Shown here piece by piece: positions 1-64,000 of a stretch of 64,000 nt of DNA. The stretch is from NCBI GenBank assembly GCA_023133415.1, contig JAGLWM010000005.1, positions 4,602 through 68,601 of the forward strand, given 5' to 3'. Numbering within the stretch: position 1 is the first letter of the stretch; each line of letters begins with the position of its first letter. This DNA comes from Candidatus Pacearchaeota archaeon (GTDB lineage: Archaea; Nanobdellota; Nanobdellia; Pacearchaeales; GW2011-AR1). Below the pieces are notes generated by a model. That model made no database searches, was not told the DNA's origin, and saw nothing but the letters and a program-made list of their open reading frames with translations. A program made the position numbers and the translations under genes.

Positions 1-7
1 TTTTAGT

Positions 8-511
8 GTGTCTTTGGCTAGAGAAAGAGTAAGACCGGATATAGAAAATATTGAAAACATAGAAATTATTGGATGGTATTTTCCTTCATTTTTTGAAGAC
101 TATAAGGAGAAGATAAAAGAATATAATGAAAAGGCGGAGGCGATTCTTATATTTGCTACTCATACAATTAAATATGAAAATAGGGAGATTGTTCCTGTGA
201 GAGAAGTTATGAAATGGACTGTTCAAAATAGTCAGATACCTGAGTTTAGTTTTTGGGATTTTATGGCGGATAATGGTGTATTATTTTCGGTTCAAGTATC
301 TTTTTATAATCAGGGCTATAGAGCAGGAGAACTTGCCAAAAAAATATTAATTGATGGAGAGAGGCCTATTGATTTGTCGATTGTTTCTTCTACAAAAGAA
401 GATGTTATAGTTAATCTTGCAAGGGCAAATATGTTGGGTTTAAAGATCAAAAGTTCTATTTTGGTTAATTCAGAAGTTATTGAGGAATTTCCTTGGGATA
501 AGAAAATATGA
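8..511 (+). CDS. ABC-type substrate-binding-like sensor domain, C-terminal part (5' truncated by window edge)
   Basis: The frame is open back to base 2. The ending 'QGYRAGELAKKILIDGERPIDLSI...VNLARANMLGLKI' resembles the end of the ABC_sub_bind family. Confidence 0.6.
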   Translation: MSLARERVRPDIENIENIEIIGWYFPSFFEDYKEKIKEYNEKAEAILIFATHTIKYENREIVPVREVMKWTVQNSQIPEFSFWDFMADNGVLFSVQVSFYNQGYRAGELAKKILIDGERPIDLSIVSSTKEDVIVNLARANMLGLKIKSSILVNSEVIEEFPWDKKI

Positions 512-1560
512 ATTTTTTAAGTATTTTAATTTTAATTTATGTTATATTTAGTTTTATTGGATTCGGATCTTTACTTATTTATAATGTTAGCTACGGTAAT
601 GATGCTATTAGAGTCCAGACTCTTAATCACTTAAAAGATATCGCTTATTCTAAGGCAGATAGAATTAATCTGTTTCTTGACGAAAGAAAAGCAGATGTTA
701 TTTTTTTGGCGGCATCTGAGAACGTTCAAAATGCTTTTGGTGAAGATGGTAAGGTAACTATCGAGCTAGATAGAGATATGAGACTTTTTCAGAAGTCAAA
801 GGGTTATAATGATCTGATTTTAATTAATACACAGGGAGATGTTATTTGGGTTGCTAAGGAGGATGGTGAACTTGGAATAGATTCACATATAGTATCTTGT
901 AAGGATGTGGGATTAGTGGAAGTCTACAGAAAGACGAAGAAAGACTTGCAGATTGAAGTTATTGGTCCTATTTATTGTGATGATCATAATATGTCTGAAA
1001 TTTTTATCACTTCTCCTGTTTTTGATATTGATGACGTAACTAATAAAAGGAATTTAATTGGTATTGTGGCTTTGGAAATTAATAGGAAGCAAATTGAAAA
1101 ATTGGTGACAATGGGGATTATGGTTGAAGATATTGGCGAGATTTATATTGTGGATAGTGATAATAATTATATTACTCCTTTGAAGAATAATTTTGAAGAT
1201 AGTAGTTCGTATAATAAAGAAGCGCATTTCTATAAGGTTTATTCAGAAGGAATTGATGCTTGTTTTGAAGATTATAATTATTATTTTGAAAGGCATGGAG
1301 GGAAGATTGAAGGAATTGATAAATCCGGAATTTACAAAAATTATTATGGGATTCCTGTTTTGGGGGCGTATGAGTATATTTCAGAATTTGGTTGGTGTGT
1401 TTTAGTTGAGATAAATGAAGAGGAATTTTTTAGGCCTATCAATGCGGAAAATATATTTTTATTGTACGTATTTTTGGGTGGTTTGGTTTTTATTTTTATT
1501 GTTTCTTTGATTATTGATTCATATTTTTATGTAAAAAAAAATAGGGGATATAATTTGTGA
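508..1560 (+). CDS. Membrane-anchored Cache (dCache-like) domain protein with no cytoplasmic output domain
   Basis: N-terminal TM, 'INLFLDERKADV', 'GEIYIVDSD', 'YYGIPVLGAYEYISEFGWCVLVEI', C-terminal TM, then only a ~12-aa tail. Confidence 0.7.
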   Translation: MNFLSILILIYVIFSFIGFGSLLIYNVSYGNDAIRVQTLNHLKDIAYSKADRINLFLDERKADVIFLAASENVQNAFGEDGKVTIELDRDMRLFQKSKGYNDLILINTQGDVIWVAKEDGELGIDSHIVSCKDVGLVEVYRKTKKDLQIEVIGPIYCDDHNMSEIFITSPVFDIDDVTNKRNLIGIVALEINRKQIEKLVTMGIMVEDIGEIYIVDSDNNYITPLKNNFEDSSSYNKEAHFYKVYSEGIDACFEDYNYYFERHGGKIEGIDKSGIYKNYYGIPVLGAYEYISEFGWCVLVEINEEEFFRPINAENIFLLYVFLGGLVFIFIVSLIIDSYFYVKKNRGYNL

Positions 1561-3578
1561 AAATTGGAAGTGTTTTTTTAGTTGTAGTTTTCTTGGCTCT
1601 ATTTGGAGTTGGAATTGCTTTGACTTATAATATGACTTTTGTTGAGGATGATATTTTTAATCAGGAAATTACAAATCATTTAATCGATATATCTGAATCA
1701 AAAGCGGAGCAGATAATAGATTATTTTGGCGAGAGGGAAAAGGATGTTAGGTTTTTGGTAGAGTCTGAAAAAGTTAAAGAATTATTTAAGGAACCTCTTA
1801 ATTCGAAGGATTTTCTTGTTAAGTGTCTCATAGAGCATAGAGGAAGGATTATTACAAAAGAAATTGAGAATTACTTGAGGGCTTTTCCTAAGATGACTTT
1901 GAAAGATTTACAGAATAGTTATGATTTTCAACAGATTGCTGTTCGTTCGATTGGAGAGGAAGGTTATAGTGTGATATATAGAGTTAGTGATTTAGTTATT
2001 TATTTTCATGGGGATCCTAATATGATTGGAACAAATATGGAAGATTTAAGGGGAGAATTTCCAGAATTTCTTAATATTATAGATAGGACAAAGGAGGAGC
2101 CAGAGGTAGAAGGATTTTATAATTGGAAAGATGCTTATGGCAATGTGAGAAGAAAATATGGGAGTTTTGGAGTTGTTCCTGTTACAACGGCTGATGGTGT
2201 CGAGCTTGTTTCTGTAACTTCGGATTATATTGACCAGTATAAAGTTTTTGATAATGTTTCGTCGGAGATAGATAAATATCTAAAAGATTTTGCGGAAGTC
2301 TCCGCTTATCATAATTTAATTTTAATTTCTCCAGATGGTTATATCGCTTATATGATTAAACAATTGGAGGGTCTTGGGGTTAATCTTGAACGTGGTGAAT
2401 ATGCAGGAAGCGGTCTTACTAAAAATTATTTTGATATGTATTTTAATGCTAAAAATATTAAAAAGGGAGAAGTGGTTTTTTTTGGACCGTATGTTAGGTA
2501 TTATGGAGAACCTTATTTAAAGATTTCTGTTATGGCTCCTGTTTATGATGGAGACGAATTTCTTGGTATTGTTGGATTAGTATCTGATATGAATAAAGTT
2601 TCGGAGATAACTAGAAAGTCTGTGGGGCTTGGGGAGACGGGAGAGGCATATTTGATTAATGAGGACAAACTTTTAATTACTAAATTAAAACATAGAGTTT
2701 TTGATTTATTGGTCCAATCTATTAAAACTGAAAGTTCTGAGATATGTATTGGTTACTTTGCAGATTCGGAGAAATCAGATATTAGTGCAGAAGAAATTCA
2801 TAAGAGAAATATCAGGAAGGGGTTGGAATATCCGATGATTCCTTTTTTAGATTATAAGGGAGATATGATATTGGGTATGTATTATCCTATTTCAGGTGTA
2901 AGATGGTGTTTGATGTCGGAGATTAGTTTGGAAGAGGTATTTATTTTGTCTAGGCGGGGGAGGATTAGGCAGTATATTATTGTTGTTTGGAGTATTTTAG
3001 GTATTTTAATTTTGTTTAGTGTTTTTATTCAAAAATATTTGGATAAGAATTTCTTTATTGGGAAAAGAAAAATCAGAAGGTATCCTTGTAGGCGTGAGAG
3101 AGGATTCAAATTTTGGTATTGTGTATTGGTTTATGCGAGATATAGAGATTATTTTGGCAATTATTGCAGGAGGGTTGTTAGGGCAATAAATTATTGTTTA
3201 AAATTAAAAATTAAAAATTATTTTTTGTTTGCTTTAATTTTTGCAATTGTTTATTTTTTTATTGTGACATCATTTTTTCAGGGATGGCAAAATGCTAAAC
3301 TTTTTGACATAATTCCTGATTTATTTATTTTTATTGTTGGATTTTTATTCATTCATTATTCTTTGAAGAGATTTCCTGGGAAGAGTATTTGTAATTTTGT
3401 TTTTTTTGGTGGGGTGTTGATATGTTTGGGAAAGCTCCTTGAGGTTCCCTTTCAAGAATATCAGGAGATGGTAGGTTATGCTCTGAGCTGGGTAGTCTGG
3501 TTTCCTATTTTGGTAGTGGATTATCTGGGTTTATTATTTTTGTTGTTTGGTTTTAGGGGGTTGAAAAATGAATTTTGA
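1557..3578 (+). CDS. Multi-Cache-domain membrane protein with C-terminal multi-TM region
   Basis: 'GETGEAYLINED', 'DYKGDMILGMYYPISGVRWCLMSEI', 'GFYNWKDAYG'. A basic linker precedes ~4 hydrophobic helices. No kinase or MCP domain is visible. Confidence 0.7.
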   Translation: MKIGSVFLVVVFLALFGVGIALTYNMTFVEDDIFNQEITNHLIDISESKAEQIIDYFGEREKDVRFLVESEKVKELFKEPLNSKDFLVKCLIEHRGRIITKEIENYLRAFPKMTLKDLQNSYDFQQIAVRSIGEEGYSVIYRVSDLVIYFHGDPNMIGTNMEDLRGEFPEFLNIIDRTKEEPEVEGFYNWKDAYGNVRRKYGSFGVVPVTTADGVELVSVTSDYIDQYKVFDNVSSEIDKYLKDFAEVSAYHNLILISPDGYIAYMIKQLEGLGVNLERGEYAGSGLTKNYFDMYFNAKNIKKGEVVFFGPYVRYYGEPYLKISVMAPVYDGDEFLGIVGLVSDMNKVSEITRKSVGLGETGEAYLINEDKLLITKLKHRVFDLLVQSIKTESSEICIGYFADSEKSDISAEEIHKRNIRKGLEYPMIPFLDYKGDMILGMYYPISGVRWCLMSEISLEEVFILSRRGRIRQYIIVVWSILGILILFSVFIQKYLDKNFFIGKRKIRRYPCRRERGFKFWYCVLVYARYRDYFGNYCRRVVRAINYCLKLKIKNYFLFALIFAIVYFFIVTSFFQGWQNAKLFDIIPDLFIFIVGFLFIHYSLKRFPGKSICNFVFFGGVLICLGKLLEVPFQEYQEMVGYALSWVVWFPILVVDYLGLLFLLFGFRGLKNEF

Positions 3579-3828
3579 AATTATAGTATATTCGGTATTG
3601 GCGTTGATTTTTTCTATAATTATTTTATGGGTAACGAGTCTAAGTATGATTCGTGATAAGAATATTTTTGGATATTTAGCATTTTTTGCATTAGGAATTG
3701 TTCTTGTTGTTCATTCTACTTTTATGGTATTTGAATTTTTTTGGGGTTGGCAATGGGTGATATTAGAGTTGTTGATATTTTTTAATTTAATTTGGATTTT
3801 GATGGAGATGGGGGGGTTTAATAAATGA
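3568..3828 (+). CDS. Small multi-TM hypothetical protein
   Basis: Three hydrophobic segments; overlaps both neighbours (translational coupling). Confidence 0.6.
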   Translation: MNFEIIVYSVLALIFSIIILWVTSLSMIRDKNIFGYLAFFALGIVLVVHSTFMVFEFFWGWQWVILELLIFFNLIWILMEMGGFNK

Positions 3829-4316
3829 TTTTGAATGCATTTTTTATGGTAGTTGCTGTGGCTCAGAGTGTTCTTTCGGTAGTAGGATTTGGAGTTTTGA
3901 TTAATAGAATTTTTAATAAACAAATAAAAGGTGGATTAGATATTTTTCTATTTGTCTCTGTTTTTATTTTGTGGTGTAGCTTTTTCGGATTTTGGTTTTA
4001 TGGTGTTTTTTTTGATGGATTATCTAGAATGTTTAGTTTGGTTTCTTTTTATTCGTTGATATTGGGGGTTGTTGGAGTTGCTATTTTGATGGCGAGATTT
4101 TCTAGGTTTGTAAATAAGTCGTTGGTGATTCTTGAATCGCTGCTTTTTATTTCGGTTATAATAGTGATTGGGTTTGATGGGTATAATTATACGTCGGGAG
4201 TGGTTGAGATTATGTTGATTTTGACTTTTTTTGTAATTGTCGTGGGTTATTTTATTGCTATCGATTTTTTTATTCGGAAAAGTAGGGGCGGGATGGAGGA
4301 GGTCGGTGGTAGGTAG
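3825..4316 (+). CDS. Multi-TM hypothetical protein
   Basis: About five hydrophobic segments; 4-nt ATGA overlap with the upstream gene. Confidence 0.6.
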   Translation: MILNAFFMVVAVAQSVLSVVGFGVLINRIFNKQIKGGLDIFLFVSVFILWCSFFGFWFYGVFFDGLSRMFSLVSFYSLILGVVGVAILMARFSRFVNKSLVILESLLFISVIIVIGFDGYNYTSGVVEIMLILTFFVIVVGYFIAIDFFIRKSRGGMEEVGGR

Positions 4317-4378
4317 TAGGTGGTACCCGCGCGGCTTGGTGATAAGCGATAAGCTTGGTGCGAATAATGGAGGACGGG

Positions 4379-4858
4379 ATGAAGAGTAAAACTTGGTTAT
4401 TGGTGGGATGCATGATTTTGGTTAACATTGTAGGTGTTTCAGCTTTGAGTTTAGGTGTACATGTGCCTGAGAAATATACTGATGTTATCGCTGGTGAGCG
4501 GCTTTACTTTGAGATTGAGATTCAGTATCCGGAGAATCCATTACGTAAGGATTTACGGTTTGAGTATGACATTTTGACGGAGAGTGGGGACCTAGTGTCG
4601 CAATCCAAAGCTCTGAAGGCTGTTGAGACGCAGGCATCATTTATTGATTTTATTGTGATTCCTAGAGATGTTGAAAATGGGCTTTATATTATTAATGTGA
4701 AGGTTAAGGATTATGAGGATTTGAGCGAGGAGGTAAGTTCGAGTTTTTATGTTAGAAAGTTGGAGAGTGATCAGATTATGATTTATTTAATGATTATTCT
4801 TGGAGCTGTTATTTTGGTTGGCATACTTGTTGTGTTGAGTATTGTTATGAAAGAATGA
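4379..4858 (+). CDS. Secreted, C-terminally anchored hypothetical protein (Ig-like beta domain likely)
   Basis: Signal peptide MKSKTWLLVG..., beta-rich core, C-terminal TM. GGAGG lies upstream of ATG 4379. Confidence 0.6.
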   Translation: MKSKTWLLVGCMILVNIVGVSALSLGVHVPEKYTDVIAGERLYFEIEIQYPENPLRKDLRFEYDILTESGDLVSQSKALKAVETQASFIDFIVIPRDVENGLYIINVKVKDYEDLSEEVSSSFYVRKLESDQIMIYLMIILGAVILVGILVVLSIVMKE

Positions 4859-5979
4859 AACTTAAAAGATTGTTGAATCGTAAAAGGTTAGTAGTTTTAA
4901 TTTGTGTGTTATTGTTGGTTTTAGCTGGATATTTAATTTTTAATTCTTATATAATGTATGAAATGACCAGTCATAGTTATAGGGCTGAGATGGTGGATGC
5001 AATGGGACAAAGAATGAATTTGTTGTTTTTGGAAATTAATGATTTTCCGCGAGATGCGGGGGATGATATTTTGTATTTTGGGAGGTCGGAATATTTGAGG
5101 CATTTTATTAATTCTGTGGGGGCAGTTAGGGAAGATTTTAAGAAAGAGTTGGAAAGAGATTTGGTGTTATTTTTGGACGTTAATGAAGTTTATTATCAGT
5201 CGAGGTATATTGATGAGAATGGCGATGAAATTATCAAGGCGGAATTTGATGGGGAAAAGTATTCTATAGTGGAAGAAGAAAATTTACAAAATAAAAAAGA
5301 TAGATATTATTTTAAAGAGGCTTCAATGCTTGGTCCTGGGGAGATTTATGTTTCTTATCTCGATCTTAATATGAAACATGGGGCTTTTGAGAATATAGGA
5401 ACTATTGAAAACCCAAAATATATTTCAATTATCAGATATGCTATGCCTGTTTTTGATGATTTTGGTGTGAACAGGGGTATTGTGGTTTTGAATGTTTATG
5501 CAGATTATTTTTTGGAGGATATCAGGAGACTTGCTAAGGAAAATGATATTTCTTTTTTGATTGATAAGAATGGGTATTATCTTGCGCATCCTAATAAATC
5601 TAAGGAATTTTCGTTTATGTTTGATGACGATGAGGATAGTATATTGAAAGACTATCCTGATGCTTCGCGGGTGATTTTAGGGGGTTTTGATGAGAGGATT
5701 TTTGAAAATGAGGATTATATTTTTACTTTTAGGTATATTTATCCCACTATTGGTACTTTTGAAATGTATGAGGGTTCAAAAAAGGTATTTGGAGAGGATT
5801 CTGAGAAGGAATATTATTGGGTTTTAGTTAGTGTTTCCGATAAGAGTGAAGTAAATCAAAGTGTTAAGGCTGTGAGATATAGGTTTATTGTTTTTGTATT
5901 ATTTTCTATTTTGATGGTTGCGCTGATGTTTGTTTTGTTGTTGATAATTCTGGCGATAAATGGGAGTTTGAAAAGGTGA
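4855..5979 (+). CDS. Membrane-anchored dCache domain protein with no output domain
   Basis: 'YYQSRYIDENGDEIIK', 'LQNKKDRYYFKEA', 'IIRYAMPVFD', 'FLIDKNGYYLAHP'. The protein ends 6 aa after the second TM. Confidence 0.72.
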   Translation: MKLKRLLNRKRLVVLICVLLLVLAGYLIFNSYIMYEMTSHSYRAEMVDAMGQRMNLLFLEINDFPRDAGDDILYFGRSEYLRHFINSVGAVREDFKKELERDLVLFLDVNEVYYQSRYIDENGDEIIKAEFDGEKYSIVEEENLQNKKDRYYFKEASMLGPGEIYVSYLDLNMKHGAFENIGTIENPKYISIIRYAMPVFDDFGVNRGIVVLNVYADYFLEDIRRLAKENDISFLIDKNGYYLAHPNKSKEFSFMFDDDEDSILKDYPDASRVILGGFDERIFENEDYIFTFRYIYPTIGTFEMYEGSKKVFGEDSEKEYYWVLVSVSDKSEVNQSVKAVRYRFIVFVLFSILMVALMFVLLLIILAINGSLKR

Positions 5980-6013
5980 AGTTGAAAGTTGCGTTTCTGT
6001 TTGGTGAGTGATT

Positions 6014-7204
6014 TTATAGCCAGCCCATAAAAATAGATAATAACATTCCAGTTCCAAGTAATAGAATTATTATTCCTGCGATTAAATGAAGTGTTTTAAG
6101 TTTTGAAGTTCTCCAGCTTTCTGCTTTTTCCGTTGTTGTTATCCCAAAATAAATTCCGAAAGTTATTCCTATCATTGGCAATATGAAGATTAGGTTGTAT
6201 AATAGTAATAAAATTATTGCATATTTTTGCGTGGTCATATTTGCCAGTAATCCTAGTATGACTATGTAGGGGCCTGATGTGCAGGGCAGTAAGAATAAGC
6301 TAATTATGAAACCCACGAAGAAGGCTCCGGGGATAGAAGTTATTCCTTTTATTAGTGATTTCATTTTTGGACGCCATTTTAATGGGACCTCCATCACGAA
6401 CCATTTTCCATACCACAAATAATCTTTGAGATTGAATAAACCGATTATTATTGCTAATATTGCGACGACAATATAGAATGTATGAGTAATTCCTGCTGCC
6501 TGAATTGCGGAGTATAATCCTAACCCCATTAAAAAGTAAGATATGAAGATAGATAGTGAAAATGCTAGTCCTGCATATAGCGCTCTTTTTCTTTTTCTGG
6601 ATGCCAAAATTGTTGTAACTAATATTATTAAAACCGCAAAAGCGCAAGGATTAATTGCGTCTACTACTGCTGCGGAAATTACTGCAGGAATTGTTATTGT
6701 TTTTTTAAGTTTTGTTTTTTTAGGGTCTTCTACTGGCGAGGATCCCCCAATTATTTGGGTGACGTTATTGTCGCCTATTTTTTCTAATGGATTGATACAT
6801 TCTGTAATTCCGCACCTATCGACTTCTTGTTCTATTTGTTCTCCAATAGATGATGAAAATCCTACGATTATTTTATTATCAATAAAAATTGTAGGAACTC
6901 CTCGTATTTCTGTATTATATGATTCGGAAAGTTCTTCAAAGAGCACTCTATTTTCATTATTGAAATAAATTTCATAATCTTTTACAATAATATTAGGATT
7001 TTTTTCTTGCATATCTTTTAAGAAAGAATCTAGTTGGATACAGTGAGGGCATCCTCTTCCGTAGAATTTGATAATTATAACTTGATTTTCTCCTAAGGGA
7101 TCATTGCTTGTTTCTCCTGTTATTGAATTTGCATAAAAAAGTCCTGATAGGACTAATACTATTATTAATGTTATGCTGGTTGTTATTGTTTTTTTTGTTT
7201 TCAT
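6014..7204 (-). CDS. Thioredoxin/glutaredoxin-like domain fused to CcdA/DsbD-type membrane redox domain
   Basis: CPHC motif; 'VVDAINPCAF' and 'LPCTSGPY' conserved Cys motifs in a multi-TM region. Confidence 0.8.
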   Translation of the reverse strand: MKTKKTITTSITLIIVLVLSGLFYANSITGETSNDPLGENQVIIIKFYGRGCPHCIQLDSFLKDMQEKNPNIIVKDYEIYFNNENRVLFEELSESYNTEIRGVPTIFIDNKIIVGFSSSIGEQIEQEVDRCGITECINPLEKIGDNNVTQIIGGSSPVEDPKKTKLKKTITIPAVISAAVVDAINPCAFAVLIILVTTILASRKRKRALYAGLAFSLSIFISYFLMGLGLYSAIQAAGITHTFYIVVAILAIIIGLFNLKDYLWYGKWFVMEVPLKWRPKMKSLIKGITSIPGAFFVGFIISLFLLPCTSGPYIVILGLLANMTTQKYAIILLLLYNLIFILPMIGITFGIYFGITTTEKAESWRTSKLKTLHLIAGIIILLLGTGMLLSIFMGWL

Positions 7205-7476
7205 TTTTCTATTCTTATTGCTTTTGCATTAATTATAGCGTCGGCTATTTTTTTTCTTCCGGAGAATAATATTCTTGATAGGGTTGATTGGGATATGTTC
7301 ATTTTGTTTCCCGCTTCTATTTGAGATATTTCTTTAAAATCTATTAATCTTATTGTTTCAAATTCGGGCATGGATAAAACTATTTCATTTAGATCTGTCA
7401 TTTTTATTCCTGCGGGTTTAAAGTAAGAAGAATTAGGTTTGCCCCTAATCCTTCTGCTTTTATATGGTCTTGGCAT
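7201..7476 (-). CDS. DUF134-family DNA-binding protein
   Basis: 'MPRPYKSRRI...YFKPAGI...EFETIRLID...MNISQSTLSRIL..GRKKIADAI'. Confidence 0.8.
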   Translation of the reverse strand: MPRPYKSRRIRGKPNSSYFKPAGIKMTDLNEIVLSMPEFETIRLIDFKEISQIEAGNKMNISQSTLSRILFSGRKKIADAIINAKAIRIEK

Positions 7477-7485
7477 TTTGGTTTT

Positions 7486-7644
7486 TTATTGGTTTCTATT
7501 TCTAAAACCTCTAACTCTGCCACATCTTCTTCCGCAAGGTCTAATTCCTCTTTCGTCAGTGGGTTTTGTGTCTTTGCAATTTCCCATTTGTCTTCCTGTT
7601 TTGGATCCTTTTCCCTCTGGTCCTGTTTTGTCTTTATTTGGCAT
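7486..7644 (-). CDS. DUF5320-like small Gly/Arg/Cys-rich protein (52 aa; below the ORF-track cutoff)
   Basis: Hand translation: MPNKDKTGPEGKGSKTGRQMGNCKDTKPTDERGIRPCGRRCGRVRGFRNRNQ*. It lies directly upstream of DUF134. Confidence 0.7.
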   Translation of the reverse strand: MPNKDKTGPEGKGSKTGRQMGNCKDTKPTDERGIRPCGRRCGRVRGFRNRNQ

Positions 7645-7675
7645 TTTTATTTTTCTCCAGTTTAGTTATGAATTA

Positions 7676-7724
7676 GTATGCATAATAGTATTTAAATGTT
7701 TTGTTTTGGGCATGTATGCATAAT
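7676..7724. promoter_or_regulatory. Pair of GTATGCATAAT boxes flanking the promoter of the DUF5320-DUF134 operon
   Basis: Identical 11-mers at 7676-7686 and 7714-7724, each containing the palindrome TATGCATA, on either side of a minus-strand TTTAAATA. Confidence 0.4.
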
Positions 7725-7865
7725 TAATTAGAGAGAATTTTGACAAATAATATTTTTAGATTATTGTTTTGATTTACTTATGTTAAAATTATGAATAATT
7801 TGTTTTCTTTTTGATGATATTTCTTGAATGAGAAAGTATATATTTATGTCGTTATTTGTAACATT

Positions 7866-8063
7866 GGAGATAACAAAAGTCGTTTTGCAAGAAACACTTT
7901 GTGGTGCTCTGTTGATTACCATTCATTAAGGTTGCGTCTAGAGATTAGCTTCCTGAAAGCAGTGGTCAATAAGTTAGCTGCAATAAAAAAAGATTAGCTT
8001 TATTTTCCTCGTTAGTGATGAAGGGGATTAAAAAATCTTTTTGGCTTGATCTAGGTTATCTCC
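7866..8063 (+). ncRNA. Unidentified ~200-nt structured RNA, copy A
   Basis: GGAGATAAC (7866-74) pairs with GTTATCTCC (8055-63). Other helices: GTTTT-GCAA-GAAAC hairpin, AAAGT/ACTTT, CTAGA (7938-42)/TCTAG (8050-54). TATATATT at 7837-44 and a T-rich tail follow the expected layout. Confidence 0.75.
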
Positions 8064-8423
8064 ATTTTTATTTTTTGGTGTTATAATAATTGGACTATAT
8101 TCGAAAATTATATATTTAATTTATGTTGGGTGATTGATATTCTTTGAATGTTTGGGATCGAAGATTTTGAGGGTAGGGTTGATATTTGGGATTGCGATTT
8201 TGTTGTGGGGATTGAATAATCTTGGGATATGGTTTGAATTAATATGTGCAAAGTGTAAGTTAAGGTGCGAAATCTTTAGAATTTTTGTTTATCTGTTTTG
8301 CTAATTGTGATATTATTAATGAGATGATTTTTATCAAAAGTTAAATTATGATTTTGGTATTTTATATTTAGATAGTATTTTTGTTTTAAAAAAATATATA
8401 ATTTCAGGATTATAGTTATTGTT

Positions 8424-8625
8424 GGAGATAACATCGGTTATCCTTGGAAAGGACGCTTACAAGCAACTTTCGTTAATGGTTGTGGTTATTAAATCGGCGA
8501 CGGGACTATACCTCGTTGTATGAAACCCACGATTTGAGAGTTGTGTTGCCTCGGAGAAGAACAAAAGGTTTGCCAGTAAAATGGTGGGTCCTGCGGATCT
8601 TTTTCGCCGTGTCCCGGTTGTCTCC
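8424..8625 (+). ncRNA. Unidentified ~200-nt structured RNA, copy B
   Basis: GGAGATAAC (8424-32) pairs with GTTGTCTCC (8617-25). TCCTT-GGA-AAGGA hairpin; CGGGAC (8501-06)/GTCCCG (8611-16); TATATAAT at 8395-8402. Confidence 0.82.
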
Positions 8626-8635
8626 ATTTAGTATC

Positions 8636-9181
8636 ATGAAAAAAAAAGTAGAAAAAGTAGAAAAAGTCGAAAAGGTTAAGACAAGTCTTAAGCAGAGAGT
8701 GGCTGCTATGAAGAATATTAAGAAGGCACAGGCGAAGTGGAAGGGTATGACTAAGGCGGAACATGCGGCGGCTCAGCCAGAGGGGCGCGCTAGGGAAAGA
8801 CCGGGTGCTGGAGGAGGAGAGTTTTTTAGAGTTGTTGTTAGGCCAAAGACGGAGTTTAAGACATTCAGGGCTCATGATGTTGGGAAGAAGGGGCATGTCG
8901 AACGTTTGGCTGGGCAGCGGGCTAATGGAAGTTGGGATACTCAGGCGTGGTTGATTAGTAAGAAAGAAGCGGATGTTGTCGGTGGAGTGCTTATGGGGAA
9001 GAGTAAGGATGTTAGGGATGTTCTTGCAAAACTTCAATCTGAGCCTAAGCAATTTCGGGGAGATATATTTAAAGCTAAGCCTAGGAGAAATGTTCCAGAA
9101 GAAGAGAAGCCGACTCCTGCGATGAAGAAGGCGCAGATGAGGAATATTAAAAAGGCACAGGCTGCAAGGTGGAAGAAATAA
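8636..9181 (+). CDS. Highly basic conserved-looking hypothetical protein with duplicated M(K/R)NIKKAQA motif
   Basis: The real start is probably ATG 8636; the track's 52-aa extension overlaps RNA copy B. The motif appears near both termini. Confidence 0.75.
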   Translation: MKKKVEKVEKVEKVKTSLKQRVAAMKNIKKAQAKWKGMTKAEHAAAQPEGRARERPGAGGGEFFRVVVRPKTEFKTFRAHDVGKKGHVERLAGQRANGSWDTQAWLISKKEADVVGGVLMGKSKDVRDVLAKLQSEPKQFRGDIFKAKPRRNVPEEEKPTPAMKKAQMRNIKKAQAARWKK

Positions 9182-9182
9182 A

Positions 9183-9614
9183 ATGAAGGTATCTTCTGAT
9201 TTTTCAGATAATGATAAGATTCCGGTAAAGTATACTTGTGATGGCGAAGATGTCAGTCCACCATTGATAATTTCAGATATTCCTTCTCATGCAAAAACTC
9301 TTGTTATAATTATTGATGATCCAGATGCTCCTACGAAAACATGGGTTCATTGGGTTATTTTTGATATACCTGCATCTCCTCCGGAAATGCAAATAATAGA
9401 TAATTCGTTGGGTAAGGAAGGGGTGAATGATTTCAAAAAAGTTGGTTATAATGGGCCATGTCCTCCTTCTGAAATGCATCATTATCGTTTTAAGGCGTAT
9501 GCTTTGGGTGATGAGCTTGGCTTATCTCGAGGGGCAACCAGCGAGGAAGTTGAGGATAAAATGAAGGGGAAGATTTTGGAACAAGCTGAACTTGTTGGAA
9601 TATATCAAAAATAA
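9183..9614 (+). CDS. YbhB/YbcL-family (PEBP/Raf kinase inhibitor-like) protein
   Basis: 'YTCDGEDVSPPL', 'DDPDAP..TWVHWV', 'YNGPCPP', 'HHYRFKAYAL'. Confidence 0.92.
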   Translation: MKVSSDFSDNDKIPVKYTCDGEDVSPPLIISDIPSHAKTLVIIIDDPDAPTKTWVHWVIFDIPASPPEMQIIDNSLGKEGVNDFKKVGYNGPCPPSEMHHYRFKAYALGDELGLSRGATSEEVEDKMKGKILEQAELVGIYQK

Positions 9615-9629
9615 ATTGGTTAATATTTA

Positions 9630-10250
9630 ATGTTTGAAAATAGGATTGATGCAGGAAAACAACTCGTGGAGAAACTTAAGGGATATGAGGGGAAGAGTGA
9701 TGCGATAGTTCTTGGAATTCCTCGCGGAGGGGTTACCGTTGCGTCTGTTGTTTCTAAAGCTCTTCGTTTGCCTTTGGATGTCATTGTTATAAAAAAAATC
9801 GGACTTCCGGAGAATGAGGAATTTGCGATTGGGGCTACGGGACCGGAAATATTTCATATTGATAAAGAGAGAGTTAAGGAGTTTAGTGTTGACAAAGGGG
9901 TTCTTGATGCTAAAATCAAGTTGAGGAAAAAGGAGGCTATGGAGAGGTATGATTTTTTGTCTAAAGGCAGGGCTCCGAAGTCGTTGAAAGATAAGGAGGT
10001 GATTTTGATTGACGATGGTATTGCGACTGGGGAGACGATGAGTCTTGCTGTGGAGATTGTGAGGAAGCAGTCTCCAAAAAAGATTGTTGTTGCTGTTCCT
10101 GTTGCTCCGGAGGATTCGTTGAAGAGATTGAATGTGGATGAAGTTGTTTGTATTTTGAAACCGAAGAGCTTGGGAGCAATCGGTGAATTTTATACGGATT
10201 TTTTGCCTGTTGAAGATTCTGAAGTAAGGGGGATGTTGGTCCGGCAGTAG
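9630..10250 (+). CDS. Phosphoribosyltransferase-family protein
   Basis: 'VLGIPRGGV' and the PRPP-binding loop 'VILIDDGIATGET'. Confidence 0.9.
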   Translation: MFENRIDAGKQLVEKLKGYEGKSDAIVLGIPRGGVTVASVVSKALRLPLDVIVIKKIGLPENEEFAIGATGPEIFHIDKERVKEFSVDKGVLDAKIKLRKKEAMERYDFLSKGRAPKSLKDKEVILIDDGIATGETMSLAVEIVRKQSPKKIVVAVPVAPEDSLKRLNVDEVVCILKPKSLGAIGEFYTDFLPVEDSEVRGMLVRQ

Positions 10251-10273
10251 GCAATAGGAATTAGGCAATAGGA

Positions 10274-11024
10274 TTTGTTGCACTCTGTAGAGCGCTCATG
10301 TTGCACGGTTTGTCTGTGCTTGAAGAAAAAATGGAAGTGAATGATGTTAAGATAAAAATTAAGGATGTGGAATTGAGTGGTATACTTGAGGTTCCGCAGG
10401 GGGCTGAGGCAATTATTTTGTTTGCTCATGGGAGTGGTAGTAGTAGGCTTAGTCCGAGAAATCAGTTTGTTGCGAAGGTTTTGAATAAGGCAGGATTTGC
10501 AACTCTTTTGATGGATTTGTTGACGGAAGAAGAAGAGGTTGTTGACGATAAGACTGGTGAGCTTAGGTTTGATGTGGAGTTTTTGGCGAAGAGGTTGGTT
10601 ATGGCTACGAAGTGGTTGCGAGAGAATGAGGAGACGAAAGATTTGAGAGTAGGTTATTTTGGATCTAGTACTGGTGCGGCTGCGGCGTTGATTGCGGCTT
10701 CAAAAGTTGAGGGTATTTTTGCTATTGTTTCGAGGGGTGGTCGTCCGGATTTGGCATTGGAATATTTGGATAAAGTTTCTTGTCCGACTTTGTTGATTGT
10801 TGGTGGCGAGGATAGCGAGGTAATTGGGATGAATAAGGAGGCTTTGGAGAAGTTAAAATCTAAAAAGAAGTTGGAAATAATTTCTGGGGCTACGCATCTT
10901 TTTGAGGAGAAGGGTGCGCTTGAAAAAGTTGCTGATATTGCGGCTGATTGGTTTGTGAAATTAGGAGATGGGTAATAGGATATAGGCAATAGGCAATGGG
11001 GTTTGTTGCGCTCTGTGGAGCGCT
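10274..11024 (+). repeat. Two intergenic 23-bp hairpin repeats (10274-10296, 11002-11024), each preceded by TAGGCAA heptamer runs
   Basis: TTTGTTGCACTCTGTAGAGCGCT versus TTTGTTGCGCTCTGTGGAGCGCT, 2 mismatches; the second folds as GCGCTC-TGTG-GAGCGC. Confidence 0.65.
10331..10975 (+). CDS. Dienelactone-hydrolase-like alpha/beta hydrolase
   Basis: 'FAHGSGSSR', nucleophile elbow 'GYFGSSTG', 'SRGGRPD', 'GATHLFEE'. Start taken at ATG 10331. Confidence 0.88.
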   Translation: MEVNDVKIKIKDVELSGILEVPQGAEAIILFAHGSGSSRLSPRNQFVAKVLNKAGFATLLMDLLTEEEEVVDDKTGELRFDVEFLAKRLVMATKWLRENEETKDLRVGYFGSSTGAAAALIAASKVEGIFAIVSRGGRPDLALEYLDKVSCPTLLIVGGEDSEVIGMNKEALEKLKSKKKLEIISGATHLFEEKGALEKVADIAADWFVKLGDG

Positions 11025-11080
11025 AGCAAAAATGAAAATGAAGGTTGTAAAATGAGGTATAAAAATGTGGGGTATAAGAT

Positions 11081-11905
11081 TTGAAATATATTTTGACAGA
11101 TTCTGTTAAGCATCTTAAAATTCCTTCGGTCAAAATTGAGAAAAGTTTTTTCCCGGAGGGTGAGCTTAGTTTGAGGATTAAGGAGGACTTGAAGGGAAAG
11201 GATGTTGTAGTAATTAGTAATATAACGACTGAGAATATTTTGGAATTTTTGTTTGTTGTTGATGCGGCGAAAAGGATGGGAGCTAAAGTGAAGCGGGTTG
11301 TGATTCCGTTTATGAGTTATGCTCGGCAGGATAAACTTTATACTCGTGGGGAGGCGGTTTCTGGAGCGGTTATTTGTTCGATTCTTAAATCTCTTAAGGT
11401 TCCGATTAGTGTTTTTGATGTGCATAGTTTAATGCTTCGGAAATATTTGAAATTCAGGAATGTTTCTTTGCTTCCTATGCTTGTTGAACAGCTTCCGAAG
11501 AAAGATTGGGTGGTTGTGTCGCCGGATAGGGGTGGGGCTGAGAGGGCGAAGAAAATAGCTAAGATTCTTGGGGCGCCGTTGGTTGTCATTAAGAAAATTA
11601 GGGAGGATCATGTTGATATGTGGCTTGATGAGGAGCTTCCGAGGAAGGATGTTTTGATTGTGGATGATATGGTGAGTAGTGGGACGACGCTTTTGAAAGC
11701 TGCTAAGATTTTGAAGGAGAAAGGGGCTGAAGATATTTATTGTATTTCTACGCATGGACTTTTTGTTAAGGGAGCTAGGAGTAAGTTGTTGGGGTCGGGT
11801 ATTAAGAAAATTTTTGTTACGAATAGTCTTAATGTGAAGGGTTCGAAGCAGATTCGGGTTAGGAGGATTGAGAGTTGGATAGTTGGTAGTTCGCTTCGCT
11901 GGTAG
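11081..11905 (+). CDS. prs: Ribose-phosphate pyrophosphokinase
   Basis: 'FPEGE', 'MSYARQDK', 'VVSPDRGG', 'VDDMVSSGTT', 'STHGLF'. Confidence 0.9.
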   Translation: MKYILTDSVKHLKIPSVKIEKSFFPEGELSLRIKEDLKGKDVVVISNITTENILEFLFVVDAAKRMGAKVKRVVIPFMSYARQDKLYTRGEAVSGAVICSILKSLKVPISVFDVHSLMLRKYLKFRNVSLLPMLVEQLPKKDWVVVSPDRGGAERAKKIAKILGAPLVVIKKIREDHVDMWLDEELPRKDVLIVDDMVSSGTTLLKAAKILKEKGAEDIYCISTHGLFVKGARSKLLGSGIKKIFVTNSLNVKGSKQIRVRRIESWIVGSSLRW

Positions 11906-11996
11906 TTGGTAGTCGGTAGTATTTTTGCGCTCTTAGTTCGCGCTTTGCCGATGGTTGGGTGATTGGGGAAGTTGTGAATAGGTAATTTGTTTATGT

Positions 11997-13688
11997 TTAT
12001 ATTGTTTCGATTTCGATTTTGAGTTTTTCTATAAATTCTTTAAGGTTCATTGTTTCGATTTTTTTTGAGTCTCTTGCCTTGACTGCAATTTTGTTTTCTT
12101 GTTTTTCTTTTTCTCCTATTGTTACTAAATAATTGAATCTTTGGATTTGTGCATCTCGAGCTTTTTTACCCATTGTTTCGGATTTGTCATTTAATTCGAC
12201 CTGAAAGTCTGCGTCGAAAAGTTTTTGGTATACTTCAGAAGCGTAATTCTTAACATCATCGTTCAGTGTCATTACTTTGATTTGGTTTGGGGAAAGCCAG
12301 AGAGGGAATTTTCCATTGAAATGTTCTGTTATAATTCCGATGAATCTTTCGAGTGAGCCATAGATTACTCTGTGGAGCATAATTGGTTTTTGGTTTTGGT
12401 TGTTTTTGTCTTGATAATTTAGCTCGAATCTTTCTGGTAGTGCCATGTCAAGTTGGATTGTTGAGCATTGCCATGTTCTATCTAGCGAGTCTTTTAGATG
12501 AAAATCTATTTTTGGTCCGTAGAATGCCCCGTCGCCTTCGTTAATCACATATTTCATTTTTAATTTTTTTAGAATTTCTTCTAGTGATTTTTCTGCCAAA
12601 TCCCAGATTTTTTCTGAACCTACTCTTTTTTCTGGTCTGGTTGAAAGTTCGACATGATCGAATTCTAATCCGAATGTGTTGAATATTTTGTTAATTAGCG
12701 CGATGACTTTTTCGACTTCGGACCCGAGTTGGTTTTCTGTGCAAAAAATGTGTGCGTCGTCTTGTGTAAATTGGATTAATCTAAAGAGGCCGCCCAGTGT
12801 TCCGGAGAGTTCGACTCTATGGACTATTCCGACTTCGCCGACTCTTAGCGGTAGGTCTTTGTATGTTTTTGGGGTTGTTTTATATACGAGCATTCCACCT
12901 GGACAATTCATTGGTTTTACCAAGAAGTCTCGTTTTTCATATTCTGTTTTGAAATTGTTTTCGCCATATTTTGACCAATGTCCCGAGATTTCCCAGAGTT
13001 TTCGATCCATGATTTGTGGAGTTGATATTTCTTCGTAGCCTGCAGTTCTGTGGAGGTTTCTCCATAATTCGATGAGTTTATTTTTTATGTGGAGTCCTTT
13101 TGGATGCCAAAATACCATTCCTGGCGCGACATTATTAAAGCTCCATAAATCCATTTTACTTCCGATTATTCTATGGTCGTTTTCTTTGAGTTTGGATGTG
13201 TCTAGTTTTGCTCTAGATACCTGTCTCAGAAGTTTTTCTCTTTGTTCTTCGGAGACATCTTCTTCTTCGTTTCCTTGGATTTTAAATTCGCGGGAGAGTT
13301 CGGATAGGGGATGGCCTTTTACTTTTAGTTCGAACGTTTTGTAATAGCCGAATGGGGCTCGGATTACTCTTAGGGGAGATAGTTGTTTTGCTGTTTCGTT
13401 TAAGATTTCGATTGCTGTTTCGGGGGAGGATAGGTCGCTTGATAGGTGTGCGTATGGGTAGAGGACGATTGTTTTGGGCTTGATTTGTTCGGCTATTTTT
13501 TTGATTGATTCTACTAGTTGCGGAACTGATTCTTTTGTGTCGGATTTTTCTACGGCGGTTAGGACTACAAGGCATTCTTTTGTTTCGTTTTCTAGAGTTT
13601 GGTCGGGTGCGATTTCATCGATTGATTTCATCGCTTTTTTTAGTGCTTTGAATTTAATGTAGTCGCAATGCAGATTGAGCGTTTTCAT
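11997..13688 (-). CDS. thrS: Threonine-tRNA ligase with archaeal-type N-terminal editing domain
   Basis: 'HCDYI', 'YPYAHLSS' (editing domain); 'KPMNCPG', 'FTQDDAHIF', 'GAFYGPKIDF', 'HRVIYGSLERF'. Confidence 0.95.
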   Translation of the reverse strand: MKTLNLHCDYIKFKALKKAMKSIDEIAPDQTLENETKECLVVLTAVEKSDTKESVPQLVESIKKIAEQIKPKTIVLYPYAHLSSDLSSPETAIEILNETAKQLSPLRVIRAPFGYYKTFELKVKGHPLSELSREFKIQGNEEEDVSEEQREKLLRQVSRAKLDTSKLKENDHRIIGSKMDLWSFNNVAPGMVFWHPKGLHIKNKLIELWRNLHRTAGYEEISTPQIMDRKLWEISGHWSKYGENNFKTEYEKRDFLVKPMNCPGGMLVYKTTPKTYKDLPLRVGEVGIVHRVELSGTLGGLFRLIQFTQDDAHIFCTENQLGSEVEKVIALINKIFNTFGLEFDHVELSTRPEKRVGSEKIWDLAEKSLEEILKKLKMKYVINEGDGAFYGPKIDFHLKDSLDRTWQCSTIQLDMALPERFELNYQDKNNQNQKPIMLHRVIYGSLERFIGIITEHFNGKFPLWLSPNQIKVMTLNDDVKNYASEVYQKLFDADFQVELNDKSETMGKKARDAQIQRFNYLVTIGEKEKQENKIAVKARDSKKIETMNLKEFIEKLKIEIETI

Positions 13689-13749
13689 ATTGAAAGAAAA
13701 TAAAGAGAATTTATAAAAGTATTGTAAGGAAAAGGCTTATAAGACATTA

Positions 13750-14388
13750 TTGTTTTGGTGTTTTATGAAAGGTCGAAATTTAATTAATAAGATCAGTTCT
13801 GGTTTGAAGCAGTTTGGTTTTAGTAGAGATGAAAGTGGAAAAGTTCTTGATAAAGTTGGTATTGTTGCGGGGATTTCTGATGATGGAAAAACTTTTCGGC
13901 ATTCTGTGGGTGTTGCAGAAAATTTCAAAAAGATTGGAGAATTTTATGGATTGAATGTTCCTTGTTGTTACGTATCTGGGCTTCTTCATGATATTGGCAA
14001 ATCTGTTGTTTCTTCAGAAATCGTTGCCTTTGATAAGAAATATAATGATGCAATGTATGAAGAGATGAAGAAGCATGTTAATGTGTCAATTTTGGATGAG
14101 CTTCTTGGGGGAAATTTTTCATTTATTCGTGATGTCTGTTCTTATCATCATGCTTTTCAGAAGAGGAAACCTTATCCTAGGATAAGGGAAAGTAGTTTTA
14201 GTGGTAAGAGGGGAAAGAAAGTTTTTTTGTATGCTCAGGCTTTGGCTTGGAGTGATTTTGCGGATGCGATACATAGAAATGATGGGGGCATGGCAAGTCA
14301 TTCTCTTATTGAGAGTAAGGAAAAAGTTTTTGAGGAAAATTACCCTGCAGCTTGCACTGTTATAAAATTTTTGCCTACACCTATATAG
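13750..14388 (+). CDS. HD-domain metal-dependent phosphohydrolase
   Basis: 'RHSVGVA', 'GLLHDIGK', 'YHH', 'DFADA'. Confidence 0.75.
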   Translation: MFWCFMKGRNLINKISSGLKQFGFSRDESGKVLDKVGIVAGISDDGKTFRHSVGVAENFKKIGEFYGLNVPCCYVSGLLHDIGKSVVSSEIVAFDKKYNDAMYEEMKKHVNVSILDELLGGNFSFIRDVCSYHHAFQKRKPYPRIRESSFSGKRGKKVFLYAQALAWSDFADAIHRNDGGMASHSLIESKEKVFEENYPAACTVIKFLPTPI

Positions 14389-14488
14389 ATAATTTATTTA
14401 AAGATGAAAAGATTATAAGAATAGTTAAAACAAATAGTTAGTTTTAACTTAACAAAGAATTTATAAACATTTGTGCTGTGTTCTAATT

Positions 14489-15208
14489 ATGGTAGACGAG
14501 GTGATAGATAGATGTCCGACAGGGGTAGTTGGTTTTGATAAGATTTGTCGGGGGGGATTTGTGCGGAATTCTGATAATTTAGTTGTTGGCGGTCCAGGGT
14601 CTGGGAAGTCAACTTTTCTTTTGCAGTTTCTTTGGAATGGGGCTACGCAGTTTGGGGAGAATGGTCTTTATTGTTCTTTTGAGCCGGATATTGCTGAGAC
14701 ATTGAATGATGCGATGGCATATGGTTGGGATTTTTCTAAGTTGAGTAGCGAGGGGAAGATTAAGTTTATGAGGTTTTCACCGCAGACTTCGATTGAGGAG
14801 CTGAAGAAGGAGTTGATGAAGGTGATTGCGCAAAATAGTATTAAGAGAATTTGTTTTGATCCGATTTCGGTTTTGGCGTTGAATTTGAATGATAAGGGGA
14901 AGATTAGGGAGACAATTTTTGAGTTGAGTTCTTTGATTAAGCGACTTAAGGTTACGACGATTTTTGTTGATGAGAGTTTGGAGGGCGAGATGGGTTTGAC
15001 TCGGGATGGAGAGTGGACAAAGACAGATATTTTGAGATTTCTTAGTGATTCTGTAACGGTGTTTTATGAGTCAGGGATTGCTGGGGTTGGAGATCGGGCA
15101 GTTCGGATTGTAAAGATGAGGAGGACGGCACATGAGAGGAAGGCCGTTGGGATGAAAATTGGGGATTCTGGGATTTTGGCTGGGGAAGATGTTGTTACGA
15201 ATGAATAG
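14489..15208 (+). CDS. KaiC/RAD55-like RecA-superfamily ATPase
   Basis: 'TGVVGFDKI', Walker A 'GGPGSGKS', 'YCSFE', 'IVKMRRT'. Confidence 0.88.
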   Translation: MVDEVIDRCPTGVVGFDKICRGGFVRNSDNLVVGGPGSGKSTFLLQFLWNGATQFGENGLYCSFEPDIAETLNDAMAYGWDFSKLSSEGKIKFMRFSPQTSIEELKKELMKVIAQNSIKRICFDPISVLALNLNDKGKIRETIFELSSLIKRLKVTTIFVDESLEGEMGLTRDGEWTKTDILRFLSDSVTVFYESGIAGVGDRAVRIVKMRRTAHERKAVGMKIGDSGILAGEDVVTNE

Positions 15209-15246
15209 TTACAAATAGAAAGGTTTAAATAGAATGATTTGCTGTA

Positions 15247-15567
15247 TTGTTTATGAAAACACTTGGAAAAATTATTGCTGGGGCTGCTATTCTTGGAGTA
15301 TTAGCTGGGGGAATGTATTTAAATGATAAGGGAACAGTGAGCGATAGAAATAATTTGACTTATCAGGGATATCACCCAGATAGACAGGATGGTTTTGACT
15401 TATTGATTTTTGATGATGCACCTCTTACTTATAGAACGACTGATCCAGATTTGAGGGCTATTGGAGATTCAGATAGATTTGAGATCGGTACGGATTACGA
15501 TGTTAGAGTTAAAACTCCAAGATGGTTTGGATTAAAAACTGTTGAGCCAATAAAACAAAGTGATTAA
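15247..15567 (+). CDS. Small secreted or membrane-anchored hypothetical protein
   Basis: N-terminal hydrophobic helix after MKTLGK. Confidence 0.6.
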   Translation: MFMKTLGKIIAGAAILGVLAGGMYLNDKGTVSDRNNLTYQGYHPDRQDGFDLLIFDDAPLTYRTTDPDLRAIGDSDRFEIGTDYDVRVKTPRWFGLKTVEPIKQSD

Positions 15568-15611
15568 TTATTTTTAGGATGAATTTAAAAAAATATATTT
15601 TTTAGATTGTT

Positions 15612-16073
15612 ATGGTATTAGTAGGTTTGGCTCTTGAGTATATTGATGGAGATGGACGCGATAAGTGTATTGTTGCTTCTCATATTGATATTGATAATAG
15701 TATGTGTGCGCAATATTCCAGAATAATTGCAAAGAAAGTGTTTGGTCGTGAATATACTCCTGCGAATGCGTGGGATTTGAAATATGCTAATAGGGCTGTT
15801 GTTCCTGAGGATGGCTTAAGGAACGGGCAACGTGGCGACATTGTTACTTTTTTTAGTCCGTTGAGTAGGCATAATACTAGGGGCGCCAAAAATCTCGATA
15901 TTAAGGGAAATGTTCGGAATTGCACTCATGCCGGGTTGATTTATGATTTTAATAAAAATGGTGATCCTGTAGTTGTTCATCAGTATCTTTCTACGTTTGA
16001 AGTTGGATTGCTGAGCGAGATAGAAAAAAAGCGAAGAATAAGGGTTGTTGAAATAATTCGGACTAAAGATTAG
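15612..16073 (+). CDS. CHAP/NlpC-P60-like cysteine amidase domain; N-terminus interrupted by an in-frame TAG
   Basis: 'CAQY...ANAWD...GDIVTF...THAG' ordering of Cys and His motifs. The upstream in-frame ATG 15579 gives MNLKKYIF*IVMVLVGLAL. Confidence 0.6.
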   Translation: MVLVGLALEYIDGDGRDKCIVASHIDIDNSMCAQYSRIIAKKVFGREYTPANAWDLKYANRAVVPEDGLRNGQRGDIVTFFSPLSRHNTRGAKNLDIKGNVRNCTHAGLIYDFNKNGDPVVVHQYLSTFEVGLLSEIEKKRRIRVVEIIRTKD

Positions 16074-17182
16074 TTTTTGAAAAGGAATTTGTCTATTTGT
16101 TTGTCCGCATTTTCTCTCTGTTTTTGATGTTCGGATAGGATTGTGTTTATTTTGTTTATTAGAATTGTTTTGACTTCGCCTGACAATAGTTCTCCTTTAG
16201 AATATTTATTGTAGATATCTACTAGTTTTTCATCGTCATGTTCGAAATATTTTAACCATTGGCATGCGACATCTACTTCTACGTTTCCGCCTTTCTTTCG
16301 ATGTTCTTTGATTGTATCTCTTCCTCCACTGAAGGCGTATTTGTTAATTTTCTTTTTGACTGTTTTTGCATTATCTGTCATTAGTATTGTTTTTGAGGAA
16401 TCTGAGCTGCTTGATTTTCCTTTGATGCCGGTTAGTGGGGACATAAATTTTGAGTGGAGGATTGCGGGTTTTTTGTGTCCGAGTTTTTCTACGACGTCTC
16501 GAGAGATTCTGAAGTGTGGGTCTTGATCGATGGCTAGTGGGATTAGGCAGTATTCTGATTTTTTGTTTAGAATGTTTGGGAGGAAGATTGGGACGGTTTG
16601 CATGCTTGTGTAGAAGATTGAGCCGATGTTGTTTGAGTCGGTGAATCCGAATGCGGCTTTGATTGTTGAGAATGTTATTTTTTTTGCGACTTTGATTGCT
16701 TCGGGGTACATTATGCCAGCGTGTTTTGTGTCGATTAGGAAGTGGGTTTTTTTAGGGTTGAATCCTATCGCTATTACGTCTAACATATTTTCATGGGTCC
16801 ACTGTTGGATTTCTTCATAGGTTTTGTTTTTGTAAAGGAATTTTTCGTCGTCGGTGAATTGGAACCATAGCTCGACGTTGAATTTGTCTTGAAGCCATTT
16901 GACGAAGTTCCAGATAGAATAGTGTCCGAGGTGGATTGGGCCTGAGGGTCCGCAACCAGTGTAGAGGAAGAATTTTTGTCCTGCTTCGTATGCGTCTAGA
17001 AGTTTTTCTAGGTCTCGGTGTGCGAAGAAGATTTCTCGTTTTAGGTAGGGGTGAACTTCGCCTGTGATTTTTTTGATTCGGGTTAGAAGTTTTTTGTCGA
17101 TTTTTTTTATTCCGAATTCTGTGATAAGTCGGTCATAGTCGATTTTGCCTTCAACTTCGTAGGGATTAACTCTTGTTTTCAT
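16070..17182 (-). CDS. trpS: Tryptophan-tRNA ligase (archaeal type)
   Basis: 'YTGCGPSGPIHLGH', 'AIDQDPHFR', 'KGKSSSS', 'YAFSGGR'. Confidence 0.95.
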   Translation of the reverse strand: MKTRVNPYEVEGKIDYDRLITEFGIKKIDKKLLTRIKKITGEVHPYLKREIFFAHRDLEKLLDAYEAGQKFFLYTGCGPSGPIHLGHYSIWNFVKWLQDKFNVELWFQFTDDEKFLYKNKTYEEIQQWTHENMLDVIAIGFNPKKTHFLIDTKHAGIMYPEAIKVAKKITFSTIKAAFGFTDSNNIGSIFYTSMQTVPIFLPNILNKKSEYCLIPLAIDQDPHFRISRDVVEKLGHKKPAILHSKFMSPLTGIKGKSSSSDSSKTILMTDNAKTVKKKINKYAFSGGRDTIKEHRKKGGNVEVDVACQWLKYFEHDDEKLVDIYNKYSKGELLSGEVKTILINKINTILSEHQKQRENADKQIDKFLFKN

Positions 17183-17282
17183 AGTAATGTGTTATGGGGA
17201 TTCTTTTTATATTTATTGATGTCTTTGGAATGAAGCATGAATTGTTCACAATATTTATATAGTAAAATTTCGTGGATGGGAT

Positions 17283-19388
17283 ATGAAAAAATTGGGATAT
17301 TTGGTAATTTTTGCTTTGATGAGCGCGGGGGTTTTGGCTGAGATTTCTATTTCGGAGCCTAGTGCGATTTATAATTTAGGGGATCGGCTTTATGTGAGTG
17401 CTGAGGGGTTGGTCGGGGCTGAGCATGGAAATTTGAATGTGGATTTGCTTTGTGGGAATCGGACGATAAACTTGGAGAAAATGTCTGCGAGAAGATATGG
17501 TTCTGGGGAAGTATTTTCCTATAGTTTGCCTTATAAATTTTTAAACAGGGAAGATTTGGAGATTGAGAATTTAGGTGAGGTTCTTGGTGAGTGTCAGATT
17601 CGTTTGGCTCTTGGGGATAGTGAGTCTTTGACGAAGACTTTTAGTATTAGTGATGGTGTCGTTGTTAGTGTTTCGCTTGATAAAGTTTTGTATAACCCTG
17701 GTGAGGCTGTTAGTATAACTGTCGAGGCTGTTAAGGCGAATGGGGCAAAGTTGAATGGTTTTGTTGAGGGATTTGATGTTGCCGTTTTTAGTAAGGCGAT
17801 TGAGGAAGGTTTTGTTGAGGAGATTTTTGTTTTACCGGAAACGATTGAAGCCGGGAGTTATTATTTAAATGTTAGCGCTTATGATGTTGGATCTAGTGGT
17901 GTTTTGAATCATGGAGTGAGTGGTGTTTCTTTTGATGTGGCTCAGGTTGCGTCTTCTATGATTATAAGTTTATCTGGAGAGGAGGCTGTTCCTGGTGAGA
18001 ATTTTAGTATTGGTGTTGAGGTATTTGATCAGTCTGGCGTTGAGATGATAGGTAATGTTTTATTAAAAATTTTGTCTTCTAATGGAGAGGTAATTGAGGA
18101 TAGTGTTAGCGCTGGGGAGTTTGGTAATATTGATTTTGTTTTAAATTCTAGTGTTGGAACGTGGAAGGTTGTTGCGCATTTTAATGAGATGGTTAAGGAG
18201 CGGGAATTTGAGATGGTGGCTTTGCAGAAGGTTGAGTTTGATTTGGAAGATTCGATTTTAAGTATAACGAACGTTGGGAATGTTTTATATAATAAGACTA
18301 TTGATGTTGAAATTGGTTCTGAGGTTTTGATTTTGGAATTAAATATTGGAGTTGGGGAGGTTAGAAAGTTTGATATTGGAGCGCCTACGGGGGAATATGA
18401 AGTTGTTGTTGGAGATGGAGAGAATTTTTTTAATAAGCGGGTTTTGTTGACAGGGAATGCTGTTTCGGTTAAAAATTTAAGAACCGTTGGTATTTTTAAT
18501 AATTATTTTATTATTTGGTTTTTTTTAATTTTAATTTTGGGAGGTATTGGAATGTTTTTATTTGTTAGGTATCGGAAGACGAAGACTATTGGGAAGCCAA
18601 GTATTGTTGGAAATGTTGTCAGGACAGTCGGGAGGGTGAAGCAGAATGCTGGTAAAGAGGTAATCAAGAAGGTCCCGACTTGTGTTAAATCACATGTCAA
18701 TCATAGTTTGAATTTTACGAATAAGTCTCCTTCTGTTCAGGGACTTGATAGTAAGAATTATAGTCATAAAGATAAGACGATGGTTGATTTGACTAGTGGG
18801 ACTAGTGCCAGTGCCGAGTCGGCCTTGGTTTTGAAGGGGGAGAAACTTGTGTCGGGTATTGTTTCTTTGGTTATTAAGAATTATGAGGATTTGAGTGAGA
18901 TGGCTAGGGCAAATTTGCATAAAATTGTTACTGAATCTAAAGGAAAAGGCTTGATTGATTGGAGAGGGGAATATGTTTTTGTTGTGTTTTCTCCGCTTGT
19001 GACACGAACTTATGGGAATGAGAGTTTGGCAGTTAAGTGTGGGATGGAGATTGTTAAGAGATTAAATGAGCATAATAAGAAATTTAAGGATAAGATTGAG
19101 TTTGGTCTGGGAGTTCATGTTGGGGAACTTATTGCATCTAAGGCTGGAGAAAAGTTGAAGTATACGAGTATTGGGAATACGATTTCTTTTGCGAAGAGAA
19201 TGAGTGATGTTGATTCTGGGCGAGTTATAATATCGGAGGTTGTGAGGAAGAAGTTGATACGGGATTTGAAGGTTGTGAAAGGGAAGGAGATTGGGGAGAA
19301 TGTGACGTATATTGTTAAGGAAGTGAAGGATAGAAGTGGGGATGCGGCTCGGTTGAAGCAGTTGTTGGCGAGAAACAAAGTTTCTTGA
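17283..19388 (+). CDS. Single-pass membrane protein: large extracellular beta domain plus cytoplasmic degenerate class III nucleotidyl-cyclase domain
   Basis: Signal peptide, TM near residue 410, then 'FGLGVHVGELI', 'YTSIGNTISFAKRM', 'GRVIISE'. The first metal-binding Asp is not seen. Confidence 0.65.
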   Translation: MKKLGYLVIFALMSAGVLAEISISEPSAIYNLGDRLYVSAEGLVGAEHGNLNVDLLCGNRTINLEKMSARRYGSGEVFSYSLPYKFLNREDLEIENLGEVLGECQIRLALGDSESLTKTFSISDGVVVSVSLDKVLYNPGEAVSITVEAVKANGAKLNGFVEGFDVAVFSKAIEEGFVEEIFVLPETIEAGSYYLNVSAYDVGSSGVLNHGVSGVSFDVAQVASSMIISLSGEEAVPGENFSIGVEVFDQSGVEMIGNVLLKILSSNGEVIEDSVSAGEFGNIDFVLNSSVGTWKVVAHFNEMVKEREFEMVALQKVEFDLEDSILSITNVGNVLYNKTIDVEIGSEVLILELNIGVGEVRKFDIGAPTGEYEVVVGDGENFFNKRVLLTGNAVSVKNLRTVGIFNNYFIIWFFLILILGGIGMFLFVRYRKTKTIGKPSIVGNVVRTVGRVKQNAGKEVIKKVPTCVKSHVNHSLNFTNKSPSVQGLDSKNYSHKDKTMVDLTSGTSASAESALVLKGEKLVSGIVSLVIKNYEDLSEMARANLHKIVTESKGKGLIDWRGEYVFVVFSPLVTRTYGNESLAVKCGMEIVKRLNEHNKKFKDKIEFGLGVHVGELIASKAGEKLKYTSIGNTISFAKRMSDVDSGRVIISEVVRKKLIRDLKVVKGKEIGENVTYIVKEVKDRSGDAARLKQLLARNKVS

Positions 19389-19484
19389 GTTTTTTAGAAA
19401 GTTATATATATATGAGGTTAGTCGTAATCTTGGAGATGATGGTGATGAGAATTTCTGGTTATTCGAAATGTAGAATGGAAGAAG

Positions 19485-20408
19485 ATGAATCAATCTCGTG
19501 AGGTTACATTTCCTTGGATGGGTAAAAAATATACGGAGTTACTTGCACAGGGTTTGAATAATCTTGGGATGAATATCCGACTTCCTCCTAGAACTACGGA
19601 TAAAACTATTCAGGTTGGGGTAAGAAATACTGCGGAAATGGTTTGTTTTCCTTTAAAGCCGACGTTGGGAAATTTTATTGAGGCTCTGGATAATGGTGCG
19701 GATACTCTTCTTATGTATGATTCCAGAGGGCAATGTCGGCTTAGGCATTATTGGAAAATTCAAGAATTTATATTAAAGGATATGGGGTATAATTTTGAGA
19801 TGTATAATGTTAATTTAAATAATATTTTTCCCGTTTTGCATAAGTTGGGTGAAGCATCTTATTATAAGATAGCGAAAGAATTATTTCAGGTTTATAATCA
19901 AATAAAAGAAGTTGATACGGAAAAGGAAAGATGGTCTGAGAATAAGCCAAATATTGGTATAATTGGTGAAATTTTTACGTGTTGTGACGAACGAACTAAC
20001 CACGGCATAGAAAAAAAAATTGAAAATCTCGGGGCAAATCCCGTAAATACTGTGACTCTATCTAGTTTTATTAGAGATAGTATTTTTAAAAAAATTCATC
20101 GTCCAAATGGAAGAAAAGAATACGACAAAAAAGCTGAAAAATACTTTAATGGAGGCTTGGGAGGGCATGGTAGAGAAAATATTTCGTATCTTCTCGAATT
20201 AGTCGATAAAAATATTGCGGGAGTTCTTCATTTGTTACCTATGAGTTGTATGCCAGAAACTTCTATTGAGCCGTATATTAATAGTATTTGTCAAAAATCT
20301 AAAACGCCACTTCTTCGGATACCGATTGATGAAAATACCGCAGAGGCAAATCTAGAGACAAGATTAGAAACGTTTGTCGAACTTATAAAAATGAGGAGTA
20401 ATAAATGA
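19485..20408 (+). CDS. Acyl-CoA dehydratase activase-related protein (DUF2229-like)
   Basis: 'FPWMG', 'VCFPLKPTLGNFIEAL', 'GQCRLRHY', 'GIIGEIF', 'PMSCMPE', 'TRLETF'. Confidence 0.75.
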   Translation: MNQSREVTFPWMGKKYTELLAQGLNNLGMNIRLPPRTTDKTIQVGVRNTAEMVCFPLKPTLGNFIEALDNGADTLLMYDSRGQCRLRHYWKIQEFILKDMGYNFEMYNVNLNNIFPVLHKLGEASYYKIAKELFQVYNQIKEVDTEKERWSENKPNIGIIGEIFTCCDERTNHGIEKKIENLGANPVNTVTLSSFIRDSIFKKIHRPNGRKEYDKKAEKYFNGGLGGHGRENISYLLELVDKNIAGVLHLLPMSCMPETSIEPYINSICQKSKTPLLRIPIDENTAEANLETRLETFVELIKMRSNK

Positions 20409-21334
20409 AAACATTTATTGGTTTTGACGTAGGAAGTGTTTCGGTTAAGGTAGCGAGAATAGATGAAAATGAAAAATTAATTGATTCAATTTATTTAAGA
20501 AATTGTGGGCTAATAGACACGGTAAAGAAGGGGTTGGAAGCAATTGCTGATGATTCGGAAGTTGGTGGTGTTGGAGTGACGGGGAGTGGGAGAAAATTTG
20601 TTGGAATGTTTGTTGGTGCTGATTTGGTCAAAACAGAAGTTTTGGCACATACGGTTGGAACACTTGCTTATTATCCGGAAGTTAGAACTCTTATGGACAT
20701 CGGTGGAGAGGATTCAAAATTGATGACGCTTACCGATGGTGTTTTAGAAAACTTTGAACTAAATTCAATTTGCTCTGCAGGAACTGGGAGTTTTTTAGAA
20801 TCTATTGCCGGGAAGATGGGAATTAAAATAGAAGATGTTGGAGAAATTGCTCTAAGAAGTAAACAGAGATTGGATTTTCCTTCGAAGTGCGGCGTATTTA
20901 CTCAATCGGCGGTTGTCTCAAAAAAAAATGCCGGGGCAGCTAAAGAAGATATTTTGATGGGTGTTTGCAGATCTTTAGTTTCGAATTATTTAACAATGGC
21001 GAAAGGAATCAGGTTAGAACCACCTTTTGTTTATCAGGGTGCAACCGCAAAAAATATTGCTATTGTAAAAGCATTTGAAGAAGAGCTTGGTCATAAGATT
21101 ATAGTTCCAAAATATTGTGATGTGATGGGTGCGATTGGAATTGGAATTATGGCGAAAAGAGCTTATTCGTCAAAAACAAATTTTAAAGGATATAGTATAT
21201 TGGAGAAAAATTATGAAACCAAAACCAAAATCGCGGACGGTTGTGATAATCATTGCGAATTAACTTTACTTTTTGAGAACAATAAATATGTTGGGTGCAT
21301 TGGGAATAAATGTGAAAAATGTGCACGACCTTGA
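20405..21334 (+). CDS. ATP-dependent [4Fe-4S] CoA-dehydratase activase (HgdC/ASKHA family)
   Basis: 'GFDVGSVSVK', 'DIGGEDSK', 'NSICSAGTGSFLE', 'CGVFTQS', Cys-rich C-terminus. Confidence 0.85.
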   Translation: MKTFIGFDVGSVSVKVARIDENEKLIDSIYLRNCGLIDTVKKGLEAIADDSEVGGVGVTGSGRKFVGMFVGADLVKTEVLAHTVGTLAYYPEVRTLMDIGGEDSKLMTLTDGVLENFELNSICSAGTGSFLESIAGKMGIKIEDVGEIALRSKQRLDFPSKCGVFTQSAVVSKKNAGAAKEDILMGVCRSLVSNYLTMAKGIRLEPPFVYQGATAKNIAIVKAFEEELGHKIIVPKYCDVMGAIGIGIMAKRAYSSKTNFKGYSILEKNYETKTKIADGCDNHCELTLLFENNKYVGCIGNKCEKCARP

Positions 21335-21482
21335 TTTGAAGTGAATTATTTGGTGAGGATGATTTTAGATGTTCGTAACTTCTGTTCAAAATTGGTGGGC
21401 TTTTTCTAAAATACTTTTAATAAGAAATAAAAATCCCGTAGTGCAAAAGGTATTTAAATTAAAGTCACAAAGAAACAGTAAG

Positions 21483-22100
21483 ATGTCAAATTCAGAAAAT
21501 TTAAATATTCATGAAATGAAGAGAAATCCTATTTTTATGGAAGTTAATGTAGAAAGGGGACATCCCGAAATAGCAGTTGATAATTTAACTGGCAAGTTAG
21601 AAGATTTGGGCTTTGAAGTTGAAAGAGGACCGAGTTCTATCACCAACGACGATATTGCTGATGGAGTTAAAGATTACAAAGAATACGTTGAAGCAAGTCG
21701 AACTGAAAAAAGATTCAGAAAAAATGCTAAAGAATACAAGAGATATTCATTAATTGGTTTGGGAGTTACAACTTTATTACTATTAATTTCAATATTACAA
21801 AGGGGATTCATTGCTTTATTTTTAATTTCTTTAATTGCCACAATTGTGGTATATATATTATCTAGACCTACAGAGATAAAGGATAATGTGTATATATGGA
21901 TTGTGGGAAAAGTTTATGCTGGGACAAAAGCAAGAGAAACGAGAGACTCGGACAAACAAAAAGCTGGGACAACAAGGCTGGCATCTACTACTTATGTGCA
22001 TTCTGAAGTTAAATTTATTTTATCTGGAGATAGCGAGATTTCAGTTGATAGACTAAGAAAAGACATTGGAACTATCTCAAAATATTTACAAAAAATTTAA
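21483..22100 (+). CDS. Hypothetical membrane protein (2 TM)
   Basis: Open frame with a central hydrophobic hairpin. Start taken at ATG 21483. Confidence 0.6.
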   Translation: MSNSENLNIHEMKRNPIFMEVNVERGHPEIAVDNLTGKLEDLGFEVERGPSSITNDDIADGVKDYKEYVEASRTEKRFRKNAKEYKRYSLIGLGVTTLLLLISILQRGFIALFLISLIATIVVYILSRPTEIKDNVYIWIVGKVYAGTKARETRDSDKQKAGTTRLASTTYVHSEVKFILSGDSEISVDRLRKDIGTISKYLQKI

Positions 22101-22211
22101 TTGAACAATAAACAATTTTCATTTTATTTGAAAGGTTTATTGCTTTACCTAATGTCCATAACCAATCCTTTTCGATTATATGTTTATACATGTTTCTTGA
22201 GTAGATGAATT

Positions 22212-22343
22212 ATGGAAACAGAAATAAGTTAGGACATTGGAAATGATATTTTACTTGCTCTAGATAGAATCAAATTGAAAATGATGAAAAGAAATTTGGA
22301 GGCAATGAATGAAAAAGAATGCACAGCTTCACCTTCTTGTTGA
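22212..22343 (+). pseudogene. Possible small gene interrupted by an in-frame TAG
   Basis: METEIS*DIGNDILLALDRIKLKMMKRNLEAMNEKECTASPSC*; overlaps the next ORF. Confidence 0.3.
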
Positions 22344-22521
22344 AACCAGATTTGTTGCCAAGCTAAAAAAAGAAGCAGAAGAATGCAATACTGGATTTTC
22401 TGAATATTGTAGAAAGAAACTTTGGAGGAATCCACAATTAGACAGGATTGAGAGGAAGTTGGATAAATTGATTGGAAAAAGGAAAAAAGGAAATAAAAGA
22501 CTTATTGATAAAATGGGATAA
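22309..22521 (+). CDS. Small basic protein, ribbon-helix-helix-like DNA-binding candidate
   Basis: 'AQLHLLVE...KLKKEAEE...FSEYCRKKL' strand-helix-helix pattern. Confidence 0.5.
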   Translation: MKKNAQLHLLVETRFVAKLKKEAEECNTGFSEYCRKKLWRNPQLDRIERKLDKLIGKRKKGNKRLIDKMG

Positions 22522-22577
22522 TTGATATTTAAGCAGAATAGAGCAAATGTTAAAAACACCTTTTACCAATATTATGT

Positions 22578-23903
22578 ATGAGAAAAACAATAGATATAAA
22601 CAATTTAATGGTTAATCCTGAAAACTATCGTTTTGACCCAGTTGAAACTCAAAGTGATGCTATTGACTTAATGTTAGAAGAAAAGGGTAATGAAATTTTC
22701 AATTTAGCCAAACATATTATCTATAATGGAATAGACGAGGCAAAGAATTTAAGAGTAAGCGAAATCAAAAAGGATTTATACAAAATTCTTGAAGGCAATA
22801 GAAGGGTTACGGCAATTAAATGTTTAAATGACCCAAATTTAATAAAAGGAGATTCTCTTAAGAATAAATTCAAGAAATTAACTGAAGAAGCCAAAAAAGA
22901 AAAGAAATCTTTCCCTTTGAGAATTAATTGTTTTGTATATAAAACTGAGGAAGAAGCTGCGACTTGGATTAAATTAGACCACACTGGGAAAAATGATGGT
23001 GTTGGATTGGTTGAGTGGGGGAAAGCAGAAAGAGATAGATTTGAGCAAAAATTCGAAGGTAAATCAAGCCCGGCAACCCAAGCCGTTGATTTATATGAAT
23101 CTATTATGAAAACAAAAATTAAAGATAGAAATAAATTGAAGCTATCTACAATTAATCGTATCTTGTCAAATGCAGAATCTAGGGCATATCTTGGACTAGG
23201 AAAAACTAATGAAGAAATCTACCCCACAACTTCCCTGAAAGAAGTTGGAGAAAGATTAGATAAACTTTTCAATAAAATGATTTTGGAAGACATTAATGTG
23301 AAAGAAGTTTATACAGCAGAATTAACAGAACAATTTATGAAAAATCTGTATGGAGAAAAACCAAAACCTTCAAAACGAACCGTAAAGGTTCCTCCTAAAG
23401 CGAAAAAGAAAGCGAAAAAGAAAGCGAAAAAAAGATTACCTAAATCTAATGGAAGAAATATATTAATCCCAAACACCTGTGATTTAGAAATACAAGAAAA
23501 AAAGATAAATAATATCTATCATGAACTAATGGAAATTCCATTAGACAAACTCACAAATTCAGCAGGAGTATTATTTAGAGTTTTTTTAGAAGTTAGTTTG
23601 GATAAATACGCAGCACAAAAAGGAATAAATTTCTCCCCTCAAGCAAAACTATCAAGTAAAATAGCTACAATATCTAAAAAGTTAGAAGATGAGGATGTGG
23701 CAAGCAAAGAACAGCTTAGAAACATAATAAAAGTTGGGACAAAGGGCAATTCCATACTTTCAATTGACCACTTTAATGAATATGTTCATTCTATAAAAAT
23801 TCAGCCACTCCCAGTGGATATGATAAACGCATGGGACAACCTACAGGAATTTTTCGAGATATTATGGGAAGAGATTTCGAAAAAGGAAAAGGTAAAAAAA
23901 TGA
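22578..23903 (+). CDS. ParB/Srx-like N-terminal domain protein with HEPN-like C-terminal domain
   Basis: 'NPENYRF', 'ILEGNRRVTAIK'; C-terminal 'AGVLFRVFLE...NEYVH'. Confidence 0.6.
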   Translation: MRKTIDINNLMVNPENYRFDPVETQSDAIDLMLEEKGNEIFNLAKHIIYNGIDEAKNLRVSEIKKDLYKILEGNRRVTAIKCLNDPNLIKGDSLKNKFKKLTEEAKKEKKSFPLRINCFVYKTEEEAATWIKLDHTGKNDGVGLVEWGKAERDRFEQKFEGKSSPATQAVDLYESIMKTKIKDRNKLKLSTINRILSNAESRAYLGLGKTNEEIYPTTSLKEVGERLDKLFNKMILEDINVKEVYTAELTEQFMKNLYGEKPKPSKRTVKVPPKAKKKAKKKAKKRLPKSNGRNILIPNTCDLEIQEKKINNIYHELMEIPLDKLTNSAGVLFRVFLEVSLDKYAAQKGINFSPQAKLSSKIATISKKLEDEDVASKEQLRNIIKVGTKGNSILSIDHFNEYVHSIKIQPLPVDMINAWDNLQEFFEILWEEISKKEKVKK

Positions 23904-24739
23904 CATTTTATTCCCCACTAAGATATCCTGGAGGTAAGGGGAAAATGTCTAATTATTTTAAAAAAGTATTTAAAGAAAATTCTTTAATGGGCGGAACTTA
24001 TGTGGAGCCATATACTGGAGGAGGCTCTGTAGCTCTATCTTTGCTAATTGAAAAATATGCTTCAGAAATTATAATTAATGATGTTGACCGTTCAATTTAT
24101 GCTCTTTGGTATTCAATATTAAATTATACTAATGAGCTATGTGAGTTAATCGAGAAAACTCCCATAACAATAAAAATATGGAAGAAGCAAAAAGAAATAC
24201 AAAAAAATAAAGAAGAAGAAGATGTTCTAAAATTGGGATTTTCTACATTTTTCTTAAATAGAACCAATCGTTCTGGAATATTAGGAGCTGGGGCCATAGG
24301 AGGATTAGAGCAAAAAGGAAACTGGAAAATTGATTGTAGATATAATAAAAAAGCTCTAATAGAAAGAATAAAGAAAATTGCTTCTCATAAAAAAAATATC
24401 CAACTTTATAATTTAGACGCGGTGAAGTTAATTGAAAAATTACAGAGTGAGCTTTCTGAAAAAACTCTTTTTTACTTAGACCCTCCTTATCATGAAAAGG
24501 GTAAGGAACTTTATTTAAACCATTATGATAACGATGACCATAAAAAAATATCTCTTGCGATAGGAAAAGTAAAAAAACAAAAATGGCTAATAACTTATGA
24601 TAATACAGAATTAATTAAAAAATTATATAAGAAATATAGTAAATTGGATTATCTTTTAACATATACGGCCGGCAAAACAAAAAAGGGTAAAGAGTTAATG
24701 ATATTTTCAGATAATATGAAAATTGTTGAATACCAATAG
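23900..24739 (+). CDS. DNA adenine methyltransferase (D12/Dam class)
   Basis: 'SPLRYPGGK', 'EPYTGGGS', catalytic 'DPPY'. ATGA overlap with the upstream gene at 23900-23903. Confidence 0.92.
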   Translation: MTFYSPLRYPGGKGKMSNYFKKVFKENSLMGGTYVEPYTGGGSVALSLLIEKYASEIIINDVDRSIYALWYSILNYTNELCELIEKTPITIKIWKKQKEIQKNKEEEDVLKLGFSTFFLNRTNRSGILGAGAIGGLEQKGNWKIDCRYNKKALIERIKKIASHKKNIQLYNLDAVKLIEKLQSELSEKTLFYLDPPYHEKGKELYLNHYDNDDHKKISLAIGKVKKQKWLITYDNTELIKKLYKKYSKLDYLLTYTAGKTKKGKELMIFSDNMKIVEYQ

Positions 24740-24740
24740 A

Positions 24741-24923
24741 TTATTTTCTACATATCTTTCCAAACACTCTCCTCAAAACAAACAACTCCCCACTCCTCCA
24801 CTCCGTCAAATCTTCCTTTCCCTCCAAATCCAAACTATCCAAATAAGCCCCCCACAACTCATCCAACAACTTCCCCTCGACAACAATCCGCTTAGGCTCT
24901 ATCATATCCAACCTCCATCTCAT
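24741..24923 (-). CDS. Small hypothetical protein downstream of the integrase
   Basis: 60-aa ORF overlapping the integrase 3' end. Confidence 0.4.
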   Translation of the reverse strand: MRWRLDMIEPKRIVVEGKLLDELWGAYLDSLDLEGKEDLTEWRSGELFVLRRVFGKICRK

Positions 24924-26049
24924 TTACCTTCACCATAATCATTTTCATCTGTGCCTCCAAAACCTTAATCTTATCATTAGATATCTCCAACTTCTTTTCC
25001 GTATACGAAAGCTGTTGCTCCAATTCCGTCTTTGTAGTATCCACAAACATATCTTCTTCGCTAATCGTATCTTTCATCCCCAGCAACTCAGAATAATAAT
25101 GAATTTTATCACTCTTCTTCCACCCAAAACGATATTTTAAAGCAGATTCAGACTTATATCTAGTCAGCCAATAACAACAACTACAATGTCTAAAGTCATA
25201 CATCGTAAGTTGCTTATATTTTTGCCCAGCCTCACTCATATCATCCCCAAAGACTCTTTCCGCCAACCTGTTGAAATATTTATTTACAGTCTGTGGTTTT
25301 ATTGGGAAAAGATAATCAGTTGGTTTAAGTTGATTATACTCCACATGTTTTCTTAACAAATCGGAACAAAGCATCAATTTTATTCTTCGCCCAAAAGTCT
25401 TACTAACCTCGTCTCTAATATTAACTTCTTTGTAATTGTTATGCAAATCTCCAACCTTAACATTAATCAATTCAGTCGGCGACCTAATTCCAGTATCATA
25501 TAGAAACATAATAAGAGCCTTGTAGTGAGGTTTTGCACTATCACTCAACCTTTTCACCTGCTCTTCTGTCAGGTATACCCATTTTGGCTTAGTCCCCCTG
25601 CTATCTAAATCTACGGTTACATCTTGAATATCCATATCCTTCTTCCTATTCACTATTTGCCACCAATGCCAAAACGCCTTGAAAATTTTTACAAAGGAAG
25701 GCATTGACAAATATGGCTTCCCATCTTGTCTGCAGATTTCCCCCTTTCGCATCTTTGAAAAGAATAACATTACTTGCTCCTCTGTTATTTTAGTTATATC
25801 ATCTAAGCCGTATACCTCATCAAATCTTTTAGCATAATAAACCATCTTCTCAGTCAAAGAATTTAACCTAATATAATTCTGTCCACCCTTAACGCTCTTC
25901 GCTGAGACATTAAGCCCATGCTCCATGTCATGCAAATACTGCTTTATTATTTCAGAGTTCTTTTTGCTTATGTCTGGAATTCCGTTAGCAGTATTTGCCT
26001 TCCACCTATTCCATCTTTCTTCATGTTTATATGGGTCAATCTTTACCAT
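24892..26049 (-). CDS. Tyrosine recombinase/integrase
   Basis: Catalytic R in 'YDTGIRSPTE', 'YDFRH', 'RFGW', nucleophile in 'IHYYS'; C-terminal coiled-coil tail. Confidence 0.92.
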   Translation of the reverse strand: MVKIDPYKHEERWNRWKANTANGIPDISKKNSEIIKQYLHDMEHGLNVSAKSVKGGQNYIRLNSLTEKMVYYAKRFDEVYGLDDITKITEEQVMLFFSKMRKGEICRQDGKPYLSMPSFVKIFKAFWHWWQIVNRKKDMDIQDVTVDLDSRGTKPKWVYLTEEQVKRLSDSAKPHYKALIMFLYDTGIRSPTELINVKVGDLHNNYKEVNIRDEVSKTFGRRIKLMLCSDLLRKHVEYNQLKPTDYLFPIKPQTVNKYFNRLAERVFGDDMSEAGQKYKQLTMYDFRHCSCCYWLTRYKSESALKYRFGWKKSDKIHYYSELLGMKDTISEEDMFVDTTKTELEQQLSYTEKKLEISNDKIKVLEAQMKMIMVKVNEMEVGYDRA

Positions 26050-26091
26050 AAAAATCTTAGATAAAAATTCTTTATAAAAAACCTATAATGG

Positions 26092-26109
26092 ACCTGTACA
26101 TGTACAGGT
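26092..26109. promoter_or_regulatory. Perfect 18-bp palindrome upstream of the integrase
   Basis: ACCTGTACATGTACAGGT, 43 nt upstream of the integrase start codon. Confidence 0.55.
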
Positions 26110-26151
26110 TCTGTAGGTAATATTTAAATATATATTTTATCTGCATACCTT

Positions 26152-26778
26152 ATGATAAAACAATTGAGTTTTCAAAACTTTTATGTCTTTGAAATAACTC
26201 TAGGAATTTTATCGATATTGGCGGGATTTAGTTACGGAACTCAAATCAGTCCATATTTTTTATTATTGTCATTATTGGGCGGGGGAGTGGTTTTTGATGG
26301 AATAAAAAGGTGGTATGAAGTTCAAAAAAACAAAGAGATATTAGAAGGTTTAGATTTAGATTTTGATATAAAACGTATTGACGCAGAAGCAGATTTGGAA
26401 TTCATCCCCGAAGATATTGTTGATGGACAACCTGTTGGAGAATGGCATACTGAACATAATGTTAAGTATAAGATTGAAATAAATGTTTTTAATCCTTCAA
26501 CTATAGAAAATGTAGTAAGGGACATCAGGGTAGAATTTAAAAAAAATAAACGAATTTCAGATATAGGAATAAAGTCTTCCGAAGATTTAAACAGATTCCC
26601 AATTTCATTAAAAGGAAGAACTCATGAAAGAATTATTTTCCATACCGGTTTTTCAAACACTTTAGGGAAAAAAGGGGACAAATTAAAAATAACTTTGGTT
26701 ACAATAGACAATAAGAAAATTTCTAAGGATATAAAAATTAGCCATTATAGAGAAGGCGAGCAATTGAGAAGAGGGTAA
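26152..26778 (+). CDS. Hypothetical membrane protein
   Basis: Two N-terminal TM segments and a soluble beta-rich C-terminus. Confidence 0.6.
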   Translation: MIKQLSFQNFYVFEITLGILSILAGFSYGTQISPYFLLLSLLGGGVVFDGIKRWYEVQKNKEILEGLDLDFDIKRIDAEADLEFIPEDIVDGQPVGEWHTEHNVKYKIEINVFNPSTIENVVRDIRVEFKKNKRISDIGIKSSEDLNRFPISLKGRTHERIIFHTGFSNTLGKKGDKLKITLVTIDNKKISKDIKISHYREGEQLRRG

Positions 26779-26813
26779 AAGCTCACCAATTTTGTACACT
26801 TTGTACGACCATT

Positions 26814-26824
26814 CGGTTGGGGCG
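26814..26824 (+). repeat. att-like core identical to the tRNA-Asp 3' end, inverted relative to the array
   Basis: CGGTTGGGGCG equals the last 11 nt of the tRNA at 51550-51621. Confidence 0.7.
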
Positions 26825-26903
26825 CAGAAAGAAATGTTCAATTCGTGTGAACTTTTGATTGATTTTTAGGTAGTTTTTTATAATCATTAAACATGTTATA
26901 GCT

Positions 26904-27119
26904 ATGACAAAAAGGAAAGGACATGCTAAAGGATTTATCACAGGATTAGTTTTTTTACTTTTAGGAGTCAGCTCTTATTATATTCTTACTTTCAGACAAA
27001 TGGCTTCTTCGTCTCCCAATCCCCTTGTGATTATGGGGGGGATGTATTTTGGTGGTTTTTTAGCTCTTTTTGGTTTTGTCATTCTTGGAGCTTCTTTAGT
27101 AAAATGGCTTGATCTATAA
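26904..27119 (+). CDS. Small 2-TM hypothetical protein
   Basis: Two hydrophobic helices. Confidence 0.55.
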   Translation: MTKRKGHAKGFITGLVFLLLGVSSYYILTFRQMASSSPNPLVIMGGMYFGGFLALFGFVILGASLVKWLDL

Positions 27120-27206
27120 TCCAATCAAACAATTAGGTAATTAATATTAAGGCTATACTCTCCTATTACTAGCGGTTGGAGGCATGAGAACCTTCTAGCA
27201 ATTTGT

Positions 27207-28628
27207 CTATATTTTTATCCATGAAGGTTCGATTAACAAATTATCCATTAAATTCAACTGCAAACTAAGCTTGGTTTCTGTTCCCACGCTATCAATAGGA
27301 GTTGTCAAAATATTCCCCTGTGCATTTGAAAGATCAATTAATCCCTCTCCTCCGATATCTGCTTGATACATAATAACAAGAATTATTTCGGAATCTTTTT
27401 CATTAATTAGTTCTGGCATTCCAGCAATCTCTCCTTCGATTAAAGGAATAAATTTGCCATCATCTCCTCTGAGATTTTCAATAATTTTAAGTACAATTTT
27501 CACAGCATTAGTAGCTTTTAGTTTTCCAAAAGCAATATAATTTGTTGCAAAAATTGGCGTCCATCCTTTAATTTTAATCTCCTCAATTGCCCTTCTAATA
27601 TCTTCCTCTAAACAATCCCCATTGCTAATTGAGATTATTTTTTGACCAATAAAGTTTCCCTTAGTTTTATTAAAACGATATGAAAATAAATCTTTTGACC
27701 CAACGACTCTGTCATCAAATGTGAAAGGCACAATTTTTTTAATTATATCGTTAGCTAAGTGGTTTTCATCAGCATCAACTTCTGTTGTATCATAACTTAA
27801 TTCTTCTGAAAACTGATTATTCTCTTTGATATAATCAATTGCATTCTTAAAAATATTAAGAGCATGATTATAATAAACAGGAATATCTTTTTTCTGTCTC
27901 TTAAGTTTTTCTTTCATTTTCTGAAAATCAGGAGAGCTAGCACTTAATATTGCTCTTTCAGGATGAGGCATCATCCCAAGAATTCTTCCACTATCATCAC
28001 AGATTCCTGCAATATCTTTCAAAGAACCATTTGGATTAAAAGGAAATTCTCCCTTAGATGACTCCCCATTTGGAAAAGTGTAAGTAAAAACAATTTGGTC
28101 GTTCTTTTCAAGTTCTTCTAATATATATTCACTTGCAAAAAATTTTCCTTCACCATGTGCTACAGGAATATATAATTTGTCAAGACCTTTTGTAAAAACA
28201 CATTTAGTATTATTGTTTTTAAGGTATACCCATCTACATTCATATTTTGTAGAATTATTAAAAGTTAATGCGGCCTGTCTTTTTCCATAATCTTTATTCA
28301 GCGAAGGTAATAATCCTAAATTAATTAAAACTTGAAAACCATTACAGATTCCGATAATAAGTTTACCTGAATTAATAAACTTCATTAATTCATCCCAAAG
28401 ATTCAATCTTATTTTGTTGGCCATTGCATTACCAGAGCCGGTATCATCACCATAAGAAAAACCACCAGGAAAAGCAAGAATTTGATAATCATTTAAGTTT
28501 TTTTCTTTATTTATTAAATCGTTTACATGAACAATTTCTGTGTTACCTCCTGCAAGATCGAATGCATGTTTTGTTTCTCTCTCGCAATTAATTCCATATC
28601 CTGATAACACCAGTATCCTCGGTTTCAT
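27207..28628 (-). CDS. purQ: FGAM synthase glutaminase subunit PurQ fused to degenerate, truncated PurM-like segments
   Basis: 'GGFSYGD', 'GICNGFQ', 'AHGEG', 'MPHPER'. The tail has 'SYDTTEVD', 'NYIAFGKL', 'GEIAGMPE', 'PIDSVGT'. Confidence 0.85.
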   Translation of the reverse strand: MKPRILVLSGYGINCERETKHAFDLAGGNTEIVHVNDLINKEKNLNDYQILAFPGGFSYGDDTGSGNAMANKIRLNLWDELMKFINSGKLIIGICNGFQVLINLGLLPSLNKDYGKRQAALTFNNSTKYECRWVYLKNNNTKCVFTKGLDKLYIPVAHGEGKFFASEYILEELEKNDQIVFTYTFPNGESSKGEFPFNPNGSLKDIAGICDDSGRILGMMPHPERAILSASSPDFQKMKEKLKRQKKDIPVYYNHALNIFKNAIDYIKENNQFSEELSYDTTEVDADENHLANDIIKKIVPFTFDDRVVGSKDLFSYRFNKTKGNFIGQKIISISNGDCLEEDIRRAIEEIKIKGWTPIFATNYIAFGKLKATNAVKIVLKIIENLRGDDGKFIPLIEGEIAGMPELINEKDSEIILVIMYQADIGGEGLIDLSNAQGNILTTPIDSVGTETKLSLQLNLMDNLLIEPSWIKI

Positions 28629-31597
28629 TATTTTTTAAACCTCCTCTTGTAGCCATCTGTCAAATCTTTTACATTTATTTTTATAATTTCATTACCTTCT
28701 AATCCAATTACACTAAATTCCTCTTCAACAATTTTACCGATTTTTGCAAAACTGACATTCTTAAAAATTTCTTCAAACTTTTCTTTATTTTCTGGAGCAA
28801 TTGTAACAATAATTCTTGATTGACTTTCACTGAACAAAATAAAATCATCTCTGTCAACATTTTCAGCCCGATTTAATCCTGTCAAATCAATTTTCGCGCC
28901 CAATTGTCCAGCAATACAAGTTTTTGCTAAAGCAACTCCTAGTCCTCCACTATTAACAGGAATACTACTTGCAATCACACCTTCATTAATAGCCTTATTA
29001 AACGCAGAATATATTTGATAAGCCATTGAAGCATTCACTTTTGGTACAGAATTTCCAACATATGGCTCACCTCTTTCATTTTCTCCAACAAGTTCAAAAT
29101 ACTCACTCGCACCAAGCTCATTTTTGGTTTCCCCAATTACATAAACTAAATCATCTGTAAACTTGGCATCAAGAGAGACAATCTTATTATAATCATCAAC
29201 AATTCCAATAGAAGAAACAAGCAAGGTAGGCAAAACAGAAATTTTCGTTGGATTGTCATTTTTATCATATCCCTTAAAATCATTAAACATACTATCTTTT
29301 CCAGAGATAAAGGGTGTCTTATAGGCTATAGAATAATCATAACATGCTTTAGCAGCCGCTTTCAGTTGGCCCAACCTTTCCGGGTCATTAGAACTACACC
29401 AGCAAAAATTATCAAGCAAAGCAAGTCTGTTTAGATCTCCTCCGGCAGCAATAACATTTCTAACCGCCGTATCAATTGCAGATGCAGCCATATCATATGT
29501 ATCTATTTGACTATATTTTGAATTAATACCTTGACTTATAATAATTGCTTTATTGGAATCATATAAGGGTTTTGTCGCTGTCGCATAGGCATTAACCTCT
29601 CCTATTCCTTGCAGTGGTTTTAAAATTGAACTCGCTTGAACCTCGTGGTCATATTGCCTTGATATAAATTCAAAACCTGCAATGTTATGTCTTGATAGCA
29701 TTTTTAATAAAATAGAATTCAAATTGAAAGGGAAACTAAAATTGGGTTCCTCATAAGTTTGTTTTGTATATGTTGAACTTAATGTTTTTTTAGGGGCTCC
29801 ATCATGCAAGAAATCCATATCTATATCAAGAATAACCTTCTCTTTATATTTAACAATAGCCCTGTTGCTATCATTAAATTTTCCAATGACGGTGGCCTCA
29901 ACGCTTCTCTTCTCCATTAGCTCAAGGAAAGCTTCGATTTTGTCCTTTGGCACTGATAAGGTCATTCTCTCTTGTGATTCGCTAATCCAAATCTCCCATG
30001 GCTGAATCCCAGGATATTTTACAGGATTCTTTTCCAAATCCACCACAAAGCCGCCGCATTCTCTCGCCATCTCTGCAACAGAACACGAAATCCCTCCCGC
30101 TCCGTTGTCCGTAATACTATTATATAAATTGAGATCACGAGCTCCTTTAACAATGGCATCACTTAATTTTTTTTGTGTTATTGGGTCTCCAATTTGAACT
30201 GCTGTTGCAGGACTTCCAGAATCCATTGCCTCTGAAGAAAAAGTAGCACCATGAATCCCATCTTTTCCAACTCTTCCTCCAACCACAACAATATAATCCC
30301 CGGGTTGTGCCTCTTTAGTATGACTTGGTTTTCCCTTAAGATCTCGTGGTATTAAACCAATTGTGCCAACAAATACCAGAGGTTTCCCACGATAACTATT
30401 ATCAAAATAAACAAATCCCTGAGGAGTTGGAATCCCCGAACAATTTCCTCCAACTTCTACCCCTTCTATTACACCATCCATAATTCTTTTTGGAGATAAT
30501 ATTTGATTTGTTTTGTTTTCTCCTCTAAATAATAGGCTTTTATCTTCAGGATATCCAAAGCAATAACCATATCTATTAATTATAGGCATAGCTCCCTGTC
30601 CAAATCCGATAGTATCTCTATTGACGCCCACAATGCCAGTAATGGCTCCCCCAAAGGGGTCGAGTGCAGAGGGGCTATTATGAGTCTCTACTTTATCTGT
30701 TACTAAATAATTTTCATCAAAAATTATTGCCCCTGAATTATCTTTAAACACGGATACGCAAAAATCTCTGTCTCCTCTTTCGGTTCTTATTTTATTGGTA
30801 GCATTTTGTATATATTCCTTGTAAATCCCTTTTTCAATTTCATCTATTTGATTAGCAAAAATAGTATGTTTACAGTGTTCAGACCATGTTTGTGCAATTG
30901 ATTCTAATTCAATATCAGTCGGCATTCTCTTCTCTTTTTTAAAATAATCTCTAATAATCTTCATAGAATCCAGATCAAGTGCCAAGGGGCCTCTTCTTGA
31001 GCCATCTTCATTCATAATTCCCTGCTTGCCAATTTTAATTAATTCTTCGTCATTTATATCTATATTTACAATATCTGATTTTGGTTCTTGGAGTAATTTA
31101 ATTCTAGGAATAATGTAATCCATGCCATTATCTTCCATATATTTTTGTTTATTTTTTACATGAACTCTTTGAATAACCTTATTCGAAAGATCTTCTGCTA
31201 TATTCTTTATATCTTCTTCCTTAAAATCGCCTTCGATAAATATCATTTGTGAAGTGAAAATAATAGTTTTATCAAATTTTATGCCGAACAAATCATGAAT
31301 ACTCTCTTGTGTTGTATGCGCGACATTGTCTGTAACTCCTGGAAGAAAACCAATTTCTATAATCCAATTTGTTTGCATATCGGTTGGAGAATTTATTTTA
31401 TATGTTTGTGTTATGGGATTCGCAAGCATCTTCGAAATCTTTTCTAGTTCGTTAGAAGAAAATTCGTAATCAAGTGTATAAACATAAGTCAATTTAATAT
31501 CTTTAATATTAGAGAACCCCATCTTTTCAATTCCAGTTTTAATGGCTGTTGCTTGAGCATCTGAAATTTTTGAACTAATTTCAATTCTGTGAGTCAT
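28628..31597 (-). CDS. purL: Phosphoribosylformylglycinamidine synthase PurL with PurS-like N-terminal extension
   Basis: 'WSEHCKH', 'ETHNSPS', 'ITDNGAGG', 'SESQER', 'ISGKDS', 'FSESQSR'. Confidence 0.93.
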   Translation of the reverse strand: MTHRIEISSKISDAQATAIKTGIEKMGFSNIKDIKLTYVYTLDYEFSSNELEKISKMLANPITQTYKINSPTDMQTNWIIEIGFLPGVTDNVAHTTQESIHDLFGIKFDKTIIFTSQMIFIEGDFKEEDIKNIAEDLSNKVIQRVHVKNKQKYMEDNGMDYIIPRIKLLQEPKSDIVNIDINDEELIKIGKQGIMNEDGSRRGPLALDLDSMKIIRDYFKKEKRMPTDIELESIAQTWSEHCKHTIFANQIDEIEKGIYKEYIQNATNKIRTERGDRDFCVSVFKDNSGAIIFDENYLVTDKVETHNSPSALDPFGGAITGIVGVNRDTIGFGQGAMPIINRYGYCFGYPEDKSLLFRGENKTNQILSPKRIMDGVIEGVEVGGNCSGIPTPQGFVYFDNSYRGKPLVFVGTIGLIPRDLKGKPSHTKEAQPGDYIVVVGGRVGKDGIHGATFSSEAMDSGSPATAVQIGDPITQKKLSDAIVKGARDLNLYNSITDNGAGGISCSVAEMARECGGFVVDLEKNPVKYPGIQPWEIWISESQERMTLSVPKDKIEAFLELMEKRSVEATVIGKFNDSNRAIVKYKEKVILDIDMDFLHDGAPKKTLSSTYTKQTYEEPNFSFPFNLNSILLKMLSRHNIAGFEFISRQYDHEVQASSILKPLQGIGEVNAYATATKPLYDSNKAIIISQGINSKYSQIDTYDMAASAIDTAVRNVIAAGGDLNRLALLDNFCWCSSNDPERLGQLKAAAKACYDYSIAYKTPFISGKDSMFNDFKGYDKNDNPTKISVLPTLLVSSIGIVDDYNKIVSLDAKFTDDLVYVIGETKNELGASEYFELVGENERGEPYVGNSVPKVNASMAYQIYSAFNKAINEGVIASSIPVNSGGLGVALAKTCIAGQLGAKIDLTGLNRAENVDRDDFILFSESQSRIIVTIAPENKEKFEEIFKNVSFAKIGKIVEEEFSVIGLEGNEIIKINVKDLTDGYKRRFKK

Positions 31598-31687
31598 GAG
31601 ATAAATTAGTACTTTTCATTTATAAGAATTTATATACCTAAAGACTATTTGAGAAGTTTTTATAAAGTGAGGTTGTGATTAATTGAT

Positions 31688-32344
31688 ATGGTGATACGTG
31701 CGATATTTTTTGATTTTGATGGAACGATTTCGGATGCTAGGAAGATTGCTGAGGATTCGTTGGTTTTGACTTTGGATGAGTTTGGTTTTGAGTACGATAA
31801 GAGGGTGGCTTTTGGTTTGTTGGGAATTAAGATGCGGTTTATTTTGGAGGGATTAGGGTTGAAGAATGAGGATATTAGGACGGTGCGGAAGAGGTTTTAT
31901 GAGCATTTTACACGGATGGCGAAGGAGGGCGGGATTAGTCCGTGTGTTTCGTTGAAGCCGCTTTGGGAGATGAAGAAGGATTTGCCGTTGATTGTTGTTT
32001 CAAATTCGGATGTTGGATTTTTGAAGGTGTCGATAAAGAGGTTGAAGCTTGAGGGGTTGTTTAGTGAGGTTTATGGAGCGGAGAAGGATTGTCAAAAGGA
32101 TGAGATTTTGAAGAAGTTGTTTGAGAAGATAGGGATTAAGGCGTCAGAGACTATTTATATTGGGGATAGATTTTCGGATGTTGATTTTGCACGAAAGGCT
32201 GGTTGTGTTTCTGTGGCGATTCATAATAAGTGTTCGTGGTCGAGCTTGGCTGATATTAAGAAGGAGAAGCCGGATTTTATTGTGAGAGATTTTTATGGGT
32301 TGAGAGCGGTCATTAATGGTATCAATGCTCAATCACTGTTGTGA
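31688..32344 (+). CDS. HAD-superfamily hydrolase
   Basis: 'FDFDGT', 'VSN', 'YIGDRFSD'. Confidence 0.9.
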   Translation: MVIRAIFFDFDGTISDARKIAEDSLVLTLDEFGFEYDKRVAFGLLGIKMRFILEGLGLKNEDIRTVRKRFYEHFTRMAKEGGISPCVSLKPLWEMKKDLPLIVVSNSDVGFLKVSIKRLKLEGLFSEVYGAEKDCQKDEILKKLFEKIGIKASETIYIGDRFSDVDFARKAGCVSVAIHNKCSWSSLADIKKEKPDFIVRDFYGLRAVINGINAQSLL

Positions 32345-32514
32345 TTGGAAAGGCTCACTTTGTGGAAAGGCTCAATTCTTTTTAAGAATTGGTGAGGCTC
32401 ATGCTTCGCATGGAGGCTTGGCGAGTGGTTGGAAGAATCGACGGAAAAGTTTACTTCGTGGAAAAGTTCAGCTTTGCTGGAGACTTGGCGAGTGTGAAAC
32501 CGTGTGTTTGTCTT

Positions 32515-33648
32515 TTAGTTTTCTTTGACGAATGCAAGAAGTATTGTTGCGATGATTGCCACTGCGAATATATAGGTGAACATTATTTGCGGTGAGATGT
32601 CCCAAAGGATTCCGGCGATTAAGCCTGCTGCTATGTTCACGAGTCCTGTTACAAAATAGTAGACTCCCATTGCTGTTGCTTTCATATCGCCTGCGAAATC
32701 TGAAACGAGTGCTTTTTGATTTGAGAGTGTGATTGCGCTTACGAGACCGTATGCTGCGAAGATTATTGTTATTGATTTTAGGTCTGAAGTATTGAAGACG
32801 AATGCAAGGCTGACAGCTGCAAAGAGAAGAAAGCCGGATAATAGGACTTTTTTTCTTCCTATTTTGTCGGAGAGTTTTCCGAAGAAGATCATGAAGGCTG
32901 CGGAGATTATATTGAAGAGAAGGTAACAGAGAAGGGGGATTACAAAGCTGCCTGTGATGTTTTTGATCATTAGTAGGATGAAGAGATATAGTCCGAAGTT
33001 TGCGAGTGTGAAGACGGATAGGGTTAAGATTATGTATTTTAGTTTTGGGTTGAGGCTGTTTAGAGATTTTAGGAAGTTGGTTTTTTTGGGTTTTAGTTTT
33101 TTGGTTTTTAGGAAAAAGAGCGGAACAAGAGAGAGTGTGGATATAGCTGCTGCTGTTAGTATGATTTTTGGGAAGGACCATTGGAATTTCCAGAAAAGAA
33201 GGAGGACGAATAGGGAACCTATGATTGCGCCTGATGTATCCATAGCTTGGTGGATTCCAAAGCTTCGGCCTCTTTTTTTTGCTGTGTCAATTAGGATTGC
33301 GTCTCGTGGGGCGTCGCGAATTTTTCCGAATCTTTCGAGGGAGATGAAGGTGATGATTTGGTGCCATGATGTTGCGAAAGCTAGGAATACTCTGAAGATG
33401 ACTGATGTGAAGTAACCTAGGAATATGAAATGTTTTCGTTTGCCCGTGATGTCGGAGAGGTAGCCGCCTAGAAGTTTGACTAGGCTTGAGAGTCCTTCCC
33501 TGAGGCCGGAGATTAGACCTAGTGCGAGACCTGCTCCTCCGAAGGCTGTTATCATAAAAGGAAGAAGAGGGGTTATCATTTCACTGCCGATGTCGTTTAC
33601 TAGACTAGAGCCACCTAATAGGTAAATATTTTTGTCACCCTTTTTCAT
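32515..33648 (-). CDS. MFS transporter
   Basis: About 12 TM segments; 'GYLSDITGKRK', 'GKLSDKIGRKK'. Confidence 0.92.
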   Translation of the reverse strand: MKKGDKNIYLLGGSSLVNDIGSEMITPLLPFMITAFGGAGLALGLISGLREGLSSLVKLLGGYLSDITGKRKHFIFLGYFTSVIFRVFLAFATSWHQIITFISLERFGKIRDAPRDAILIDTAKKRGRSFGIHQAMDTSGAIIGSLFVLLLFWKFQWSFPKIILTAAAISTLSLVPLFFLKTKKLKPKKTNFLKSLNSLNPKLKYIILTLSVFTLANFGLYLFILLMIKNITGSFVIPLLCYLLFNIISAAFMIFFGKLSDKIGRKKVLLSGFLLFAAVSLAFVFNTSDLKSITIIFAAYGLVSAITLSNQKALVSDFAGDMKATAMGVYYFVTGLVNIAAGLIAGILWDISPQIMFTYIFAVAIIATILLAFVKEN

Positions 33649-33679
33649 ATTTTAGTGAGGGGCTTTTGGTTTATAAATT

Positions 33680-34228
33680 TTATAGAAGATTTATTAGGTA
33701 GCCGAAAATAATTATTCCGATTGCTCTCGGGATTAATCCGTATATTATGAAATTTCTTGTTGAAAAGTTCATTGCTCCGAAGAGGACGGGAAGATAGGGA
33801 AATGGTGAGATTGCTGTGATTGGTATGATTATTTTTCCATATTTGTTTGTGATCAGTGTTAGTTTTTTTGTTGATTTTTTTGATGTTAAGATGTCTACGG
33901 CTTTGAACATATATCTCTTGCCTAAAGAAAATCCTATGATTGAGCCTAGTGTTGAACCTATGATGGTGGCTAAGATTGCCAGAGTTGTATTTATGTTCGT
34001 AAAAATTGCTGCTGCTAGGATCATTGCTGGGGAAAGCATTTGAGGGATGAGATCCAATAGAAAGGAGATAACGAAGATTCCGTATAGTCCGTAAGTTTGG
34101 ATTTGGGATGATGCTTGGTCGTTTACGATGTCTTGATTTATCAGGCTGTATGACAGTATTGCTAAGATTGTTAATATTATTATTGCGTTTACAAATTTTA
34201 TTATGTTTTTAGTTTGAGCTTTTTTCAT
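33680..34228 (-). CDS. DedA/VTT-family membrane protein
   Basis: 'GSTLGSIIGFSLGK', 'AISPFPY', 'F..YGLIPR'. Confidence 0.7.
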   Translation of the reverse strand: MKKAQTKNIIKFVNAIIILTILAILSYSLINQDIVNDQASSQIQTYGLYGIFVISFLLDLIPQMLSPAMILAAAIFTNINTTLAILATIIGSTLGSIIGFSLGKRYMFKAVDILTSKKSTKKLTLITNKYGKIIIPITAISPFPYLPVLFGAMNFSTRNFIIYGLIPRAIGIIIFGYLINLL

Positions 34229-34700
34229 TTAACTGGAGTGCAGATTTCAAAATATTTAGTTCGAGGTCTTGATTTTTTTTGAGGAATTTATTGAAAAGAG
34301 ATTGGATATTTTTGTCTTGTTTTCTTTTTGTTCCTTTGATGTTTTTTAGTTTGGCGTAAAGTTTTACTTCTTTGTCAGAGAGATAGAGCAGTGGGCAGTG
34401 GGCAGTAGGTAGTGGGTAGTGGAATTTTCCCCTGATGATATTTTTGAATATGTCTTCTGCTATCTGGGAGAGATTATCTGCGGAGATGTTTGGAGAGGTT
34501 GAATGTTTTAGTTGAAATTTTGTTTGGAGGATTTGTTTTAGGGTGGCTGTGTTTAGGTCGTTGCTTTTTTTGAGTGTGAAGAGCTTGTTTTTTGGGAGCA
34601 TCTGGAATCTTCGGATTGTTCGGAAGACTTTTCGTTCGAAGTAGTTTAGGAATTCATTTTTGTTTAGTTCGCGACCGTTTGTAAATTTCCAGACTTTCAT
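34209..34700 (-). CDS. Hypothetical protein resembling a degenerate TtuA/Ncs6-like tRNA thiolation fragment
   Basis: 'FLNYFERKVFRTIRRF', 'PLLYLSDKEVKLYAKL'; no PP-loop. It is next to the thiouridylase-like gene. Confidence 0.45.
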   Translation of the reverse strand: MKVWKFTNGRELNKNEFLNYFERKVFRTIRRFQMLPKNKLFTLKKSNDLNTATLKQILQTKFQLKHSTSPNISADNLSQIAEDIFKNIIRGKFHYPLPTAHCPLLYLSDKEVKLYAKLKNIKGTKRKQDKNIQSLFNKFLKKNQDLELNILKSALQLNEKSSN

Positions 34701-35632
34701 TTTAATTTAGGGGCTAAAGATTTTTTTTCGCTTAATTGATATATTGTGAATTTATTTCGTTTTTCTTCGTTGTCTCCGGTTGAGTAGGCTTCTTGGAGCT
34801 CCAAAGCTGTGTTTCCGCTTGGTCGCTGATGCATGTATACCGATGGTTTACCTATATCATCTGGAATATGGTTTTTGAATGTTGAGATGATTTCGGATTC
34901 TTTGGCGTTTCGTGCGACGACGAACCATGTGTCATTGATAAAAAAGTGTCTGCCGATTGTTGTTAGAGGTAAGGTTTTTTCTGTAATTAGATTTTTTTCG
35001 AGTAGGTGTTTTATTCTTGAAGCTGGAACTTTTTCGCAAAGAAGACAGCCACCTCCAGGAGAGGGGTATTTTATTTTGTATTTTTCTGCTAATTTCATTT
35101 GCTCTTTTCTTCCTCTTCCAGTGATTTTGAGAAGCTTGTTTCTGTCGACTAGTCCGGATTTTTCGAAGGAAGTTTCTTTTAGTTTTTTTGCGCAAAGTGG
35201 TCTTAGGATTTCGAAACCTAATTCCTCGTCGATTGTTTTTATTGCTGAAGGGACTTGGGACATTGGTCTTTGACCTATGACTTCGCCTGTTGCTATGATT
35301 TGGATTTTGTGTTTGTTGGCGTATTCTTTGGCTTTTTTTAACATAAATATTTTGCAGTCTTTACATGGATTGATTCCGGCTCCGGCTCCGTATTTTGGAG
35401 ATTTTAGGATCTTGAGATATTCTGAGAGGAGGGGTTCTTTGTGGACGTCGAGGATTTTTAAATTGATAGGTTCTCTTTGAATGAGGTTGAGGTTGCAGTT
35501 CATATTGCTGCATCCGCAGCCGAATGGGAGAGCGAAGTAGAGAGCGGTAATTTGGAAGTCTTGATCTTGGAGGAGGCGTATGACTAGGCGAGAATCGAGG
35601 CCGCCAGAATAAAGGACGAGTGCTTTTTTCAT
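34697..35632 (-). CDS. PP-loop tRNA thiouridylase-like (ThiI/MnmA-related) protein
   Basis: 'SGGLDS', 'PCKDCK', 'TGEVIGQRPMSQ', 'PSPGGGCLLC'. Confidence 0.78.
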   Translation of the reverse strand: MKKALVLYSGGLDSRLVIRLLQDQDFQITALYFALPFGCGCSNMNCNLNLIQREPINLKILDVHKEPLLSEYLKILKSPKYGAGAGINPCKDCKIFMLKKAKEYANKHKIQIIATGEVIGQRPMSQVPSAIKTIDEELGFEILRPLCAKKLKETSFEKSGLVDRNKLLKITGRGRKEQMKLAEKYKIKYPSPGGGCLLCEKVPASRIKHLLEKNLITEKTLPLTTIGRHFFINDTWFVVARNAKESEIISTFKNHIPDDIGKPSVYMHQRPSGNTALELQEAYSTGDNEEKRNKFTIYQLSEKKSLAPKLK

Positions 35633-35664
35633 AAAGATGTTCAGGGAAACTAATTTAAGAAGTT

Positions 35665-36141
35665 TTAGATTTCAGCAAATATGGTGACGTAGTTCTTGCC
35701 ATATTTTTTTGAACATTTTGGACATGTCGGGTGGTAAAAATACAAATTCTTGATTTCTTTGTTTTGAGTTTTGACATATTCTTTCATTTGCTCGACCCAT
35801 TGTTTCATATTTTTACGTGGACCTTCGAATACTTTTGTTAGAAATGTGCCGGAGACTTTTATGTCGAGCGCTCTTTTTATTGGTTTTTTTGCGCTGATGT
35901 AAACATTAGAATAAAATGGGGATTTTTCGTCAGAGAGCACTATTCTTTCTTTGTCGTAGGCTTTTGCTGCTTTTAGTCTTTTGATGTTTTGAGTTATGAC
36001 GCTGTTGAAATTTAGTGGAATGTGGAAAAATGAGAAGACTTTATCTTTGACGAAAAGTTTGTCTTTCCATGTTATTTTTTTGTTGTTCCATTTTTTGGGA
36101 TTAAATTTTGGACAACAAAAGTTCGTATCACCTTCTTTCAT
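35665..36141 (-). CDS. Conserved hypothetical protein, GyrI-like 'hydrolase' family
   Basis: 'CCPKFNPKKW', 'FFHIPL', 'FLTKVFEGP', 'YHPTCPKCSKKYGKNYV'. Confidence 0.7.
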   Translation of the reverse strand: MKEGDTNFCCPKFNPKKWNNKKITWKDKLFVKDKVFSFFHIPLNFNSVITQNIKRLKAAKAYDKERIVLSDEKSPFYSNVYISAKKPIKRALDIKVSGTFLTKVFEGPRKNMKQWVEQMKEYVKTQNKEIKNLYFYHPTCPKCSKKYGKNYVTIFAEI

Positions 36142-36204
36142 TGTTAGTTGAAGTTGAATTTCTATTTAAAGGTTTGGATGGTGGGGGTCATTCGGTGGTG
36201 GGTA

Positions 36205-36293
36205 GGAAGGTTCCGAGAGGTCAGATGTCAGAATTCAGGGGTCGGATGACTTGGTGGGTGGTTGGAAGGTTATGAGAGGTCAGATGACTTGGT
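36205..36293 (+). repeat. Short intergenic direct repeats
   Basis: 23-mers at 36205-36227 and 36264-36286 (21/23 identical); GATGACTTGGT twice. Confidence 0.6.
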
Positions 36294-36305
36294 TGGTGGT
36301 CGGGA

Positions 36306-36758
36306 TTAGTATCCACCATAGACTTCTAGTTCTTCAGAGTATCCATTATGGTCGAAATCGAAGTTGAAGATGAATAGGAATTCTATTGTTGGGCGGACAC
36401 CTAAGCCGGCTTCTTTGACAAGTTTGTGGAGGTGAGTTGTGAAGCAGAGGGGGCAGACGTGGACGGATTTTTGGCATACGACGCAGGGTTTTGATTTTGC
36501 TTCTATATGATTGTGGTATTTCATGAAGGGTTTTAGTTTTGCCTTGATTTGTTTCGCTTCGGGGAATTTTTTTATCCATTCTTCAAAGGCTTTTGCTATG
36601 CAGTTAGGGCAGAGTGGGTGAGTTATGTCGTTGCCGCAGGAAAGGCAATAGTTGTGGATTTCTTTTTCAAAATTATATGTCTGTTTAGCGACATTTCTTT
36701 TCTTTTTCATTTGAAATGTCGCGTGATTAATAGAACTTAACAATAGCAAATCCGGCAT
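36306..36758 (-). CDS. Cys-rich (zinc-binding) hypothetical protein
   Basis: Four CxxC motifs: CLSC, CPNC, CVVC, CPLC. Confidence 0.7.
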   Translation of the reverse strand: MPDLLLLSSINHATFQMKKKRNVAKQTYNFEKEIHNYCLSCGNDITHPLCPNCIAKAFEEWIKKFPEAKQIKAKLKPFMKYHNHIEAKSKPCVVCQKSVHVCPLCFTTHLHKLVKEAGLGVRPTIEFLFIFNFDFDHNGYSEELEVYGGY

Positions 36759-36832
36759 AGGATAAAAGGGTATTAGAATTCCAAGTACAGTTCATCCTTT
36801 TTGTTTGCATGAATAAAAGAGGAAGAAAGGGT

Positions 36833-37858
36833 TTATATATTTTTTGGGTAGGCTAGTTTTTCGAGTTTTTCGAGTTCGTCTCTTTTGGATTCTATTTCTG
36901 AGAGTAGGTTTGTGATATGTTGTGCTGCTGTATTTTTAACGTCGAGAGGATGGATGGATTTTTCTTTGACTGCTTTTTCTAGTTCTTCGTAAGTTTGGAA
37001 TTCTAGGTTGCCACCGAATTTTTCTGGACGTTCTATGAGTAGTTTTTCGTTTTTGTCTCGGAGAAGTGTGAATATGATGTATTTGAAAAATGCCATTGTT
37101 CCGTTGTCTGGGTTGCCCTCTTTGAAGTCTGCCAAGTTTACTTTTTTCTGGATTGTTTTTTTATCGTCCATTAATCCTATTTTTGAGGCTTCTATCGATG
37201 AGGACATTTTTTTGCCTATGAGTCCTGGCAGGAAGGGTACCATTAGTTCGATTCGTTTTTTGTATCCGAGTTTTGGCAGTTGTTCTCGCGCTAGAACGAA
37301 AATTTTTCTTTGGTCTATCGCTCCGATTTGCATGTCGACTTTTAGATATTGTTCGTCGAGGGCTTGCATTAGTGGGTAGATGTAGCCAGAGAGTTTTGGG
37401 TTGGTTCCCATTTTTACGACTTCGCTTGCGGCTTTGTGGCAGTCGTGGACTGAGGTCATGCTTGAGAGCTTAAAGATGTCGAGGACGTATTCTTTTGAGA
37501 GTTGGAAGTCGCTTCCTTTTACGAATTCTAGTTTTGTTATGTTGGTGCCCATTGCTTTAATCATTAGTGGGATTATTTTTGAGTAGAAGTTGTATCGGTG
37601 TTCGAGGATTTCCCATGGTGTGTTGTCTAGTGCTGCGTGTAGGTCGGCGATTAGGACTTTGACTCTAAATCCTGCGTTTAGTAGATCTGCAAGTTTTAGT
37701 CCCCAGATGAAATAACCGATGTGTGGGGCTCCTGTTGGTGCGGTTCCGATGTAGACCGAGAGTTCTTTGTTTGATTCGAGGAGTTCTTTGAGTTCGTCTT
37801 CTCCGATTATTTCGGCTGTGTTTCGTTTTATTAGTTCGAATTTTTCTTGGGGGTTCAT
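36833..37858 (-). CDS. tyrS: Tyrosine-tRNA ligase (archaeal type)
   Basis: 'YIGTAPTGAPHIGY', 'YPLMQALD', 'GAIDQRK', 'KMSSS'. Confidence 0.95.
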   Translation of the reverse strand: MNPQEKFELIKRNTAEIIGEDELKELLESNKELSVYIGTAPTGAPHIGYFIWGLKLADLLNAGFRVKVLIADLHAALDNTPWEILEHRYNFYSKIIPLMIKAMGTNITKLEFVKGSDFQLSKEYVLDIFKLSSMTSVHDCHKAASEVVKMGTNPKLSGYIYPLMQALDEQYLKVDMQIGAIDQRKIFVLAREQLPKLGYKKRIELMVPFLPGLIGKKMSSSIEASKIGLMDDKKTIQKKVNLADFKEGNPDNGTMAFFKYIIFTLLRDKNEKLLIERPEKFGGNLEFQTYEELEKAVKEKSIHPLDVKNTAAQHITNLLSEIESKRDELEKLEKLAYPKNI

Positions 37859-37895
37859 GGGAAGATATGGGAGTTGAAGTTTTTAAGGGTTTGTT

Positions 37896-37939
37896 TGGGT
37901 CAATCTTCCCATGAAAAACTTAGATAAAAATTCCTTATA
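37896..37939 (-). pseudogene. Relic of the integrase 5' end (promoter region plus first codons)
   Basis: 40/45 identical (1 gap) to 26032-26076, which spans the start of the intact integrase. Confidence 0.75.
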
Positions 37940-38011
37940 ATAAATTTGTAGCGGTGTTGTAGTGGATTTTGAGATAAAAAGTTTAATAAGTGAGTAAGCC
38001 AATTTATTTAC

Positions 38012-38527
38012 ATGATTTACAATATTGCTTTAGTTTTCGAGGAAAGAATTAATAAGCAGATTCATGATTTTTATGGGATAATTAAAGATAATTTGAATCT
38101 TGAATTTGGTTTAGAGAGTCGATCCATTCCGCATGCTACACTTATAAAATTTGAATCTAAAGAGGAATTGAACTCAGAAAAGCTTTCGAGCATAATTGAA
38201 GACATGGCTGATGATATTAAAGTGGATTTTTCTGGTATCACATTACTTCCTTCTAAATCTTCTATTGACTGCTGGGTAGAGCTATCAATATTAAAAAGCC
38301 AAAAATTAATCGAGATTCAACGAGTTCTCATTAGCAAGTTAAAAGATTATGATATTGTAAGTGGTATTAATGATAGATTTAGGCCGCATATCACTTTTTG
38401 TAAAACTAAAAATTGTGAATTTAATATCATGAATTTGGATTCTTCGCTCTTAAGAAGAGGTGGGGTTAATGCGAGGTTGGTTATTGGTGGTGTCGATTCT
38501 AATTTTGAGTTTTTTGAAATAAGATGA
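38012..38527 (+). CDS. 2H phosphoesterase (2'-5' RNA ligase family)
   Basis: Two HxT motifs: 'PHATL' and 'PHITF'. Confidence 0.85.
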   Translation: MIYNIALVFEERINKQIHDFYGIIKDNLNLEFGLESRSIPHATLIKFESKEELNSEKLSSIIEDMADDIKVDFSGITLLPSKSSIDCWVELSILKSQKLIEIQRVLISKLKDYDIVSGINDRFRPHITFCKTKNCEFNIMNLDSSLLRRGGVNARLVIGGVDSNFEFFEIR

Positions 38528-39018
38528 AATCTAAAATAATAATTGTAGATGAGAAAGATGAGGTAATAGGACATAAATTAAGAGGCACATTAGATAAAGA
38601 AGATATTTATCAAGTATCTGCACTTTGGATTACTAATTCCAAAGGAGAAATTCTTTTAGCTAGACGCCATCATACAAAAACTCATCATCCAAGAAAATGG
38701 GGTCCTGCTGTTGCGGGGACGGTTGATGAGGGTGAGAGTTACTATGATAATATAATTAAGGAAGCGGAAGAGGAATTGGGACTTAGAGATATTGAGCTTG
38801 AACTTGGTCCCAAGAGAGAAACGAATGGGGAGTATCATCATTTTACTCAATGGTATCATTTGGTTATTGATAAAGATATTAACGATTTTACAATACAAGA
38901 AGATGAGGTTGAAGAAATTAAATGGTTTTCTTTAGGAGAATTAGAAAATCAATTAGAGGTAAATCCTGAGGAATTTTTGCCTAAAATGAAAAGCTACTTT
39001 GAGTTATTTAAGTCTTAA
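38524..39018 (+). CDS. NUDIX hydrolase (IDI type 1-like)
   Basis: 'IVDEKDEVIG', 'AGTVDEGESY...IIKEAEEELG'. Confidence 0.85.
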   Translation: MKSKIIIVDEKDEVIGHKLRGTLDKEDIYQVSALWITNSKGEILLARRHHTKTHHPRKWGPAVAGTVDEGESYYDNIIKEAEEELGLRDIELELGPKRETNGEYHHFTQWYHLVIDKDINDFTIQEDEVEEIKWFSLGELENQLEVNPEEFLPKMKSYFELFKS

Positions 39019-39093
39019 CATCCCTCAAAAATCGTAAGAATGTATGTACTTTTTGTCCAGCAAGAATTTCTAAAATATACTAAAATGAGAAGA

Positions 39094-39142
39094 TGTCCCA
39101 ACCGCCGTGGCCGGAGAGATGTGTTTTTGGGGGGTGGACTAA
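39094..39142 (+). repeat. att-like site: degenerate core plus right arm
   Basis: TGTCCCAACCG (9/11 core match) followed by a 38-bp arm 33/38 identical to 44382-44419. Confidence 0.8.
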
Positions 39143-39158
39143 AGGGGTGACCACAGAA

Positions 39159-40085
39159 TCACTTTTTCTTATTTTTTGTAGACACCTCTTTTAGTGTCTT
39201 TTTATATTGCTTAATTAATAATTTAAGAGTAGGTTTTAGGTCGTCCCTTCTTGAATATTCGTATAGTGATTTATAATATTCTTGTCTATCTTCGAGCATA
39301 ATATTTATTGGAGGATAATTATTTTTTAATAATATATAATTTAGTAATAATCTTCCTACTCTCCCATTTCCATCTTGGAATGGGTGAATGTGTTCGAATT
39401 GATTATGTAATATTGCTGCCAGAACTAAAGGTTTGAATTTATTTTGATTTTCTTTATACCATTCAATAAAATCTTTAAGATAATTTCTTAGTTCTTCTTT
39501 TGGAACTCCCGTATGAAGAATTTTTCCTCTTGGGTTTCTTATGGTCACATTAACATTTCTGAATTTCCCAGAAAAAGGCTTTGAGCCTTTAAAACAAAAA
39601 TCGTGTAATTTTAACAATAATTTTAATGATAAATCTTCTTTTGTTTTTCTTATATATTCTATTGCTTTTGCAACACCTTTTATTTCAATTTCTTCTGCAT
39701 TTTCGGCTTTTTTCTTGTGAAGAATTTCTGCAACTTCATTTTCTGCTATCGTAGAACCTTCAATTGCATTAGTGTTATAAACAAAATCTTCTGTAAAATT
39801 TTCCCATTCTTTTTTGCTTAAGTGAGTAATTTTAATTTTATTGTTATAATTATTTAATGTTTCTGTTTGTTTTTTTGTTAATGTAAAAAAGAATACTTTG
39901 GTATTTATTTCTTCAAGTAATTCTAAAATTATTTCTTCAGCTTTTTTCTTTTTTCTTTTTAGTTCTTCTTCTGAGAGATTGACCCCTAAATATCTTCTTA
40001 TTTTTTCAACTTTATTATTTTCTCTGTAGGAATGGACTAAATAATATTTTATATTTTTTCCAGATTTTCTTTTTTCAATATACAT
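39159..40085 (-). CDS. Fic-domain protein
   Basis: Canonical 'HPFQDGNGRVGR' and 'YNTNAIEG'. Confidence 0.93.
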   Translation of the reverse strand: MYIEKRKSGKNIKYYLVHSYRENNKVEKIRRYLGVNLSEEELKRKKKKAEEIILELLEEINTKVFFFTLTKKQTETLNNYNNKIKITHLSKKEWENFTEDFVYNTNAIEGSTIAENEVAEILHKKKAENAEEIEIKGVAKAIEYIRKTKEDLSLKLLLKLHDFCFKGSKPFSGKFRNVNVTIRNPRGKILHTGVPKEELRNYLKDFIEWYKENQNKFKPLVLAAILHNQFEHIHPFQDGNGRVGRLLLNYILLKNNYPPINIMLEDRQEYYKSLYEYSRRDDLKPTLKLLIKQYKKTLKEVSTKNKKK

Positions 40086-40253
40086 GATATATTAAGGGTG
40101 CCCACGTTTATAAATACTTGTAATTTTGTGGTCACTGGGATGATTGCTAGATGTCTATGGAGGAAATAGAAAACAAATTAAATAAGTTTCAATCAATGAT
40201 GGATGCTTTAGAGTTGAGATTGATGAGGAAGCTAATGAACGGAAATGAAAAGA

Positions 40254-40282
40254 CGCCCCAACCGCCGTGACTAGAGATGTGT
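40254..40282 (+). repeat. att-like site: core plus right arm
   Basis: CGCCCCAACCG followed by CCGTGACTAGAGATGTGT. Confidence 0.85.
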
Positions 40283-40515
40283 CTACTTGATGGATGGAGA
40301 AAATTCTAAAGCTCTTTGGTTCTAATTATGCAATCAGTAAAATATGCAGTTTTACAATCGGAACAATAATTTGGGCAATGAACAATAAGGCTGTTTTAGC
40401 ATTTATTTCAGTCATTTCTTTTATTATTATTTTTCGTTCAATTTGAAACTTATTTTAAAAATTCTGTTTAGGTTTTCAAAGAAATATTTATATAGAAAGC
40501 TAATCTAAATAGAGT

Positions 40516-40713
40516 GGAGATAACACAAGTTAACCTTGGAAAGGTTGGGACTTGATAGTAGCTGTCAAATGCTTGACTACGATTGCGGGAATGGACTATA
40601 ACTCCTGCATGAAGATGTGCTTGCTGGTCTATTGGGTTTCGAAAACGGATGGGAAACGGTAATGAGTTGAATTACCCTACCTTTGAAATTTTCTACTGTG
40701 TCCAGTTATCTCC
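40516..40713 (+). ncRNA. Unidentified ~200-nt structured RNA, copy C
   Basis: GGAGATAAC pairs with GTTATCTCC. AACCTT-GGA-AAGGTT hairpin; CAAGTT/GACTTG; TGGAC (40592-96)/GTCCA (40700-04); TTTATATA at 40487-94. Confidence 0.82.
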
Positions 40714-40722
40714 ATTTATAAT

Positions 40723-40821
40723 ATGGTACGAACAAAAACAAAAGAGGCGAAAGTAAAGAAGCTAATTAAAATTGCTAAAGGTTCGAAAAAGAATCAGAAT
40801 AAAGATTTAAAGTGTAGATGA
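40723..40821 (+). pseudogene. Short basic ORF, probable remnant of the gene that follows RNA copy B
   Basis: MVRTKTKEAKVKKLIKIAKGSKKNQNKDLKCR*, starting 9 nt after the RNA (10 nt for copy B). Confidence 0.4.
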
Positions 40822-40848
40822 TTGGGAAATAAATTATTTAATATTCTA

Positions 40849-41020
40849 ATGTTTAAAGATAGAATTGATGCGGGAAAGCAACTTGCGGAGAAGCTTAAAA
40901 TATATAATAAGAGGCGCGATGTGATAATTCTTGGAATTCCACGTGGGGTGTGATTGTTGCGTCTGTTATTTCTAAGGCTCTAAATCTTCCTTTAGATGTT
41001 ATTATTATAAAAAAGATTGT
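40849..41020 (+). pseudogene. Truncated, frameshifted paralog of the PRT gene at 9630-10250
   Basis: MFKDRIDAGKQLAEKLK...ILGIPRG, then a 1-nt deletion, then VIVASVISKALNLPLDVIIIKKI. Confidence 0.85.
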
Positions 41021-41274
41021 TCCTAGAAAATCAGCTATCGGTTTCCAGAAAAAACCTTGAAGCCCTTGGCTATTTGCAAAAATCATATCTAATGAAGCGT
41101 CTAAGATGGCTAGAAGCACTAAAATTATCCATGCCCATAGCTTTGACAAAACCACTTTAGGTTTTTTATTTTCTTTTTTCATGATTTTTTATGGGGCAAG
41201 AGTATAAAATAAAACTCTTATAATAATTAGGAGAGAAAGGTATAAAATGTTTAGAATGAAACTCTAGGATTCCA

Positions 41275-41285
41275 CGCCCCAACCG
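41275..41285 (+). repeat. att-like core
   Basis: Perfect CGCCCCAACCG. Confidence 0.8.
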
Positions 41286-41434
41286 ATAGTAGTAAGGAAA
41301 CTAAGGGTATTCGGTGGGTTTATCCAATCTTAACGAAATTGATTTCCTAGAGATAGGTTACTAGGGGAAGTTGGAAAAATAAGAGGATTGTTTGAACCTA
41401 TCTAGTTTATATAGGCAATTTTTGCTATTATATT

Positions 41435-42760
41435 ATGGAATTTAAATCATTAAAAATCATTGAGCCGATATTGAGGGCTTTGAAAGATAAGGGCTATAGC
41501 GAAGCCACTCCGATACAGGACAAGACTATTCCACTGTTATTGGATGGGAAAGATGTTGTTGGAATTGCCCAAACTGGAACGGGGAAGACTGCTGCTTTTG
41601 CTATCCCTATTTTACAGAAATTGTCCACTGAAGGACAGGGCCCACATGCTTTAATTTTGGCTCCTACAAGAGAGTTGGCTGCCCAGATTGCTGAGGAATT
41701 TAAGGCTTATGGAAAATATTTAAATTTTAATTATCTGGCCGTTTATGGTGGTGTTGGAATTATTCCGCAGATTAAGACATTAAGTCGGGGTGTTGATATC
41801 TTGATTGCTACTCCCGGAAGATTGATTGATTTAATGGATCAGGGGAAAGTTAATTTGAAGAAAGTTGAGTTTCTGGTTTTGGATGAAGCGGATAGAATGC
41901 TTGATATGGGATTTTTAAGAGATGTTAAAAAGATCGTTAAGACCACACCCGAAAAGAAGCAGGTTCTGTTGTTTTCGGCTACTATGTCAAAAGAGATTGG
42001 TGAAATTAGCGAGGAATTTTTGACGAATCCATCCAAGATTCAAATTACTCCGGAATCTACTCCTGTTAACAAAATCGAGCAATGTGTATTTTTTATTGAT
42101 AGGAAGAATAAAGAGGAGTTATTACTGGATTTAATTAAGCAACAAAAAATGAACAAGGTTTTGGTTTTTGTTAGCATGAAGCATAAGGCAAATAAGATTG
42201 CTGTTATTTTAAATAAGAACAAGGTAAATGCTGCTGCTATTCATGGGAATAAATCTCAGTTCCAAAGAGAGAAAGCCTTGAGGGAATTTAAATCTGGGGC
42301 GGTTAGTGTTTTGGTTGCGACTGATATTGCAGCGAGAGGTATTGATGTTTCTAATATTTCACATGTTGTTAATTATGATTTGCCTAATGAGCCTGAGAAT
42401 TATGTTCATCGGATTGGAAGAACTGCTAGGGCTGGAACTAAAGGTGTTGCTTATTCTTTTTGTGAAGCTGCAGATAGAAATTATTTGAATCAGATTGAGA
42501 GGGTTATTAAAAAGAAACTTGAACATGCTGGGCATAAGTGGCACAGTGTTAACGCCAAAAGTGCTGAGGCTAAACCTAAACCTAGGGGCCAGGGTATTGG
42601 TCGAGGACGAGGTAGAGATAAAAGAAAGACTGGCGGTGGAAAGAGTAAAGGTGCTGTCAAAAACAAAGTTAGAAGCAGGGGTAGAGGAGCAAAGTTTGGA
42701 CGAGGTAAAGCTTCTGGCTCTAGGAGAGTTGCTATGGGACGAACTAGAAGTCGAAGATAA
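41435..42760 (+). CDS. DEAD-box RNA helicase (RhlE-like, bacterial type)
   Basis: 'AQTGTGKT', 'PTRELA', 'DEAD', 'SAT', 'ARGID', 'HRIGRTAR'; basic Gly/Arg tail. Confidence 0.95.
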   Translation: MEFKSLKIIEPILRALKDKGYSEATPIQDKTIPLLLDGKDVVGIAQTGTGKTAAFAIPILQKLSTEGQGPHALILAPTRELAAQIAEEFKAYGKYLNFNYLAVYGGVGIIPQIKTLSRGVDILIATPGRLIDLMDQGKVNLKKVEFLVLDEADRMLDMGFLRDVKKIVKTTPEKKQVLLFSATMSKEIGEISEEFLTNPSKIQITPESTPVNKIEQCVFFIDRKNKEELLLDLIKQQKMNKVLVFVSMKHKANKIAVILNKNKVNAAAIHGNKSQFQREKALREFKSGAVSVLVATDIAARGIDVSNISHVVNYDLPNEPENYVHRIGRTARAGTKGVAYSFCEAADRNYLNQIERVIKKKLEHAGHKWHSVNAKSAEAKPKPRGQGIGRGRGRDKRKTGGGKSKGAVKNKVRSRGRGAKFGRGKASGSRRVAMGRTRSRR

Positions 42761-42870
42761 AACAACGCAAATAAGACCATTCTATTTTAATATTCATAAT
42801 AGTTTCACAGGATAACATTTAAAATTATTTGCATTTCCTTCGGCTCCCATTAACCATACAATATAAAATA

Positions 42871-42930
42871 ACCACAAAGCTTACAGCGTACACCCATGAA
42901 TGTTTCAAAAGTGCTGAACGCCCCAATCGG
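42871..42930 (+). repeat. att-like site: left arm plus core
   Basis: 51/60 identical to 51502-51561; core CGCCCCAATCG at 42919-42929. Confidence 0.88.
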
Positions 42931-42945
42931 TCTTCTAACTTTTTG

Positions 42946-43977
42946 TTAGACCCCCAAAATATTATTATCGTTAATATATTTTTGAACTAATTTGATGGCA
43001 TCATCATTAAAATGAGTTTTAAGCCCTTCTTCTATCTTAACCCATTTCCACTCCTTGAATTTTTCGGGTTCCATCAATATTGGCTCTCCATCAATAGAAC
43101 AATAAAAAAGATGAACTATATCATCCTTCCAAGACCCTTTTATCTCTCCAATAAAATCAAGAATCTTAAAATCTGAGCTTTTTATTCCGATTTCTTCAAA
43201 CACTTCTCGCTTTAAGGCTTCTCCAATTGTTTCACCCTTGTCACACCTACCTCCGGGAAAATTCCAAACAGATAACTCCTTTTCCTGATATACCCTATTT
43301 CCCAATAATACACTTCCATCCCTTATTATTATGGCAGCAGTGCAATTATTTTCCATTGCCCTGATATTAAGAACCTTATTTAATGTTAAATTTTCATTGA
43401 ATGGAATTATTCCAAAATCCATAGTCTCTGCTTTATGTTGCATCCGTTCATTTATTGTAACCCCTTTTCTTTTTGAAACGTTTTTTGCAGACTCTATATT
43501 GTTTACCTTAAATTTTCGATTTCTTAAAGCTTCAATTCCCTCTTTTCCAATTAGCTCATTATTTTTGATATTAAATGCAAGTGCTTGTATAGTAAATGGC
43601 ACTCCTTCTAACATGTTTTCTATCGTTGGTTTAAGCTTCTTCTTAGCAATATACTCATGTTCAGAAATTGGGAATATATCAACCTCTACATTTCCCTTCT
43701 TAAAAGTAGGATTACCAAATTTTTGATATGAAACTTCCCATCCCTCACTTGCAGTTATTTTTTCATTTAACTTATCAACAACAAAGTCAAAATCATTTGT
43801 TTCTTGCGAACCACCATAAAGTTCTCTTGCCAAAGTTCTACTTACAGCCCCTCCAATAATGTAGATATTCCCTTCTGAATTTTCCTTAACTAATGAGATA
43901 ATTTCTTTATACTCCTGTATCTCTCTTAACTTTTTAACTAAGATTTCTGAGAGGGATTTTTCATCAAATTTGACCAT
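42946..43977 (-). CDS. Fusion of a CCA/poly(A)-polymerase-like nucleotidyltransferase head and a NUDIX hydrolase
   Basis: 'YIIGGAVSR..DFDF', 'PFTIQALA'; NUDIX box 'PGGRCDKGETIGEALKREVFEEIG'. Confidence 0.78.
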   Translation of the reverse strand: MVKFDEKSLSEILVKKLREIQEYKEIISLVKENSEGNIYIIGGAVSRTLARELYGGSQETNDFDFVVDKLNEKITASEGWEVSYQKFGNPTFKKGNVEVDIFPISEHEYIAKKKLKPTIENMLEGVPFTIQALAFNIKNNELIGKEGIEALRNRKFKVNNIESAKNVSKRKGVTINERMQHKAETMDFGIIPFNENLTLNKVLNIRAMENNCTAAIIIRDGSVLLGNRVYQEKELSVWNFPGGRCDKGETIGEALKREVFEEIGIKSSDFKILDFIGEIKGSWKDDIVHLFYCSIDGEPILMEPEKFKEWKWVKIEEGLKTHFNDDAIKLVQKYINDNNILGV

Positions 43978-44370
43978 AATTAGAAGAATAGTTCAGGGTA
44001 TAATAATCTAACTAATCTTAATCAGATTTATTGGAGGCTTCTTCAATTCTATGCCTCTCTTCTCAGTGCTTCTCAAAATTTTCTCTAAGTTCCTTATTAT
44101 TTGGGTTTCTTAAAGCAATAACATATTCTTTGAAGTCTTCTTCAATTTCACCTAAAAATAAGATAGGGTTTATTTTTATCATCCCTCCAAATTCATTTAG
44201 AAATTGAATTGTAATATCTTTATTATATTTATTAAATTCGTGGAGGCCATAATCATCTTCTTTGGTGTTTTCTCAGACTATTTTATGACGGTTAATGTCT
44301 CTCTCTCTGCCATAAAAAATAGACACAAATTTCACTTAATAAGATTTAGAGTGTATAACATATAGTTAAA

Positions 44371-44419
44371 CGCCCCAACCGCCGTGACTGGAGAGATGTG
44401 ATTTTGGTGGGTGGATTAA
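44371..44419 (+). repeat. att-like site: core plus right arm
   Basis: CGCCCCAACCG followed by CCGTGACTGGAGAGATGTGATTTTGGTGGGTGGATTAA. Confidence 0.88.
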
Positions 44420-44433
44420 TAATATTACAAGAC

Positions 44434-45108
44434 TTAGATAATTTCTACAATCTCACCAATATTATTTTTTAGAGAGTAAAGCATTGGAGGTCTATGTGAT
44501 ACATTTTTCTTTAATTCTTCTTCCCTTAGAATATTAAGTGAAATAATTTTCTTGGCAAAATTTCTTTTATCAAATCTTTTATTAAAAACGATTTCATAGA
44601 TTTTTTGTATCTGGCTTATTGTAAATTTTTGTGGAAGTAAGGAAAAGGCGACAGTTGTATATTCAAACTTCCATTTTAATCTTTTTAAGGAATAGTCTAA
44701 AATCTTTTTGTGATCAAAGGCGAGAGTGGGAATTTTTTTAACTGAAAACCACTTAACGTCTGAAACGTCTGTTGTTGCTTTCAGTTTGATATTTTCAGAA
44801 TTTGTAAGAGCCATATATGCAACAGTTATTACTCTTCCCCTGGGATCTCTTTTTATATCTCCAAAACTAAACAACTGCTCAAGATAAACATTCTGCACAC
44901 CTGTTTCTTCTTTTAATTCTCTTTTAGCGGCATCTTCTAAGGACTCGTCCATTCTAACAAAACCCCCCGGAAGTGCCCATTTCTCCCTAAAGGGATTAAT
45001 ATCTCTCTTCACAAAAAGAACTTTTAGTTCGTCCTCCCTAATCGTAAATATAACTATATCCACAGTTAAAGATGGCTTTCCAAAATTATGTATATTTTCC
45101 TCTTTCAT
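44434..45108 (-). CDS. nrtR: NrtR-family regulator (NUDIX plus winged-helix domain)
   Basis: 'WALPGGFV...AAKRELKEETG', 'YLEQLFSFG..RDPRGR', 'LAFDH', 'FDKRNFAKK'. Confidence 0.9.
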   Translation of the reverse strand: MKEENIHNFGKPSLTVDIVIFTIREDELKVLFVKRDINPFREKWALPGGFVRMDESLEDAAKRELKEETGVQNVYLEQLFSFGDIKRDPRGRVITVAYMALTNSENIKLKATTDVSDVKWFSVKKIPTLAFDHKKILDYSLKRLKWKFEYTTVAFSLLPQKFTISQIQKIYEIVFNKRFDKRNFAKKIISLNILREEELKKNVSHRPPMLYSLKNNIGEIVEII

Positions 45109-45143
45109 GTTGTTGGTAAAACAATAAGATATTTAAATTTACC

Positions 45144-45923
45144 CTAGAATCCCTCAATCACTCTTAACGGCTTTTCTGATAATTTAATTTCAACAATATC
45201 TCCTTCATTAAAATCGTACAATTTAAATCCGATTGCAATTATTCCACCAGAATCTCTTTTTGATTCAAAAGAAATTTTTTCATCAGATAAAATATCTCCC
45301 CCTAAAACTGTCGAAACATAAACTCTTTCTCCATAATATGGCTCTCTAACTATAAAGCCAAGTTTTTTTTCGTTTGCATTGAATTGTTTTCCACCCGCAG
45401 ACTTAAACCAGCCACTAGAGCCAGTTCCAGTAGAAATAATAACTCCCGAACTTCGCTGTTCTTCCTTCTTGTCCCTATAGTTAATTATATATCTGGAAGT
45501 ATGAAAATTATTTTCCGCACCAACATAAACCTCATTAGAAGCACGCTCATCTAAAACTTCGCCGTTTAACTTTACCTTCGCCCTCTGTCTCTCAATAACA
45601 TTAAGTTCCCTATTTAATATCTCTTCTAACTTCCCTACTTCATTCATAGATAAGCTTGTCAGTGCTCCTTCACTTGAGCTCGGATGAGAATTTATTCCCA
45701 AGATATAAGAATCTTCTATTCGATTAGCAGCCTCTATAAATGTGCCATCTCCACCAAGAGTTATCACCAAATCTGCATTATGCATTTTTTCCTTCTTTAA
45801 ATTATCATAAAAAGTCCAGAAAAAATCAAATCCGTTCAATGCCTTCATTAGCTTTTTAGAACTTTCTAGGTGTTCACTGGTATTCTTCTTACTTTCAACA
45901 ACAACAACTTTTTCAAATTTCAT
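45144..45923 (-). CDS. nadK: NAD kinase
   Basis: 'LGGDGT', 'NE', 'STGTGSSGW..SAGG'. Confidence 0.88.
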   Translation of the reverse strand: MKFEKVVVVESKKNTSEHLESSKKLMKALNGFDFFWTFYDNLKKEKMHNADLVITLGGDGTFIEAANRIEDSYILGINSHPSSSEGALTSLSMNEVGKLEEILNRELNVIERQRAKVKLNGEVLDERASNEVYVGAENNFHTSRYIINYRDKKEEQRSSGVIISTGTGSSGWFKSAGGKQFNANEKKLGFIVREPYYGERVYVSTVLGGDILSDEKISFESKRDSGGIIAIGFKLYDFNEGDIVEIKLSEKPLRVIEGF

Positions 45924-46342
45924 TTTTTATTTCCAAATTTAGTTATATAATCATCTAATATTTTCTTATGATCAAAAGCTAAGTCTGGTAAGTCGTCTAA
46001 TGGGAAAAATCTCGCGTCTTTTGCATCGTCAGCGGCCCTAAGCTCTCCGCTAAAATTTTTTACAACATAAACATGGGTAATGTAATGTCCTCTTGGGTCT
46101 CTATCTGGCTCTGAATAAGCTCCAACTAGTTCAAGGTCAGAAAGATTTACTTTTAAGTTTGTTTCTTCAAATAATTCTCTCGCAGCAGCTTTCTCGGTTG
46201 TTTCTTCCCCATAATTAATATGTCCTCCTGGAAATGCCCACATATCTCTGAATGGCTTAATCTCTCTTTTAATTAAAAGAATTTGGCTTTGTTTTTTAAC
46301 AACGATATCTACAGTTGTACAAGGATTTCTATACTCGGTCAT
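45920..46342 (-). CDS. NUDIX hydrolase (ADP-ribose pyrophosphatase-like)
   Basis: 'FPGGHINYGEET..AAARELFEET', 'RDPRGH', 'LAFDH'. Confidence 0.88.
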   Translation of the reverse strand: MTEYRNPCTTVDIVVKKQSQILLIKREIKPFRDMWAFPGGHINYGEETTEKAAARELFEETNLKVNLSDLELVGAYSEPDRDPRGHYITHVYVVKNFSGELRAADDAKDARFFPLDDLPDLAFDHKKILDDYITKFGNKK

Positions 46343-46895
46343 TGTAAAGTCCCTCCCTAATTATATAATTTTCCACTTCCGTGAAAACTAATCTAGAGAT
46401 AGGTTTGCCCTTAGCAACTCTCTCTCTTATCTCCGTCGAAGATACTTCAAAAAAAGATCCTCTTTGGACTGTCATATCTTGGGGTTCTTTTCGAATTAAA
46501 TAGCCTTTTCTTTCGAAAACAAGGAAGTTAACTAGCTCCACCAATTCTTCATTCTTTTTCCAGTAGGGCAAATCAGGTAAAACATCAGAACCAATAATGA
46601 AATAAAAATCATGGTTGAATTCTTTCTTTAATTTCCGTACAGTATCAATAGTATAATTAATACCTTTAGAATTCAGTTCAACACGATTAATTTTGACACT
46701 ATCTATTTCTTTAATTGCATATTCAATCATCCTAATCCTTTGCTCAGAATTTAAAAGATTCTTACCAAAGGCATGTTCTTTACAAGGAATAATCCATACC
46801 TCTTCGACAACCTTGGATTCTAAAGTTTTATTGATAACTTCTATATGAGACTTGTGAATAGGATTAAAGCTACCGCCAAAAAGTCCTACTTTCAT
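46329..46895 (-). CDS. nadD: Nicotinate-nucleotide adenylyltransferase (bacterial NadD type)
   Basis: 'GGSFNPIH..H', 'YTIDT', 'IIGSD', 'VSSTEIR'. Confidence 0.92.
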   Translation of the reverse strand: MKVGLFGGSFNPIHKSHIEVINKTLESKVVEEVWIIPCKEHAFGKNLLNSEQRIRMIEYAIKEIDSVKINRVELNSKGINYTIDTVRKLKKEFNHDFYFIIGSDVLPDLPYWKKNEELVELVNFLVFERKGYLIRKEPQDMTVQRGSFFEVSSTEIRERVAKGKPISRLVFTEVENYIIREGLYNDRV

Positions 46896-47731
46896 TTTTC
46901 CACCTCATAAGATAAATTTAGTTCACCAATTAGGGGAATCTCTCTCTTGTGCTGCGTAATCCTGTGTCTTCTTGCCACATCATTAATAATTTCTTTCTTA
47001 AATCCTGTAATTTTTTGGATTTGTATTGAGGTATACTCCTGATCAAATCCATTTTGAATCAGTTCTGCCTGCTCGTAAGTATATCCGAGTTCTCTTTCAT
47101 CAGTCTGTCCCTTCCACAAGGCTGCAGTTGGAACCCTATTAACGAGATCTTCTGACACACCCAAATGTTTTGCCAAATCTTTCACTAATCTTTTTGGAAT
47201 ATTGCCCAAGATATTATTATCGACGGCACCATCCCCTCTTTTAGTAAAATACCCTAAAACATAATCCTCATCCTTGTTTCCTGTTCCCATCACTCTGCAG
47301 TTTTTAGCTGCAGCTACTCTGCTCAAAACGACTGCCCTTACTTCAGAATATAAATTACCTCTATGAAATTCTCCCTTAATGTCTAGGATTTGGTGTGCAA
47401 ATGCTTCAGCTATCGGTTCAATTGGAATAACCAGTGATTCAATTCCAATATTTTTTGCTACTCTTAAGCCATCCTGTCTATCTACTTCACGATTTGCATT
47501 TGAGGGCATTATGACGCCATAAAGTTGTAATGGATTATTTAGATTTTCCTGATTATACATATTAAAAGCGTAATTGCACAGGTAGGCAATTGTTGTCGAA
47601 TCAACACCACCGCTTAAACCAACAACGCCACCGTCCGCACCAGTTCCTTTCGTAAACCTAATTATTTCTCTAGCTAATTCGTCGATTGCCTTTTCTACAC
47701 CATTAGTAAAATATGCTCTTTTTATTTTCAT
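46892..47731 (-). CDS. nadE: NH3-dependent NAD synthetase
   Basis: 'GLSGGVDS', 'GTGNKDE..LGYFTKRGDG', 'PTAALWKGQTDE.ELG'. Start set at the ATGA overlap. Confidence 0.93.
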   Translation of the reverse strand: MKIKRAYFTNGVEKAIDELAREIIRFTKGTGADGGVVGLSGGVDSTTIAYLCNYAFNMYNQENLNNPLQLYGVIMPSNANREVDRQDGLRVAKNIGIESLVIPIEPIAEAFAHQILDIKGEFHRGNLYSEVRAVVLSRVAAAKNCRVMGTGNKDEDYVLGYFTKRGDGAVDNNILGNIPKRLVKDLAKHLGVSEDLVNRVPTAALWKGQTDERELGYTYEQAELIQNGFDQEYTSIQIQKITGFKKEIINDVARRHRITQHKREIPLIGELNLSYEVEK

Positions 47732-48642
47732 TTTTCTGCCTCCAATAAATACGGAGTTAAACACAGCCTACAAAATTTATCTCCTCGCATAAATTCCTCA
47801 ATTTTATCATCTGTATTAGCAAGCAAAAAAACATCACTAACCTTTAGATTCAAATCATGCTTTTCATTTATTTCCTTAATTATCTTTTCTTGTATCGGTC
47901 TATATTTTTTGTACAACTGTCCTGGCTTAATTCTATCCAGAATTCTATCAGTTACAACTAACGAAAAAATATTCTTAAACCACTTATTCGCAATCAATGT
48001 TTTTAGAGGTTTTCTGGTAAAGGTAAAACCTGATCTTAGGTAATACATGCCAAACGGCTTACTCATTGAAGCAACAACCGCGACTACATTGGGATGGCTA
48101 ACATCAATTGCGTAGTGTCTCGTCATACCTAAATATGCTAGGTCATAAATCACCTTGTGGGTCTCACAAATTTTCTCGACCACTTCATTCTTTATTATAT
48201 TACCGTCTCTACCAGAAGGATTCGATATAAAAAAATATCCTGGTTTCAATTTCGTAAAATCCTCGTCCTCATCAACTTCGACAATTTTTATATTGAGTCG
48301 AGTTGCATATTCTGAGTAACCCTCATACTCTCCGTCGAGAACATACACTACCACATCCGGGTTTTTTGTCTTAATTTCAGCAAGTAAATGAAATATACCC
48401 TGCCGCGATCCATCTGTAGAATAACTGTATTTAAAATCTTTCAATGCGGGGACATCGGCGGCATAATACTTGACAAATTTCTTGATAATCGGCTTGTCAA
48501 AATCATCCAAACCCGGATCAATTGAGCTTAAAAAAACGTCGTGTGGAAATTTTTCCGAAACTTCATCTATCACTTTCCTAACCTCAGGAAAATAATAACA
48601 ATAAACTCCCCTAATTGCATTCAGCTTATTCCGATTCTTCAT
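47728..48642 (-). CDS. PLP-dependent enzyme (class I/II aminotransferase fold, short)
   Basis: 'TDGSRQG', 'SNPSG', 'YDLAY', Schiff-base Lys in 'SMSKPFG..LRSG'. Confidence 0.75.
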   Translation of the reverse strand: MKNRNKLNAIRGVYCYYFPEVRKVIDEVSEKFPHDVFLSSIDPGLDDFDKPIIKKFVKYYAADVPALKDFKYSYSTDGSRQGIFHLLAEIKTKNPDVVVYVLDGEYEGYSEYATRLNIKIVEVDEDEDFTKLKPGYFFISNPSGRDGNIIKNEVVEKICETHKVIYDLAYLGMTRHYAIDVSHPNVVAVVASMSKPFGMYYLRSGFTFTRKPLKTLIANKWFKNIFSLVVTDRILDRIKPGQLYKKYRPIQEKIIKEINEKHDLNLKVSDVFLLANTDDKIEEFMRGDKFCRLCLTPYLLEAEK

Positions 48643-49505
48643 ATTAAAATTGCCCCCTTATATTGCCAGTCATATCTTAGATGTCCATCTGGGAAAAAGA
48701 TAATTTGTCGAACATCTTCCTTGCTTGATTCAATTGTTAATGCATTTGTCAAGCAAATATTTTGACCCTCAAAATCATAAATAACGGCTCCATGAGCAAG
48801 CGTAAGCAACTGATTTCCATTTTTCCTAATAAATGATTCAATCTTATCGTAATCATCGTCACTAAGTATATTGTTTATTGTCCACTCATAAACTTTCTTA
48901 CATTTAGATTTCTGTGGTACCGCAAGTTTCCTAAGGCTTAATTGTTCAACATTCCATTTCTTGGTTATCTCTATCAAAGCTCTTGCTTCGTTTTCACTAT
49001 CTACAAAACCCTTAATTAAAGTACAGCTAAATCTCACAGTATATCCAATCGCATGTAACTTGTCAACCAGTTTTTCCAAATCAATATATTCTCTATGTGG
49101 GGTAAAAATTTCCTTATTTTTTCCCTTATCATAATGAGCAATTGAAATCGCAATGGTGGTCAAGCCAAGCTTATACCATTCCTCTAAATGTTTATTGTAT
49201 TTCTTATCCAATAGAACAATTCCATTCGTCTGAATCTCAATAAAAGGAAACTCGAATCTTTTTAACTTCATTAAAAACTCTGTAATTTGTTCTGGAAAAA
49301 GAGTCGGTTCACCCTTACCTGTTATTAACACAGTACTCACACTATTCATCTTGGCAAAATTGCAGGCTTTCTCAAAATTTCTCCAATTAACAACTGGTTT
49401 CTCTTTGCCAATACCTTGTTTTGGAGTCATCTGGGAAACACAATAAGGACATTTGGCATTACAAGCCGAACTTCCTGCAACAATTGTAAATGTCTGTATT
49501 TTCAT
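48639..49505 (-). CDS. Radical SAM protein of unknown function
   Basis: 'CNAKCPYC' (CxxxCxxC), 'ITGKGEPT', 'EIQTNG'. Confidence 0.9.
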   Translation of the reverse strand: MKIQTFTIVAGSSACNAKCPYCVSQMTPKQGIGKEKPVVNWRNFEKACNFAKMNSVSTVLITGKGEPTLFPEQITEFLMKLKRFEFPFIEIQTNGIVLLDKKYNKHLEEWYKLGLTTIAISIAHYDKGKNKEIFTPHREYIDLEKLVDKLHAIGYTVRFSCTLIKGFVDSENEARALIEITKKWNVEQLSLRKLAVPQKSKCKKVYEWTINNILSDDDYDKIESFIRKNGNQLLTLAHGAVIYDFEGQNICLTNALTIESSKEDVRQIIFFPDGHLRYDWQYKGAILI

Positions 49506-50155
49506 ATTCTATCCTCTAAGATATTTTTAGTTGTTGTAAAATTAACTCCGGCATTTTTCCACTTTTCTAAAACTTTTTCGGTATCCAGGGGAGTTCCTGC
49601 TAGGTCTGGTAAATCTTTCATGGCGTCTATAATCGCGTAAACTGTCCTTCCTCTCTCAATGTTACCCATTACAGCGAAATCATTGCAAGCATTTAACGCA
49701 ACACCGTAAATTATAATCTTATCAGGATTCAAAATATTTATAGCCTTAGCAGCCAACGGATTACCGGCAAAAACATCAAACTTGTATTTTTCTATAACAA
49801 GATTTTCTGCTTCTCTTAATTTCTTAGTGTCTATTTTTTTTGCATCTCTTGTTAATCTGTATAGGTTTTCGGGACGAGTTGCAGGAACATATTCTGCACC
49901 ACGAGTATTTGCCATGCAATGAGGTGGATATGTATCTACAAAGTTTGGATTTTCTGCGTCAATCTCGTCATCTTCTAAAGTATGCCAATCTGCCGTATTC
50001 ACCACATAAATTTCATTTTGCTTAGCATATTTTGTCAGCTTGGCTAGATTGTCTTCTATTCCTCTCGCATTTGGAACTGGTAATGCACCCTTGAAGCTTT
50101 CGTCATCTCTCATAAAATCATACTGAGTATCTACATTCCAAAATATTTTTTTCAT
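49502..50155 (-). CDS. pncA: Nicotinamidase (isochorismatase fold)
   Basis: 'VDTQYDF', 'DWH', 'PPHC', 'GVALNAC'. Confidence 0.85.
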   Translation of the reverse strand: MKKIFWNVDTQYDFMRDDESFKGALPVPNARGIEDNLAKLTKYAKQNEIYVVNTADWHTLEDDEIDAENPNFVDTYPPHCMANTRGAEYVPATRPENLYRLTRDAKKIDTKKLREAENLVIEKYKFDVFAGNPLAAKAINILNPDKIIIYGVALNACNDFAVMGNIERGRTVYAIIDAMKDLPDLAGTPLDTEKVLEKWKNAGVNFTTTKNILEDRI

Positions 50156-51300
50156 AAGATTTCCTCCAACCTATCACCAGGCAATTCCGTTCGACCAACT
50201 TTTGAGTTAGGAATCCAAATCTGTTTATTCTCATCAAAATATGCACAAATGTCAGACGTTGTCATTATCAAATTTTTTAATCCAAAACTTCCAGTCCCAA
50301 TCGCATCAAATAAAGGCTTGTCATACATTTTCTGATAAATTTTATCAGCTTCTATGAAAGCCGTAGTTTTATTTGCATTAAAGCCACTTGATACAAACAA
50401 TTTTAGATTGCCCAGGTCAGCATTGTCTAAACCTTTTCTCAGACCCCAAACACTTGCTATTGTAACACCTTTGCCTTGTTTATATTTTTTGGAAACATTT
50501 AATTTTGGAAGTTTAACATTCTGGCTCGCTTCTGTATAATTTTCACCACAAGTATCAATTCTAGTTCCAGAAACTGGTATACCTTCTCTTGCAGTCTCAA
50601 CTATGTCTGACAATTCTCGGTTAAATGTGCAACCTAAGATTGTTCGAGGAACTTCTTTTGTTATATGTTTATCAAAAGCTTTTGCGGCCTCAACAGTTGG
50701 ATTACCATCAATATTATTTTGCTCCATGTGTGCTTTATAGGCTAAGAATAGTGCATGGGGTGTTGTTCCCAATCCTACGTTACCCCAAGCCTTAGCGCCA
50801 ATATCTGTTGATGTTCCAGCGAAGCCTTCTTCTTGGCAAATTTTTGCGATTTCTGGGATTAGGTGTGGAGCGAAATGTCGTGCGCTAAAATCAAAAACCG
50901 GCTTACCCTCAGCAGCCTGATAAATATCCCTTGCACCCTGTCTTAAAGCATCCAAATCAACGTCCCCGGTTAAAGCACCAGAAGTTATACTCAAATAAAT
51001 TGTCTCAAGATCAATATAATCCTGAACCCGTCCCTCCATCTTTATCATAGATTCCCCAGTAGCGTACTTCTGACCATTCTTAAGAGTATAAACCTTCCCC
51101 CTATCTCCAACAGAATTCTTAATAAAAGCTGCAGCCTCATCCACTCCCTCAAGCTCGGCAACATCTCGTCTAGCAAAAACCTGATACCTCACAATCGGAT
51201 TAATATTCTCAGCCTCTAATATTTCTTTACTTCGAAGGAAATACTTGTCGGTATATTCTAGACGTTTTTCAATTATTTGTGTTTGTGTTGTGTTTACCAT
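50152..51300 (-). CDS. pncB: Nicotinate phosphoribosyltransferase-like protein
   Basis: 'TDKYF', 'DFSARH', 'GTTPHA', 'RIDTCGE', 'VSSGF', 'KVGR'. Confidence 0.8.
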   Translation of the reverse strand: MVNTTQTQIIEKRLEYTDKYFLRSKEILEAENINPIVRYQVFARRDVAELEGVDEAAAFIKNSVGDRGKVYTLKNGQKYATGESMIKMEGRVQDYIDLETIYLSITSGALTGDVDLDALRQGARDIYQAAEGKPVFDFSARHFAPHLIPEIAKICQEEGFAGTSTDIGAKAWGNVGLGTTPHALFLAYKAHMEQNNIDGNPTVEAAKAFDKHITKEVPRTILGCTFNRELSDIVETAREGIPVSGTRIDTCGENYTEASQNVKLPKLNVSKKYKQGKGVTIASVWGLRKGLDNADLGNLKLFVSSGFNANKTTAFIEADKIYQKMYDKPLFDAIGTGSFGLKNLIMTTSDICAYFDENKQIWIPNSKVGRTELPGDRLEEIL

Positions 51301-51308
51301 AAGTTATT

Positions 51309-51366
51309 GTATGATATACACTATATAAAGACTATTGTGATTAAGTATATGTATTATTTACACTAA
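51309..51366. promoter_or_regulatory. Two candidate NrtR operators (GT-N7-AC) flanking the pncB TATA box
   Basis: GTATGATATACACTA (51309) and GTATTATTTACACTA (51351), 42 bp apart, on either side of a minus-strand TTTATATA at 51322-51329. Confidence 0.6.
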
Positions 51367-51501
51367 GTATGAGATAAATATTAAAGAATTTACCTAAAAA
51401 ACTATCACGCCCTACCTGGGTGTCTCAAATTCAACCAATTTCCATTTCCACCATTTCTTAAAAATTTGTAAAAATTGATGTCAGCAACGATAAACTAGAT
51501 G

Positions 51502-51560
51502 ACCACAACACTTATAACGTCCACCCATGAAAGTTTCAAAAGTCCTGTACGCCCCAACCG
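51502..51560 (+). repeat. att-like site at the tRNA: left arm plus core
   Basis: The core 51550-51560 is the tRNA 3' end; the arm is duplicated at 42871-42918. Confidence 0.88.
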
Positions 51561-51621
51561 GGGATTGAACCCGGATCTCGGCCGCGACAGGGCCGTGTAC
51601 TAACCACTATACTATTGAGGC
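51550..51621 (-). tRNA. tRNA-Asp(GTC), CCA not encoded
   Basis: GCCTCAA/TTGGGGC acceptor stem, CGGCC-CTGTCGC-GGCCG anticodon arm, GTTCAAT T-loop, G discriminator. Confidence 0.97.
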
Positions 51622-51937
51622 TTTGATTTGTTAACTTTTATCGAGCTAACTTTCGATAATATCTTGAGACTTACCGATAGAGTATGAGTGTGTTTTTCTT
51701 TTATAAATTTAACTCTCTTTTGTGCTTTTATTAGACAGACGTGTTTTGTCGTAAGATTCGAATTGGGATGATGGTTGATTTCGACTTGTATTGTTGATAA
51801 CTTAATAGTATTTATGCTCGAATATTTGTCAAATGTTAAATTATATGTAAATATTTTTGGGTTAATGATATTTATTCGGTGATAAGAGCTTGGTTAATGT
51901 TGAGTTTGTTGTTATGGTATGACGTTGGTAATAGGTA

Positions 51938-52156
51938 TTGATGACAATGGTGAAAAATAGTAATAGTAGTGAGAAATCGGTTTTGAAGTTTCTTGGGAAG
52001 AATGATAATGGTTTGACGATTACTGAATTGGTTAGTTTGTCTAAATTTTCTCGTTCTACAATTAGGGTGGTTTTGGCTCGGCTTGAAGGCGCTAATAAAA
52101 TTTCTTTTAGGGAAATCGGGATGGCTAAGGTTTATGTTTTGGGAGGCGGGAAATGA
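51938..52156 (+). CDS. Small winged helix-turn-helix protein
   Basis: 'GLTITELVSLSKFSRSTIRVVLARLEG..KI...IGMAKVY'. Confidence 0.8.
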   Translation: MMTMVKNSNSSEKSVLKFLGKNDNGLTITELVSLSKFSRSTIRVVLARLEGANKISFREIGMAKVYVLGGGK

Positions 52157-54276
52157 ATAAAATTATTTTATCTGTTGTTTTGTTGTTTTGTATAGGCGGA
52201 GTTTTTGCCTCTTCGGTTTCGGTTTGGCAGGGGCAGTATTATACTGGGACGACTTTTAATAGTGGGACTTATACTTTTAATTTTACGGTATATGATGCTG
52301 AGACTGGAGGTAGTGCGTGTTTTAGTAATACTACTAGTTTGACTACTGGGCATTGGGGTCAGTGGCGAACGGAACAGAGTCCTTGGGACTCTTGTGACAA
52401 TGCTTCCAAAGAATATTTTTTGAATATAAATATTGCGGGTTCAGATCAAACTCCCAGGAGAAGATTAACTGTTTCTGATTTTTTGAGGCGTGATGTTTCT
52501 GGTGTTCAAGATGGGAATTTAGTTGTTAATGACAATGTTACGGCTGATTATTATTTTGGGAATGGGAGTTTTTTGGTTGGAATTAATGGGACTGGGGATA
52601 TAACTTCTGTGCATGGTGATAATATTTATATTTATAATGGGAGTGGTAGTGGGGATGTCGTTTTGGTTTTTAATGAGACTAAGTTAAATGCTACGATTGA
52701 TGATAGAGGAGCCGGCGGTGATAATTCTTCTTGGAATGAGAGTTATGCTGATGGGAAATATATTTTGCAATCTGAGGAGGGGAATTTGGATGTGAATTCT
52801 TCAATATACTCTAATTCTACGACTTGGTGGGCATCTGTTTCTTCTTGGTTATCTGGTTGGTTTGTGAATGATGGAGGGGTTTTGGAATTTAATGAGAGTA
52901 AGTTGAACGAGAGTATTGATTCAAAAATAGATGATATTCCGGATGTTGGTTGGTTAAATGATTCTTTTAGCACGAATACTTCTTTGAATGTAATTGTGGG
53001 GGGAAATATAACTACTTCTAATTATGGGTTTTTTGGAGAGATAGGTAGTTTTTTATCAAGAGTTGCAAAATTGTGGGTTGTGGATATTAATGCTAGTGGG
53101 GATGTTAGTATCGGAGAGAATTTGCAAGTGGGTCAAAATGTTAGCGCGGGTTGGTTTAATGGTTTGTTTAATTGGTTTATCGAGGATAATTCTTCTGGTT
53201 TTCTTTCTTTTAATGGTTCTGCCTTGGCCTTTAATGAGTCTCAGTTGGATAGTGAAATTGATTCTGGTATTGCGGCTTCTCAAGTCTTATATTCTCCGAA
53301 TAGTATAGAAACTATCGTCGGAACATTGGATGGGGGAAATTTGACTTCTATTGAGTCTATAAATGATGGGGATACATATAACGTTTCGGAAACAACGAGT
53401 GCACCTGGATTTGTGATTGTTGTTAATTTTAGTGATGTTGAAATTTTTAATCAAATTTATTTGGAAGAATATTATACGGGTAAGTCTGGGCATACGATAG
53501 AGATTCAGTTATATAATTTTAATGATTCGACTTATGATTCTTTTGGAAGTTTTTCTAATCAGGTAGATTTTAATTTTCATAGCTTGGAAGTTTTAGCTTA
53601 TCAGGATTATGTAAATGACTCTAATGTTAGTCTGAGGATTTATCATGTAGATTCCGGGAATCAAAATCATGATCTTTTTATTGATTATGTGGCTTTGAAG
53701 TATGATAGTGCGGGGGTCGTTATTACGGATCATGGTTCTTTAGGAGGTTTGGATAGCGATGACCATTTGCAATATTTGAGAACGGATGGGGCTAGGGTAA
53801 TGACTGGCAATTTGAATGCTTCGGTTTATAATATTACTTCGGTTTATATTTTTGCGAATGGTTCTCAGTTGACGGATGTCTGTTTGTCTAATGGGACGAA
53901 CTGTCTTTCTGCTGGCGATAATTCTTCTTGGAATGAGAGTTATGCTGATGGGAAATATATGAATTTGTCTGGAGGGAATGCCGATCAGGATATAAACGTA
54001 GCTCCATATAATTTTGAAGCGGGAAATGCAACTTTTACGCAGAAAATAACTTTTGCTTTTGGTGATGTAATTGATAATATCGTAAATACTTGGATTAGGG
54101 TTAGTGGAGGGTTGAATGTTACTCAGGGTTTAACTGTTGGGGGAGATGCTGATGTTGGGGGGAATGTCACGACTGAAGGAATTCTCTTAGAGCATGACCC
54201 CGTTAATCACAGAATTTATGATAATTCTACATGTGTGATAATAAGGGGGGATACATCTACAATGTATATTTGTTAA
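52153..54276 (+). CDS. Secreted Asn/Ser-rich surface protein
   Basis: Signal peptide, 'WQGQYY...YTFNFTVYDAETGG', many N-x-S/T sequons. Confidence 0.7.
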   Translation: MNKIILSVVLLFCIGGVFASSVSVWQGQYYTGTTFNSGTYTFNFTVYDAETGGSACFSNTTSLTTGHWGQWRTEQSPWDSCDNASKEYFLNINIAGSDQTPRRRLTVSDFLRRDVSGVQDGNLVVNDNVTADYYFGNGSFLVGINGTGDITSVHGDNIYIYNGSGSGDVVLVFNETKLNATIDDRGAGGDNSSWNESYADGKYILQSEEGNLDVNSSIYSNSTTWWASVSSWLSGWFVNDGGVLEFNESKLNESIDSKIDDIPDVGWLNDSFSTNTSLNVIVGGNITTSNYGFFGEIGSFLSRVAKLWVVDINASGDVSIGENLQVGQNVSAGWFNGLFNWFIEDNSSGFLSFNGSALAFNESQLDSEIDSGIAASQVLYSPNSIETIVGTLDGGNLTSIESINDGDTYNVSETTSAPGFVIVVNFSDVEIFNQIYLEEYYTGKSGHTIEIQLYNFNDSTYDSFGSFSNQVDFNFHSLEVLAYQDYVNDSNVSLRIYHVDSGNQNHDLFIDYVALKYDSAGVVITDHGSLGGLDSDDHLQYLRTDGARVMTGNLNASVYNITSVYIFANGSQLTDVCLSNGTNCLSAGDNSSWNESYADGKYMNLSGGNADQDINVAPYNFEAGNATFTQKITFAFGDVIDNIVNTWIRVSGGLNVTQGLTVGGDADVGGNVTTEGILLEHDPVNHRIYDNSTCVIIRGDTSTMYIC
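52720..53960 (+). repeat. Identical 44-bp intragenic direct repeat (52720-52763, 53917-53960)
   Basis: GATAATTCTTCTTGGAATGAGAGTTATGCTGATGGGAAATATAT (DNSSWNESYADGKY) twice. Confidence 0.85.
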
Positions 54277-57200
54277 ATGAGGAAAGTATTTTTTGTTGGA
54301 TTTGTTGGATTATGTTTATTGGGGATTGTGTCGGCTGGAGGCTCTCAAGAGAAACAACTAGATGAATTTTTTTTTGGTTTGATGGAAAAAATGAAATCTG
54401 TTTTTAGTGATGTTTTTCATTTAGCGAGTGCTTTGGAGTCTAATATTACGGATAGGAATGATAGTTTAGTTAATGTTTTGGAGGATGGTGTGAATATAAC
54501 GGGCGGTTCTTATTTAGATAACATTAGTGAAATTAATTTTACCGAAGAGGAAAATATCACTTTATTAAATTTTTCAGGTAACGAAACTAATTTGTCTCAA
54601 GTTGAAGGGCTTAATAATTCTGATTTGAATGAAACAGGAATAGCTGATAACGATTCAATTCAGTTTGTTAATGATTTTGTAATTAATGAAACGGAGTATT
54701 TTTATTGGGATAGAGTAATTGTGAATAATTATTTTGGGGATTCGGAAGAGGTGAGTGTTAAATTGAAAATTCCTAAGAGGTTGGAGAATATTACTAAGGG
54801 AATTGATTATGAGGAAAAAAATAGTCAGGATTCTTTTTCGGTGATGGTTGTGTCTCAGAAGTTGGGGTGGCTTAAACAAGAATTGAAAAGAGAGTTGGGG
54901 AATAAATATTCTGAGGTTGAGGTTGAAAATATTAGTATTCTGAAAAGGATTAAATTTAATGAATTGGAGTTGGATGATGATTTTTCTTTGGGTGTTGAGG
55001 AGTTGGATTTGAATGATTCTGTGCAGAGCTATGCGATAGATCCTAGTCGGCTTAATTTTACGAATGCCAGTGTTACGCTGGTTGCGAAGGGGAAGGAGTT
55101 GTATAGGTGTAGGGATTGGAATTTTAGTGAGCGGGTTTGTTATGCGGAATGGGAATTGTTTAGGACTGATTTAGTTCCTGGTGAAGAATATTCTTTTATT
55201 TTAACTCCGGATGATCCTGCTTTTAGGGAAGAAATTAACATAACCAATGCTGTGCATTTAGATGAGAATAGGAGTTTTGTTTCGAATATTTTTGATGAGG
55301 TTAGATATCAGGATGGTTTGTGGTCTGAGGCTGTTTATCATGATGAATATGTTAGAGCCACATTTGAGGAAAATTTGACTAATGGGAATGTTGTTAATCT
55401 CTATGTGAGAAATGGGACTTCGGATATGTTTGTTGAAATCTATGAAAAAGATGGGGTTATTTTGCTTGGTTCGATATTTGTGGATGGGGAAAATCAATAT
55501 GATTTGAGATTGCAAAATATGTCTGGCTATAATGATGTTTTTGATATTAGAATAGTGAATGGAGAGAATGATTCAAATGCTTCTCTTGAATTTGATTATA
55601 TTCATGATGCGGGTTCTTTGGCTTCTTTTGATGGGAATTTTTTTGAAGATTTTGAATCGGGAAGTTTGGCTACGAATGGTTGGGCTACGAGCGGGGGGGC
55701 GAGTAGTAATTGGATTGTTTCAATTGAAGATGCATACAATGGGACATATCATGCTGAAGCTGAAAATACTGACAGTAATTCCACTCTTTTAACAAATATT
55801 AGCACTGAGGATTATGGAAATATTTCATTTAGTTTTTGGTATGACACGGATAATTTTGAAGCTGGAGATTATTTGTTTGCGGATTGGTATAATGGGACTG
55901 ATTGGATTAATGTTTTAACTGTTGATGGAACGAATACGGGAGCATATACTTTAAGTAATAATACGCTTACAAGTGATGCGAATAATAATCCGAATTTTGC
56001 AATAAGGTTTATTTGTAATAGTGATAAGAATAATGAATGGTGTCAAGTTGATTATATCCATGTAATTGGGCAAAAAATTCTTTCGATTAATTTAGATGAT
56101 TATTATGGATTGAATAGTTCTTTGGGAAGGGTTGATGAATTTAATAGTAGTAATTTGGAAGAGATAGAATATATGGAGTTGAATTTCTCGATTGATTCTA
56201 CTCAGGTTATAGATAGTTGGTATTTGAATTTTACGGCGAATGGAACAAACGGGTGTAGTTTGGGGAATAAGCAAAGTAGTGTTTGTTATAGTTATGACAA
56301 TGCGACTTATCAGTGGATCCAGTTTATCAATAATACAAATACTACAACTTATGATGGGACGCAGGGGAACCAGGGAGATAGGATTGTTGTAATTCAGACG
56401 GGTTCTGGAAATCAGGTTAATGTTAGTTTGAGAATCGACGAGCATTATAATCCGAACGTTTTCAAGTGGTATGATGCGGAATATAATTTTTCGGATGTGA
56501 GGTGGCAGAATGGGGCTGAGCAGAGAATTACAGGAGATAATCATATTAAGATAGAAATCAATCAGACTTTAGTTCCGATTAATGCGGATCAGTATAAACT
56601 TGATTTTAGAGCAGAATATGGTGGTAATCCGACCCAGCCTCTGGAAGCTTATGCTTGTAATAGTAGTTATGTAGATGGGCATGTTCATGATTTTACTGGA
56701 TGTGTTTTGGTTGCTCAGAAATTTCCAAGTGAATTTCAGGATGTTGGGACAAAGTTTAGGGAAATCTTTACGAGAAATTTAACTGACCAAATTGGAGATT
56801 TTAAGTATGTAGTTCTTGAGACCAATGAGCAAAATACTTCTAATTATTATGCTATTAAAACTTATAAGGCGACTAAGGCGAGTTATACAACTCATTGGGA
56901 ATATTCAACAAACCTTGGAGATAATTGGACAAATTTGAATGATGGCTATGAGACTGAGTTAAATATAAATTGGTTTTATGATGGGGCTGATCCGACGGCT
57001 TTTGTTTATCGGTTTTGGGCGAATGATAGTGATGGAACCGAGGAATATTTGGAAGGGAATATAACTTGGGATATTGATCCTACTAATAATTATCCTCCTC
57101 TTGTGGATCTTAGAAGTCCACTTTCTGTTGGATATTTAAGTTTTCCTTATAATATTACTTTTTTACTTTCTGATCCTAATGATGATAATTTGAATGGAAG

Positions 57201-60200
57201 TTTGTATTTGTATCAGGGAGGGAGTTTAAATAAGACTTTGGTTACGGACATGAATCAGTCTAATGAAAGTTATCTTTGGGATGATTCTACTCCTGACGGA
57301 ACTTATGATTTGGTTTTGGAGGCTTGTGAGTTGGGAACTTCGGATTTGTTTTGTGTTAATATTACTCAGGAAATTACGGTGGATAATAGTGCGCCTTCGG
57401 TAACTAATTTAATTCCGGTTGCCGATACGATTTATTATGATAATATTACTAATACTATTGAAATTGCGGCGAATGTGACAGACGTTTCAATAATTAATGT
57501 TCTTGCAAATATTACTTATCCTGATGGTACTTATGTTAGTGTTGATTTGACGAATGTTTTGGGGGACAAGTATAATAATAGTTTTCAGATACCGTTTGTT
57601 TTTGGGCGTTATAATGTAACAATAGTTGCGAATGATAGTGCGGGCAATAGTAATGATAGTGAGACGACTTATTTTAATTTGGAAGATGTTAGTTCTCCGA
57701 GTGTGGAGATTGTTCATCCTTTGGGGCATTCTTTGGATGAAGATGGGGTGGCTGTGGTAACCCTTAATGTGAGTGATTTGTCTGGGATTGATATGATTTA
57801 TGCAAATATAAGTTCGCCGAATGGGACGAATTATACTTTGACTGGTTTTTCAGAGGGTTTGCAAAGTGATGATTTTGATTCAGATAGTCTTGGTGTTAAT
57901 TGGGAGAATAAAAGTATTTTGTCAACTGGTGCGAATTGTATTGTTGATATTGATTCTACTTTTTCTGGGAAGGCATTTGTTGCGATAAGTAATGCGAGTG
58001 GTGTGTCCTCTGTTCAGTGCGGGCTTAATAGTTTGAAGAAGGTTGATGGAGATTTTGATGTTAATATTTCATTTAATATAACAAATTTTGGAGATGATAC
58101 ATTGTTCTCATTTAGGTCTAATAGTGAGGATAGTTTTTTGCCTGCGGGAATTCGGGTTTATACTGATATTGAAAAAGAGGGAGGGGTGACTTCGTATGTT
58201 TTGGGATACAATAATGGAACTCATTCTAATTCTCAATCTGTTGTTACAAGTGATACGTTTGGGAAATTTAGAATTAAAAGATTTAATACAAGCGAACAGG
58301 TTCCTGTTTTTAATTTATATTATTGGAATAATTCGGGGAGCGAGTGGGTTAATCTGCTTGGAAATATTAGTCTTGGGGGATCTAGTAGAACTCAGTTTAT
58401 ACAAATAAAGCCTGCGTCTATTTCTTCAAATTTTGGAGATATGAATATAACTTTTGATGATTTTCTTTTTAGCGGGGATAATTTGACATTCGCGGAATTT
58501 AATCAAACTAGTCAGTCTGGAAAATATAATGTTTCTGTTTTTGTAAATGATAGCTTGGGGTATATTAATGATAGCGAAACTAGTTGGTTTAATATTAGTG
58601 CTGTTAATGATGCTCCGTCAAGGCCATTTATTACTGAGCCTGATCCCGATGAAATTCTTAATGGATTGTTTAATATTACTTGGGATACTGTCATCGACGA
58701 AGAGGGGGATAGTTTGAGGTTTAATATTAGTTTGTTAAATAGTAATGGTTCAGTTAATTCAAGTATTGTGACTGATTATGGGGATACTAATTCGATTTAC
58801 TATGAATGGAATACCTCTAGTGTCCCTGATGGATTATATGGTATACGTGTTGTTGTGTTTGAGAATGAAACTGCTGAGGGGAATTCGAATTCAGATGATA
58901 TAGATGGAAATTTTACAATTGATAATAGCGCGCCTTCTGTTGTTGTTGTTTATCCCTTGAATCATACATTGAATGAAAATGGGGATGTGGCTATTAGTTT
59001 AAATGTAAGTGATGTAGTTTCTATTGATACAATTTATGCGAACGTGAGTTCTCCGAATGGGACGAATTATACTTTAACGGATTTTGCGACTGGGTTGCCT
59101 AATGATGATTTTTCGAGTGACAGTGAAGGAGTGAATTGGGTGCATAAAAATACTAGTGCTAGCGGTCAAATTTGTTATACTGATATTGATGGAACTGTTC
59201 CTGGTAAAATGTTTTTTTCTGTAGATGGGGGGACTGGTCCGACGACGTTGCAATGTGCGTATAATAGTCTTAAAAGAGTGGATGGTGATTTTGATTTGAA
59301 TTTGACATTTAATATAACTCACTTTGAAAAGGATTCGTTTTTTACTTTGAGGTCAGCTCCGACTGATAGTCTGAGTGCTTCCGGTATAAGAGTTTATATG
59401 GTTCTTACTATGGTAAATGGAGAGAATCTCTATAAGTTTGGGTATAATGATGGGAATAATACAAATGTTTCGGAAATTTCTACGAATGATACTTATGGAA
59501 AGTTTAGGATAAAGAGATTTAATTATAGCACTGGGACACCTGTCTTTAATCTTTATTATTGGAATAATTCTGGGAGTGAATGGATTAATGTTCATGGTAA
59601 TATTAGTTTGCCTGGTTCATCGAGAGCGCAGTTTATCCAGATAAAACCAGGGTCGGAAACATCTGGTTGGGGAGGTTTGAATATGACTGTTGATGATTTT
59701 TTTATTAGTGGAGATAACTATACTTTTGCTATATTTAATCAAACTTCTCAAGTTGGGCAATATAATGTTAGTGTTTTTGCGAATGACAGTGTTAATAATA
59801 TAAATGATACGGAGACAACGACTTTCCATATAGTGGGTGTAAATAATCCTCCTTCAACCCCTCATGTTGAGGAGCCGGAAGTTGGGGATTTTATTGGTGG
59901 AATGTTTAATATTTCGTGGCAATCTGTGACTGATGATGAGGGAGATAGCTTGAGGTTTAATGTTAGCTTGTTGAATCCGGACGAATCTCTTAATGCGACG
60001 ATTGTTTCGAATTATGGGAATTCGAGTTCTATTTATTATGAGTGGAATAGTAGTTTGCATGTGGATGGGGATTATAGAATTAAGGTGGAGGTTTATGAAA
60101 ATGAAACGGCGGAGGGGAATTCGAACAGTGCTACTCTTGGGGGTAATTTTAGTATTGATAATACTTATCCTGAAATTCAATTTGTTTCTCCGACGACTGC

Positions 60201-60672
60201 TGAAGGAAATTATTCGCAGGATTTTATTGTTGCTAATGTGACTGTAGTGGATGAAAATATTGATACGATTACGATTAGTTTGTATAATTCAAGTGGGATA
60301 GTTAATTCGACAACAAGTTCAGCTTCTCCTCTTTTTATAAATTTTACAGATTTGCCGTATGGAACCTATTATTTGAATGCTAGTGTAAATGATTCTGCTG
60401 GAAATATAAATCAAACGGAGACGAAGACAATTACTCTTGAGGTTGTTGATAGTTGTACTTATCCTGGTTCTGGTAATTGGGAAGTTGATTGTTCAGATAA
60501 TTGTTCGATTAGTTCTGATGTTGATGTTTTAGGGAATAATATTTCTATAGTTGGTTTCGGGAGTTTTTATACTACGGCGAATATCACGAATTTTAGTGAG
60601 TTGTATCTTGAGGGGGATAGTGCTGTTAGTAGGTGTGAAGTTTATTGTTCTGGTGGGGGGTGTTTTAAATGA
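54277..60672 (+). CDS. Giant (2131 aa) secreted surface protein with Ig-like repeats and an internal duplicated module
   Basis: Signal peptide; recurring 'DNSAPSV', 'SSPNGTNYTL', 'DEEGDSLRFN.SLLN', 'ENETAEGNSNS'. Confidence 0.8.
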   Translation: MRKVFFVGFVGLCLLGIVSAGGSQEKQLDEFFFGLMEKMKSVFSDVFHLASALESNITDRNDSLVNVLEDGVNITGGSYLDNISEINFTEEENITLLNFSGNETNLSQVEGLNNSDLNETGIADNDSIQFVNDFVINETEYFYWDRVIVNNYFGDSEEVSVKLKIPKRLENITKGIDYEEKNSQDSFSVMVVSQKLGWLKQELKRELGNKYSEVEVENISILKRIKFNELELDDDFSLGVEELDLNDSVQSYAIDPSRLNFTNASVTLVAKGKELYRCRDWNFSERVCYAEWELFRTDLVPGEEYSFILTPDDPAFREEINITNAVHLDENRSFVSNIFDEVRYQDGLWSEAVYHDEYVRATFEENLTNGNVVNLYVRNGTSDMFVEIYEKDGVILLGSIFVDGENQYDLRLQNMSGYNDVFDIRIVNGENDSNASLEFDYIHDAGSLASFDGNFFEDFESGSLATNGWATSGGASSNWIVSIEDAYNGTYHAEAENTDSNSTLLTNISTEDYGNISFSFWYDTDNFEAGDYLFADWYNGTDWINVLTVDGTNTGAYTLSNNTLTSDANNNPNFAIRFICNSDKNNEWCQVDYIHVIGQKILSINLDDYYGLNSSLGRVDEFNSSNLEEIEYMELNFSIDSTQVIDSWYLNFTANGTNGCSLGNKQSSVCYSYDNATYQWIQFINNTNTTTYDGTQGNQGDRIVVIQTGSGNQVNVSLRIDEHYNPNVFKWYDAEYNFSDVRWQNGAEQRITGDNHIKIEINQTLVPINADQYKLDFRAEYGGNPTQPLEAYACNSSYVDGHVHDFTGCVLVAQKFPSEFQDVGTKFREIFTRNLTDQIGDFKYVVLETNEQNTSNYYAIKTYKATKASYTTHWEYSTNLGDNWTNLNDGYETELNINWFYDGADPTAFVYRFWANDSDGTEEYLEGNITWDIDPTNNYPPLVDLRSPLSVGYLSFPYNITFLLSDPNDDNLNGSLYLYQGGSLNKTLVTDMNQSNESYLWDDSTPDGTYDLVLEACELGTSDLFCVNITQEITVDNSAPSVTNLIPVADTIYYDNITNTIEIAANVTDVSIINVLANITYPDGTYVSVDLTNVLGDKYNNSFQIPFVFGRYNVTIVANDSAGNSNDSETTYFNLEDVSSPSVEIVHPLGHSLDEDGVAVVTLNVSDLSGIDMIYANISSPNGTNYTLTGFSEGLQSDDFDSDSLGVNWENKSILSTGANCIVDIDSTFSGKAFVAISNASGVSSVQCGLNSLKKVDGDFDVNISFNITNFGDDTLFSFRSNSEDSFLPAGIRVYTDIEKEGGVTSYVLGYNNGTHSNSQSVVTSDTFGKFRIKRFNTSEQVPVFNLYYWNNSGSEWVNLLGNISLGGSSRTQFIQIKPASISSNFGDMNITFDDFLFSGDNLTFAEFNQTSQSGKYNVSVFVNDSLGYINDSETSWFNISAVNDAPSRPFITEPDPDEILNGLFNITWDTVIDEEGDSLRFNISLLNSNGSVNSSIVTDYGDTNSIYYEWNTSSVPDGLYGIRVVVFENETAEGNSNSDDIDGNFTIDNSAPSVVVVYPLNHTLNENGDVAISLNVSDVVSIDTIYANVSSPNGTNYTLTDFATGLPNDDFSSDSEGVNWVHKNTSASGQICYTDIDGTVPGKMFFSVDGGTGPTTLQCAYNSLKRVDGDFDLNLTFNITHFEKDSFFTLRSAPTDSLSASGIRVYMVLTMVNGENLYKFGYNDGNNTNVSEISTNDTYGKFRIKRFNYSTGTPVFNLYYWNNSGSEWINVHGNISLPGSSRAQFIQIKPGSETSGWGGLNMTVDDFFISGDNYTFAIFNQTSQVGQYNVSVFANDSVNNINDTETTTFHIVGVNNPPSTPHVEEPEVGDFIGGMFNISWQSVTDDEGDSLRFNVSLLNPDESLNATIVSNYGNSSSIYYEWNSSLHVDGDYRIKVEVYENETAEGNSNSATLGGNFSIDNTYPEIQFVSPTTAEGNYSQDFIVANVTVVDENIDTITISLYNSSGIVNSTTSSASPLFINFTDLPYGTYYLNASVNDSAGNINQTETKTITLEVVDSCTYPGSGNWEVDCSDNCSISSDVDVLGNNISIVGFGSFYTTANITNFSELYLEGDSAVSRCEVYCSGGGCFK

Positions 60673-61979
60673 GAAAGTTAATTTTGTGTTTATTTATTTT
60701 GAGTTTGTTTCCTTTGGTTTTGGGGGCAAGTACTTTTATGGACAATCCGGATGATTTTTTTATAATGCCTGACATTGTGACACCGCCTACTCCGGTAACT
60801 CCTCCGACGGCTGGCGGTGGTAGTGTAAAAATAACTCCAGAATGTGTTAATGATTCTGACTGTGATTTGGGTGAATTTTGTTTTGAGAATAAGTGTTATG
60901 CTTATGAGTGTGAGACGGATGCGGATTGTAATGAGACTAAGACTTGTTGGATGCATAGATGTGTTAAGCTTTTTGATATGAAGATAATTGATGTTGAGTC
61001 GCCGATTTATCCAGGGAATTTTTTTGAGTTTACTTATTATTTAAAGGGTGTTGCTGCGATTCACGGGGATGTTGTTGTTAATTTTTGGTTGGTTAGAGAT
61101 GGTGAGGTTGTGACTGAGGGGTTTGATACTATTTATATGGCGGATTTTGATGAGACGACGGAGACGACGGAGTTGTTTTTGCCTAAGACGATTTTGCCTG
61201 GGGTTTATAATTTTTATGCGGAGGTAAATTATGATTCGTATTATGCTCGGGCAGGGAGGATAATTGGAGTTGAGGAAATTCCTGAAGAATTAAGGCCTGG
61301 ACTTGTTACAGGAAAGGCTATAGCAGATGTTGGTGATGTGATAAAAACTAATCTTTCTTTTATCTTAGTTATTGTTGGTATACTTGTACTTTTTGGGATA
61401 ATTTATTGGGAGAGAAAGGAATTAGATAAGGCTTTAATTTCAGAGAGACGATGGCTAAGGAGACATAAGGTTTCTATTGGAACGTTTTTATTTTTCGTAG
61501 TTTTGGTAGGAGTTCTGTTTTATGCTACTAAGGCTGGCTTGATTAAATTGCCTTCACTCCAGATGTCATTTGTAAAGTATATTTATCTTATTGGAGTTTT
61601 TATAGTTCTCTTAGTTATTCTTTCTCGTGCGAGGATTGGAGAGATGCTAATTTCTCTTTGGGAATTCTTCAAGGGTTTTTTTGGAAAAAGACGGAAGTTG
61701 GAAGTTAGTAAAGAAGCGAAGCCAAGGATTAAGAAAGTGGCGGTTAAACCTAAAGTAAAACATGTGAAGGAAAAGAAGGTCGGACGTCGTAAGGGGAGGG
61801 ATTTGTTAAGGTCTGCTGTTAGTGGGTGGAGAAAGAAGGGTTATGATACAGATTCGTTGCATGAAGAGCCGAAGAAGTTGGGACAAAAACGAATGGGTGC
61901 ATGGCTTGAAAAATGGAGAAAGAAGGGTTATGACATTGGATCAATTAGTGAAAGGGGGTTTAAGGAGAAAAGTGAATAG
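60669..61979 (+). CDS. Membrane protein with extracellular Cys-rich repeats and a basic cytoplasmic tail
   Basis: 'CVNDSDCDLGEFCFENKC', 'CETDADCNETKTCWMHRC', three TM segments, repeated 'WRKKGYD'. Confidence 0.72.
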   Translation: MRKLILCLFILSLFPLVLGASTFMDNPDDFFIMPDIVTPPTPVTPPTAGGGSVKITPECVNDSDCDLGEFCFENKCYAYECETDADCNETKTCWMHRCVKLFDMKIIDVESPIYPGNFFEFTYYLKGVAAIHGDVVVNFWLVRDGEVVTEGFDTIYMADFDETTETTELFLPKTILPGVYNFYAEVNYDSYYARAGRIIGVEEIPEELRPGLVTGKAIADVGDVIKTNLSFILVIVGILVLFGIIYWERKELDKALISERRWLRRHKVSIGTFLFFVVLVGVLFYATKAGLIKLPSLQMSFVKYIYLIGVFIVLLVILSRARIGEMLISLWEFFKGFFGKRRKLEVSKEAKPRIKKVAVKPKVKHVKEKKVGRRKGRDLLRSAVSGWRKKGYDTDSLHEEPKKLGQKRMGAWLEKWRKKGYDIGSISERGFKEKSE

Positions 61980-62002
61980 GAGAAAAGTGAAATTGCTTAA
62001 AA

Positions 62003-63556
62003 ATGGCTGAAAAAACAATTCAACGAAGAGATTTTGAAATTTATAGGGATGGCCTTGAAAAATTGAAACAATTTGAGAAGGAACTACGGACGCTGAAGGC
62101 AGAATCAAAATATCCGTCGGAGGTTGTATCTATTAAATCTAAATTAAAGCATGTTTCTGAAATTCCAAATATCGAAAGAGAGCTTAAAACTTTGAAGAAT
62201 AAAATCGCCGGAAAATATAAGCCGAGAAAAAGAGTTAATCAAACCGATAAGAGGATTGAGGAGCTTGAGAAGAAGATTGAGGAGAAATCTAAAAAGATGA
62301 AAGGTGTTTCTGGGATAAAAAAAGACATCAAGGATATAAAAGAAGAATTGGAATCTCATCGGCAGGAGGAGAAAAGGAAAATGGAGATTTTGAAAAGAAT
62401 TAATCCGGAGGTAGATTCGATATCTGATGATGTTTTCAATATGTCTTTGAATGAGATTAAGGTAAGGCTGTCTAATGATTTGGAGAGGAAAGAAGGGGTT
62501 ATTCAGAAAAAGTTGAAAGAAGATTTAAGTGAAAGAGAAAAACTTTTTAGAAAAAAATATTTAGATGTGGAGAAAAAATACCACGATAAATATGAAGAGA
62601 ACCTGAGGAATAAGTTGGGTAGTGAAGTGGAATCAAGGTTTAAGAAAAAAGTTACTGATGAGGTTAAGAAGGTTGCAATTGTGCTGAGTAGTAAAAAGTT
62701 AGAGGAACTTAAGGAAAAGAAAAGAAAAGAAATTGAACTTGAGAAAAATAACTTATCTAAAAAATTCAAAAATGAATTTGAGAACCATAAAGTTAAGTTA
62801 AAGGAGCATTTTAACGAAGAGTTACTGTTGCATAAACACCTTCTTCATAAGAAATTTGATTTAGGGATTTCTAACGAAATCTTGAATTTAGATAAGAAGC
62901 ACAAGGAAAAAGAGCTTAAATATGAAGTCGTTAAAGATGCAGAGCTTAAGAAATTATATGAGACAAAAGCTAGGTATGAAAGTAATAAAGGGGCTGAGCT
63001 TCAGAAGTTGAAGGACAAGGGGCTGGCACTAGCGCAAGAATCGGCTAAGTATAGTGATGCTAAAAAAGCTGAGCTTCAGAGGTTGAAGGAAAAATTGGCT
63101 GGGTATAGTGATGCTAAAAAAGCTGAGCTTCAGAGGTTGAAGGGAAAATCGGCTAAGTATAGTGATGCTAAAAAAGCTGAGCTTCAGAAGTTGAAGGATG
63201 AACGACTAATGTCTATTAAGAGAAAGGAATCTGAATATAAAAATCTTAAAAAAGTTGAACTTCAGAAGTTGAAAGAAAGCGAAGCTGTGTTATTTAAGCA
63301 AAAGCAAAAGCAGAATGAGAAGTTTCAGAAAATAGAACTTCAGAAAGTTAAGGCTATGGAAAAGGCGTTGCAACAAGAGAAAAAGATGATTCATGATTCA
63401 TTAATTAAAAAGGAAGCATGGTTGAAGGAGAAACTAGTTAAGGAATATGAAATCAAGTTAAGACATGAGGTTGCAGAAAAGGAGAAGAAACTTAGAAGTA
63501 AAAATGCTGCTTTGGAAAGGGATATAAAAGAAAAGATTAGGAGCTTTTATGGATAG
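62003..63556 (+). CDS. Long charged coiled-coil protein
   Basis: Lys/Glu-rich throughout with tandem 18-aa repeats. Confidence 0.75.
   Translation: MAEKTIQRRDFEIYRDGLEKLKQFEKELRTLKAESKYPSEVVSIKSKLKHVSEIPNIERELKTLKNKIAGKYKPRKRVNQTDKRIEELEKKIEEKSKKMKGVSGIKKDIKDIKEELESHRQEEKRKMEILKRINPEVDSISDDVFNMSLNEIKVRLSNDLERKEGVIQKKLKEDLSEREKLFRKKYLDVEKKYHDKYEENLRNKLGSEVESRFKKKVTDEVKKVAIVLSSKKLEELKEKKRKEIELEKNNLSKKFKNEFENHKVKLKEHFNEELLLHKHLLHKKFDLGISNEILNLDKKHKEKELKYEVVKDAELKKLYETKARYESNKGAELQKLKDKGLALAQESAKYSDAKKAELQRLKEKLAGYSDAKKAELQRLKGKSAKYSDAKKAELQKLKDERLMSIKRKESEYKNLKKVELQKLKESEAVLFKQKQKQNEKFQKIELQKVKAMEKALQQEKKMIHDSLIKKEAWLKEKLVKEYEIKLRHEVAEKEKKLRSKNAALERDIKEKIRSFYG
63041..63202 (+). repeat. Three tandem 54-bp coding repeats
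   Basis: SAKYSDAKKAELQRLKEK / LAGYSDAKKAELQRLKGK / SAKYSDAKKAELQKLKDE. Confidence 0.9.
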
Positions 63557-63671
63557 TGCTTTTAAAATATTAAATAATTATGCCAGAAACTTTCGGAAGA
63601 ACGATTGTTTTTGGTTTTTTATTTTTTTTAGATAGGCTTTGAGGCTTGGGTGTTAATTGAAGAATTATTAT

Positions 63672-64000
63672 CTAAAAACCAATTGATTTTTTAGTAGTTT
63701 TTATAAAATTGTCTCTATGAGAATGTACTGATTTTTCTAATTTTTCTTGTGTAACATATCCAGCTGTTAATATTTTATCTGTTTTTATATCGGACATTTC
63801 TTTTACTTCTTGTTTAACTGCCGAATTTACCGATTCTGTTATATCAGAGTAGCTAAATCTGTCAGATATTTCTGCCAATTTAGATACATTATATTTTCTA
63901 ATCACCATATATCCTGCTTTATCATTAATCTGCTCTATTGCGTGATTATAAGCAAATTCTCTTTCGGGTTGATTTGGATTTTGAAATATATATGGTTTAT
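63672..64000 (-). CDS. C-terminal fragment of a probable AAA+ ATPase (gene runs off the window)
   Basis: 'LAEISDRFSYSDI' resembles the AAA lid motif; the frame is open toward the window end. Confidence 0.4.
   Translation of the reverse strand, partial: KPYIFQNPNQPEREFAYNHAIEQINDKAGYMVIRKYNVSKLAEISDRFSYSDITESVNSAVKQEVKEMSDIKTDKILTAGYVTQEKLEKSVHSHRDNFIKTTKKSIGF

Follow-up and report, generated by a model that had tools for sequence, protein, structure and literature searches.

A double-pseudoknotted RNA family absent from Rfam, linked to a lysine-rich micro-ORF in DPANN archaea and present as three divergent paralogs in a Candidatus Pacearchaeota archaeon

Three units (A, B and C) in a Candidatus Pacearchaeota archaeon are divergent paralogs of one RNA family, which is uncatalogued (absent from Rfam 15) and widespread yet patchy in DPANN archaea. 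Over the window, by which we mean the whole 64,000-nt stretch analysed (GCA_023133415.1 JAGLWM010000005.1:4602-68601), Rfam 15 reports tRNA alone and nothing relevant over the units at E up to 10; it also reports nothing relevant over 8 canonical loci of the family at E up to 1. A covariance model, R2, was built solely from 27 other genomes, with the window copies left out, and it recovers all three units full-length, the matches spanning model positions 1-224 (Table 1). Because their scores of 34.4-56.7 bits lie below the 140-240 bits of canonical members, we describe A, B and C as divergent members.

The units had been proposed in an original prediction, made from sequence alone, as an unannotated, structurally selected RNA outside every known class, possibly used both standalone and as a leader. 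Direct reading confirms the claimed bounds, the shared start GGAGATAAC, the 3' ends (GTTATCTCC in A and C, GTTGTCTCC in B) with ATTT next in all three, the TATA-like octamers at a fixed distance from each unit, the 5' hairpins, the segment GGACTATA common to B and C, and the lack of an ORF after A with an ATG closely following B and C. At no more than one mismatch, GGAGATAAC has 25 occurrences, compared with 12 +/- 3 expected (0/100 shuffles). The interiors of the units are diverged, with a mean column identity of 67-69% in MAFFT alignments that include the conserved ends and flanks. The claims of structural selection and of a possible dual use are supported, with no Rfam match, covariation present, and no target-site duplications or MITE behaviour. 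The transcription that it also asserted remains an inference, as there are no transcript data.

Table 1. Positions in the window of the three RNA units, their elements and neighbouring features. Unit bounds are from direct sequence reading.
Feature	Position	Strand	Remarks
TATA-like box of unit A, TATATATT	7837..7844	+	-29..-22 from RNA start; direct reading
Unit A	7866..8063	+	most divergent copy, orphan; R2 34.4 bits, E 5.9e-8; MFE z = -3.05
Unit A P1	7866-7874 / 8055-8063	+	
Unit A P3 hairpin	7882-7895	+	GCAA loop
Unit A PK1	CTAGA 7938-7942 / TCTAG 8050-8054	+	
Oligo-T tract TTTTTATTTTTT	8065..8076	+	immediately 3' of unit A; direct reading
TATA-like box of unit B, TATATAAT	8395..8402	+	-29..-22; direct reading
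Unit B	8424..8625	+	5' leader copy before 181-aa basic protein; R2 56.7 bits, E 3.8e-14
Unit B P1	8424-8432 / 8617-8625	+	
Unit B P3	8441-8453	+	
Unit B P7 hairpin	8496-8519	+	loop GGGACTATACC
Unit B PK1	CGGGAC 8501-8506 / GTCCCG 8611-8616	+	
181-aa basic protein	8636..9181	+	twin NIKKAQA motifs; ATG 10 nt after unit B
CGCCCCAACCG copy 1	40254..40264	+	left edge of ~1-kb segment holding unit C
TATA box of unit C, TTTATATA	40487..40494	+	-29..-22
Unit C	40516..40713	+	canonical order (RNA then Lys-rich micro-ORF); R2 50.9 bits, E 1.5e-12
Unit C P1	40516-40524 / 40705-40713	+	
Unit C P3	40532-40546	+	
Unit C P7 hairpin	40585-40608	+	loop TGGACTATAAC
Unit C PK1	TGGAC 40592-40596 / GTCCA 40700-40704	+	
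32-aa Lys-rich micro-ORF, MVRTKTKEAKVKKLIKIAKGSKKNQNKDLKCR	40723..40821	+	ATG 9 nt after unit C
Frameshifted, truncated paralog of phosphoribosyltransferase 9630-10250	40849..41020 (end approximate)	+	downstream of unit C
CGCCCCAACCG copy 2	41275..41285	+	right edge of segment holding unit C

The canonical RNA is ~220 nt long and consists of a terminal stem (P1), 11 nested helices and two pseudoknots. In PK1, the loop CUGGAC of the P7 hairpin pairs with GUCCAG of the 3' strand, and in PK2, a junction AAYCU pairs with AGGUU inside a conserved 16-nt loop, UAGGUUAAGAUUGAUU. A single 25-nt 3' strand pairs successively with four 5' segments (P8, P2a, PK1 and P1). Covariation among homologs is very strong. 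In a plain MAFFT alignment of 27 sequences, 94.1% of cells are paired versus 32-44% in slid controls, with changes on both sides in 51/65 pairs and 0/500 shuffles as good. Among 96 distinct sequences, 95.1% of cells are paired versus 33-42% in slid controls, and PK1 and PK2, neither of which is part of the model, pair in 95.3% and 95.4% of cells, respectively. Two of our alignments (A7 and A8) follow the model, and pairing in their nested helices is inflated as a result; this bias is without effect on the MAFFT-based A6 and on both pseudoknots. The abundant G-U pairs are compatible with the + strand alone as RNA.

When the window copies are set against this fold, part of the original prediction has to be revised. 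The segments CTAGA/TCTAG, CGGGAC/GTCCCG and TGGAC/GTCCA are all present to the letter, but their reading as a nested helix abutting the terminal stem failed, since the family pairs them as a pseudoknot that joins a hairpin loop to the 3' strand. An "enclosing helix" (AAAGT/ACTTT and CAAGTT/GACTTG) failed as a family-conserved pairing because in the family the 5' segment has its partner far off on the 3' strand (UCGGU/ACCGA, changing from G-C to A-U in 16/93 sequences). Unit B has an ortholog in another genome (G015, L014 2050-2252, minus strand) with a compensatory C-G to U-A change in PK1, and unit C has one with identical gene order (G032, L046 1501-1700). Across the five copies of this genus type (the three units and these two orthologs), pairing reaches 84.6% versus 42-48% in controls, and PK1 is found in all of them, with 93% of cells pairing and 3 pairs covarying. 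In B and C, the canonical 58-nt 3' domain, comprising P9-P11 and the PK2 loop, is replaced by 35-45 nt of unlike sequence, and it is therefore possible that the window copies function differently or are partly degenerate; for PK2 in the genus type, there are five sequences only. Unit A retains a hairpin in its 3' domain, and the loop of this hairpin, GTTAGTGATGAA (8011-8022), is similar to the canonical GGUUAAGAUUGA.

The canonical partner of the RNA, which the original prediction did not have in view, is a micro-ORF of 32-90 aa (typically ~50 residues) that is extremely Lys/Arg-rich and carries the motif GR.PS.KSK.SKV.KLIKLAK. It follows at least 82/94 RNAs, the remainder mostly overlapping the model end, and its start is separated from P1 by only 0-36 nt, which leaves no room for a separate promoter. 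An HMM of the microprotein matches 51/301 genomes of the order, and the RNA is present in 51/51; every listed match adjoins the RNA, and the ORF was found nowhere else. No Pfam or NCBIfam matches were found for the microprotein. Within ~36 nt of the window copies, the micro-ORF occurs after unit C only, where it aligns with the SKV.KLIKLAK core (microprotein HMM E 4.2e-5) and is a shortened homolog of the family microprotein, with an ortholog, also of 32 aa, in G032. Unit B precedes an unrelated protein, and no ORF was found downstream of unit A in 8064-8423.

The 181-aa protein after unit B was considered as the canonical partner and rejected, since the RNA is missing upstream of most of its inspected homologs. 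Its homologs number more than 1,600, every one hypothetical and lacking a Pfam domain, and its AF2 model (pLDDT 84) gave no PDB fold match.

The RNA is found in 3/41 genomes of the genus, 27/151 of the family, 64/301 of the order and 48/401 of the phylum, and in at least 120 named DPANN MAGs, a lower bound; this spread was also outside the view of the original prediction. Carriage is 12-21% of genomes, the RNA being missing from about 80-88% of related genomes, and one copy per genome is usual. A search of IMG/VR gave no match. The genes flanking the RNA and micro-ORF are not conserved, with no recurring defence or mobile genes.

Across about 100 homologs, TATA 8-mers are most frequent at -31..-29 relative to the start of the model, and the box lies about 26-30 nt upstream of the RNA. 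Transcription is inferred on this sequence basis. A T-tract follows P1 in only about 15% of family members, and we therefore infer that, barring processing, family members do not in general yield a free RNA. Oligo-T is known to terminate archaeal RNA polymerase, and the tract after unit A is probably such a signal, termination itself being inferred from sequence alone. A second orphan copy (L101) also has T-tracts and no ORF, and in two genomes (G640 and G562), a tandem pair of RNA units shares one promoter and one micro-ORF. Any Shine-Dalgarno sequence lies outside the fold, and no conserved terminator or SD-sequestering alternative structure was found across the family.

Several known systems resemble the new RNA in part. 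Autoregulatory leaders, such as those of bacterial ribosomal proteins and the archaeal L7Ae K-turn leader, are likewise structured, lie directly 5' of a small basic protein, and have co-transcription (inferred for the new RNA) and a start codon at the foot of the fold. The new RNA, however, is far larger, with its 11 helices and 2 pseudoknots; its microprotein occurs in 12-21% of genomes and is not a known ribosomal protein, no rRNA mimicry or K-turn was found, and there are no binding data. OLE RNA with OapA and HEARO/omega RNA with IscB are similar as elaborate conserved RNAs tied genetically to a single protein gene, with which they travel through variable neighbourhoods. They differ in having no Rfam sequence or structure match to the new RNA, in being bacterial rather than archaeal (DPANN), and in their partner, which is a membrane protein or nuclease rather than a ~50-aa Lys-rich peptide. 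Riboswitches share the 5'-UTR position, conserved junctions, pseudoknots and occasional tandem (tandem-aptamer) units, but for the new RNA no ligand is known and no expression platform can be recognised, and one of its copies is an orphan with nothing after it.

Archaeal RNase P RNA (RF00373) was also considered, since the two RNAs have in common a terminal stem, pairings over long range and the proximity of a small basic protein. This candidate was rejected: a separate RNase P RNA lies elsewhere in this genome, at C10:1552-1873 (E 8.5e-22), and 7/8 other tested carrier genomes also have a separate RF00373 RNA. The pseudoknot topology is unlike, and RNase P RNA is universal, single and essential, whereas the new RNA is patchy.

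We lean, by a modest margin, toward an RNA-microprotein module that acts as an RNP, an autoregulatory leader or both, although there are no binding, functional or transcript data. In the mechanism we propose, which as a whole falls a little short of an even bet, the RNA and microprotein would work as a pair, with the basic peptide binding the folded leader to give a stable RNP and feedback on its own translation. The feedback is suggested by the start codon abutting the fold; peptide-RNA binding and the function of the microprotein are themselves inferred. In this genome, the RNA has been triplicated, with loops diverging and pairings kept by compensatory changes. Unit C retains the micro-ORF, B has been placed before a different basic protein, and A, which has a separate TATA box and ends in oligo-T, would be a free RNA, which argues for a role of the RNA beyond control of one ORF. 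RNA copies can indeed exceed the number of ORFs, as in the tandems of G640 and G562 and in orphan A. Against the mechanism, known autoregulatory leaders are far simpler than this 220-nt RNA with its two pseudoknots.

A bolder reading is also possible, in which the RNA and Lys-rich microprotein form an unknown DPANN-specific RNP, or a ligand-sensing or catalytic RNA, with the paralogs here adapted to distinct basic partners (one to the 32-aa peptide, one to the 181-aa protein, and one existing in a free form). If true, duplication would here have diversified an RNA scaffold in nature. RNA classes that are both large and intricately folded are rare, with very few known from archaea, and DPANN archaea have minimal genomes and a largely unknown biology. 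The RNA and microprotein, conserved across several DPANN lineages and dispensable in most genomes, offer a testable new RNA-protein system. The three diverged paralogs of the window (an orphan, a canonical copy and one before another basic protein) permit a comparison that is impossible in single-copy genomes and are ready material for studies of binding specificity and regulation.

Two alternatives to the module reading remain possible in the sense that neither is excluded. The first, which we consider unlikely, is a riboswitch, in which the RNA would sense a metabolite, ion or tRNA in cis to control the microprotein gene and, in this genus, additionally the 181-aa protein and PRT-DLH genes. 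In its favour, the RNA precedes, in the same orientation, an ORF lacking its own promoter, the junctions and loops show a strong, aptamer-like conservation, and tandem units before a single ORF are reminiscent of tandem riboswitches. Furthermore, some members of the family carry a 5' GGAY element that might compete with PK1 for the 3' GUCC, with a matching GAAC/GUUC change in one lineage. However, this element is missing from one whole clade, and no expression platform is visible, given the SD sequences outside the fold and the scarcity of T-tracts. No ligand can be deduced because the regulated gene encodes a microprotein of unknown function, and unit A, with promoter and oligo-T, has nothing to regulate.

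Less likely still is an independent trans-acting ncRNA or ribozyme, catalytic or a scaffold, with the microprotein merely co-transcribed or a cofactor without a regulatory loop. The RNA resembles typical stable ncRNAs in its size, its two pseudoknots and its terminal stem; orphans (unit A and L101) and extra tandem copies exist, and A, B and C have retained pairing despite diverged loops. Against it, the micro-ORF link is strict (51/51) with a very short spacer, the patchy presence excludes a housekeeping role, and Rfam recognised no self-cleavage motif.

We give very little weight to a toxin-antitoxin-like module, in which a toxic basic peptide would be neutralised by the upstream RNA in type III style. 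The order of RNA then protein, the occasional tandems, the patchy distribution and variable neighbourhoods, and the position of unit C beside a tRNA, with att-like repeats on either side, would fit. Known type III toxins, however, are ~170-aa endoribonucleases whose RNAs are short 34-36 nt repeats, whereas here the ~220-nt unit is usually single and the product is a 32-90-aa Lys-rich peptide with no domain match; nor is the RNA in IMG/VR or found near recurrent defence or mobile genes. A MITE-like mobile repeat or chance inverted repeat without RNA function, suggested by the 9-bp terminal inverted repeats and the one copy in an integration hotspot, is all but ruled out by the absence of target-site duplications at the units, diverged interiors, copies at orthologous positions in other species (G015 and G032), fixed promoter distance, usual single copy per genome, and covariation that includes G-U pairs fitting one strand only.

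Finally, the phosphoribosyltransferase gene that is truncated downstream of unit C is intact at the orthologous locus in G032, and the PRPP theme is confined to this genus. Unit C itself lies between att-like repeats, CGCCCCAACCG, that match the 3' end of tRNA-Asp 51550-51621, as read on the + strand.

The coordinates that the original prediction gave for the three window copies of the RNA family, units A, B and C, held on direct reading (Table), as did their shared ends (a 9-bp terminal stem, GGAGATAAC/GTTRTCTCC, followed by ATTT), the A/T octamer at exactly -29..-22 (TATATATT in A, TATATAAT in B and TTTATATA in C), the 5' hairpins of all three units and the GGACTATA common to B and C. Its account of the downstream context was also correct, with no ORF after A and an ATG 10 nt after B and 9 nt after C. 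The pairings proposed for a second helix (CTAGA/TCTAG, CGGGAC/GTCCCG and TGGAC/GTCCA) held as well; what did not hold was the description of this element as a helix abutting the terminal stem, and we reassign it as a pseudoknot, PK1. The claim that the units belong to no known class stood, as Rfam 15 contained no family for A, B or C at gathering thresholds and nothing over the units at E up to 10. An nhmmer search of the source genome with the local copies found none beyond the three units. With at most one mismatch, the terminal 9-mer occurs 25 times versus 12 +/- 3 expected, and the single-sequence folds of the three units modestly beat shuffles (z = -3.1, -2.5, -2.1).

The exact terminal sequence was absent from the 60 relatives searched, a result that is misleading because the ends covary. 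The next route was the 181-aa protein encoded 3' of unit B, for whose homologs the upstream regions were inspected. By this synteny, a single RNA-bearing ortholog locus was found, in genome G015, whose copy (B') terminates in GTTATCTCT and differs from B by a compensatory change from C-G to U-A in the second helix; the remaining homologs inspected, including the paralog just upstream of the window, were without the RNA. A naive all-against-all pairing scan was discarded, as G-U pairs made it too noisy. The first covariance model (R1), built from A, B, B' and C with three helices only, gave full-length matches in 27/151 genomes of the family. These are 200-230 nt long, nearly always one per genome, with every carrier genome from a different genus; they are strongly conserved in sequence among themselves, and none matched Rfam.

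Aligning 27 sequences by plain MAFFT (A6), we derive 11 nested helices and one pseudoknot, with 94.1% of cells paired versus 32-44% in slid controls. Both sides change in 51/65 pairs, which 0/500 shuffles equal. A second model (R2), built from the same 27 sequences, contained neither pseudoknot and none of the window copies. It added 100 matches (96 distinct), and in the R2 set 95.1% of cells are paired (33-42% in slid controls), with both-side changes in 57/70 pairs. PK1 joins the P7 loop CUGGAC to a 3' GUCCAG (95.3% of cells paired) and occurs in the variants CUGGA/UCCAG, AUGGA/UCCAU, AAGGG/CCCUU, ACGGG/CCCGU, CUGAA/UUCAG and CUAGA/UCUAG. The second pseudoknot, PK2, joins a junction AAYCU to the AGGUU of the loop UAGGUUAAGAUUGAUU (95.4% of cells paired), with a U-A pair in 77 of the sequences and C-G in a further 10. 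The 5' segment beside P3 has its partner in the 3' strand (UCGGU/ACCGA) rather than in local sequence, and a single 3' strand partners successively with P8, P2a, PK1 and the terminal stem P1. The many G-U pairs fix which strand is the RNA.

A 5' GGAY element lies directly 3' of P1 in approximately two thirds of members (columns 10-15 versus 289-294 of a further family alignment, A7). Its potential partner is the 3' GUCC also used by PK1, which may represent an alternative conformation; one lineage has a matching GAAC/GUUC, and a GGAAGGG clade is without the element. Inspection by eye gave no support for a BHB splicing motif at P1, for a K-turn in the P8/P9 internal loop, for a T-box-like UGGN loop or for similarity to integron attC.

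When scored over their full length with R2, the window copies reach 56.7 (B), 50.9 (C) and 34.4 bits (A), compared to 140-240 bits for canonical members. The five genus-type copies (A, B, C, B' and the G032 ortholog C') fit the family structure, with 84.6% of cells paired versus 42-48% in slid controls, and their PK1 is 93% paired with three covarying pairs. The P7 loop GGACUAUA(A/C)C is retained in units B and C, whose 3' domain is different and shorter. Unit A has lost this loop sequence and keeps PK1 via compensatory changes, and it retains a canonical-like 3' hairpin loop. It has its own TATA box and TTTTTATTTTTT at its end, and the next 360 nt are free of ORFs. This spacer contains many G-runs (TGGGAT, GGGTAGGG, TGGGGAT) and an additional GGACTATA; a similar G/T-rich stretch precedes the G015 ortholog of B.

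A tiny and extremely basic ORF lies 3' of every canonical RNA found with R1. The downstream ORF has the motif GR.PS.KSK.SKV.KLIKLAK and a median length of 52 aa (range 32-91 aa), and in most cases it starts 0-36 nt after P1. The encoded microprotein is annotated as hypothetical in public records and has no match in Pfam or NCBIfam. A microprotein HMM matched 51 of the same 301 genomes of the order that were searched with R2; the RNA is present in 51/51, and all listed matches directly adjoin it. Unit C has this canonical arrangement of RNA then micro-ORF, and its 32-aa ORF aligns to the microprotein core. A conserved operon context is rejected, as flanking genes vary between loci and any one neighbour is common to at most 7/80 of them; the PRPP/phosphoribosyltransferase (PRT) theme is therefore local to this genus. 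Upstream of family members, A/T content is maximal at -33..-23, and TATA 8-mers begin at -31..-29. The fold is conserved, the promoter signal lies at a fixed distance, and the RNA is strictly coupled to the micro-ORF and independent of genomic context. Since a T-tract follows P1 in just ~15% of members, we infer, without read evidence for transcript ends, that the RNA is as a rule transcribed together with the ORF.

Two genomes, G640 and G562, carry tandem pairs of RNA units with a gap of 4-8 nt. The J7/6 junction is altered (GAAGCCUG) in the first unit of the G640 pair, whose P11 loop is also altered, and in the second unit of the G562 pair; G562 has four RNA copies in total. At a separate locus (L101), a canonical RNA has two T5 tracts beyond P1 and lacks any recognisable micro-ORF (GAGGTAAAAATAAAG...), and this copy is an orphan like unit A.

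Locations of the RNA units and associated features (window positions unless a locus is named)
Feature	Location	Strand	Remark
Unit A	7866-8063
A-B spacer	8064-8423		ORF-free
Additional GGACTATA	8093-8100
Unit B	8424-8625
181-aa protein	8636-9181
CGCCCCAACCG copies	40254-40264, 41275-41285, 51550-51560	+	tRNA-Asp 3' end as read on this strand
Unit C	40516-40713
PRT paralog after C	40849-41020		frameshifted, truncated; IPRGV* versus IPRGGVTVAS in 9630-10250
G/T-rich stretch before B'	L014, about 2300-2470	minus
Tandem RNA pair	L197 (G640:C48), 380-835		head to tail, behind one TATA box, before one micro-ORF
Tandem RNA pair	L198 (G562:C9), about 1090-640	minus	head to tail, one TATA box, one micro-ORF
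Orphan canonical RNA	L101, 2411-2629
tRNA gene with direct repeat	L017 (own genome, C17:1331-4834), about 1030-1215		just upstream of the window

With R2, the RNA is found in 3/41 genomes of the genus, 64/301 of the order (36/122 genera, six families) and 48/401 high-quality genomes of the phylum. This patchy occurrence rules out a housekeeping role. A strict 26-base pattern places the RNA in at least 120 species genomes, with carriers labelled Woesearchaeota, Pacearchaeota, Nanoarchaeota, Micrarchaeota, Iainarchaeum and Aenigmatarchaeota. Other labels on some carrier MAGs, "uncultured Methanosarcinales" and "Candidatus Saccharibacteria" (L104, L109, L116, L121, L139, L144, L149), are likely binning or labelling errors. 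The same pattern has 0 matches in IMG/VR, leaving a viral or proviral origin unsupported. The new RNA is not RNase P, since archaeal RNase P RNA sits at other loci of this genome and of carrier genomes. No description of it was found in the full-text literature searched. The window newly shows the RNA triplicated, in a divergent subtype specific to the genus, with one copy orphaned and another recruited in front of a different protein.

The start codon directly adjoins the fold, from which we infer that RNA and basic peptide may act jointly, as an RNP and/or through translational feedback; without read data, we favor this reading over its rivals at slightly less than even odds. The orphan state of unit A, the paired tandem copies and the placement of a unit ahead of another basic protein speak for a role beyond switching a single ORF on or off. 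A riboswitch controlling the ORF is a possible rival, favored by the tandem units and by the clade-limited GGAY element, which could compete with PK1, but no expression platform was found and unit A is an orphan. That the RNA functions alone, as an independent ncRNA or ribozyme, is unlikely beside its strict micro-ORF coupling, and a toxin-antitoxin-like pairing of RNA and peptide is very unlikely. A MITE or chance repeat is all but excluded.

Two of the CGCCCCAACCG copies flank a ~1-kb segment with unit C, its micro-ORF and the broken PRT gene, and the recurrence of this sequence could fit serial integrations at tRNA-Asp. Downstream of the G032 ortholog of C lie an intact phosphoribosyltransferase and a dienelactone hydrolase.

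Unit B heads the operon for the 181-aa basic protein, which has twin NIKKAQA motifs and is a member of a family numbering over 1,600 DPANN hypothetical proteins (60-85% identity among the 120 listed), usually without the RNA. As most homologs lack it, the protein is rejected as the RNA family's partner. Pfam and NCBIfam returned nothing for it, and its AF2 model (pLDDT 84), which predicts a beta-rich core flanked by two long helices, has no significant fold match in the PDB. Its paralog at L017 adjoins a tRNA gene with a direct repeat of the tRNA 3' part (cagcctctgctttctgggtcatgaaccctctgggttt, twice), resembling an integration scar. Upstream of this paralog, in place of the 200-nt RNA, are a short hairpin (GGAGGTGGTGCTGC...GCGGCACTACTCT) and a small acidic ORF, and the same arrangement is seen at G015:C2 (L018).

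Follow-up and report, generated by a model that had tools for sequence, protein, structure and literature searches.

Three related integrase elements have probably left traces in the genome of Candidatus Pacearchaeota archaeon: an element on contig C1, a relic at the edge of an array of islands, and a separate island at 25 kb. The first is an 8.2-kb element that appears inserted in tRNA-Glu on contig C1, with a full-length paralogous integrase and both 11-nt direct repeats (CGGTGGGAGCG) retained at its ends, C1:54121 and 45909. The second would have been a C1-like element among the islands that are stacked at the 3′ end of tRNA-Asp, at their distal and oldest edge, and originally composed of a core, an 85-nt arm, two cargo genes, a promoter, and an integrase. 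An illegitimate deletion would have taken everything from integrase codon 9 onwards, stopping at the promoter of the essential tyrS gene and leaving a 73-nt relic of the integrase. We infer this order of events. The third element, with an intact integrase at 24.9–26.0 kb, would be a separate island within a 12-kb foreign block (19.4–31.6 kb) in a variable spot of the backbone between an S-layer gene and HAD. It would comprise a PD-Lambda-5 pair, the integrase, one divergent upstream cargo gene, an attR-type arm, and core c7.

The window is the 64,000-nt stretch of contig JAGLWM010000005.1 (assembly GCA_023133415.1) at forward-strand positions 4,602–68,601, and coordinates without a contig prefix are positions within it. 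The host is a tiny (DPANN) archaeon, of which 836 kb of genome were searched.

The intact integrase and its island

The minus-strand ORF at 24892–26049 encodes a predicted tyrosine recombinase of 385 residues with a full set of catalytic residues, R189...K217...Y284xxR287...W310...Y318. In a profile search, residues 159–320 match PF00589 with 49.1 bits (cut-off 27.1). An alignment with 25 homologues covers the full length of the protein, which retains every invariant column, as the preliminary description of an intact integrase would have it. R189, K217, Y284xxR287, W310, and Y318/Y319 occupy invariant or near-invariant columns of the alignment of 26 homologues, with Y284-D-F-R287 in place of HxxR. 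R189 and R287 align with motifs of P. abyssi XerA (4A8E), the sole match with a solved structure, which is distant (E = 0.002). The protein has a long N-terminal domain and a coiled-coil-like C-terminal tail. The integrase may be enzymatically active. It resembles the pNOB8-type archaeal integrases, which share the consensus R...YxxR...Y and whose gene stays intact after integration (PMC8371274). The window integrase carries R189...Y284-x-x-R287...Y318 and has its att site outside the gene, and the C1 paralogue is undisrupted in an element flanked by direct repeats at the 3′ end of a tRNA. The likeness lies in the signature and the undisrupted gene.

The integrase family is widespread in Woese-/Pacearchaeota, with members in metagenome-assembled genomes of Woese-, Pace-, and Nanoarchaeota, and most members are ordinary integrases of tRNA-adjacent islands. 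Nine of the 31 genus genomes have a homologue located 75–180 nt downstream of tRNA-Asp and oriented like it; the other tRNA neighbours in the genus are tRNA-Glu (5), Gly (2), and Tyr (1). Of 80 metagenome loci, 20 likewise have a co-oriented homologue shortly downstream of tRNA-Asp, and the other tRNA neighbours are Glu (4) and Ser (2). Targets of the Asp and Glu types are interleaved on the integrase tree. The expected association of homologues with tRNA-Asp is thus found in the family, but the nearest relatives of the window integrase (69–70% identity) are located at tRNA-Glu instead, and on the tree its sisters are two integrases linked to tRNA-Glu (support 98/93).

Third-codon-position composition marks 19485–31597 and 38012–51300 as unameliorated foreign DNA. 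The backbone order ThrRS-KaiC-TrpRS-S-layer-[variable]-HAD/MFS-...-TyrRS is common to the window and the related genomes G041 and G003. The island cargo is a complete predicted PD-Lambda-5 defence pair on the plus strand (22578–24739), composed of a ParB-like protein A (22578–23903) and a D12/Dam-class methyltransferase B (23831–24739), which matches PF02086. As in the PADLOC-DB models, the two genes are adjacent and overlapping and match over their full length (PD-Lambda-5_A, E = 1.6e-114; PD-Lambda-5_B, E = 1e-121), whereas the host here is archaeal and the setting is an integrase island. Two further features are common to the C1 element: a small ribbon-helix-helix-like ORF of 70 residues (22309–22521, plus strand), which is similar in protein and DNA to a 67-residue ORF at L009:7905–8108, and a block directly downstream of the integrase (24778–24880) with 77% identity over 103 nt to C1:51491–51592.

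On its other side, the integrase shares a divergent promoter region (26050–26151) with the plus-strand gene ORF208. The region contains the conserved integrase promoter (26050–26098) and an 18-nt perfect palindrome, ACCTGTACATGTACAGGT, at 26092–26109. The window and C1 integrases are identical at 53 of 57 positions at the promoter and 5′ end, compared with 75% across the gene. ORF208 (26152–26778, from the ORF list) is a membrane-protein cargo gene that reads towards the arm and core, and has no match in Pfam or PADLOC. An integrase divergent from a cargo gene, with arm and core beyond that gene, is also found in G041 and in G015, where the divergent spacer is of similar length (about 100–120 nt); G015 probably has a further case, known from coordinates only. 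The closest relatives of the integrase differ in layout: they sit at tRNA-Glu, and their tRNA, arm, cargo, and integrase all point the same way.

Core c7 and its arm

The sole tRNA-Asp(GTC) gene of the assembly, identified with ARAGORN at 51550–51621 on the minus strand, is the source of the core. Its last 11 nt (CGGTTGGGGCG) recur exactly at 26814–26824 on the plus strand, so that this copy, c7, is indeed inverted relative to the tRNA and the array, as had been reported. The array cores at 51550, 44371, 42919, 41275, 40254, and 39094 are all on the tRNA strand. Six cores with at most one mismatch are observed, against about 0.15 expected per window, and beyond the window the genome contains just one more exact copy. 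The base following c7 is C, whereas T follows all other cores.

Core c7 is preceded by a plus-strand arm (26774–26813, with ACCAATTTTGTACACTTTGT at 26785–26804) that resembles the arm preceding the distal core of the C1 element; the similarity is short, with 17 of 20 positions identical after a 9-nt register shift. The similarity score is 13, compared with a mean of 5.9 (sd 1.27) at random (p about 0.00025), and the arm also resembles the attR arm of G003. The three D1 arms of the array compare with it at random level. No arm motif is present in the right flank of c7. To judge from these alignments, c7 is an attR-type junction with an arm that is C1-like rather than array-like, and it would mark the site of a past recombination between an element of this integrase clade and an Asp-type core. 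The window integrase may have made this junction. However, c7 is interior to the foreign block rather than marginal, and the flank on its right, with ORF71, purQ, and purL, is also foreign, so c7 could have been imported with the block instead of being made locally. A search of 19.4–24.9 kb recovered neither a core nor an arm of the attL type for the island; since its attL side is unrecognisable, the island is probably immobilised.

Two other sequences near c7 had been given significance that they do not retain. The weaker core at 27172–27183 is a plus-strand site (27173–27183) with three mismatches, which is at chance level and does not count as a feature, as about 25 equally good plus-strand sites occur between 10 and 28 kb alone. 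The "purM-like tail", residues 270–473 of the purQ ORF, has neither a Pfam match nor BLAST similarity to the PurQ-PurM fusion of G008.

The integrase relic at the array edge

The relic of a third integrase copy (37889–37961, minus strand) contains a TATA-like box, the ATG start codon (37911–37909), and eight codons with a 1-nt deletion. A blastn search of the whole 836-kb genome aligns 37889–37944 with 26025–26081 at 86% identity over 57 nt (E = 7e-10), a similarity that is uninformative on recency because the stretch is 93% identical even between the window and C1 integrases. Similarly, 37889–37962 matches the 5′ end of the C1 integrase at 81% over 75 nt (E = 1.6e-11). The local-alignment score of the relic lies 14 sd above that of random 74-mers from the genome, and a three-way alignment of relic, window integrase, and C1 integrase spans the TATA-like box, the ATG, and the eight codons. 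The homology first described as 40/45 positions thus extends over the promoter and eight codons and relates the relic equally to the C1 integrase; the upstream part is nearer to C1 than to the window integrase.

The relic abuts the native tyrS leader and promoter (37859–37894, minus strand, with a CTTAAAAAC box), which an upstream-region alignment finds conserved up to the joint in G003, G041, and G001. The deletion joint is at about 37889–37894, exactly at this conserved promoter. On the other side of the relic lie two plus-strand cargo genes (38012–39018) identified with Pfam, a 2H phosphoesterase-like gene (38012–38527) and a NUDIX gene (38524–39018); their composition is unameliorated, and the 2H gene is present in one of 49 genus genomes. 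They are followed by an 85-nt minus-strand arm of the tRNA-proximal (P′) type (39004–39093), which over 84 nt is 76% identical to the part of C1 that adjoins the tRNA-Glu 3′ end. The adjacent core c6′, CGGTTGGGACA (39094–39104, minus strand), has two mismatches at its 3′ end and would be the attL-type junction of the decayed element. Core, arm, and integrase start have the order and orientation of tRNA-Glu, arm, and integrase on C1, and at the far edge of the tRNA-Asp islands of G041 an arm and core are followed by a 76-residue, internally deleted integrase. Both agree with the earlier proposal that the array once ended in its own integrase. Read from sequence, the relic is a deletion product, the presumptive remains of a third, C1-like element.

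A gene split by integration was considered for the relic and rejected. Integration cuts the "suicidal" SSV-type integrases into two parts, int(N) and int(C) (PMC7253208, PMC8371274), and the relic is likewise a short 5′ fragment at an element border near a tRNA-derived repeat. Unlike in SSV-type integrases, the core lies 1.2 kb from the fragment and outside the reading frame, the fragment is frameshifted and eight codons long, and the integrated paralogue is unsplit. A search of the genome for an int(C)-type half found no further integrase fragment.

The relic element and the intact-integrase island could also be two halves of one C1-like element split by a rearrangement, with tyrS...HAD and the pur genes between them, although we consider this improbable. 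The halves would be an attL side (core at 39094, P′-type arm, cargo, and integrase start) and an attR side (integrase, body, C1-type arm, and c7). Each lacks what the other has, 39004–39093 and 26774–26813 are the only C1-type tRNA-proximal and distal arms of the window, and the junction cores are inverted, as expected after an inversion. However, the promoter and eight codons are present in both halves, and neither inversion nor translocation duplicates sequence. These copies are 86% identical, whereas the distinct window and C1 integrases agree at 93% (53/57) over the same stretch, and the upstream part of the relic is the nearer to C1. The arm-core module is on the promoter side of the intact integrase and not past its body. 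Had one inversion taken place between c7 and any of the array cores, tyrS...HAD would now be reversed; instead, this segment has a fully native skew and lies, relative to the S-layer gene, in the order seen in G003 and G041. We therefore favor a separate, decayed element.

The array and its recombinase

The preliminary description considered the 25-kb integrase the likely trans-acting enzyme of the array. Such action is unproven: the nearest relatives of the integrase are at tRNA-Glu, and the D1 arms are at random level relative to the arm of its own core. The only integrase trace in the tRNA array of the window is the relic at the distal edge. No cognate integrase adjoins the tRNA-proximal junction of this array; such an integrase is present in nine relatives.

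It is unlikely that the window integrase is the resident recombinase of an integron-like platform, moving integrase-less cassettes in trans at the tRNA-Asp 3′ end, with the 24.9–26.8 kb module as a second, tRNA-less platform. The array does contain three cassettes with genes directed towards arm and core (those of cores c2, c5, and c6′), and the same arm and core are found in 10 of 31 genus genomes, including G007, which has no detectable family integrase. An integrase divergent from such a cassette is present in the window, G041, and G015, and the decayed edge element points to use of the Asp core by elements of the window/C1 clade. Beyond the mismatch between the D1 arms and that of c7, the islands that the D1 arm closes in G015 and G041 have a tRNA-proximal integrase of another clade, the family mostly comprises ordinary island integrases, and no cassette turnover is seen between the two assemblies. 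The likeness to integrons is a loose one of layout, a divergent integrase beside a gene-arm-core unit, and the integrase-side arm differs from the array arms. We give as little credence to the general form of this idea, in which the last 11 nt of tRNA-Asp and a reused arm of about 40 nt form an integron-like capture site in Woese-/Pacearchaeota and family integrases, often divergent beside one gene-arm-core unit, shuffle the cassettes, the 24.9–26.8 kb module being a free-standing platform without a tRNA. If this were true, integrase-less single-gene or single-operon cassettes for NAD salvage, NUDIX, Fic, and defence would be shuffled in trans.

A DNA-inversion switch between c7 and the array cores (26814 versus 39094–51550), flipping 12–25 kb including tyrS, is very unlikely, even though exact 11-nt cores lie on opposite strands near an intact integrase and inversions caused by tyrosine recombinases are known from archaea (PMC8371274, PMC5495485). 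The minus-strand genes from MFS to TyrRS have C3 of 0.28–0.39 and G3 of 0.05–0.09, like the native minus-strand ThrRS and TrpRS genes, and the plus-strand HAD gene has G3 of 0.47 and C3 of 0.02. This fully developed strand-specific skew implies that the present orientation has been kept over long evolutionary time. Gene order agrees with G003 and G041, and the arrangement recurs unchanged in another public assembly, so the invertible segment suggested earlier lacks support. Furthermore, c7 has an arm on the left only and the tRNA core has no left arm, which means that the two do not make up a symmetric site for inversion. Integrase-linked chromosomal inversions are known in Thermococcales (PMC5495485), among them that of TKV2/TKV3 (PMC8371274). 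They share with the window related integrated elements or att-like sequences that are inverted on an archaeal chromosome; here, in contrast, no inversion is detectable, and the orientation is stable to judge from the backbone order and the strand skew.

Tandem tRNA-linked islands

A full tRNA at one end, with direct partial-tRNA repeats downstream, gives the window the form of a tandem tRNA-linked island. The tycheposons of Prochlorococcus are such islands, with decayed integrases (bioRxiv 10.1101/2020.12.28.424599). In both cases, tyrosine-recombinase elements at a tRNA gene leave direct repeats of part of the tRNA, newcomers push older islands away from it, older events can be recognised by integrase fragments and additional partial tRNAs, and the cargo includes adaptive or defence genes. 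The window differs in its DPANN host, in a repeat that is merely the last 11 nt of the tRNA, in units that are mostly integrase-less cassettes of one gene or one operon with a reused arm, and in an intact integrase situated beyond the tRNA array and oppositely oriented. The findings represent no new mechanism; they are the ordinary wear of tRNA-linked genomic islands.

Targets and att sites of the integrase family

The window integrase (24892-26049, - strand) is an ORF of 385 aa that matches PF00589, aligns over its whole length with 25 homologues and retains every invariant column, in agreement with its earlier reading as an intact gene. Its motif set of R189, K217, Y284-x-x-R287, W310 and Y318 fits the R...YxxR...Y signature given for pNOB8-type archaeal integrases (PMC8371274). 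The source genome (836 kb in 21 contigs, about 86% complete), in which the window occupies C17:4602-68601, encodes one paralogue, on contig C1, with 69% identity. This paralogue lies in an 8.2-kb element (the C1 element) that has direct CGGTGGGAGCG repeats at its ends; the 3' end of tRNA-Glu provides one of them, so the element has the layout of a normal integration. In the direction of the tRNA it consists of the tRNA, a core, an arm of about 85 nt, one cargo gene, a promoter, the integrase, small genes, a distal arm and a second core.

Integrase homologues are present in 21 of the 31 genus genomes. The preliminary description presumed tRNA-Asp as the target, which holds for nine genus genomes, where the integrase lies 75-180 nt downstream of this gene in the same orientation. 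Of the other integrases, five are found at tRNA-Glu, two at tRNA-Gly and a single one at tRNA-Tyr; that of genome G013 is convergent with tRNA-Asp. The family has 165 relatives in species-representative genomes and 539 in metagenome contigs; among the best 80 of the latter, 20 follow tRNA-Asp, 4 tRNA-Glu and 2 tRNA-Ser, all co-oriented. The metagenome-assembled genomes that hold homologues are labelled Woesearchaeota, Pacearchaeota or Nanoarchaeota. In the maximum-likelihood tree the C1 and G003 integrases, both linked to tRNA-Glu, form the sister group of the window integrase (98/93); elsewhere Asp- and Glu-linked members interleave, so that the target of an integrase cannot be read from the tree.

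The tRNA-Asp(GTC) gene (51550-51621, - strand), the sole tRNA in the window and the sole tRNA-Asp of the assembly, ends in the 11-nt core CGGTTGGGGCG, which differs from the Glu core at 2 of 11 positions. Exact copies lie on the tRNA strand at 44371, 41275 and 40254, with further copies at 42919 (one mismatch) and 39094 (two mismatches). Six matches with at most one mismatch compare with about 0.15 expected per window, and one further exact copy occurs elsewhere in the genome. The sequence following the tRNA-Asp core (51499-51549) and the core at 42919 (42868-42918) was at first taken for native downstream DNA. It is formed by about 50 nt with the arm-like motif ATGGGTG, followed by TTATCGTTGCTG, and recurs past the arm-core junctions of genomes G015 and G018 (L099:3748-3800; L093:2707-2760). 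ATGGGTG is also found in arms upstream of tRNA-adjacent integrases, and TTATCGTTGCTG after the empty tRNA-Asp genes of G007 and G009. This flank could be a scar plus native sequence, or a conserved arm.

Two side observations concern similar sites. The 3' ends of tRNA-Ser (C16:54877/55154) and tRNA-Arg (C11:2502/2618) in the source genome form short direct repeats with copies 116-277 nt apart, which suggests further small att scars elsewhere in this genome. The divergent promoter region between the window integrase and ORF208 contains an 18-nt perfect palindrome, ACCTGTACATGTACAGGT, at 26092-26109; at the equivalent position, C1 and the integrase relic at the array edge carry repeated CTACAA motifs. 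Both may be operators or integrase-binding sites.

A decayed element at the edge of the tRNA-Asp array

The integrase relic (37889-37961, - strand) is located at the distal edge of the array, beside tyrS. Its homology to the window integrase is confirmed, with 37889-37944 matching 26025-26081 at 86% (E=7e-10); 37889-37962 matches the start of the C1 integrase at 81% (E=1.6e-11). A three-way alignment of relic, window and C1 sequences shows similarity from about 50 nt of promoter through the ATG to the end of eight codons, and nothing beyond. The relic carries a 1-nt deletion, and the alignment score is 14 sd above random.

An 84-nt stretch beside the core at 39094 is 76% identical to the C1 arm adjoining tRNA-Glu, so the segment from 39104 down to 37889, composed of core, arm, cargo (NUDIX and 2H phosphoesterase-like genes), promoter and integrase start, reads as the part of a C1-like element that adjoins the tRNA. 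This order, the same as in C1, bears out the proposal that the array once ended in its own integrase. The upstream part of the relic is nearer to C1 than to the window integrase, and the equivalent stretch is 93% identical even between two distinct intact integrase genes; therefore, the relic is a third copy and not a duplicate of the window gene. The decayed element also shows that elements of the clade of the C1 and window integrases have used the Asp core.

The integrase homology stops at about 37889 and abuts the native tyrS leader, which extends from about 37894 to the tyrS ATG, contains a CTTAAAAAC box and is conserved in genomes G003, G041 and G001. A deletion would thus have taken everything from integrase codon 9 up to the tyrS core promoter; the joint has a few bases of microhomology. 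We found no further integrase fragments in the assembly. The 2H cargo gene was used to look for intact versions of the element elsewhere, but it is unique among 49 genus genomes. Capture of the integrase promoter by tyrS was ruled out, as tyrS still has its native leader, TATA-like box included, and an SSV-type split gene was ruled out since the core is 1.2 kb away from the relic, the relic spans just eight codons and the assembly has no other integrase fragment. The tyrS start-codon region (37856-37866) and the relic ATG region (37903-37913) pair as a perfect inverted repeat of 11 nt, CATGGGAAGAT / ATCTTCCCATG, and the relic retains a 9-codon ORF (MGRLTQTNP) ending inside the tyrS TATA-like box; both features may be due to chance.

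Genome G041 displays the same decay. Its integrase lies 90 nt after tRNA-Asp; about 62 kb beyond, an arm and a core precede a 76-aa ORF in which the first 17 integrase residues are joined to the C-terminal tail, with chromosomal genes beyond. In ten relatives (G041, G003, G005, G009, G012, G013, G015, G017, G043 and G045), tyrS is apart from tRNA-Asp. The adjacency in the window is a derived state.

Integration at tRNA genes, tandem stacking and integrase decay are established biology. For archaea, a review (PMC8371274) covers tandem integration, the loss of integrases and the inversions linked to them. The array resembles tycheposons, where elements pile up at a single tRNA, older ones are displaced outwards, and fragmented integrases and extra partial tRNAs stay behind (10.1101/2020.12.28.424599).

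The inverted core, and the proposed action in trans and inversion

The inverted core reported earlier is present as an exact copy at 26814-26824, on the strand opposite to the tRNA. The 40 nt to its left resemble the arm before the distal (attR) core of C1 and G003 at 17 of 20 positions (p about 0.00025 against random genome 40-mers), whereas the D1 arms, the type preceding array cores c2, c5 and c6' (39094), score at random level against it. Its right flank lacks both the T that usually follows a core and the arm-like motif ATGGGTG. The site is built as arm, core and other DNA, and is therefore an attR-type junction. Its core is flipped relative to its own integrase when compared with C1. The same layout of integrase, divergent spacer of about 100-120 nt, one cargo gene, arm and core occurs in G041 and G015, the latter probably with a second instance judging from coordinates, and whole elements are inverted relative to their cores in the G013/G018 clade. 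An inverted core thus recurs within the family and is no oddity. The weaker core (27173-27183), which the preliminary description placed next to the end of the purM-like tail, has three mismatches and is one among many equal sites.

The opposite limit of the island was sought at 15-26.8 kb, where we found no + strand core with at most two mismatches and no C1-type arm. Three-mismatch core matches at 19350, 20652 and 21755 were rejected as attL because they lie inside conserved coding sequence, and a 36-nt inverted repeat at 21369/26777 (78%) was rejected because dozens of others are equally good.

The + strand of the window (1-64000) is G/T-rich regardless of native gene direction, and its third codon positions show extreme skew that depends on the strand. 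Native genes have G3 of 0.18-0.47 and C3 of 0.02-0.06 on the + strand, and C3 of 0.17-0.39 and G3 of 0.05-0.09 on the - strand. This skew draws a clean line between native genes and DNA of recent acquisition, which comprises 19485-31597, 38012-51300 and the similarly behaving C1 element. The unameliorated block at 38012-51300 spans all array cassettes. That at 19485-31597 contains two activase genes, ORF243, an RHH-like ORF, the PD-Lambda-5 pair, the integrase, ORF208, ORF71, purQ and purL; the inverted core falls within this 12-kb block and not at its edge. The window integrase is on the - strand yet has G3 of 0.31 and C3 of 0.08, and looks like a gene long resident in the opposite orientation. 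In the public record of a second assembly, GCA_030630825.1 (L190, contig DAOVMK010000006.1), antisense ORFs of 70, 65, 152, 75 and 146 aa are called in the region matching 32400-35600, in place of an MFS transporter, ORF182 and a PP-loop ATPase. These calls look like an annotation artefact of the skew, with C-rich native minus-strand genes as the likely cause.

The array was proposed to be served in trans by the window integrase. D1 arms occur in 10 of the 31 genus genomes, one of them without an integrase of this family, and in G015 and G041 they close islands headed by another integrase clade. Since D1 is a different arm type, action of the window enzyme in trans is possible but unsupported. 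As to the suggested inversion between the inverted core and the array, the genes between them have fully native skew for their present orientation, and their order is that of relatives. The backbone order of ThrRS, KaiC, TrpRS, S-layer gene, a variable segment and HAD/MFS...TyrRS is common to the window, G041 and G003, and GCA_030630825.1 has an order identical to the window. Single inversions as the origin of the present order (the inverted core with the tRNA-Asp core, with the core at 39094, and variants) were rejected because all flip tyrS...HAD relative to the S-layer gene, which clashes with the G003/G041 synteny and the native skew.

Cargo and significance

The PD-Lambda-5 pair beside the window integrase (22578-24739) is complete, with a ParB-like protein and a Dam-class methyltransferase as full-length matches (E=1.6e-114 and 1e-121). 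purL and purQ (27207-31597) are accessory in the genus, and purQ occurs in 2 of 41 relatives. The "purM-like tail" of the preliminary description is not supported, as no resemblance to PurM was detected in the last 200 aa of the purQ ORF. The homologue in G008 (L013, G008:C49) is a true PurQ fused to a full PurM, whereas the window PurQ is fused to a 200-aa domain without a detectable family. Reading of ORF translations in the tRNA-Asp integrase island of G041 (L074:11349-16470, G041:C1) points to a UvrD-like helicase, a large ATPase and a DNA methyltransferase. The helicase and ATPase are suggestive of a Gabija-type pair, which would be another defence cargo for the same integrase family.

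The locus provides a worked anatomy of how, in an archaeon with a very small genome, integrase islands build up and decay, including attL/attR arms, core, promoter, targets and cargo. The skew of the source genome tells native from newly gained DNA and dates orientation. The integrase family, with its pNOB8-type signature, is common in Woese-, Pace- and Nanoarchaeota and readily switches between tRNA-Asp and tRNA-Glu. It imports defence (PD-Lambda-5) and metabolic (NAD salvage) genes, and purL and purQ share the foreign block of the PD-Lambda-5 pair. The recipients are organisms otherwise noted for gene loss.

Follow-up and report, generated by a model that had tools for sequence, protein, structure and literature searches.

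A tRNA-Asp genomic island of integrase-less units in a Pacearchaeota archaeon, probably assembled by serial integration

In a tiny DPANN (Pacearchaeota-like) archaeon with a genome of 836 kb, the 13.7 kb between tRNA-Asp and the gene of a class I Tyr/Trp-type tRNA synthetase (TyrRS) are probably a genomic island that grew through successive site-specific insertions at the 3' end of the tRNA gene. The same integrase family lies behind tRNA-Asp in sister genomes and the recombination arms are shared, which together point to a product of serial site-specific integration (accretion). Because the six units of the locus (A to F) are non-autonomous relatives of integrase-carrying elements present at the same site in sisters, we favor a tRNA-anchored accretion island over the true integron-like platform proposed in a preliminary description of this DNA. 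The window that we analyzed comprises 64,000 nt of Candidatus Pacearchaeota archaeon (GCA_023133415.1, contig JAGLWM010000005.1, positions 4,602-68,601 of the forward strand), and all coordinates refer to it unless a contig is named.

Core repeats and arms

The last 11 nt of tRNA-Asp (CGGTTGGGGCG; plus-strand form CGCCCCAACCG) recur in six core copies between the tRNA and TyrRS, all in the tRNA's sense, four exact and two with one and two mismatches (Table 1), at the positions already listed in the preliminary description. With at most one mismatch, the core has 6 matches in the window against 0.14 expected, a number reached in 0 of 100 shuffles, and the whole genome holds a single further exact copy. 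Split-tRNA or tRNA-half genes were ruled out, given that just 11 nt recur, with no T-arm, and that ARAGORN and Rfam find a single tRNA.

The reuse of two arm types and of a short left flank, proposed earlier, also stood. The left arm at 42868-42930 is 84% identical over 63 nt to that at 51499-51561; the right-arm pattern occurs three times (39105, 40265, and 44382) against 0.01 expected, with 89% identity over 46 nt between 39097-39142 and 44374-44419; and the flanks AAATGAGAAGA and AAATGAAAAGA are found at both 39094 and 40254. Inverted repeats surround the core in the arrangement TCCACCCA-N26-core-N22-TGGGTGGA, and in the related genome G058 the arms form a perfect 17-bp inverted-repeat pair on either side of it. 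As in integrative elements, the units are delimited by direct repeats of the 3' end of the tRNA, and the tRNA gene is regenerated intact. These observations support the view that a tyrosine-integrase system targeting the 3' end of tRNA-Asp left the repeats as its att-type junctions.

Table 1. Features of the island, its flanks, and the outlying element X
Feature	Position	Strand	Remarks
tRNA-Asp(GTC), intact	51550-51621	minus	ARAGORN; Rfam RF00005, 63.5 bits
Crossover core (last 11 nt of tRNA-Asp), attL side of unit A	51550-51560		exact
P'-A arm module, unit A	51400-51549	minus	first 49-70 nt past core conserved
Unit A cargo, nine-gene NAD(P) salvage operon	44434-51300	minus	Pfam
Junction 2	44371-44426	minus	exact core 44371-44381; unit A P1 arm 44382-44426
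Unit B	42930-44370	minus	one gene, 42946-43977, NUDIX domain (Pfam); arms unique
Junction 3	42868-42929	minus	1-mismatch core CGATTGGGGCG 42919-42929; unit C P'-A arm 42868-42918
Unit C cargo	41286-42867	plus	DEAD-box helicase gene 41435-42760, antisense to tRNA (Pfam)
Junction 4	41275-41285	minus	exact core
Unit D	40265-41274	minus	no intact gene; ends in degenerate P1 arm 40265-40305
Junction 5	40254-40264	minus	exact core
Unit E	39105-40253	minus	three modules: P'E arm, Fic module, P1 arm
Junction 6	39094-39104	minus	2-mismatch core CGGTTGGGACA
Unit F, truncated	37880-39093	minus	P'F arm, NUDIX, 2H, integrase relic
Unit F NUDIX	38524-39018	plus	Pfam
Unit F 2H phosphoesterase	38012-38527	plus	Pfam
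TyrRS	36833-37858	minus	conserved host flank, distal end of island; Pfam
Element X (5.45 kb)	21372-26824	plus	core inverted relative to array
Element X P' arm without core	21372-21405		29/32 to arm behind tRNA-Asp in G004
Element X integrase, intact	24892-26049	minus	
Element X core, exact	26814-26824		inverted relative to array

Cargo of the units

Pfam confirmed the contents proposed for most intervals (NAD operon, DEAD helicase, Fic, and 2H plus NUDIX), and the cargo lies on both strands. In unit A the genes are PRT-like, isochorismatase/PncA-like, radical SAM, aminotransferase, NadE, NMNAT, NUDIX, NAD kinase, and NrtR; the operon has its own regulator and its own upstream region. The cargo of the units is accessory: the NAD genes, single-copy in this genome, are present in 3-4 of 49 genus genomes. 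Positions 44435-51379 are 73-75% identical at the nucleotide level to a chromosomal operon of G041, which is syntenic and lies near tRNA-Tyr but has no tRNA-derived repeats at its flanks and was rejected as a cassette. The P'-A arm of unit A contains TGGGTGGA, which repeats the P1 motif in inverted form, as well as TTATCGTTGCTG and a partial repeat of the core that terminates in GGGCGT; it shows 87-98% identity to arms in five genomes (G008, G011, G018, G015, and G045) and in 32 metagenome loci. The P1 arm of the unit, with TCCACCCA 26 nt from the core, matches that of the integrase-bearing G045 element at 91% identity.

The gene of unit B had been described as an NTase-NUDIX fusion; the NUDIX domain was recovered, and the N-terminal "NTase" half has no Pfam match. 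The helicase of unit C has a paralogue on contig C19 (43% identity), and the unit ends with a P5-type arm (...ACTACTAT), a P'-A/P5 pairing also found in G058:C9. Unit D copies part of the host locus at 8.4-9.8 kb in collapsed form (79% identity between 40827-41017 and 9609-9799; 40515-40544 matches 8423-8452), and the noncoding RNA proposed for this interval matches no Rfam family. Unit E combines a P'E arm (40156-40253; 94% identical to C1:49815-49910 of the same genome and to L088), a Fic module (39146-40143, gene 39159-40085; 85% nucleotide identity to G018:C14), and a P1 arm (39105-39142). The P'F arm of unit F (39004-39093) is 76-81% identical to the arm behind tRNA-Glu on C1 and to that of G058.

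Relatives that carry an integrase

The integrase family is widespread in Pacearchaeota/Woesearchaeota-like DPANN archaea and is tied to tRNA-Asp. It lies 60-180 nt behind this gene in G005, G011, G012, G015, and G017, and 146 nt behind it, reversed, in G013; among the best 80 public loci, a tRNA gene stands <400 nt upstream of the integrase in 26, of which 12 are tRNA-Asp. Two elements, G015:C6:129271-153617 (24.3 kb) and G045:C1:330480-357313 (26.8 kb), share the arm types of unit A: the P'-A arm comes first, followed by an inward integrase, the P1 arm, and the core. The distal flank is conserved as well, since G052:C6 has tRNA-Asp, a 24-kb element, a distal core, and, 766 nt on, TyrRS, oriented as in the window. 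At the small end of the range, minimal autonomous members of 2.7-3.2 kb consist of the integrase and one or two cargo genes.

Same-strand core arrays occur in 16 of the 49 genus genomes, with units of 0.14-35 kb (a reversed control pattern gave about zero matches), and 37 of 40 complete units have no integrase, a proportion that counts against the accretion model given below. A search of IMG/VR for the core plus P'-A gave no match, and the 32 loci of the metagenome scan included no small circular contig.

Lack of autonomy

All six units of the window are non-autonomous. None has an integrase of its own, as tRNA-targeting elements do and as the same-armed elements of G015 and G045 do. Absence of a recombinase from all intervals, as previously claimed, was upheld by tblastn of 37-52.5 kb (best E value 0.03), though unit F retains a 5' relic: an integrase upstream region and ∼8 frameshifted codons at about 37880-37962, abutting the TyrRS start. 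When seven family members were searched by tblastn (E value up to 20) for hidden remnants behind P'-A arms, this relic was the sole hit. As in cis-mobilizable elements (CIMEs), attL and attR are kept while recombination and transfer genes are absent. Conserved arms reused across species round unrelated cargo fit dependence on an integrase encoded elsewhere.

The possibility that the intervals are decayed remnants of larger elements, raised earlier as an argument against cassette capture, holds in part. Units D and F are relics, and two of the six cores, at 42919 and 39094, are mutated, so that units B/C and E/F would be unable to recombine cleanly. In G043, a 1.6-kb integrase-less unit contains a RelA_SpoT gene that shares 91% identity with its counterpart in a 3.2-kb unit of G058 that bears an integrase. 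The two units have the same P4 arm, and the one in G043 is a deletion derivative of an integrase-bearing unit. An origin by deletion is seen for unit F and for G043 versus G058; units A, B, C, and E have no backbone relic left. The boundaries between cargo and arms are very clean in units A and E (gaps of 8 nt in A and of 3 and 12 nt in E, measured from the conserved arm boundaries), and random deletion does not easily yield such ends. These clean units hint that elements without an integrase may be kept as a mobile class of their own rather than being debris.

A model of accretion

In the model that we propose, the responsible enzymes would belong to the tyrosine-integrase family of Pacearchaeota/Woesearchaeota-like DPANN archaea, and we infer that the crossover takes place inside the 11-bp core CGGTTGGGGCG. 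Since every integration would restore the tRNA and add one core copy, each interval would represent one integrated unit, with a P' arm after the proximal core and a P arm before the distal core. As for the order of arrival, newcomers presumably inserted beside the tRNA, and older units shifted toward TyrRS. Units A, B, C, and E, which either came without an integrase or lost it later, would be compact modules of att arms plus cargo, unit D a pseudogenized relic, and unit F an integrase-bearing element cut by a deletion that reached the TyrRS start. Any further movement would need an integrase in trans, or in cis from a newly accreted neighbor.

An SSV-type split integrase was considered and rejected: ORFs reading through the core measure 9-21 aa and are unrelated to integrases. 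SSV-type elements carry attP within the integrase gene, so that integration splits this gene, whereas here the core is found 45-225 nt upstream of intact integrase genes or >400 nt away, never within them, and the integrases of relatives stay intact beside it.

Is the island a working cassette store?

The alternative that fares best, although we consider it unlikely, is a working integron-like store, in which integrase-less minicircles of cargo and a conserved attP (P arm, core, and P' arm) are repeatedly inserted, excised, and shuffled among tRNA-Asp-derived cores by an integrase acting in trans, e.g., from element X, from the tRNA-Glu element on C1, or from a transient element. Family-wide, the arm modules are sharply bounded, with 85-98% identity between species and unrelated cargo in between, and in units A and E cargo abuts arms within 3-75 nt. 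Besides the high share of integrase-less units, many units are single-gene and of the kinds known from chromosomal integron cassettes (Fic, ParE/AbrB, HEPN/NTase, GNAT, NUDIX, and NYN); G059 has an array of 6-7 units of 0.66-2.5 kb, three with near-identical P2 arms, and G007 has a 144-bp arms-only unit. One may also entertain, with considerable doubt, a lambda-type att cassette economy of Pacearchaeota-like DPANN archaea, in which modules with P/P' arms of ∼50-150 nt and an 11-bp core would be moved in trans by the integrases of larger sisters, with the tRNA-Asp 3' end as store; if so, even whole pathways such as NAD salvage would be held as removable cassettes in reduced genomes.

Several results speak against such a store. 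Units B/C and E/F could not recombine cleanly across their mutated cores, and units D and F are relics. The platform has no resident integrase and no attI-type site, tblastn of 37-52.5 kb having given no integrase similarity; neither the junctions nor reconstituted attP sites fold better than shuffled sequences (z scores of -0.60, -0.72, +0.58, and +0.42), unlike attC hairpins; and instead of mostly promoterless, co-oriented cassettes under a common promoter, the units lie on both strands. The same arms, moreover, form the ends of integrase-bearing elements of 24-27 kb in relatives. The integron-like label was consequently dropped.

The integrase of element X, previously put forward as a helper in trans, is the one nearest the island (11 kb beyond it, 765 bp from the inverted seventh core). 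With 23.9 bits on TIGR02249 (cut-off 265) it is not an IntI, and its closest solved relative is only XerA (E value 0.002). The genome has only two integrases of the family, and both fall in a clade separate from the P1-linked integrases (100/99 support), which argues against a helper role as well as against the store.

Two further readings of the repeats were weighed against accretion. That core and arms are a dispersed functional element (small RNA, terminator, or regulatory site), or chance matches, is close to refuted: the shortness of an 11-nt identity and the short inverted repeats within the arms would suit it, but the core is strongly enriched, its copies are confined to the stretch behind tRNA-Asp and always in the tRNA's sense, the same junctions border integrase genes in many genomes, and neither an Rfam match nor unusual folding was found. 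Least probable of all is an assembly artefact (a chimeric join of strain variants or collapsed repeats), since, even though the contigs of many relatives stop just behind tRNA-Asp, a sign that the region is difficult to assemble, a second record (GCA_030630825.1) is 100% identical across 21 kb, and independent Logan contigs of SRR13892600, also 100% identical to the window, span all junctions, two of them covering junctions 1-5 and 6-7, respectively, with a sole break at 40222-40237 inside a 96-nt repeat. An exact-protein look-up for strain polymorphism (NUDIX fusion, Fic, TyrRS, and ORF707) returned only the same sample, in identical order, the one sample that holds the strain.

Comparison with known systems

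By analogy, the accretion island can be classed as a tandem tRNA island of the CIME or tycheposon type. Like CIMEs and tandem accretion products (Pavlovic et al. 2004; Bellanger et al. 2011; PMC5704250), the units keep attL and attR without an integrase, are stacked by integration into an att site regenerated at the 3' end of the target gene, and decay by deletion, here in unit F and G043 versus G058. Sisters have autonomous elements whose arm types are identical, and as relatives of these without an integrase the units are comparable to CIMEs or satellites. CIMEs, however, are bacterial, whereas the host here is an archaeon (DPANN) and conjugation modules are absent; the units are also much smaller (0.14-7 kb), often single-gene, with sharply modular arms, and their mobilization in cis is putative. 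Tycheposon islands of Prochlorococcus (bioRxiv 10.1101/2020.12.28.424599) share streamlined genomes, tyrosine recombinases at tRNA 3' ends, tandem elements split by partial tRNA copies with incomers pushing older ones inward, niche or metabolic cargo, and a predominance of material that is not an intact element; they differ in integrase family and domain of life, and our elements display no replication module, with autonomous forms as small as 2.7-3.2 kb.

Archaeal elements implicated in gene capture (She et al. 2001, 2004; PMC8371274) likewise integrate into tRNA genes, in tandem at one locus, and integrated archaeal elements lacking an integrase have been interpreted as cases of integrase loss (PMC8371274); the same review of archaeal tyrosine recombinases makes no mention of DPANN, Nanoarchaeota, or Woesearchaeota. 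With integrons, including archaeal ones (PMC9668308), the island shares the outcome, namely, ordered arrays of small, often single-gene, recombinase-free units with accessory, toxin-antitoxin, and NUDIX/GNAT-type genes between recombination sites. In contrast to integrons, it has no IntI, attI, attC hairpins, common promoter, or common orientation; its units are bounded by double-stranded, armed att sites that stem from the 3' end of a tRNA.

The genomes of DPANN archaea are tiny and their metabolism is patchy, and little is known of how these organisms acquire and lose genes. Here, the sole genome copies of NadE, NMNAT, and NAD kinase, absent from most of the genus, reside in an att-flanked unit behind a tRNA, and many public MAGs and metagenomes contain the same integrase family and arm types. 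If integrase-less units are mobile, they would offer a simple, testable means of gene capture in archaea, its components being the 11-bp core, short arms with defined limits, and an integrase of 385 aa. Should they be immobile, the island would still be clearly comparable, as an archaeal case, to islands of the CIME and tycheposon type and would also account for the many "integrase-less cassette arrays" at archaeal tRNA genes.

Element X

Element X consists, in order, of the P' arm, a membrane ORF, an RHH gene, a 441-aa ORF, a Dam-type methyltransferase gene, the integrase gene, ORF208, a P7 arm, and the exact core. Its 441-aa ORF, methyltransferase, and ORF208 have no homologues among the other loci. 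The combination of an inverted core and a core-less left arm is unexplained by simple accretion, and a single inversion restoring the element to the array was rejected, as none between existing cores gives a clean ancestral state. Because its P' arm on the left is not accompanied by a core, element X may instead be an off-target insertion.

Probable serial integration behind tRNA-Asp

The six units A to F, which lie between tRNA-Asp and TyrRS, a class I Tyr/Trp-type tRNA synthetase gene, probably represent a tRNA-Asp accretion island, in which the units belong to one integrase family and are non-autonomous and decayed. The host genome is a 0.84-Mb MAG of 21 contigs (G+C ~36%, 86% complete; window, C17:4602-68601), and each unit is closed by a core, the terminal 11 nt of tRNA-Asp (CGGTTGGGGCG in tRNA sense). 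As reported in the preliminary description, further copies of this core, all in the sense of the tRNA, lie behind it: three are exact (44371, 41275, and 40254), one has a single mismatch (42919), and one has two (39094). At one mismatch or fewer, six matches were observed versus 0.14 expected, and the rest of the genome holds only one further exact core. The two reused arm types were likewise confirmed: the "left arm" is our P'-A, which follows the core in tRNA sense, starts at 51549 and 42918, and extends downward with 84% identity over 63 nt including the core, and the "right arm" is our P1, which precedes the core at 44382, 40265, and 39105 (three matches versus 0.01 expected), two of its copies being 89% identical over 46 nt. 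All the junctions of the array are 100% identical in independent Logan contigs of SRR13892600 and in a second MAG record, and the array is therefore real rather than an assembly artefact.

A tyrosine recombinase (PF00589) is encoded at 24892-26049; this integrase retains 85 of the 86 near-invariant positions of its family. In sister species, a member of this family is found 60-180 nt from the tRNA-Asp end in G005, G011, G012, G015, and G017, and 146 nt behind tRNA-Asp, reversed, in G013. Moreover, 16 of the 49 genus genomes have contigs with multiple same-strand cores, at spacings of 0.14-35 kb, and a reversed-pattern control gave almost no matches. This linkage of the integrase to tRNA-Asp and the genus-wide occurrence of same-strand arrays identify the core copies as attL/attR-type junctions, left as elements integrated one after another at a single tRNA 3' end, as had been suggested from the repeats themselves. 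Among the best 80 of 165 public loci encoding a relative of the integrase, a tRNA gene lies <400 nt upstream of the integrase at 26 loci (Asp, 12; Glu, 5; Ser, 4; Gly, 2; Gln, 2; Met, 1), and the records with homologs are labeled Pacearchaeota, Woesearchaeota, or Nanoarchaeota. Close homologs are also present on contigs labeled Phycisphaerae (one of 734 kb), Omnitrophota, Saccharibacteria, Gammaproteobacteria, and Bdellovibrionales (L159, L161, L113, L162, L092, and L158), which are probably mislabeled or misbinned DPANN DNA.

Other arrangements exist. An array pointing away from tRNA-Asp is known from the G018 lineage; in L078 (G018:C14) and in L201/L203, such an array of core-bounded units precedes the tRNA gene, and a different integrase (37% identical) occupies the 3' side of the tRNA; on G059:C9, arrays have no tRNA at their head. 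Contigs end within ~2 kb behind tRNA-Asp in 11 of 18 relatives' tRNA-Asp contigs, which suggests strain heterogeneity or repeats there in many populations.

Composition of the units

Features of the array and its surroundings
Feature	Position	Strand or sense	Content
tRNA-Asp(GTC)	51550-51621	-	sole tRNA-Asp gene
Unit A	51549-44382	tRNA sense	P'-A module, 75 nt, nine-gene NAD(P) salvage operon, 8 nt, P1 arm
Unit B	44370-42930	tRNA sense	single NUDIX-fusion gene; arms unique
Unit C	42918-41286	tRNA sense	P'-A arm, DEAD helicase, P5-type arm
Unit D	41274-40265	tRNA sense	partial, collapsed copy of the host locus located at 8.4-9.8 kb; P1 arm degenerate
Unit E	40253-39105	tRNA sense	100-nt P'E arm, 12 nt, Fic module, 3 nt, P1 arm
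Unit F	39093-37880	tRNA sense	P' arm, NUDIX and 2H, integrase upstream region and ~8 frameshifted codons
TyrRS	36833-37858	-	
Element X	21372-26824 (5.45 kb)		intact integrase inside; right end, P arm and exact core

The absence of a recombinase from the intervals was borne out, as no integrase similarity was found inside the array. Pfam supported the cargo list of the preliminary description, except for the "NTase" half of 42946-43977, which has no Pfam match, and the ncRNA proposed there is without a match in Rfam.

The operon of unit A is 73-75% identical at the nucleotide level, over 44435-51379, to a chromosomal operon of G041. It carries the single copies of NadE, NMNAT, and NAD kinase in this genome (44434-51300), and within the genus PRT is present in 3 of 49 genomes and NadE in 4 of 49. 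At the center of the operon, a radical-SAM gene is paired with an aminotransferase gene, and G041 has conserved this pair (75-83% aa identity). The DEAD helicase of unit C has a 43% paralog on C19, and the arm pair of this unit, P'-A with a P5-type arm, recurs in G058. The P'E arm is 94% identical to L088 and to an internal junction-like site in the genome's own tRNA-Glu element, while the Fic module behind it is 85% identical at the nucleotide level to a copy in G018, which is followed by a different arm, P3.

Unit F has a P' arm resembling the arm behind tRNA-Glu on C1, and its integrase relic is fused ~20 nt from the start of TyrRS. At its distal side the island is bordered by TyrRS, a flank that is conserved: in G052 (100% complete), tRNA-Asp is followed by a 24-kb element, a distal core, and, 766 nt on, TyrRS in the same orientation. 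Because the relic (window 37859-37962) comprises the upstream region and the first ~8 codons of the integrase gene, the promoter that once served the integrase may now drive TyrRS.

Autonomous relatives and the match between integrases and arms

Two large units headed by P'-A, in G015 (C6:129271-153617, 24.3 kb) and G045 (C1:330480-357313, 26.8 kb), have at their distal end an inward-reading integrase, ~1.3-1.7 kb, a P1 arm, and the core; their arm pair is exactly that of unit A. Both arms have copies in at least 10 other genomes and in 32 metagenome loci, where many different partners, the tRNA itself among them, lie across the core. The shared stretch covers ~49-70 nt in all P'-A copies and ~45-58 nt in all P1 copies, past which even two autonomous elements diverge from each other. 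The arms are modular. Inverted repeats flank the core in the window (TCCACCCA-N26-core-N22-TGGGTGGA), the arms of G058 form a perfect 17-bp pair around it, and the motifs TTATCG(A/T)CGCTG and GGGCGT recur in P' arms; these motifs are plausible candidates for protein-binding sites. L031 (G013:C22), L074 (G058:C3), and L087 (G018:C25) are minimal autonomous units of 2.7-3.2 kb. Besides the integrase, each carries a cargo of one or two genes, for an AAA_14/DUF4143 ATPase, a RelA_SpoT protein, or a HEPN/NTase pair, and replication genes are absent.

The 24892-26049 integrase had been put forward for recombination tests on these sites, and a tree of 93 family members places it apart from the integrases linked to P1. 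The P1-linked integrases (G015, G045, G021, and L140) form one clade (support, 100/99), and the window integrase, the C1 (tRNA-Glu) integrase, and L088 form a separate one (100/99). Consequently, this 86%-complete genome is without a cognate of the P1 arms, and a P1-clade integrase belongs in any recombination assay of the kind proposed. The genome's integrases instead match the arm type of truncated unit F. The second integrase (69% identical) is carried by an 8.2-kb element behind tRNA-Glu (C1:45909-54195). This element has 12-nt direct repeats (CGGTGGGAGCGT) at its ends and contains a degenerate Asp-like core, after which comes an arm sharing 94% identity with that of unit E.

Decayed units or maintained cassettes

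The array is not an integron, because it has no IntI, no attC-like folding, and no common orientation. The earlier interpretation is partly supported: its att-type junctions and integrase-less units stand, and its integron-like label fails. The array works like the tandem accretion islands with CIMEs, cis-mobilizable elements that keep attL and attR without an integrase (PMC5704250), and like tycheposon islands (10.1101/2020.12.28.424599), and it fits the picture of tandem integration and integrase loss reviewed for archaea (PMC8371274). That review of archaeal tyrosine recombinases makes no mention of DPANN lineages, and we found no description of the integrase family in the literature.

The integrase-less units may be decayed remnants or a maintained class, and a system actively mobilized in trans as cassettes is possible, although less likely than the accretion island. 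In favor of a maintained class, an integrase is absent from 37 of 40 complete units, the cargo of units A and E begins or ends a few nucleotides from family-wide arm boundaries, and the arms share 85-98% identity between species, compared with 54-82% for the TyrRS proteins of those species. Further evidence for such a class comes from the G059 array, with six or seven units of 0.66-2.5 kb and near-identical P2 arms in three of them, a 144-bp "empty" unit in which only a P' and a P arm stand between two exact cores (L077, G007:C17:7600-7754), and the accessory or addiction-type cargo (Fic, ParE/AbrB, HEPN/NTase, NYN, GNAT, 2H, and NUDIX). Other features speak for decay: unit F keeps a relic of an integrase, the cargo of unit D is itself a relic, and the cores of junctions 3 and 6 are mutated. 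One-mismatch cores are frequent in relatives' arrays as well, and in G043 a 1.6-kb integrase-less unit retains a RelA_SpoT gene with 91% identity to its counterpart in a 3.2-kb unit of G058 that does bear an integrase; the two have the P4 arm in common, but the G043 unit differs on its P' side and its core is mutated. Exact-protein look-ups gave matches confined to one sample.

Element X and the block preceding TyrRS

A seventh exact core (26814-26824), inverted relative to the array, closes element X, the element bearing the window integrase. Its left end, which immediately follows a BadF/BcrA-type host gene, has a genuine P' arm (29/32 to the G004 arm behind tRNA-Asp) but no core. No single inversion returning element X to the array restores a clean one, and this origin was rejected. 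Element X may have inserted off target, or it may have arisen through a rearrangement linked to an integrase, such as has been described for Thermococcales (PMC5495485). The genes between element X and TyrRS are partly accessory, purQ being present in 3 of 49 genus genomes, and this block may itself be old island material. Within 27207-31597, the purL-type gene adjoining purQ is, like purQ, accessory in the genus.
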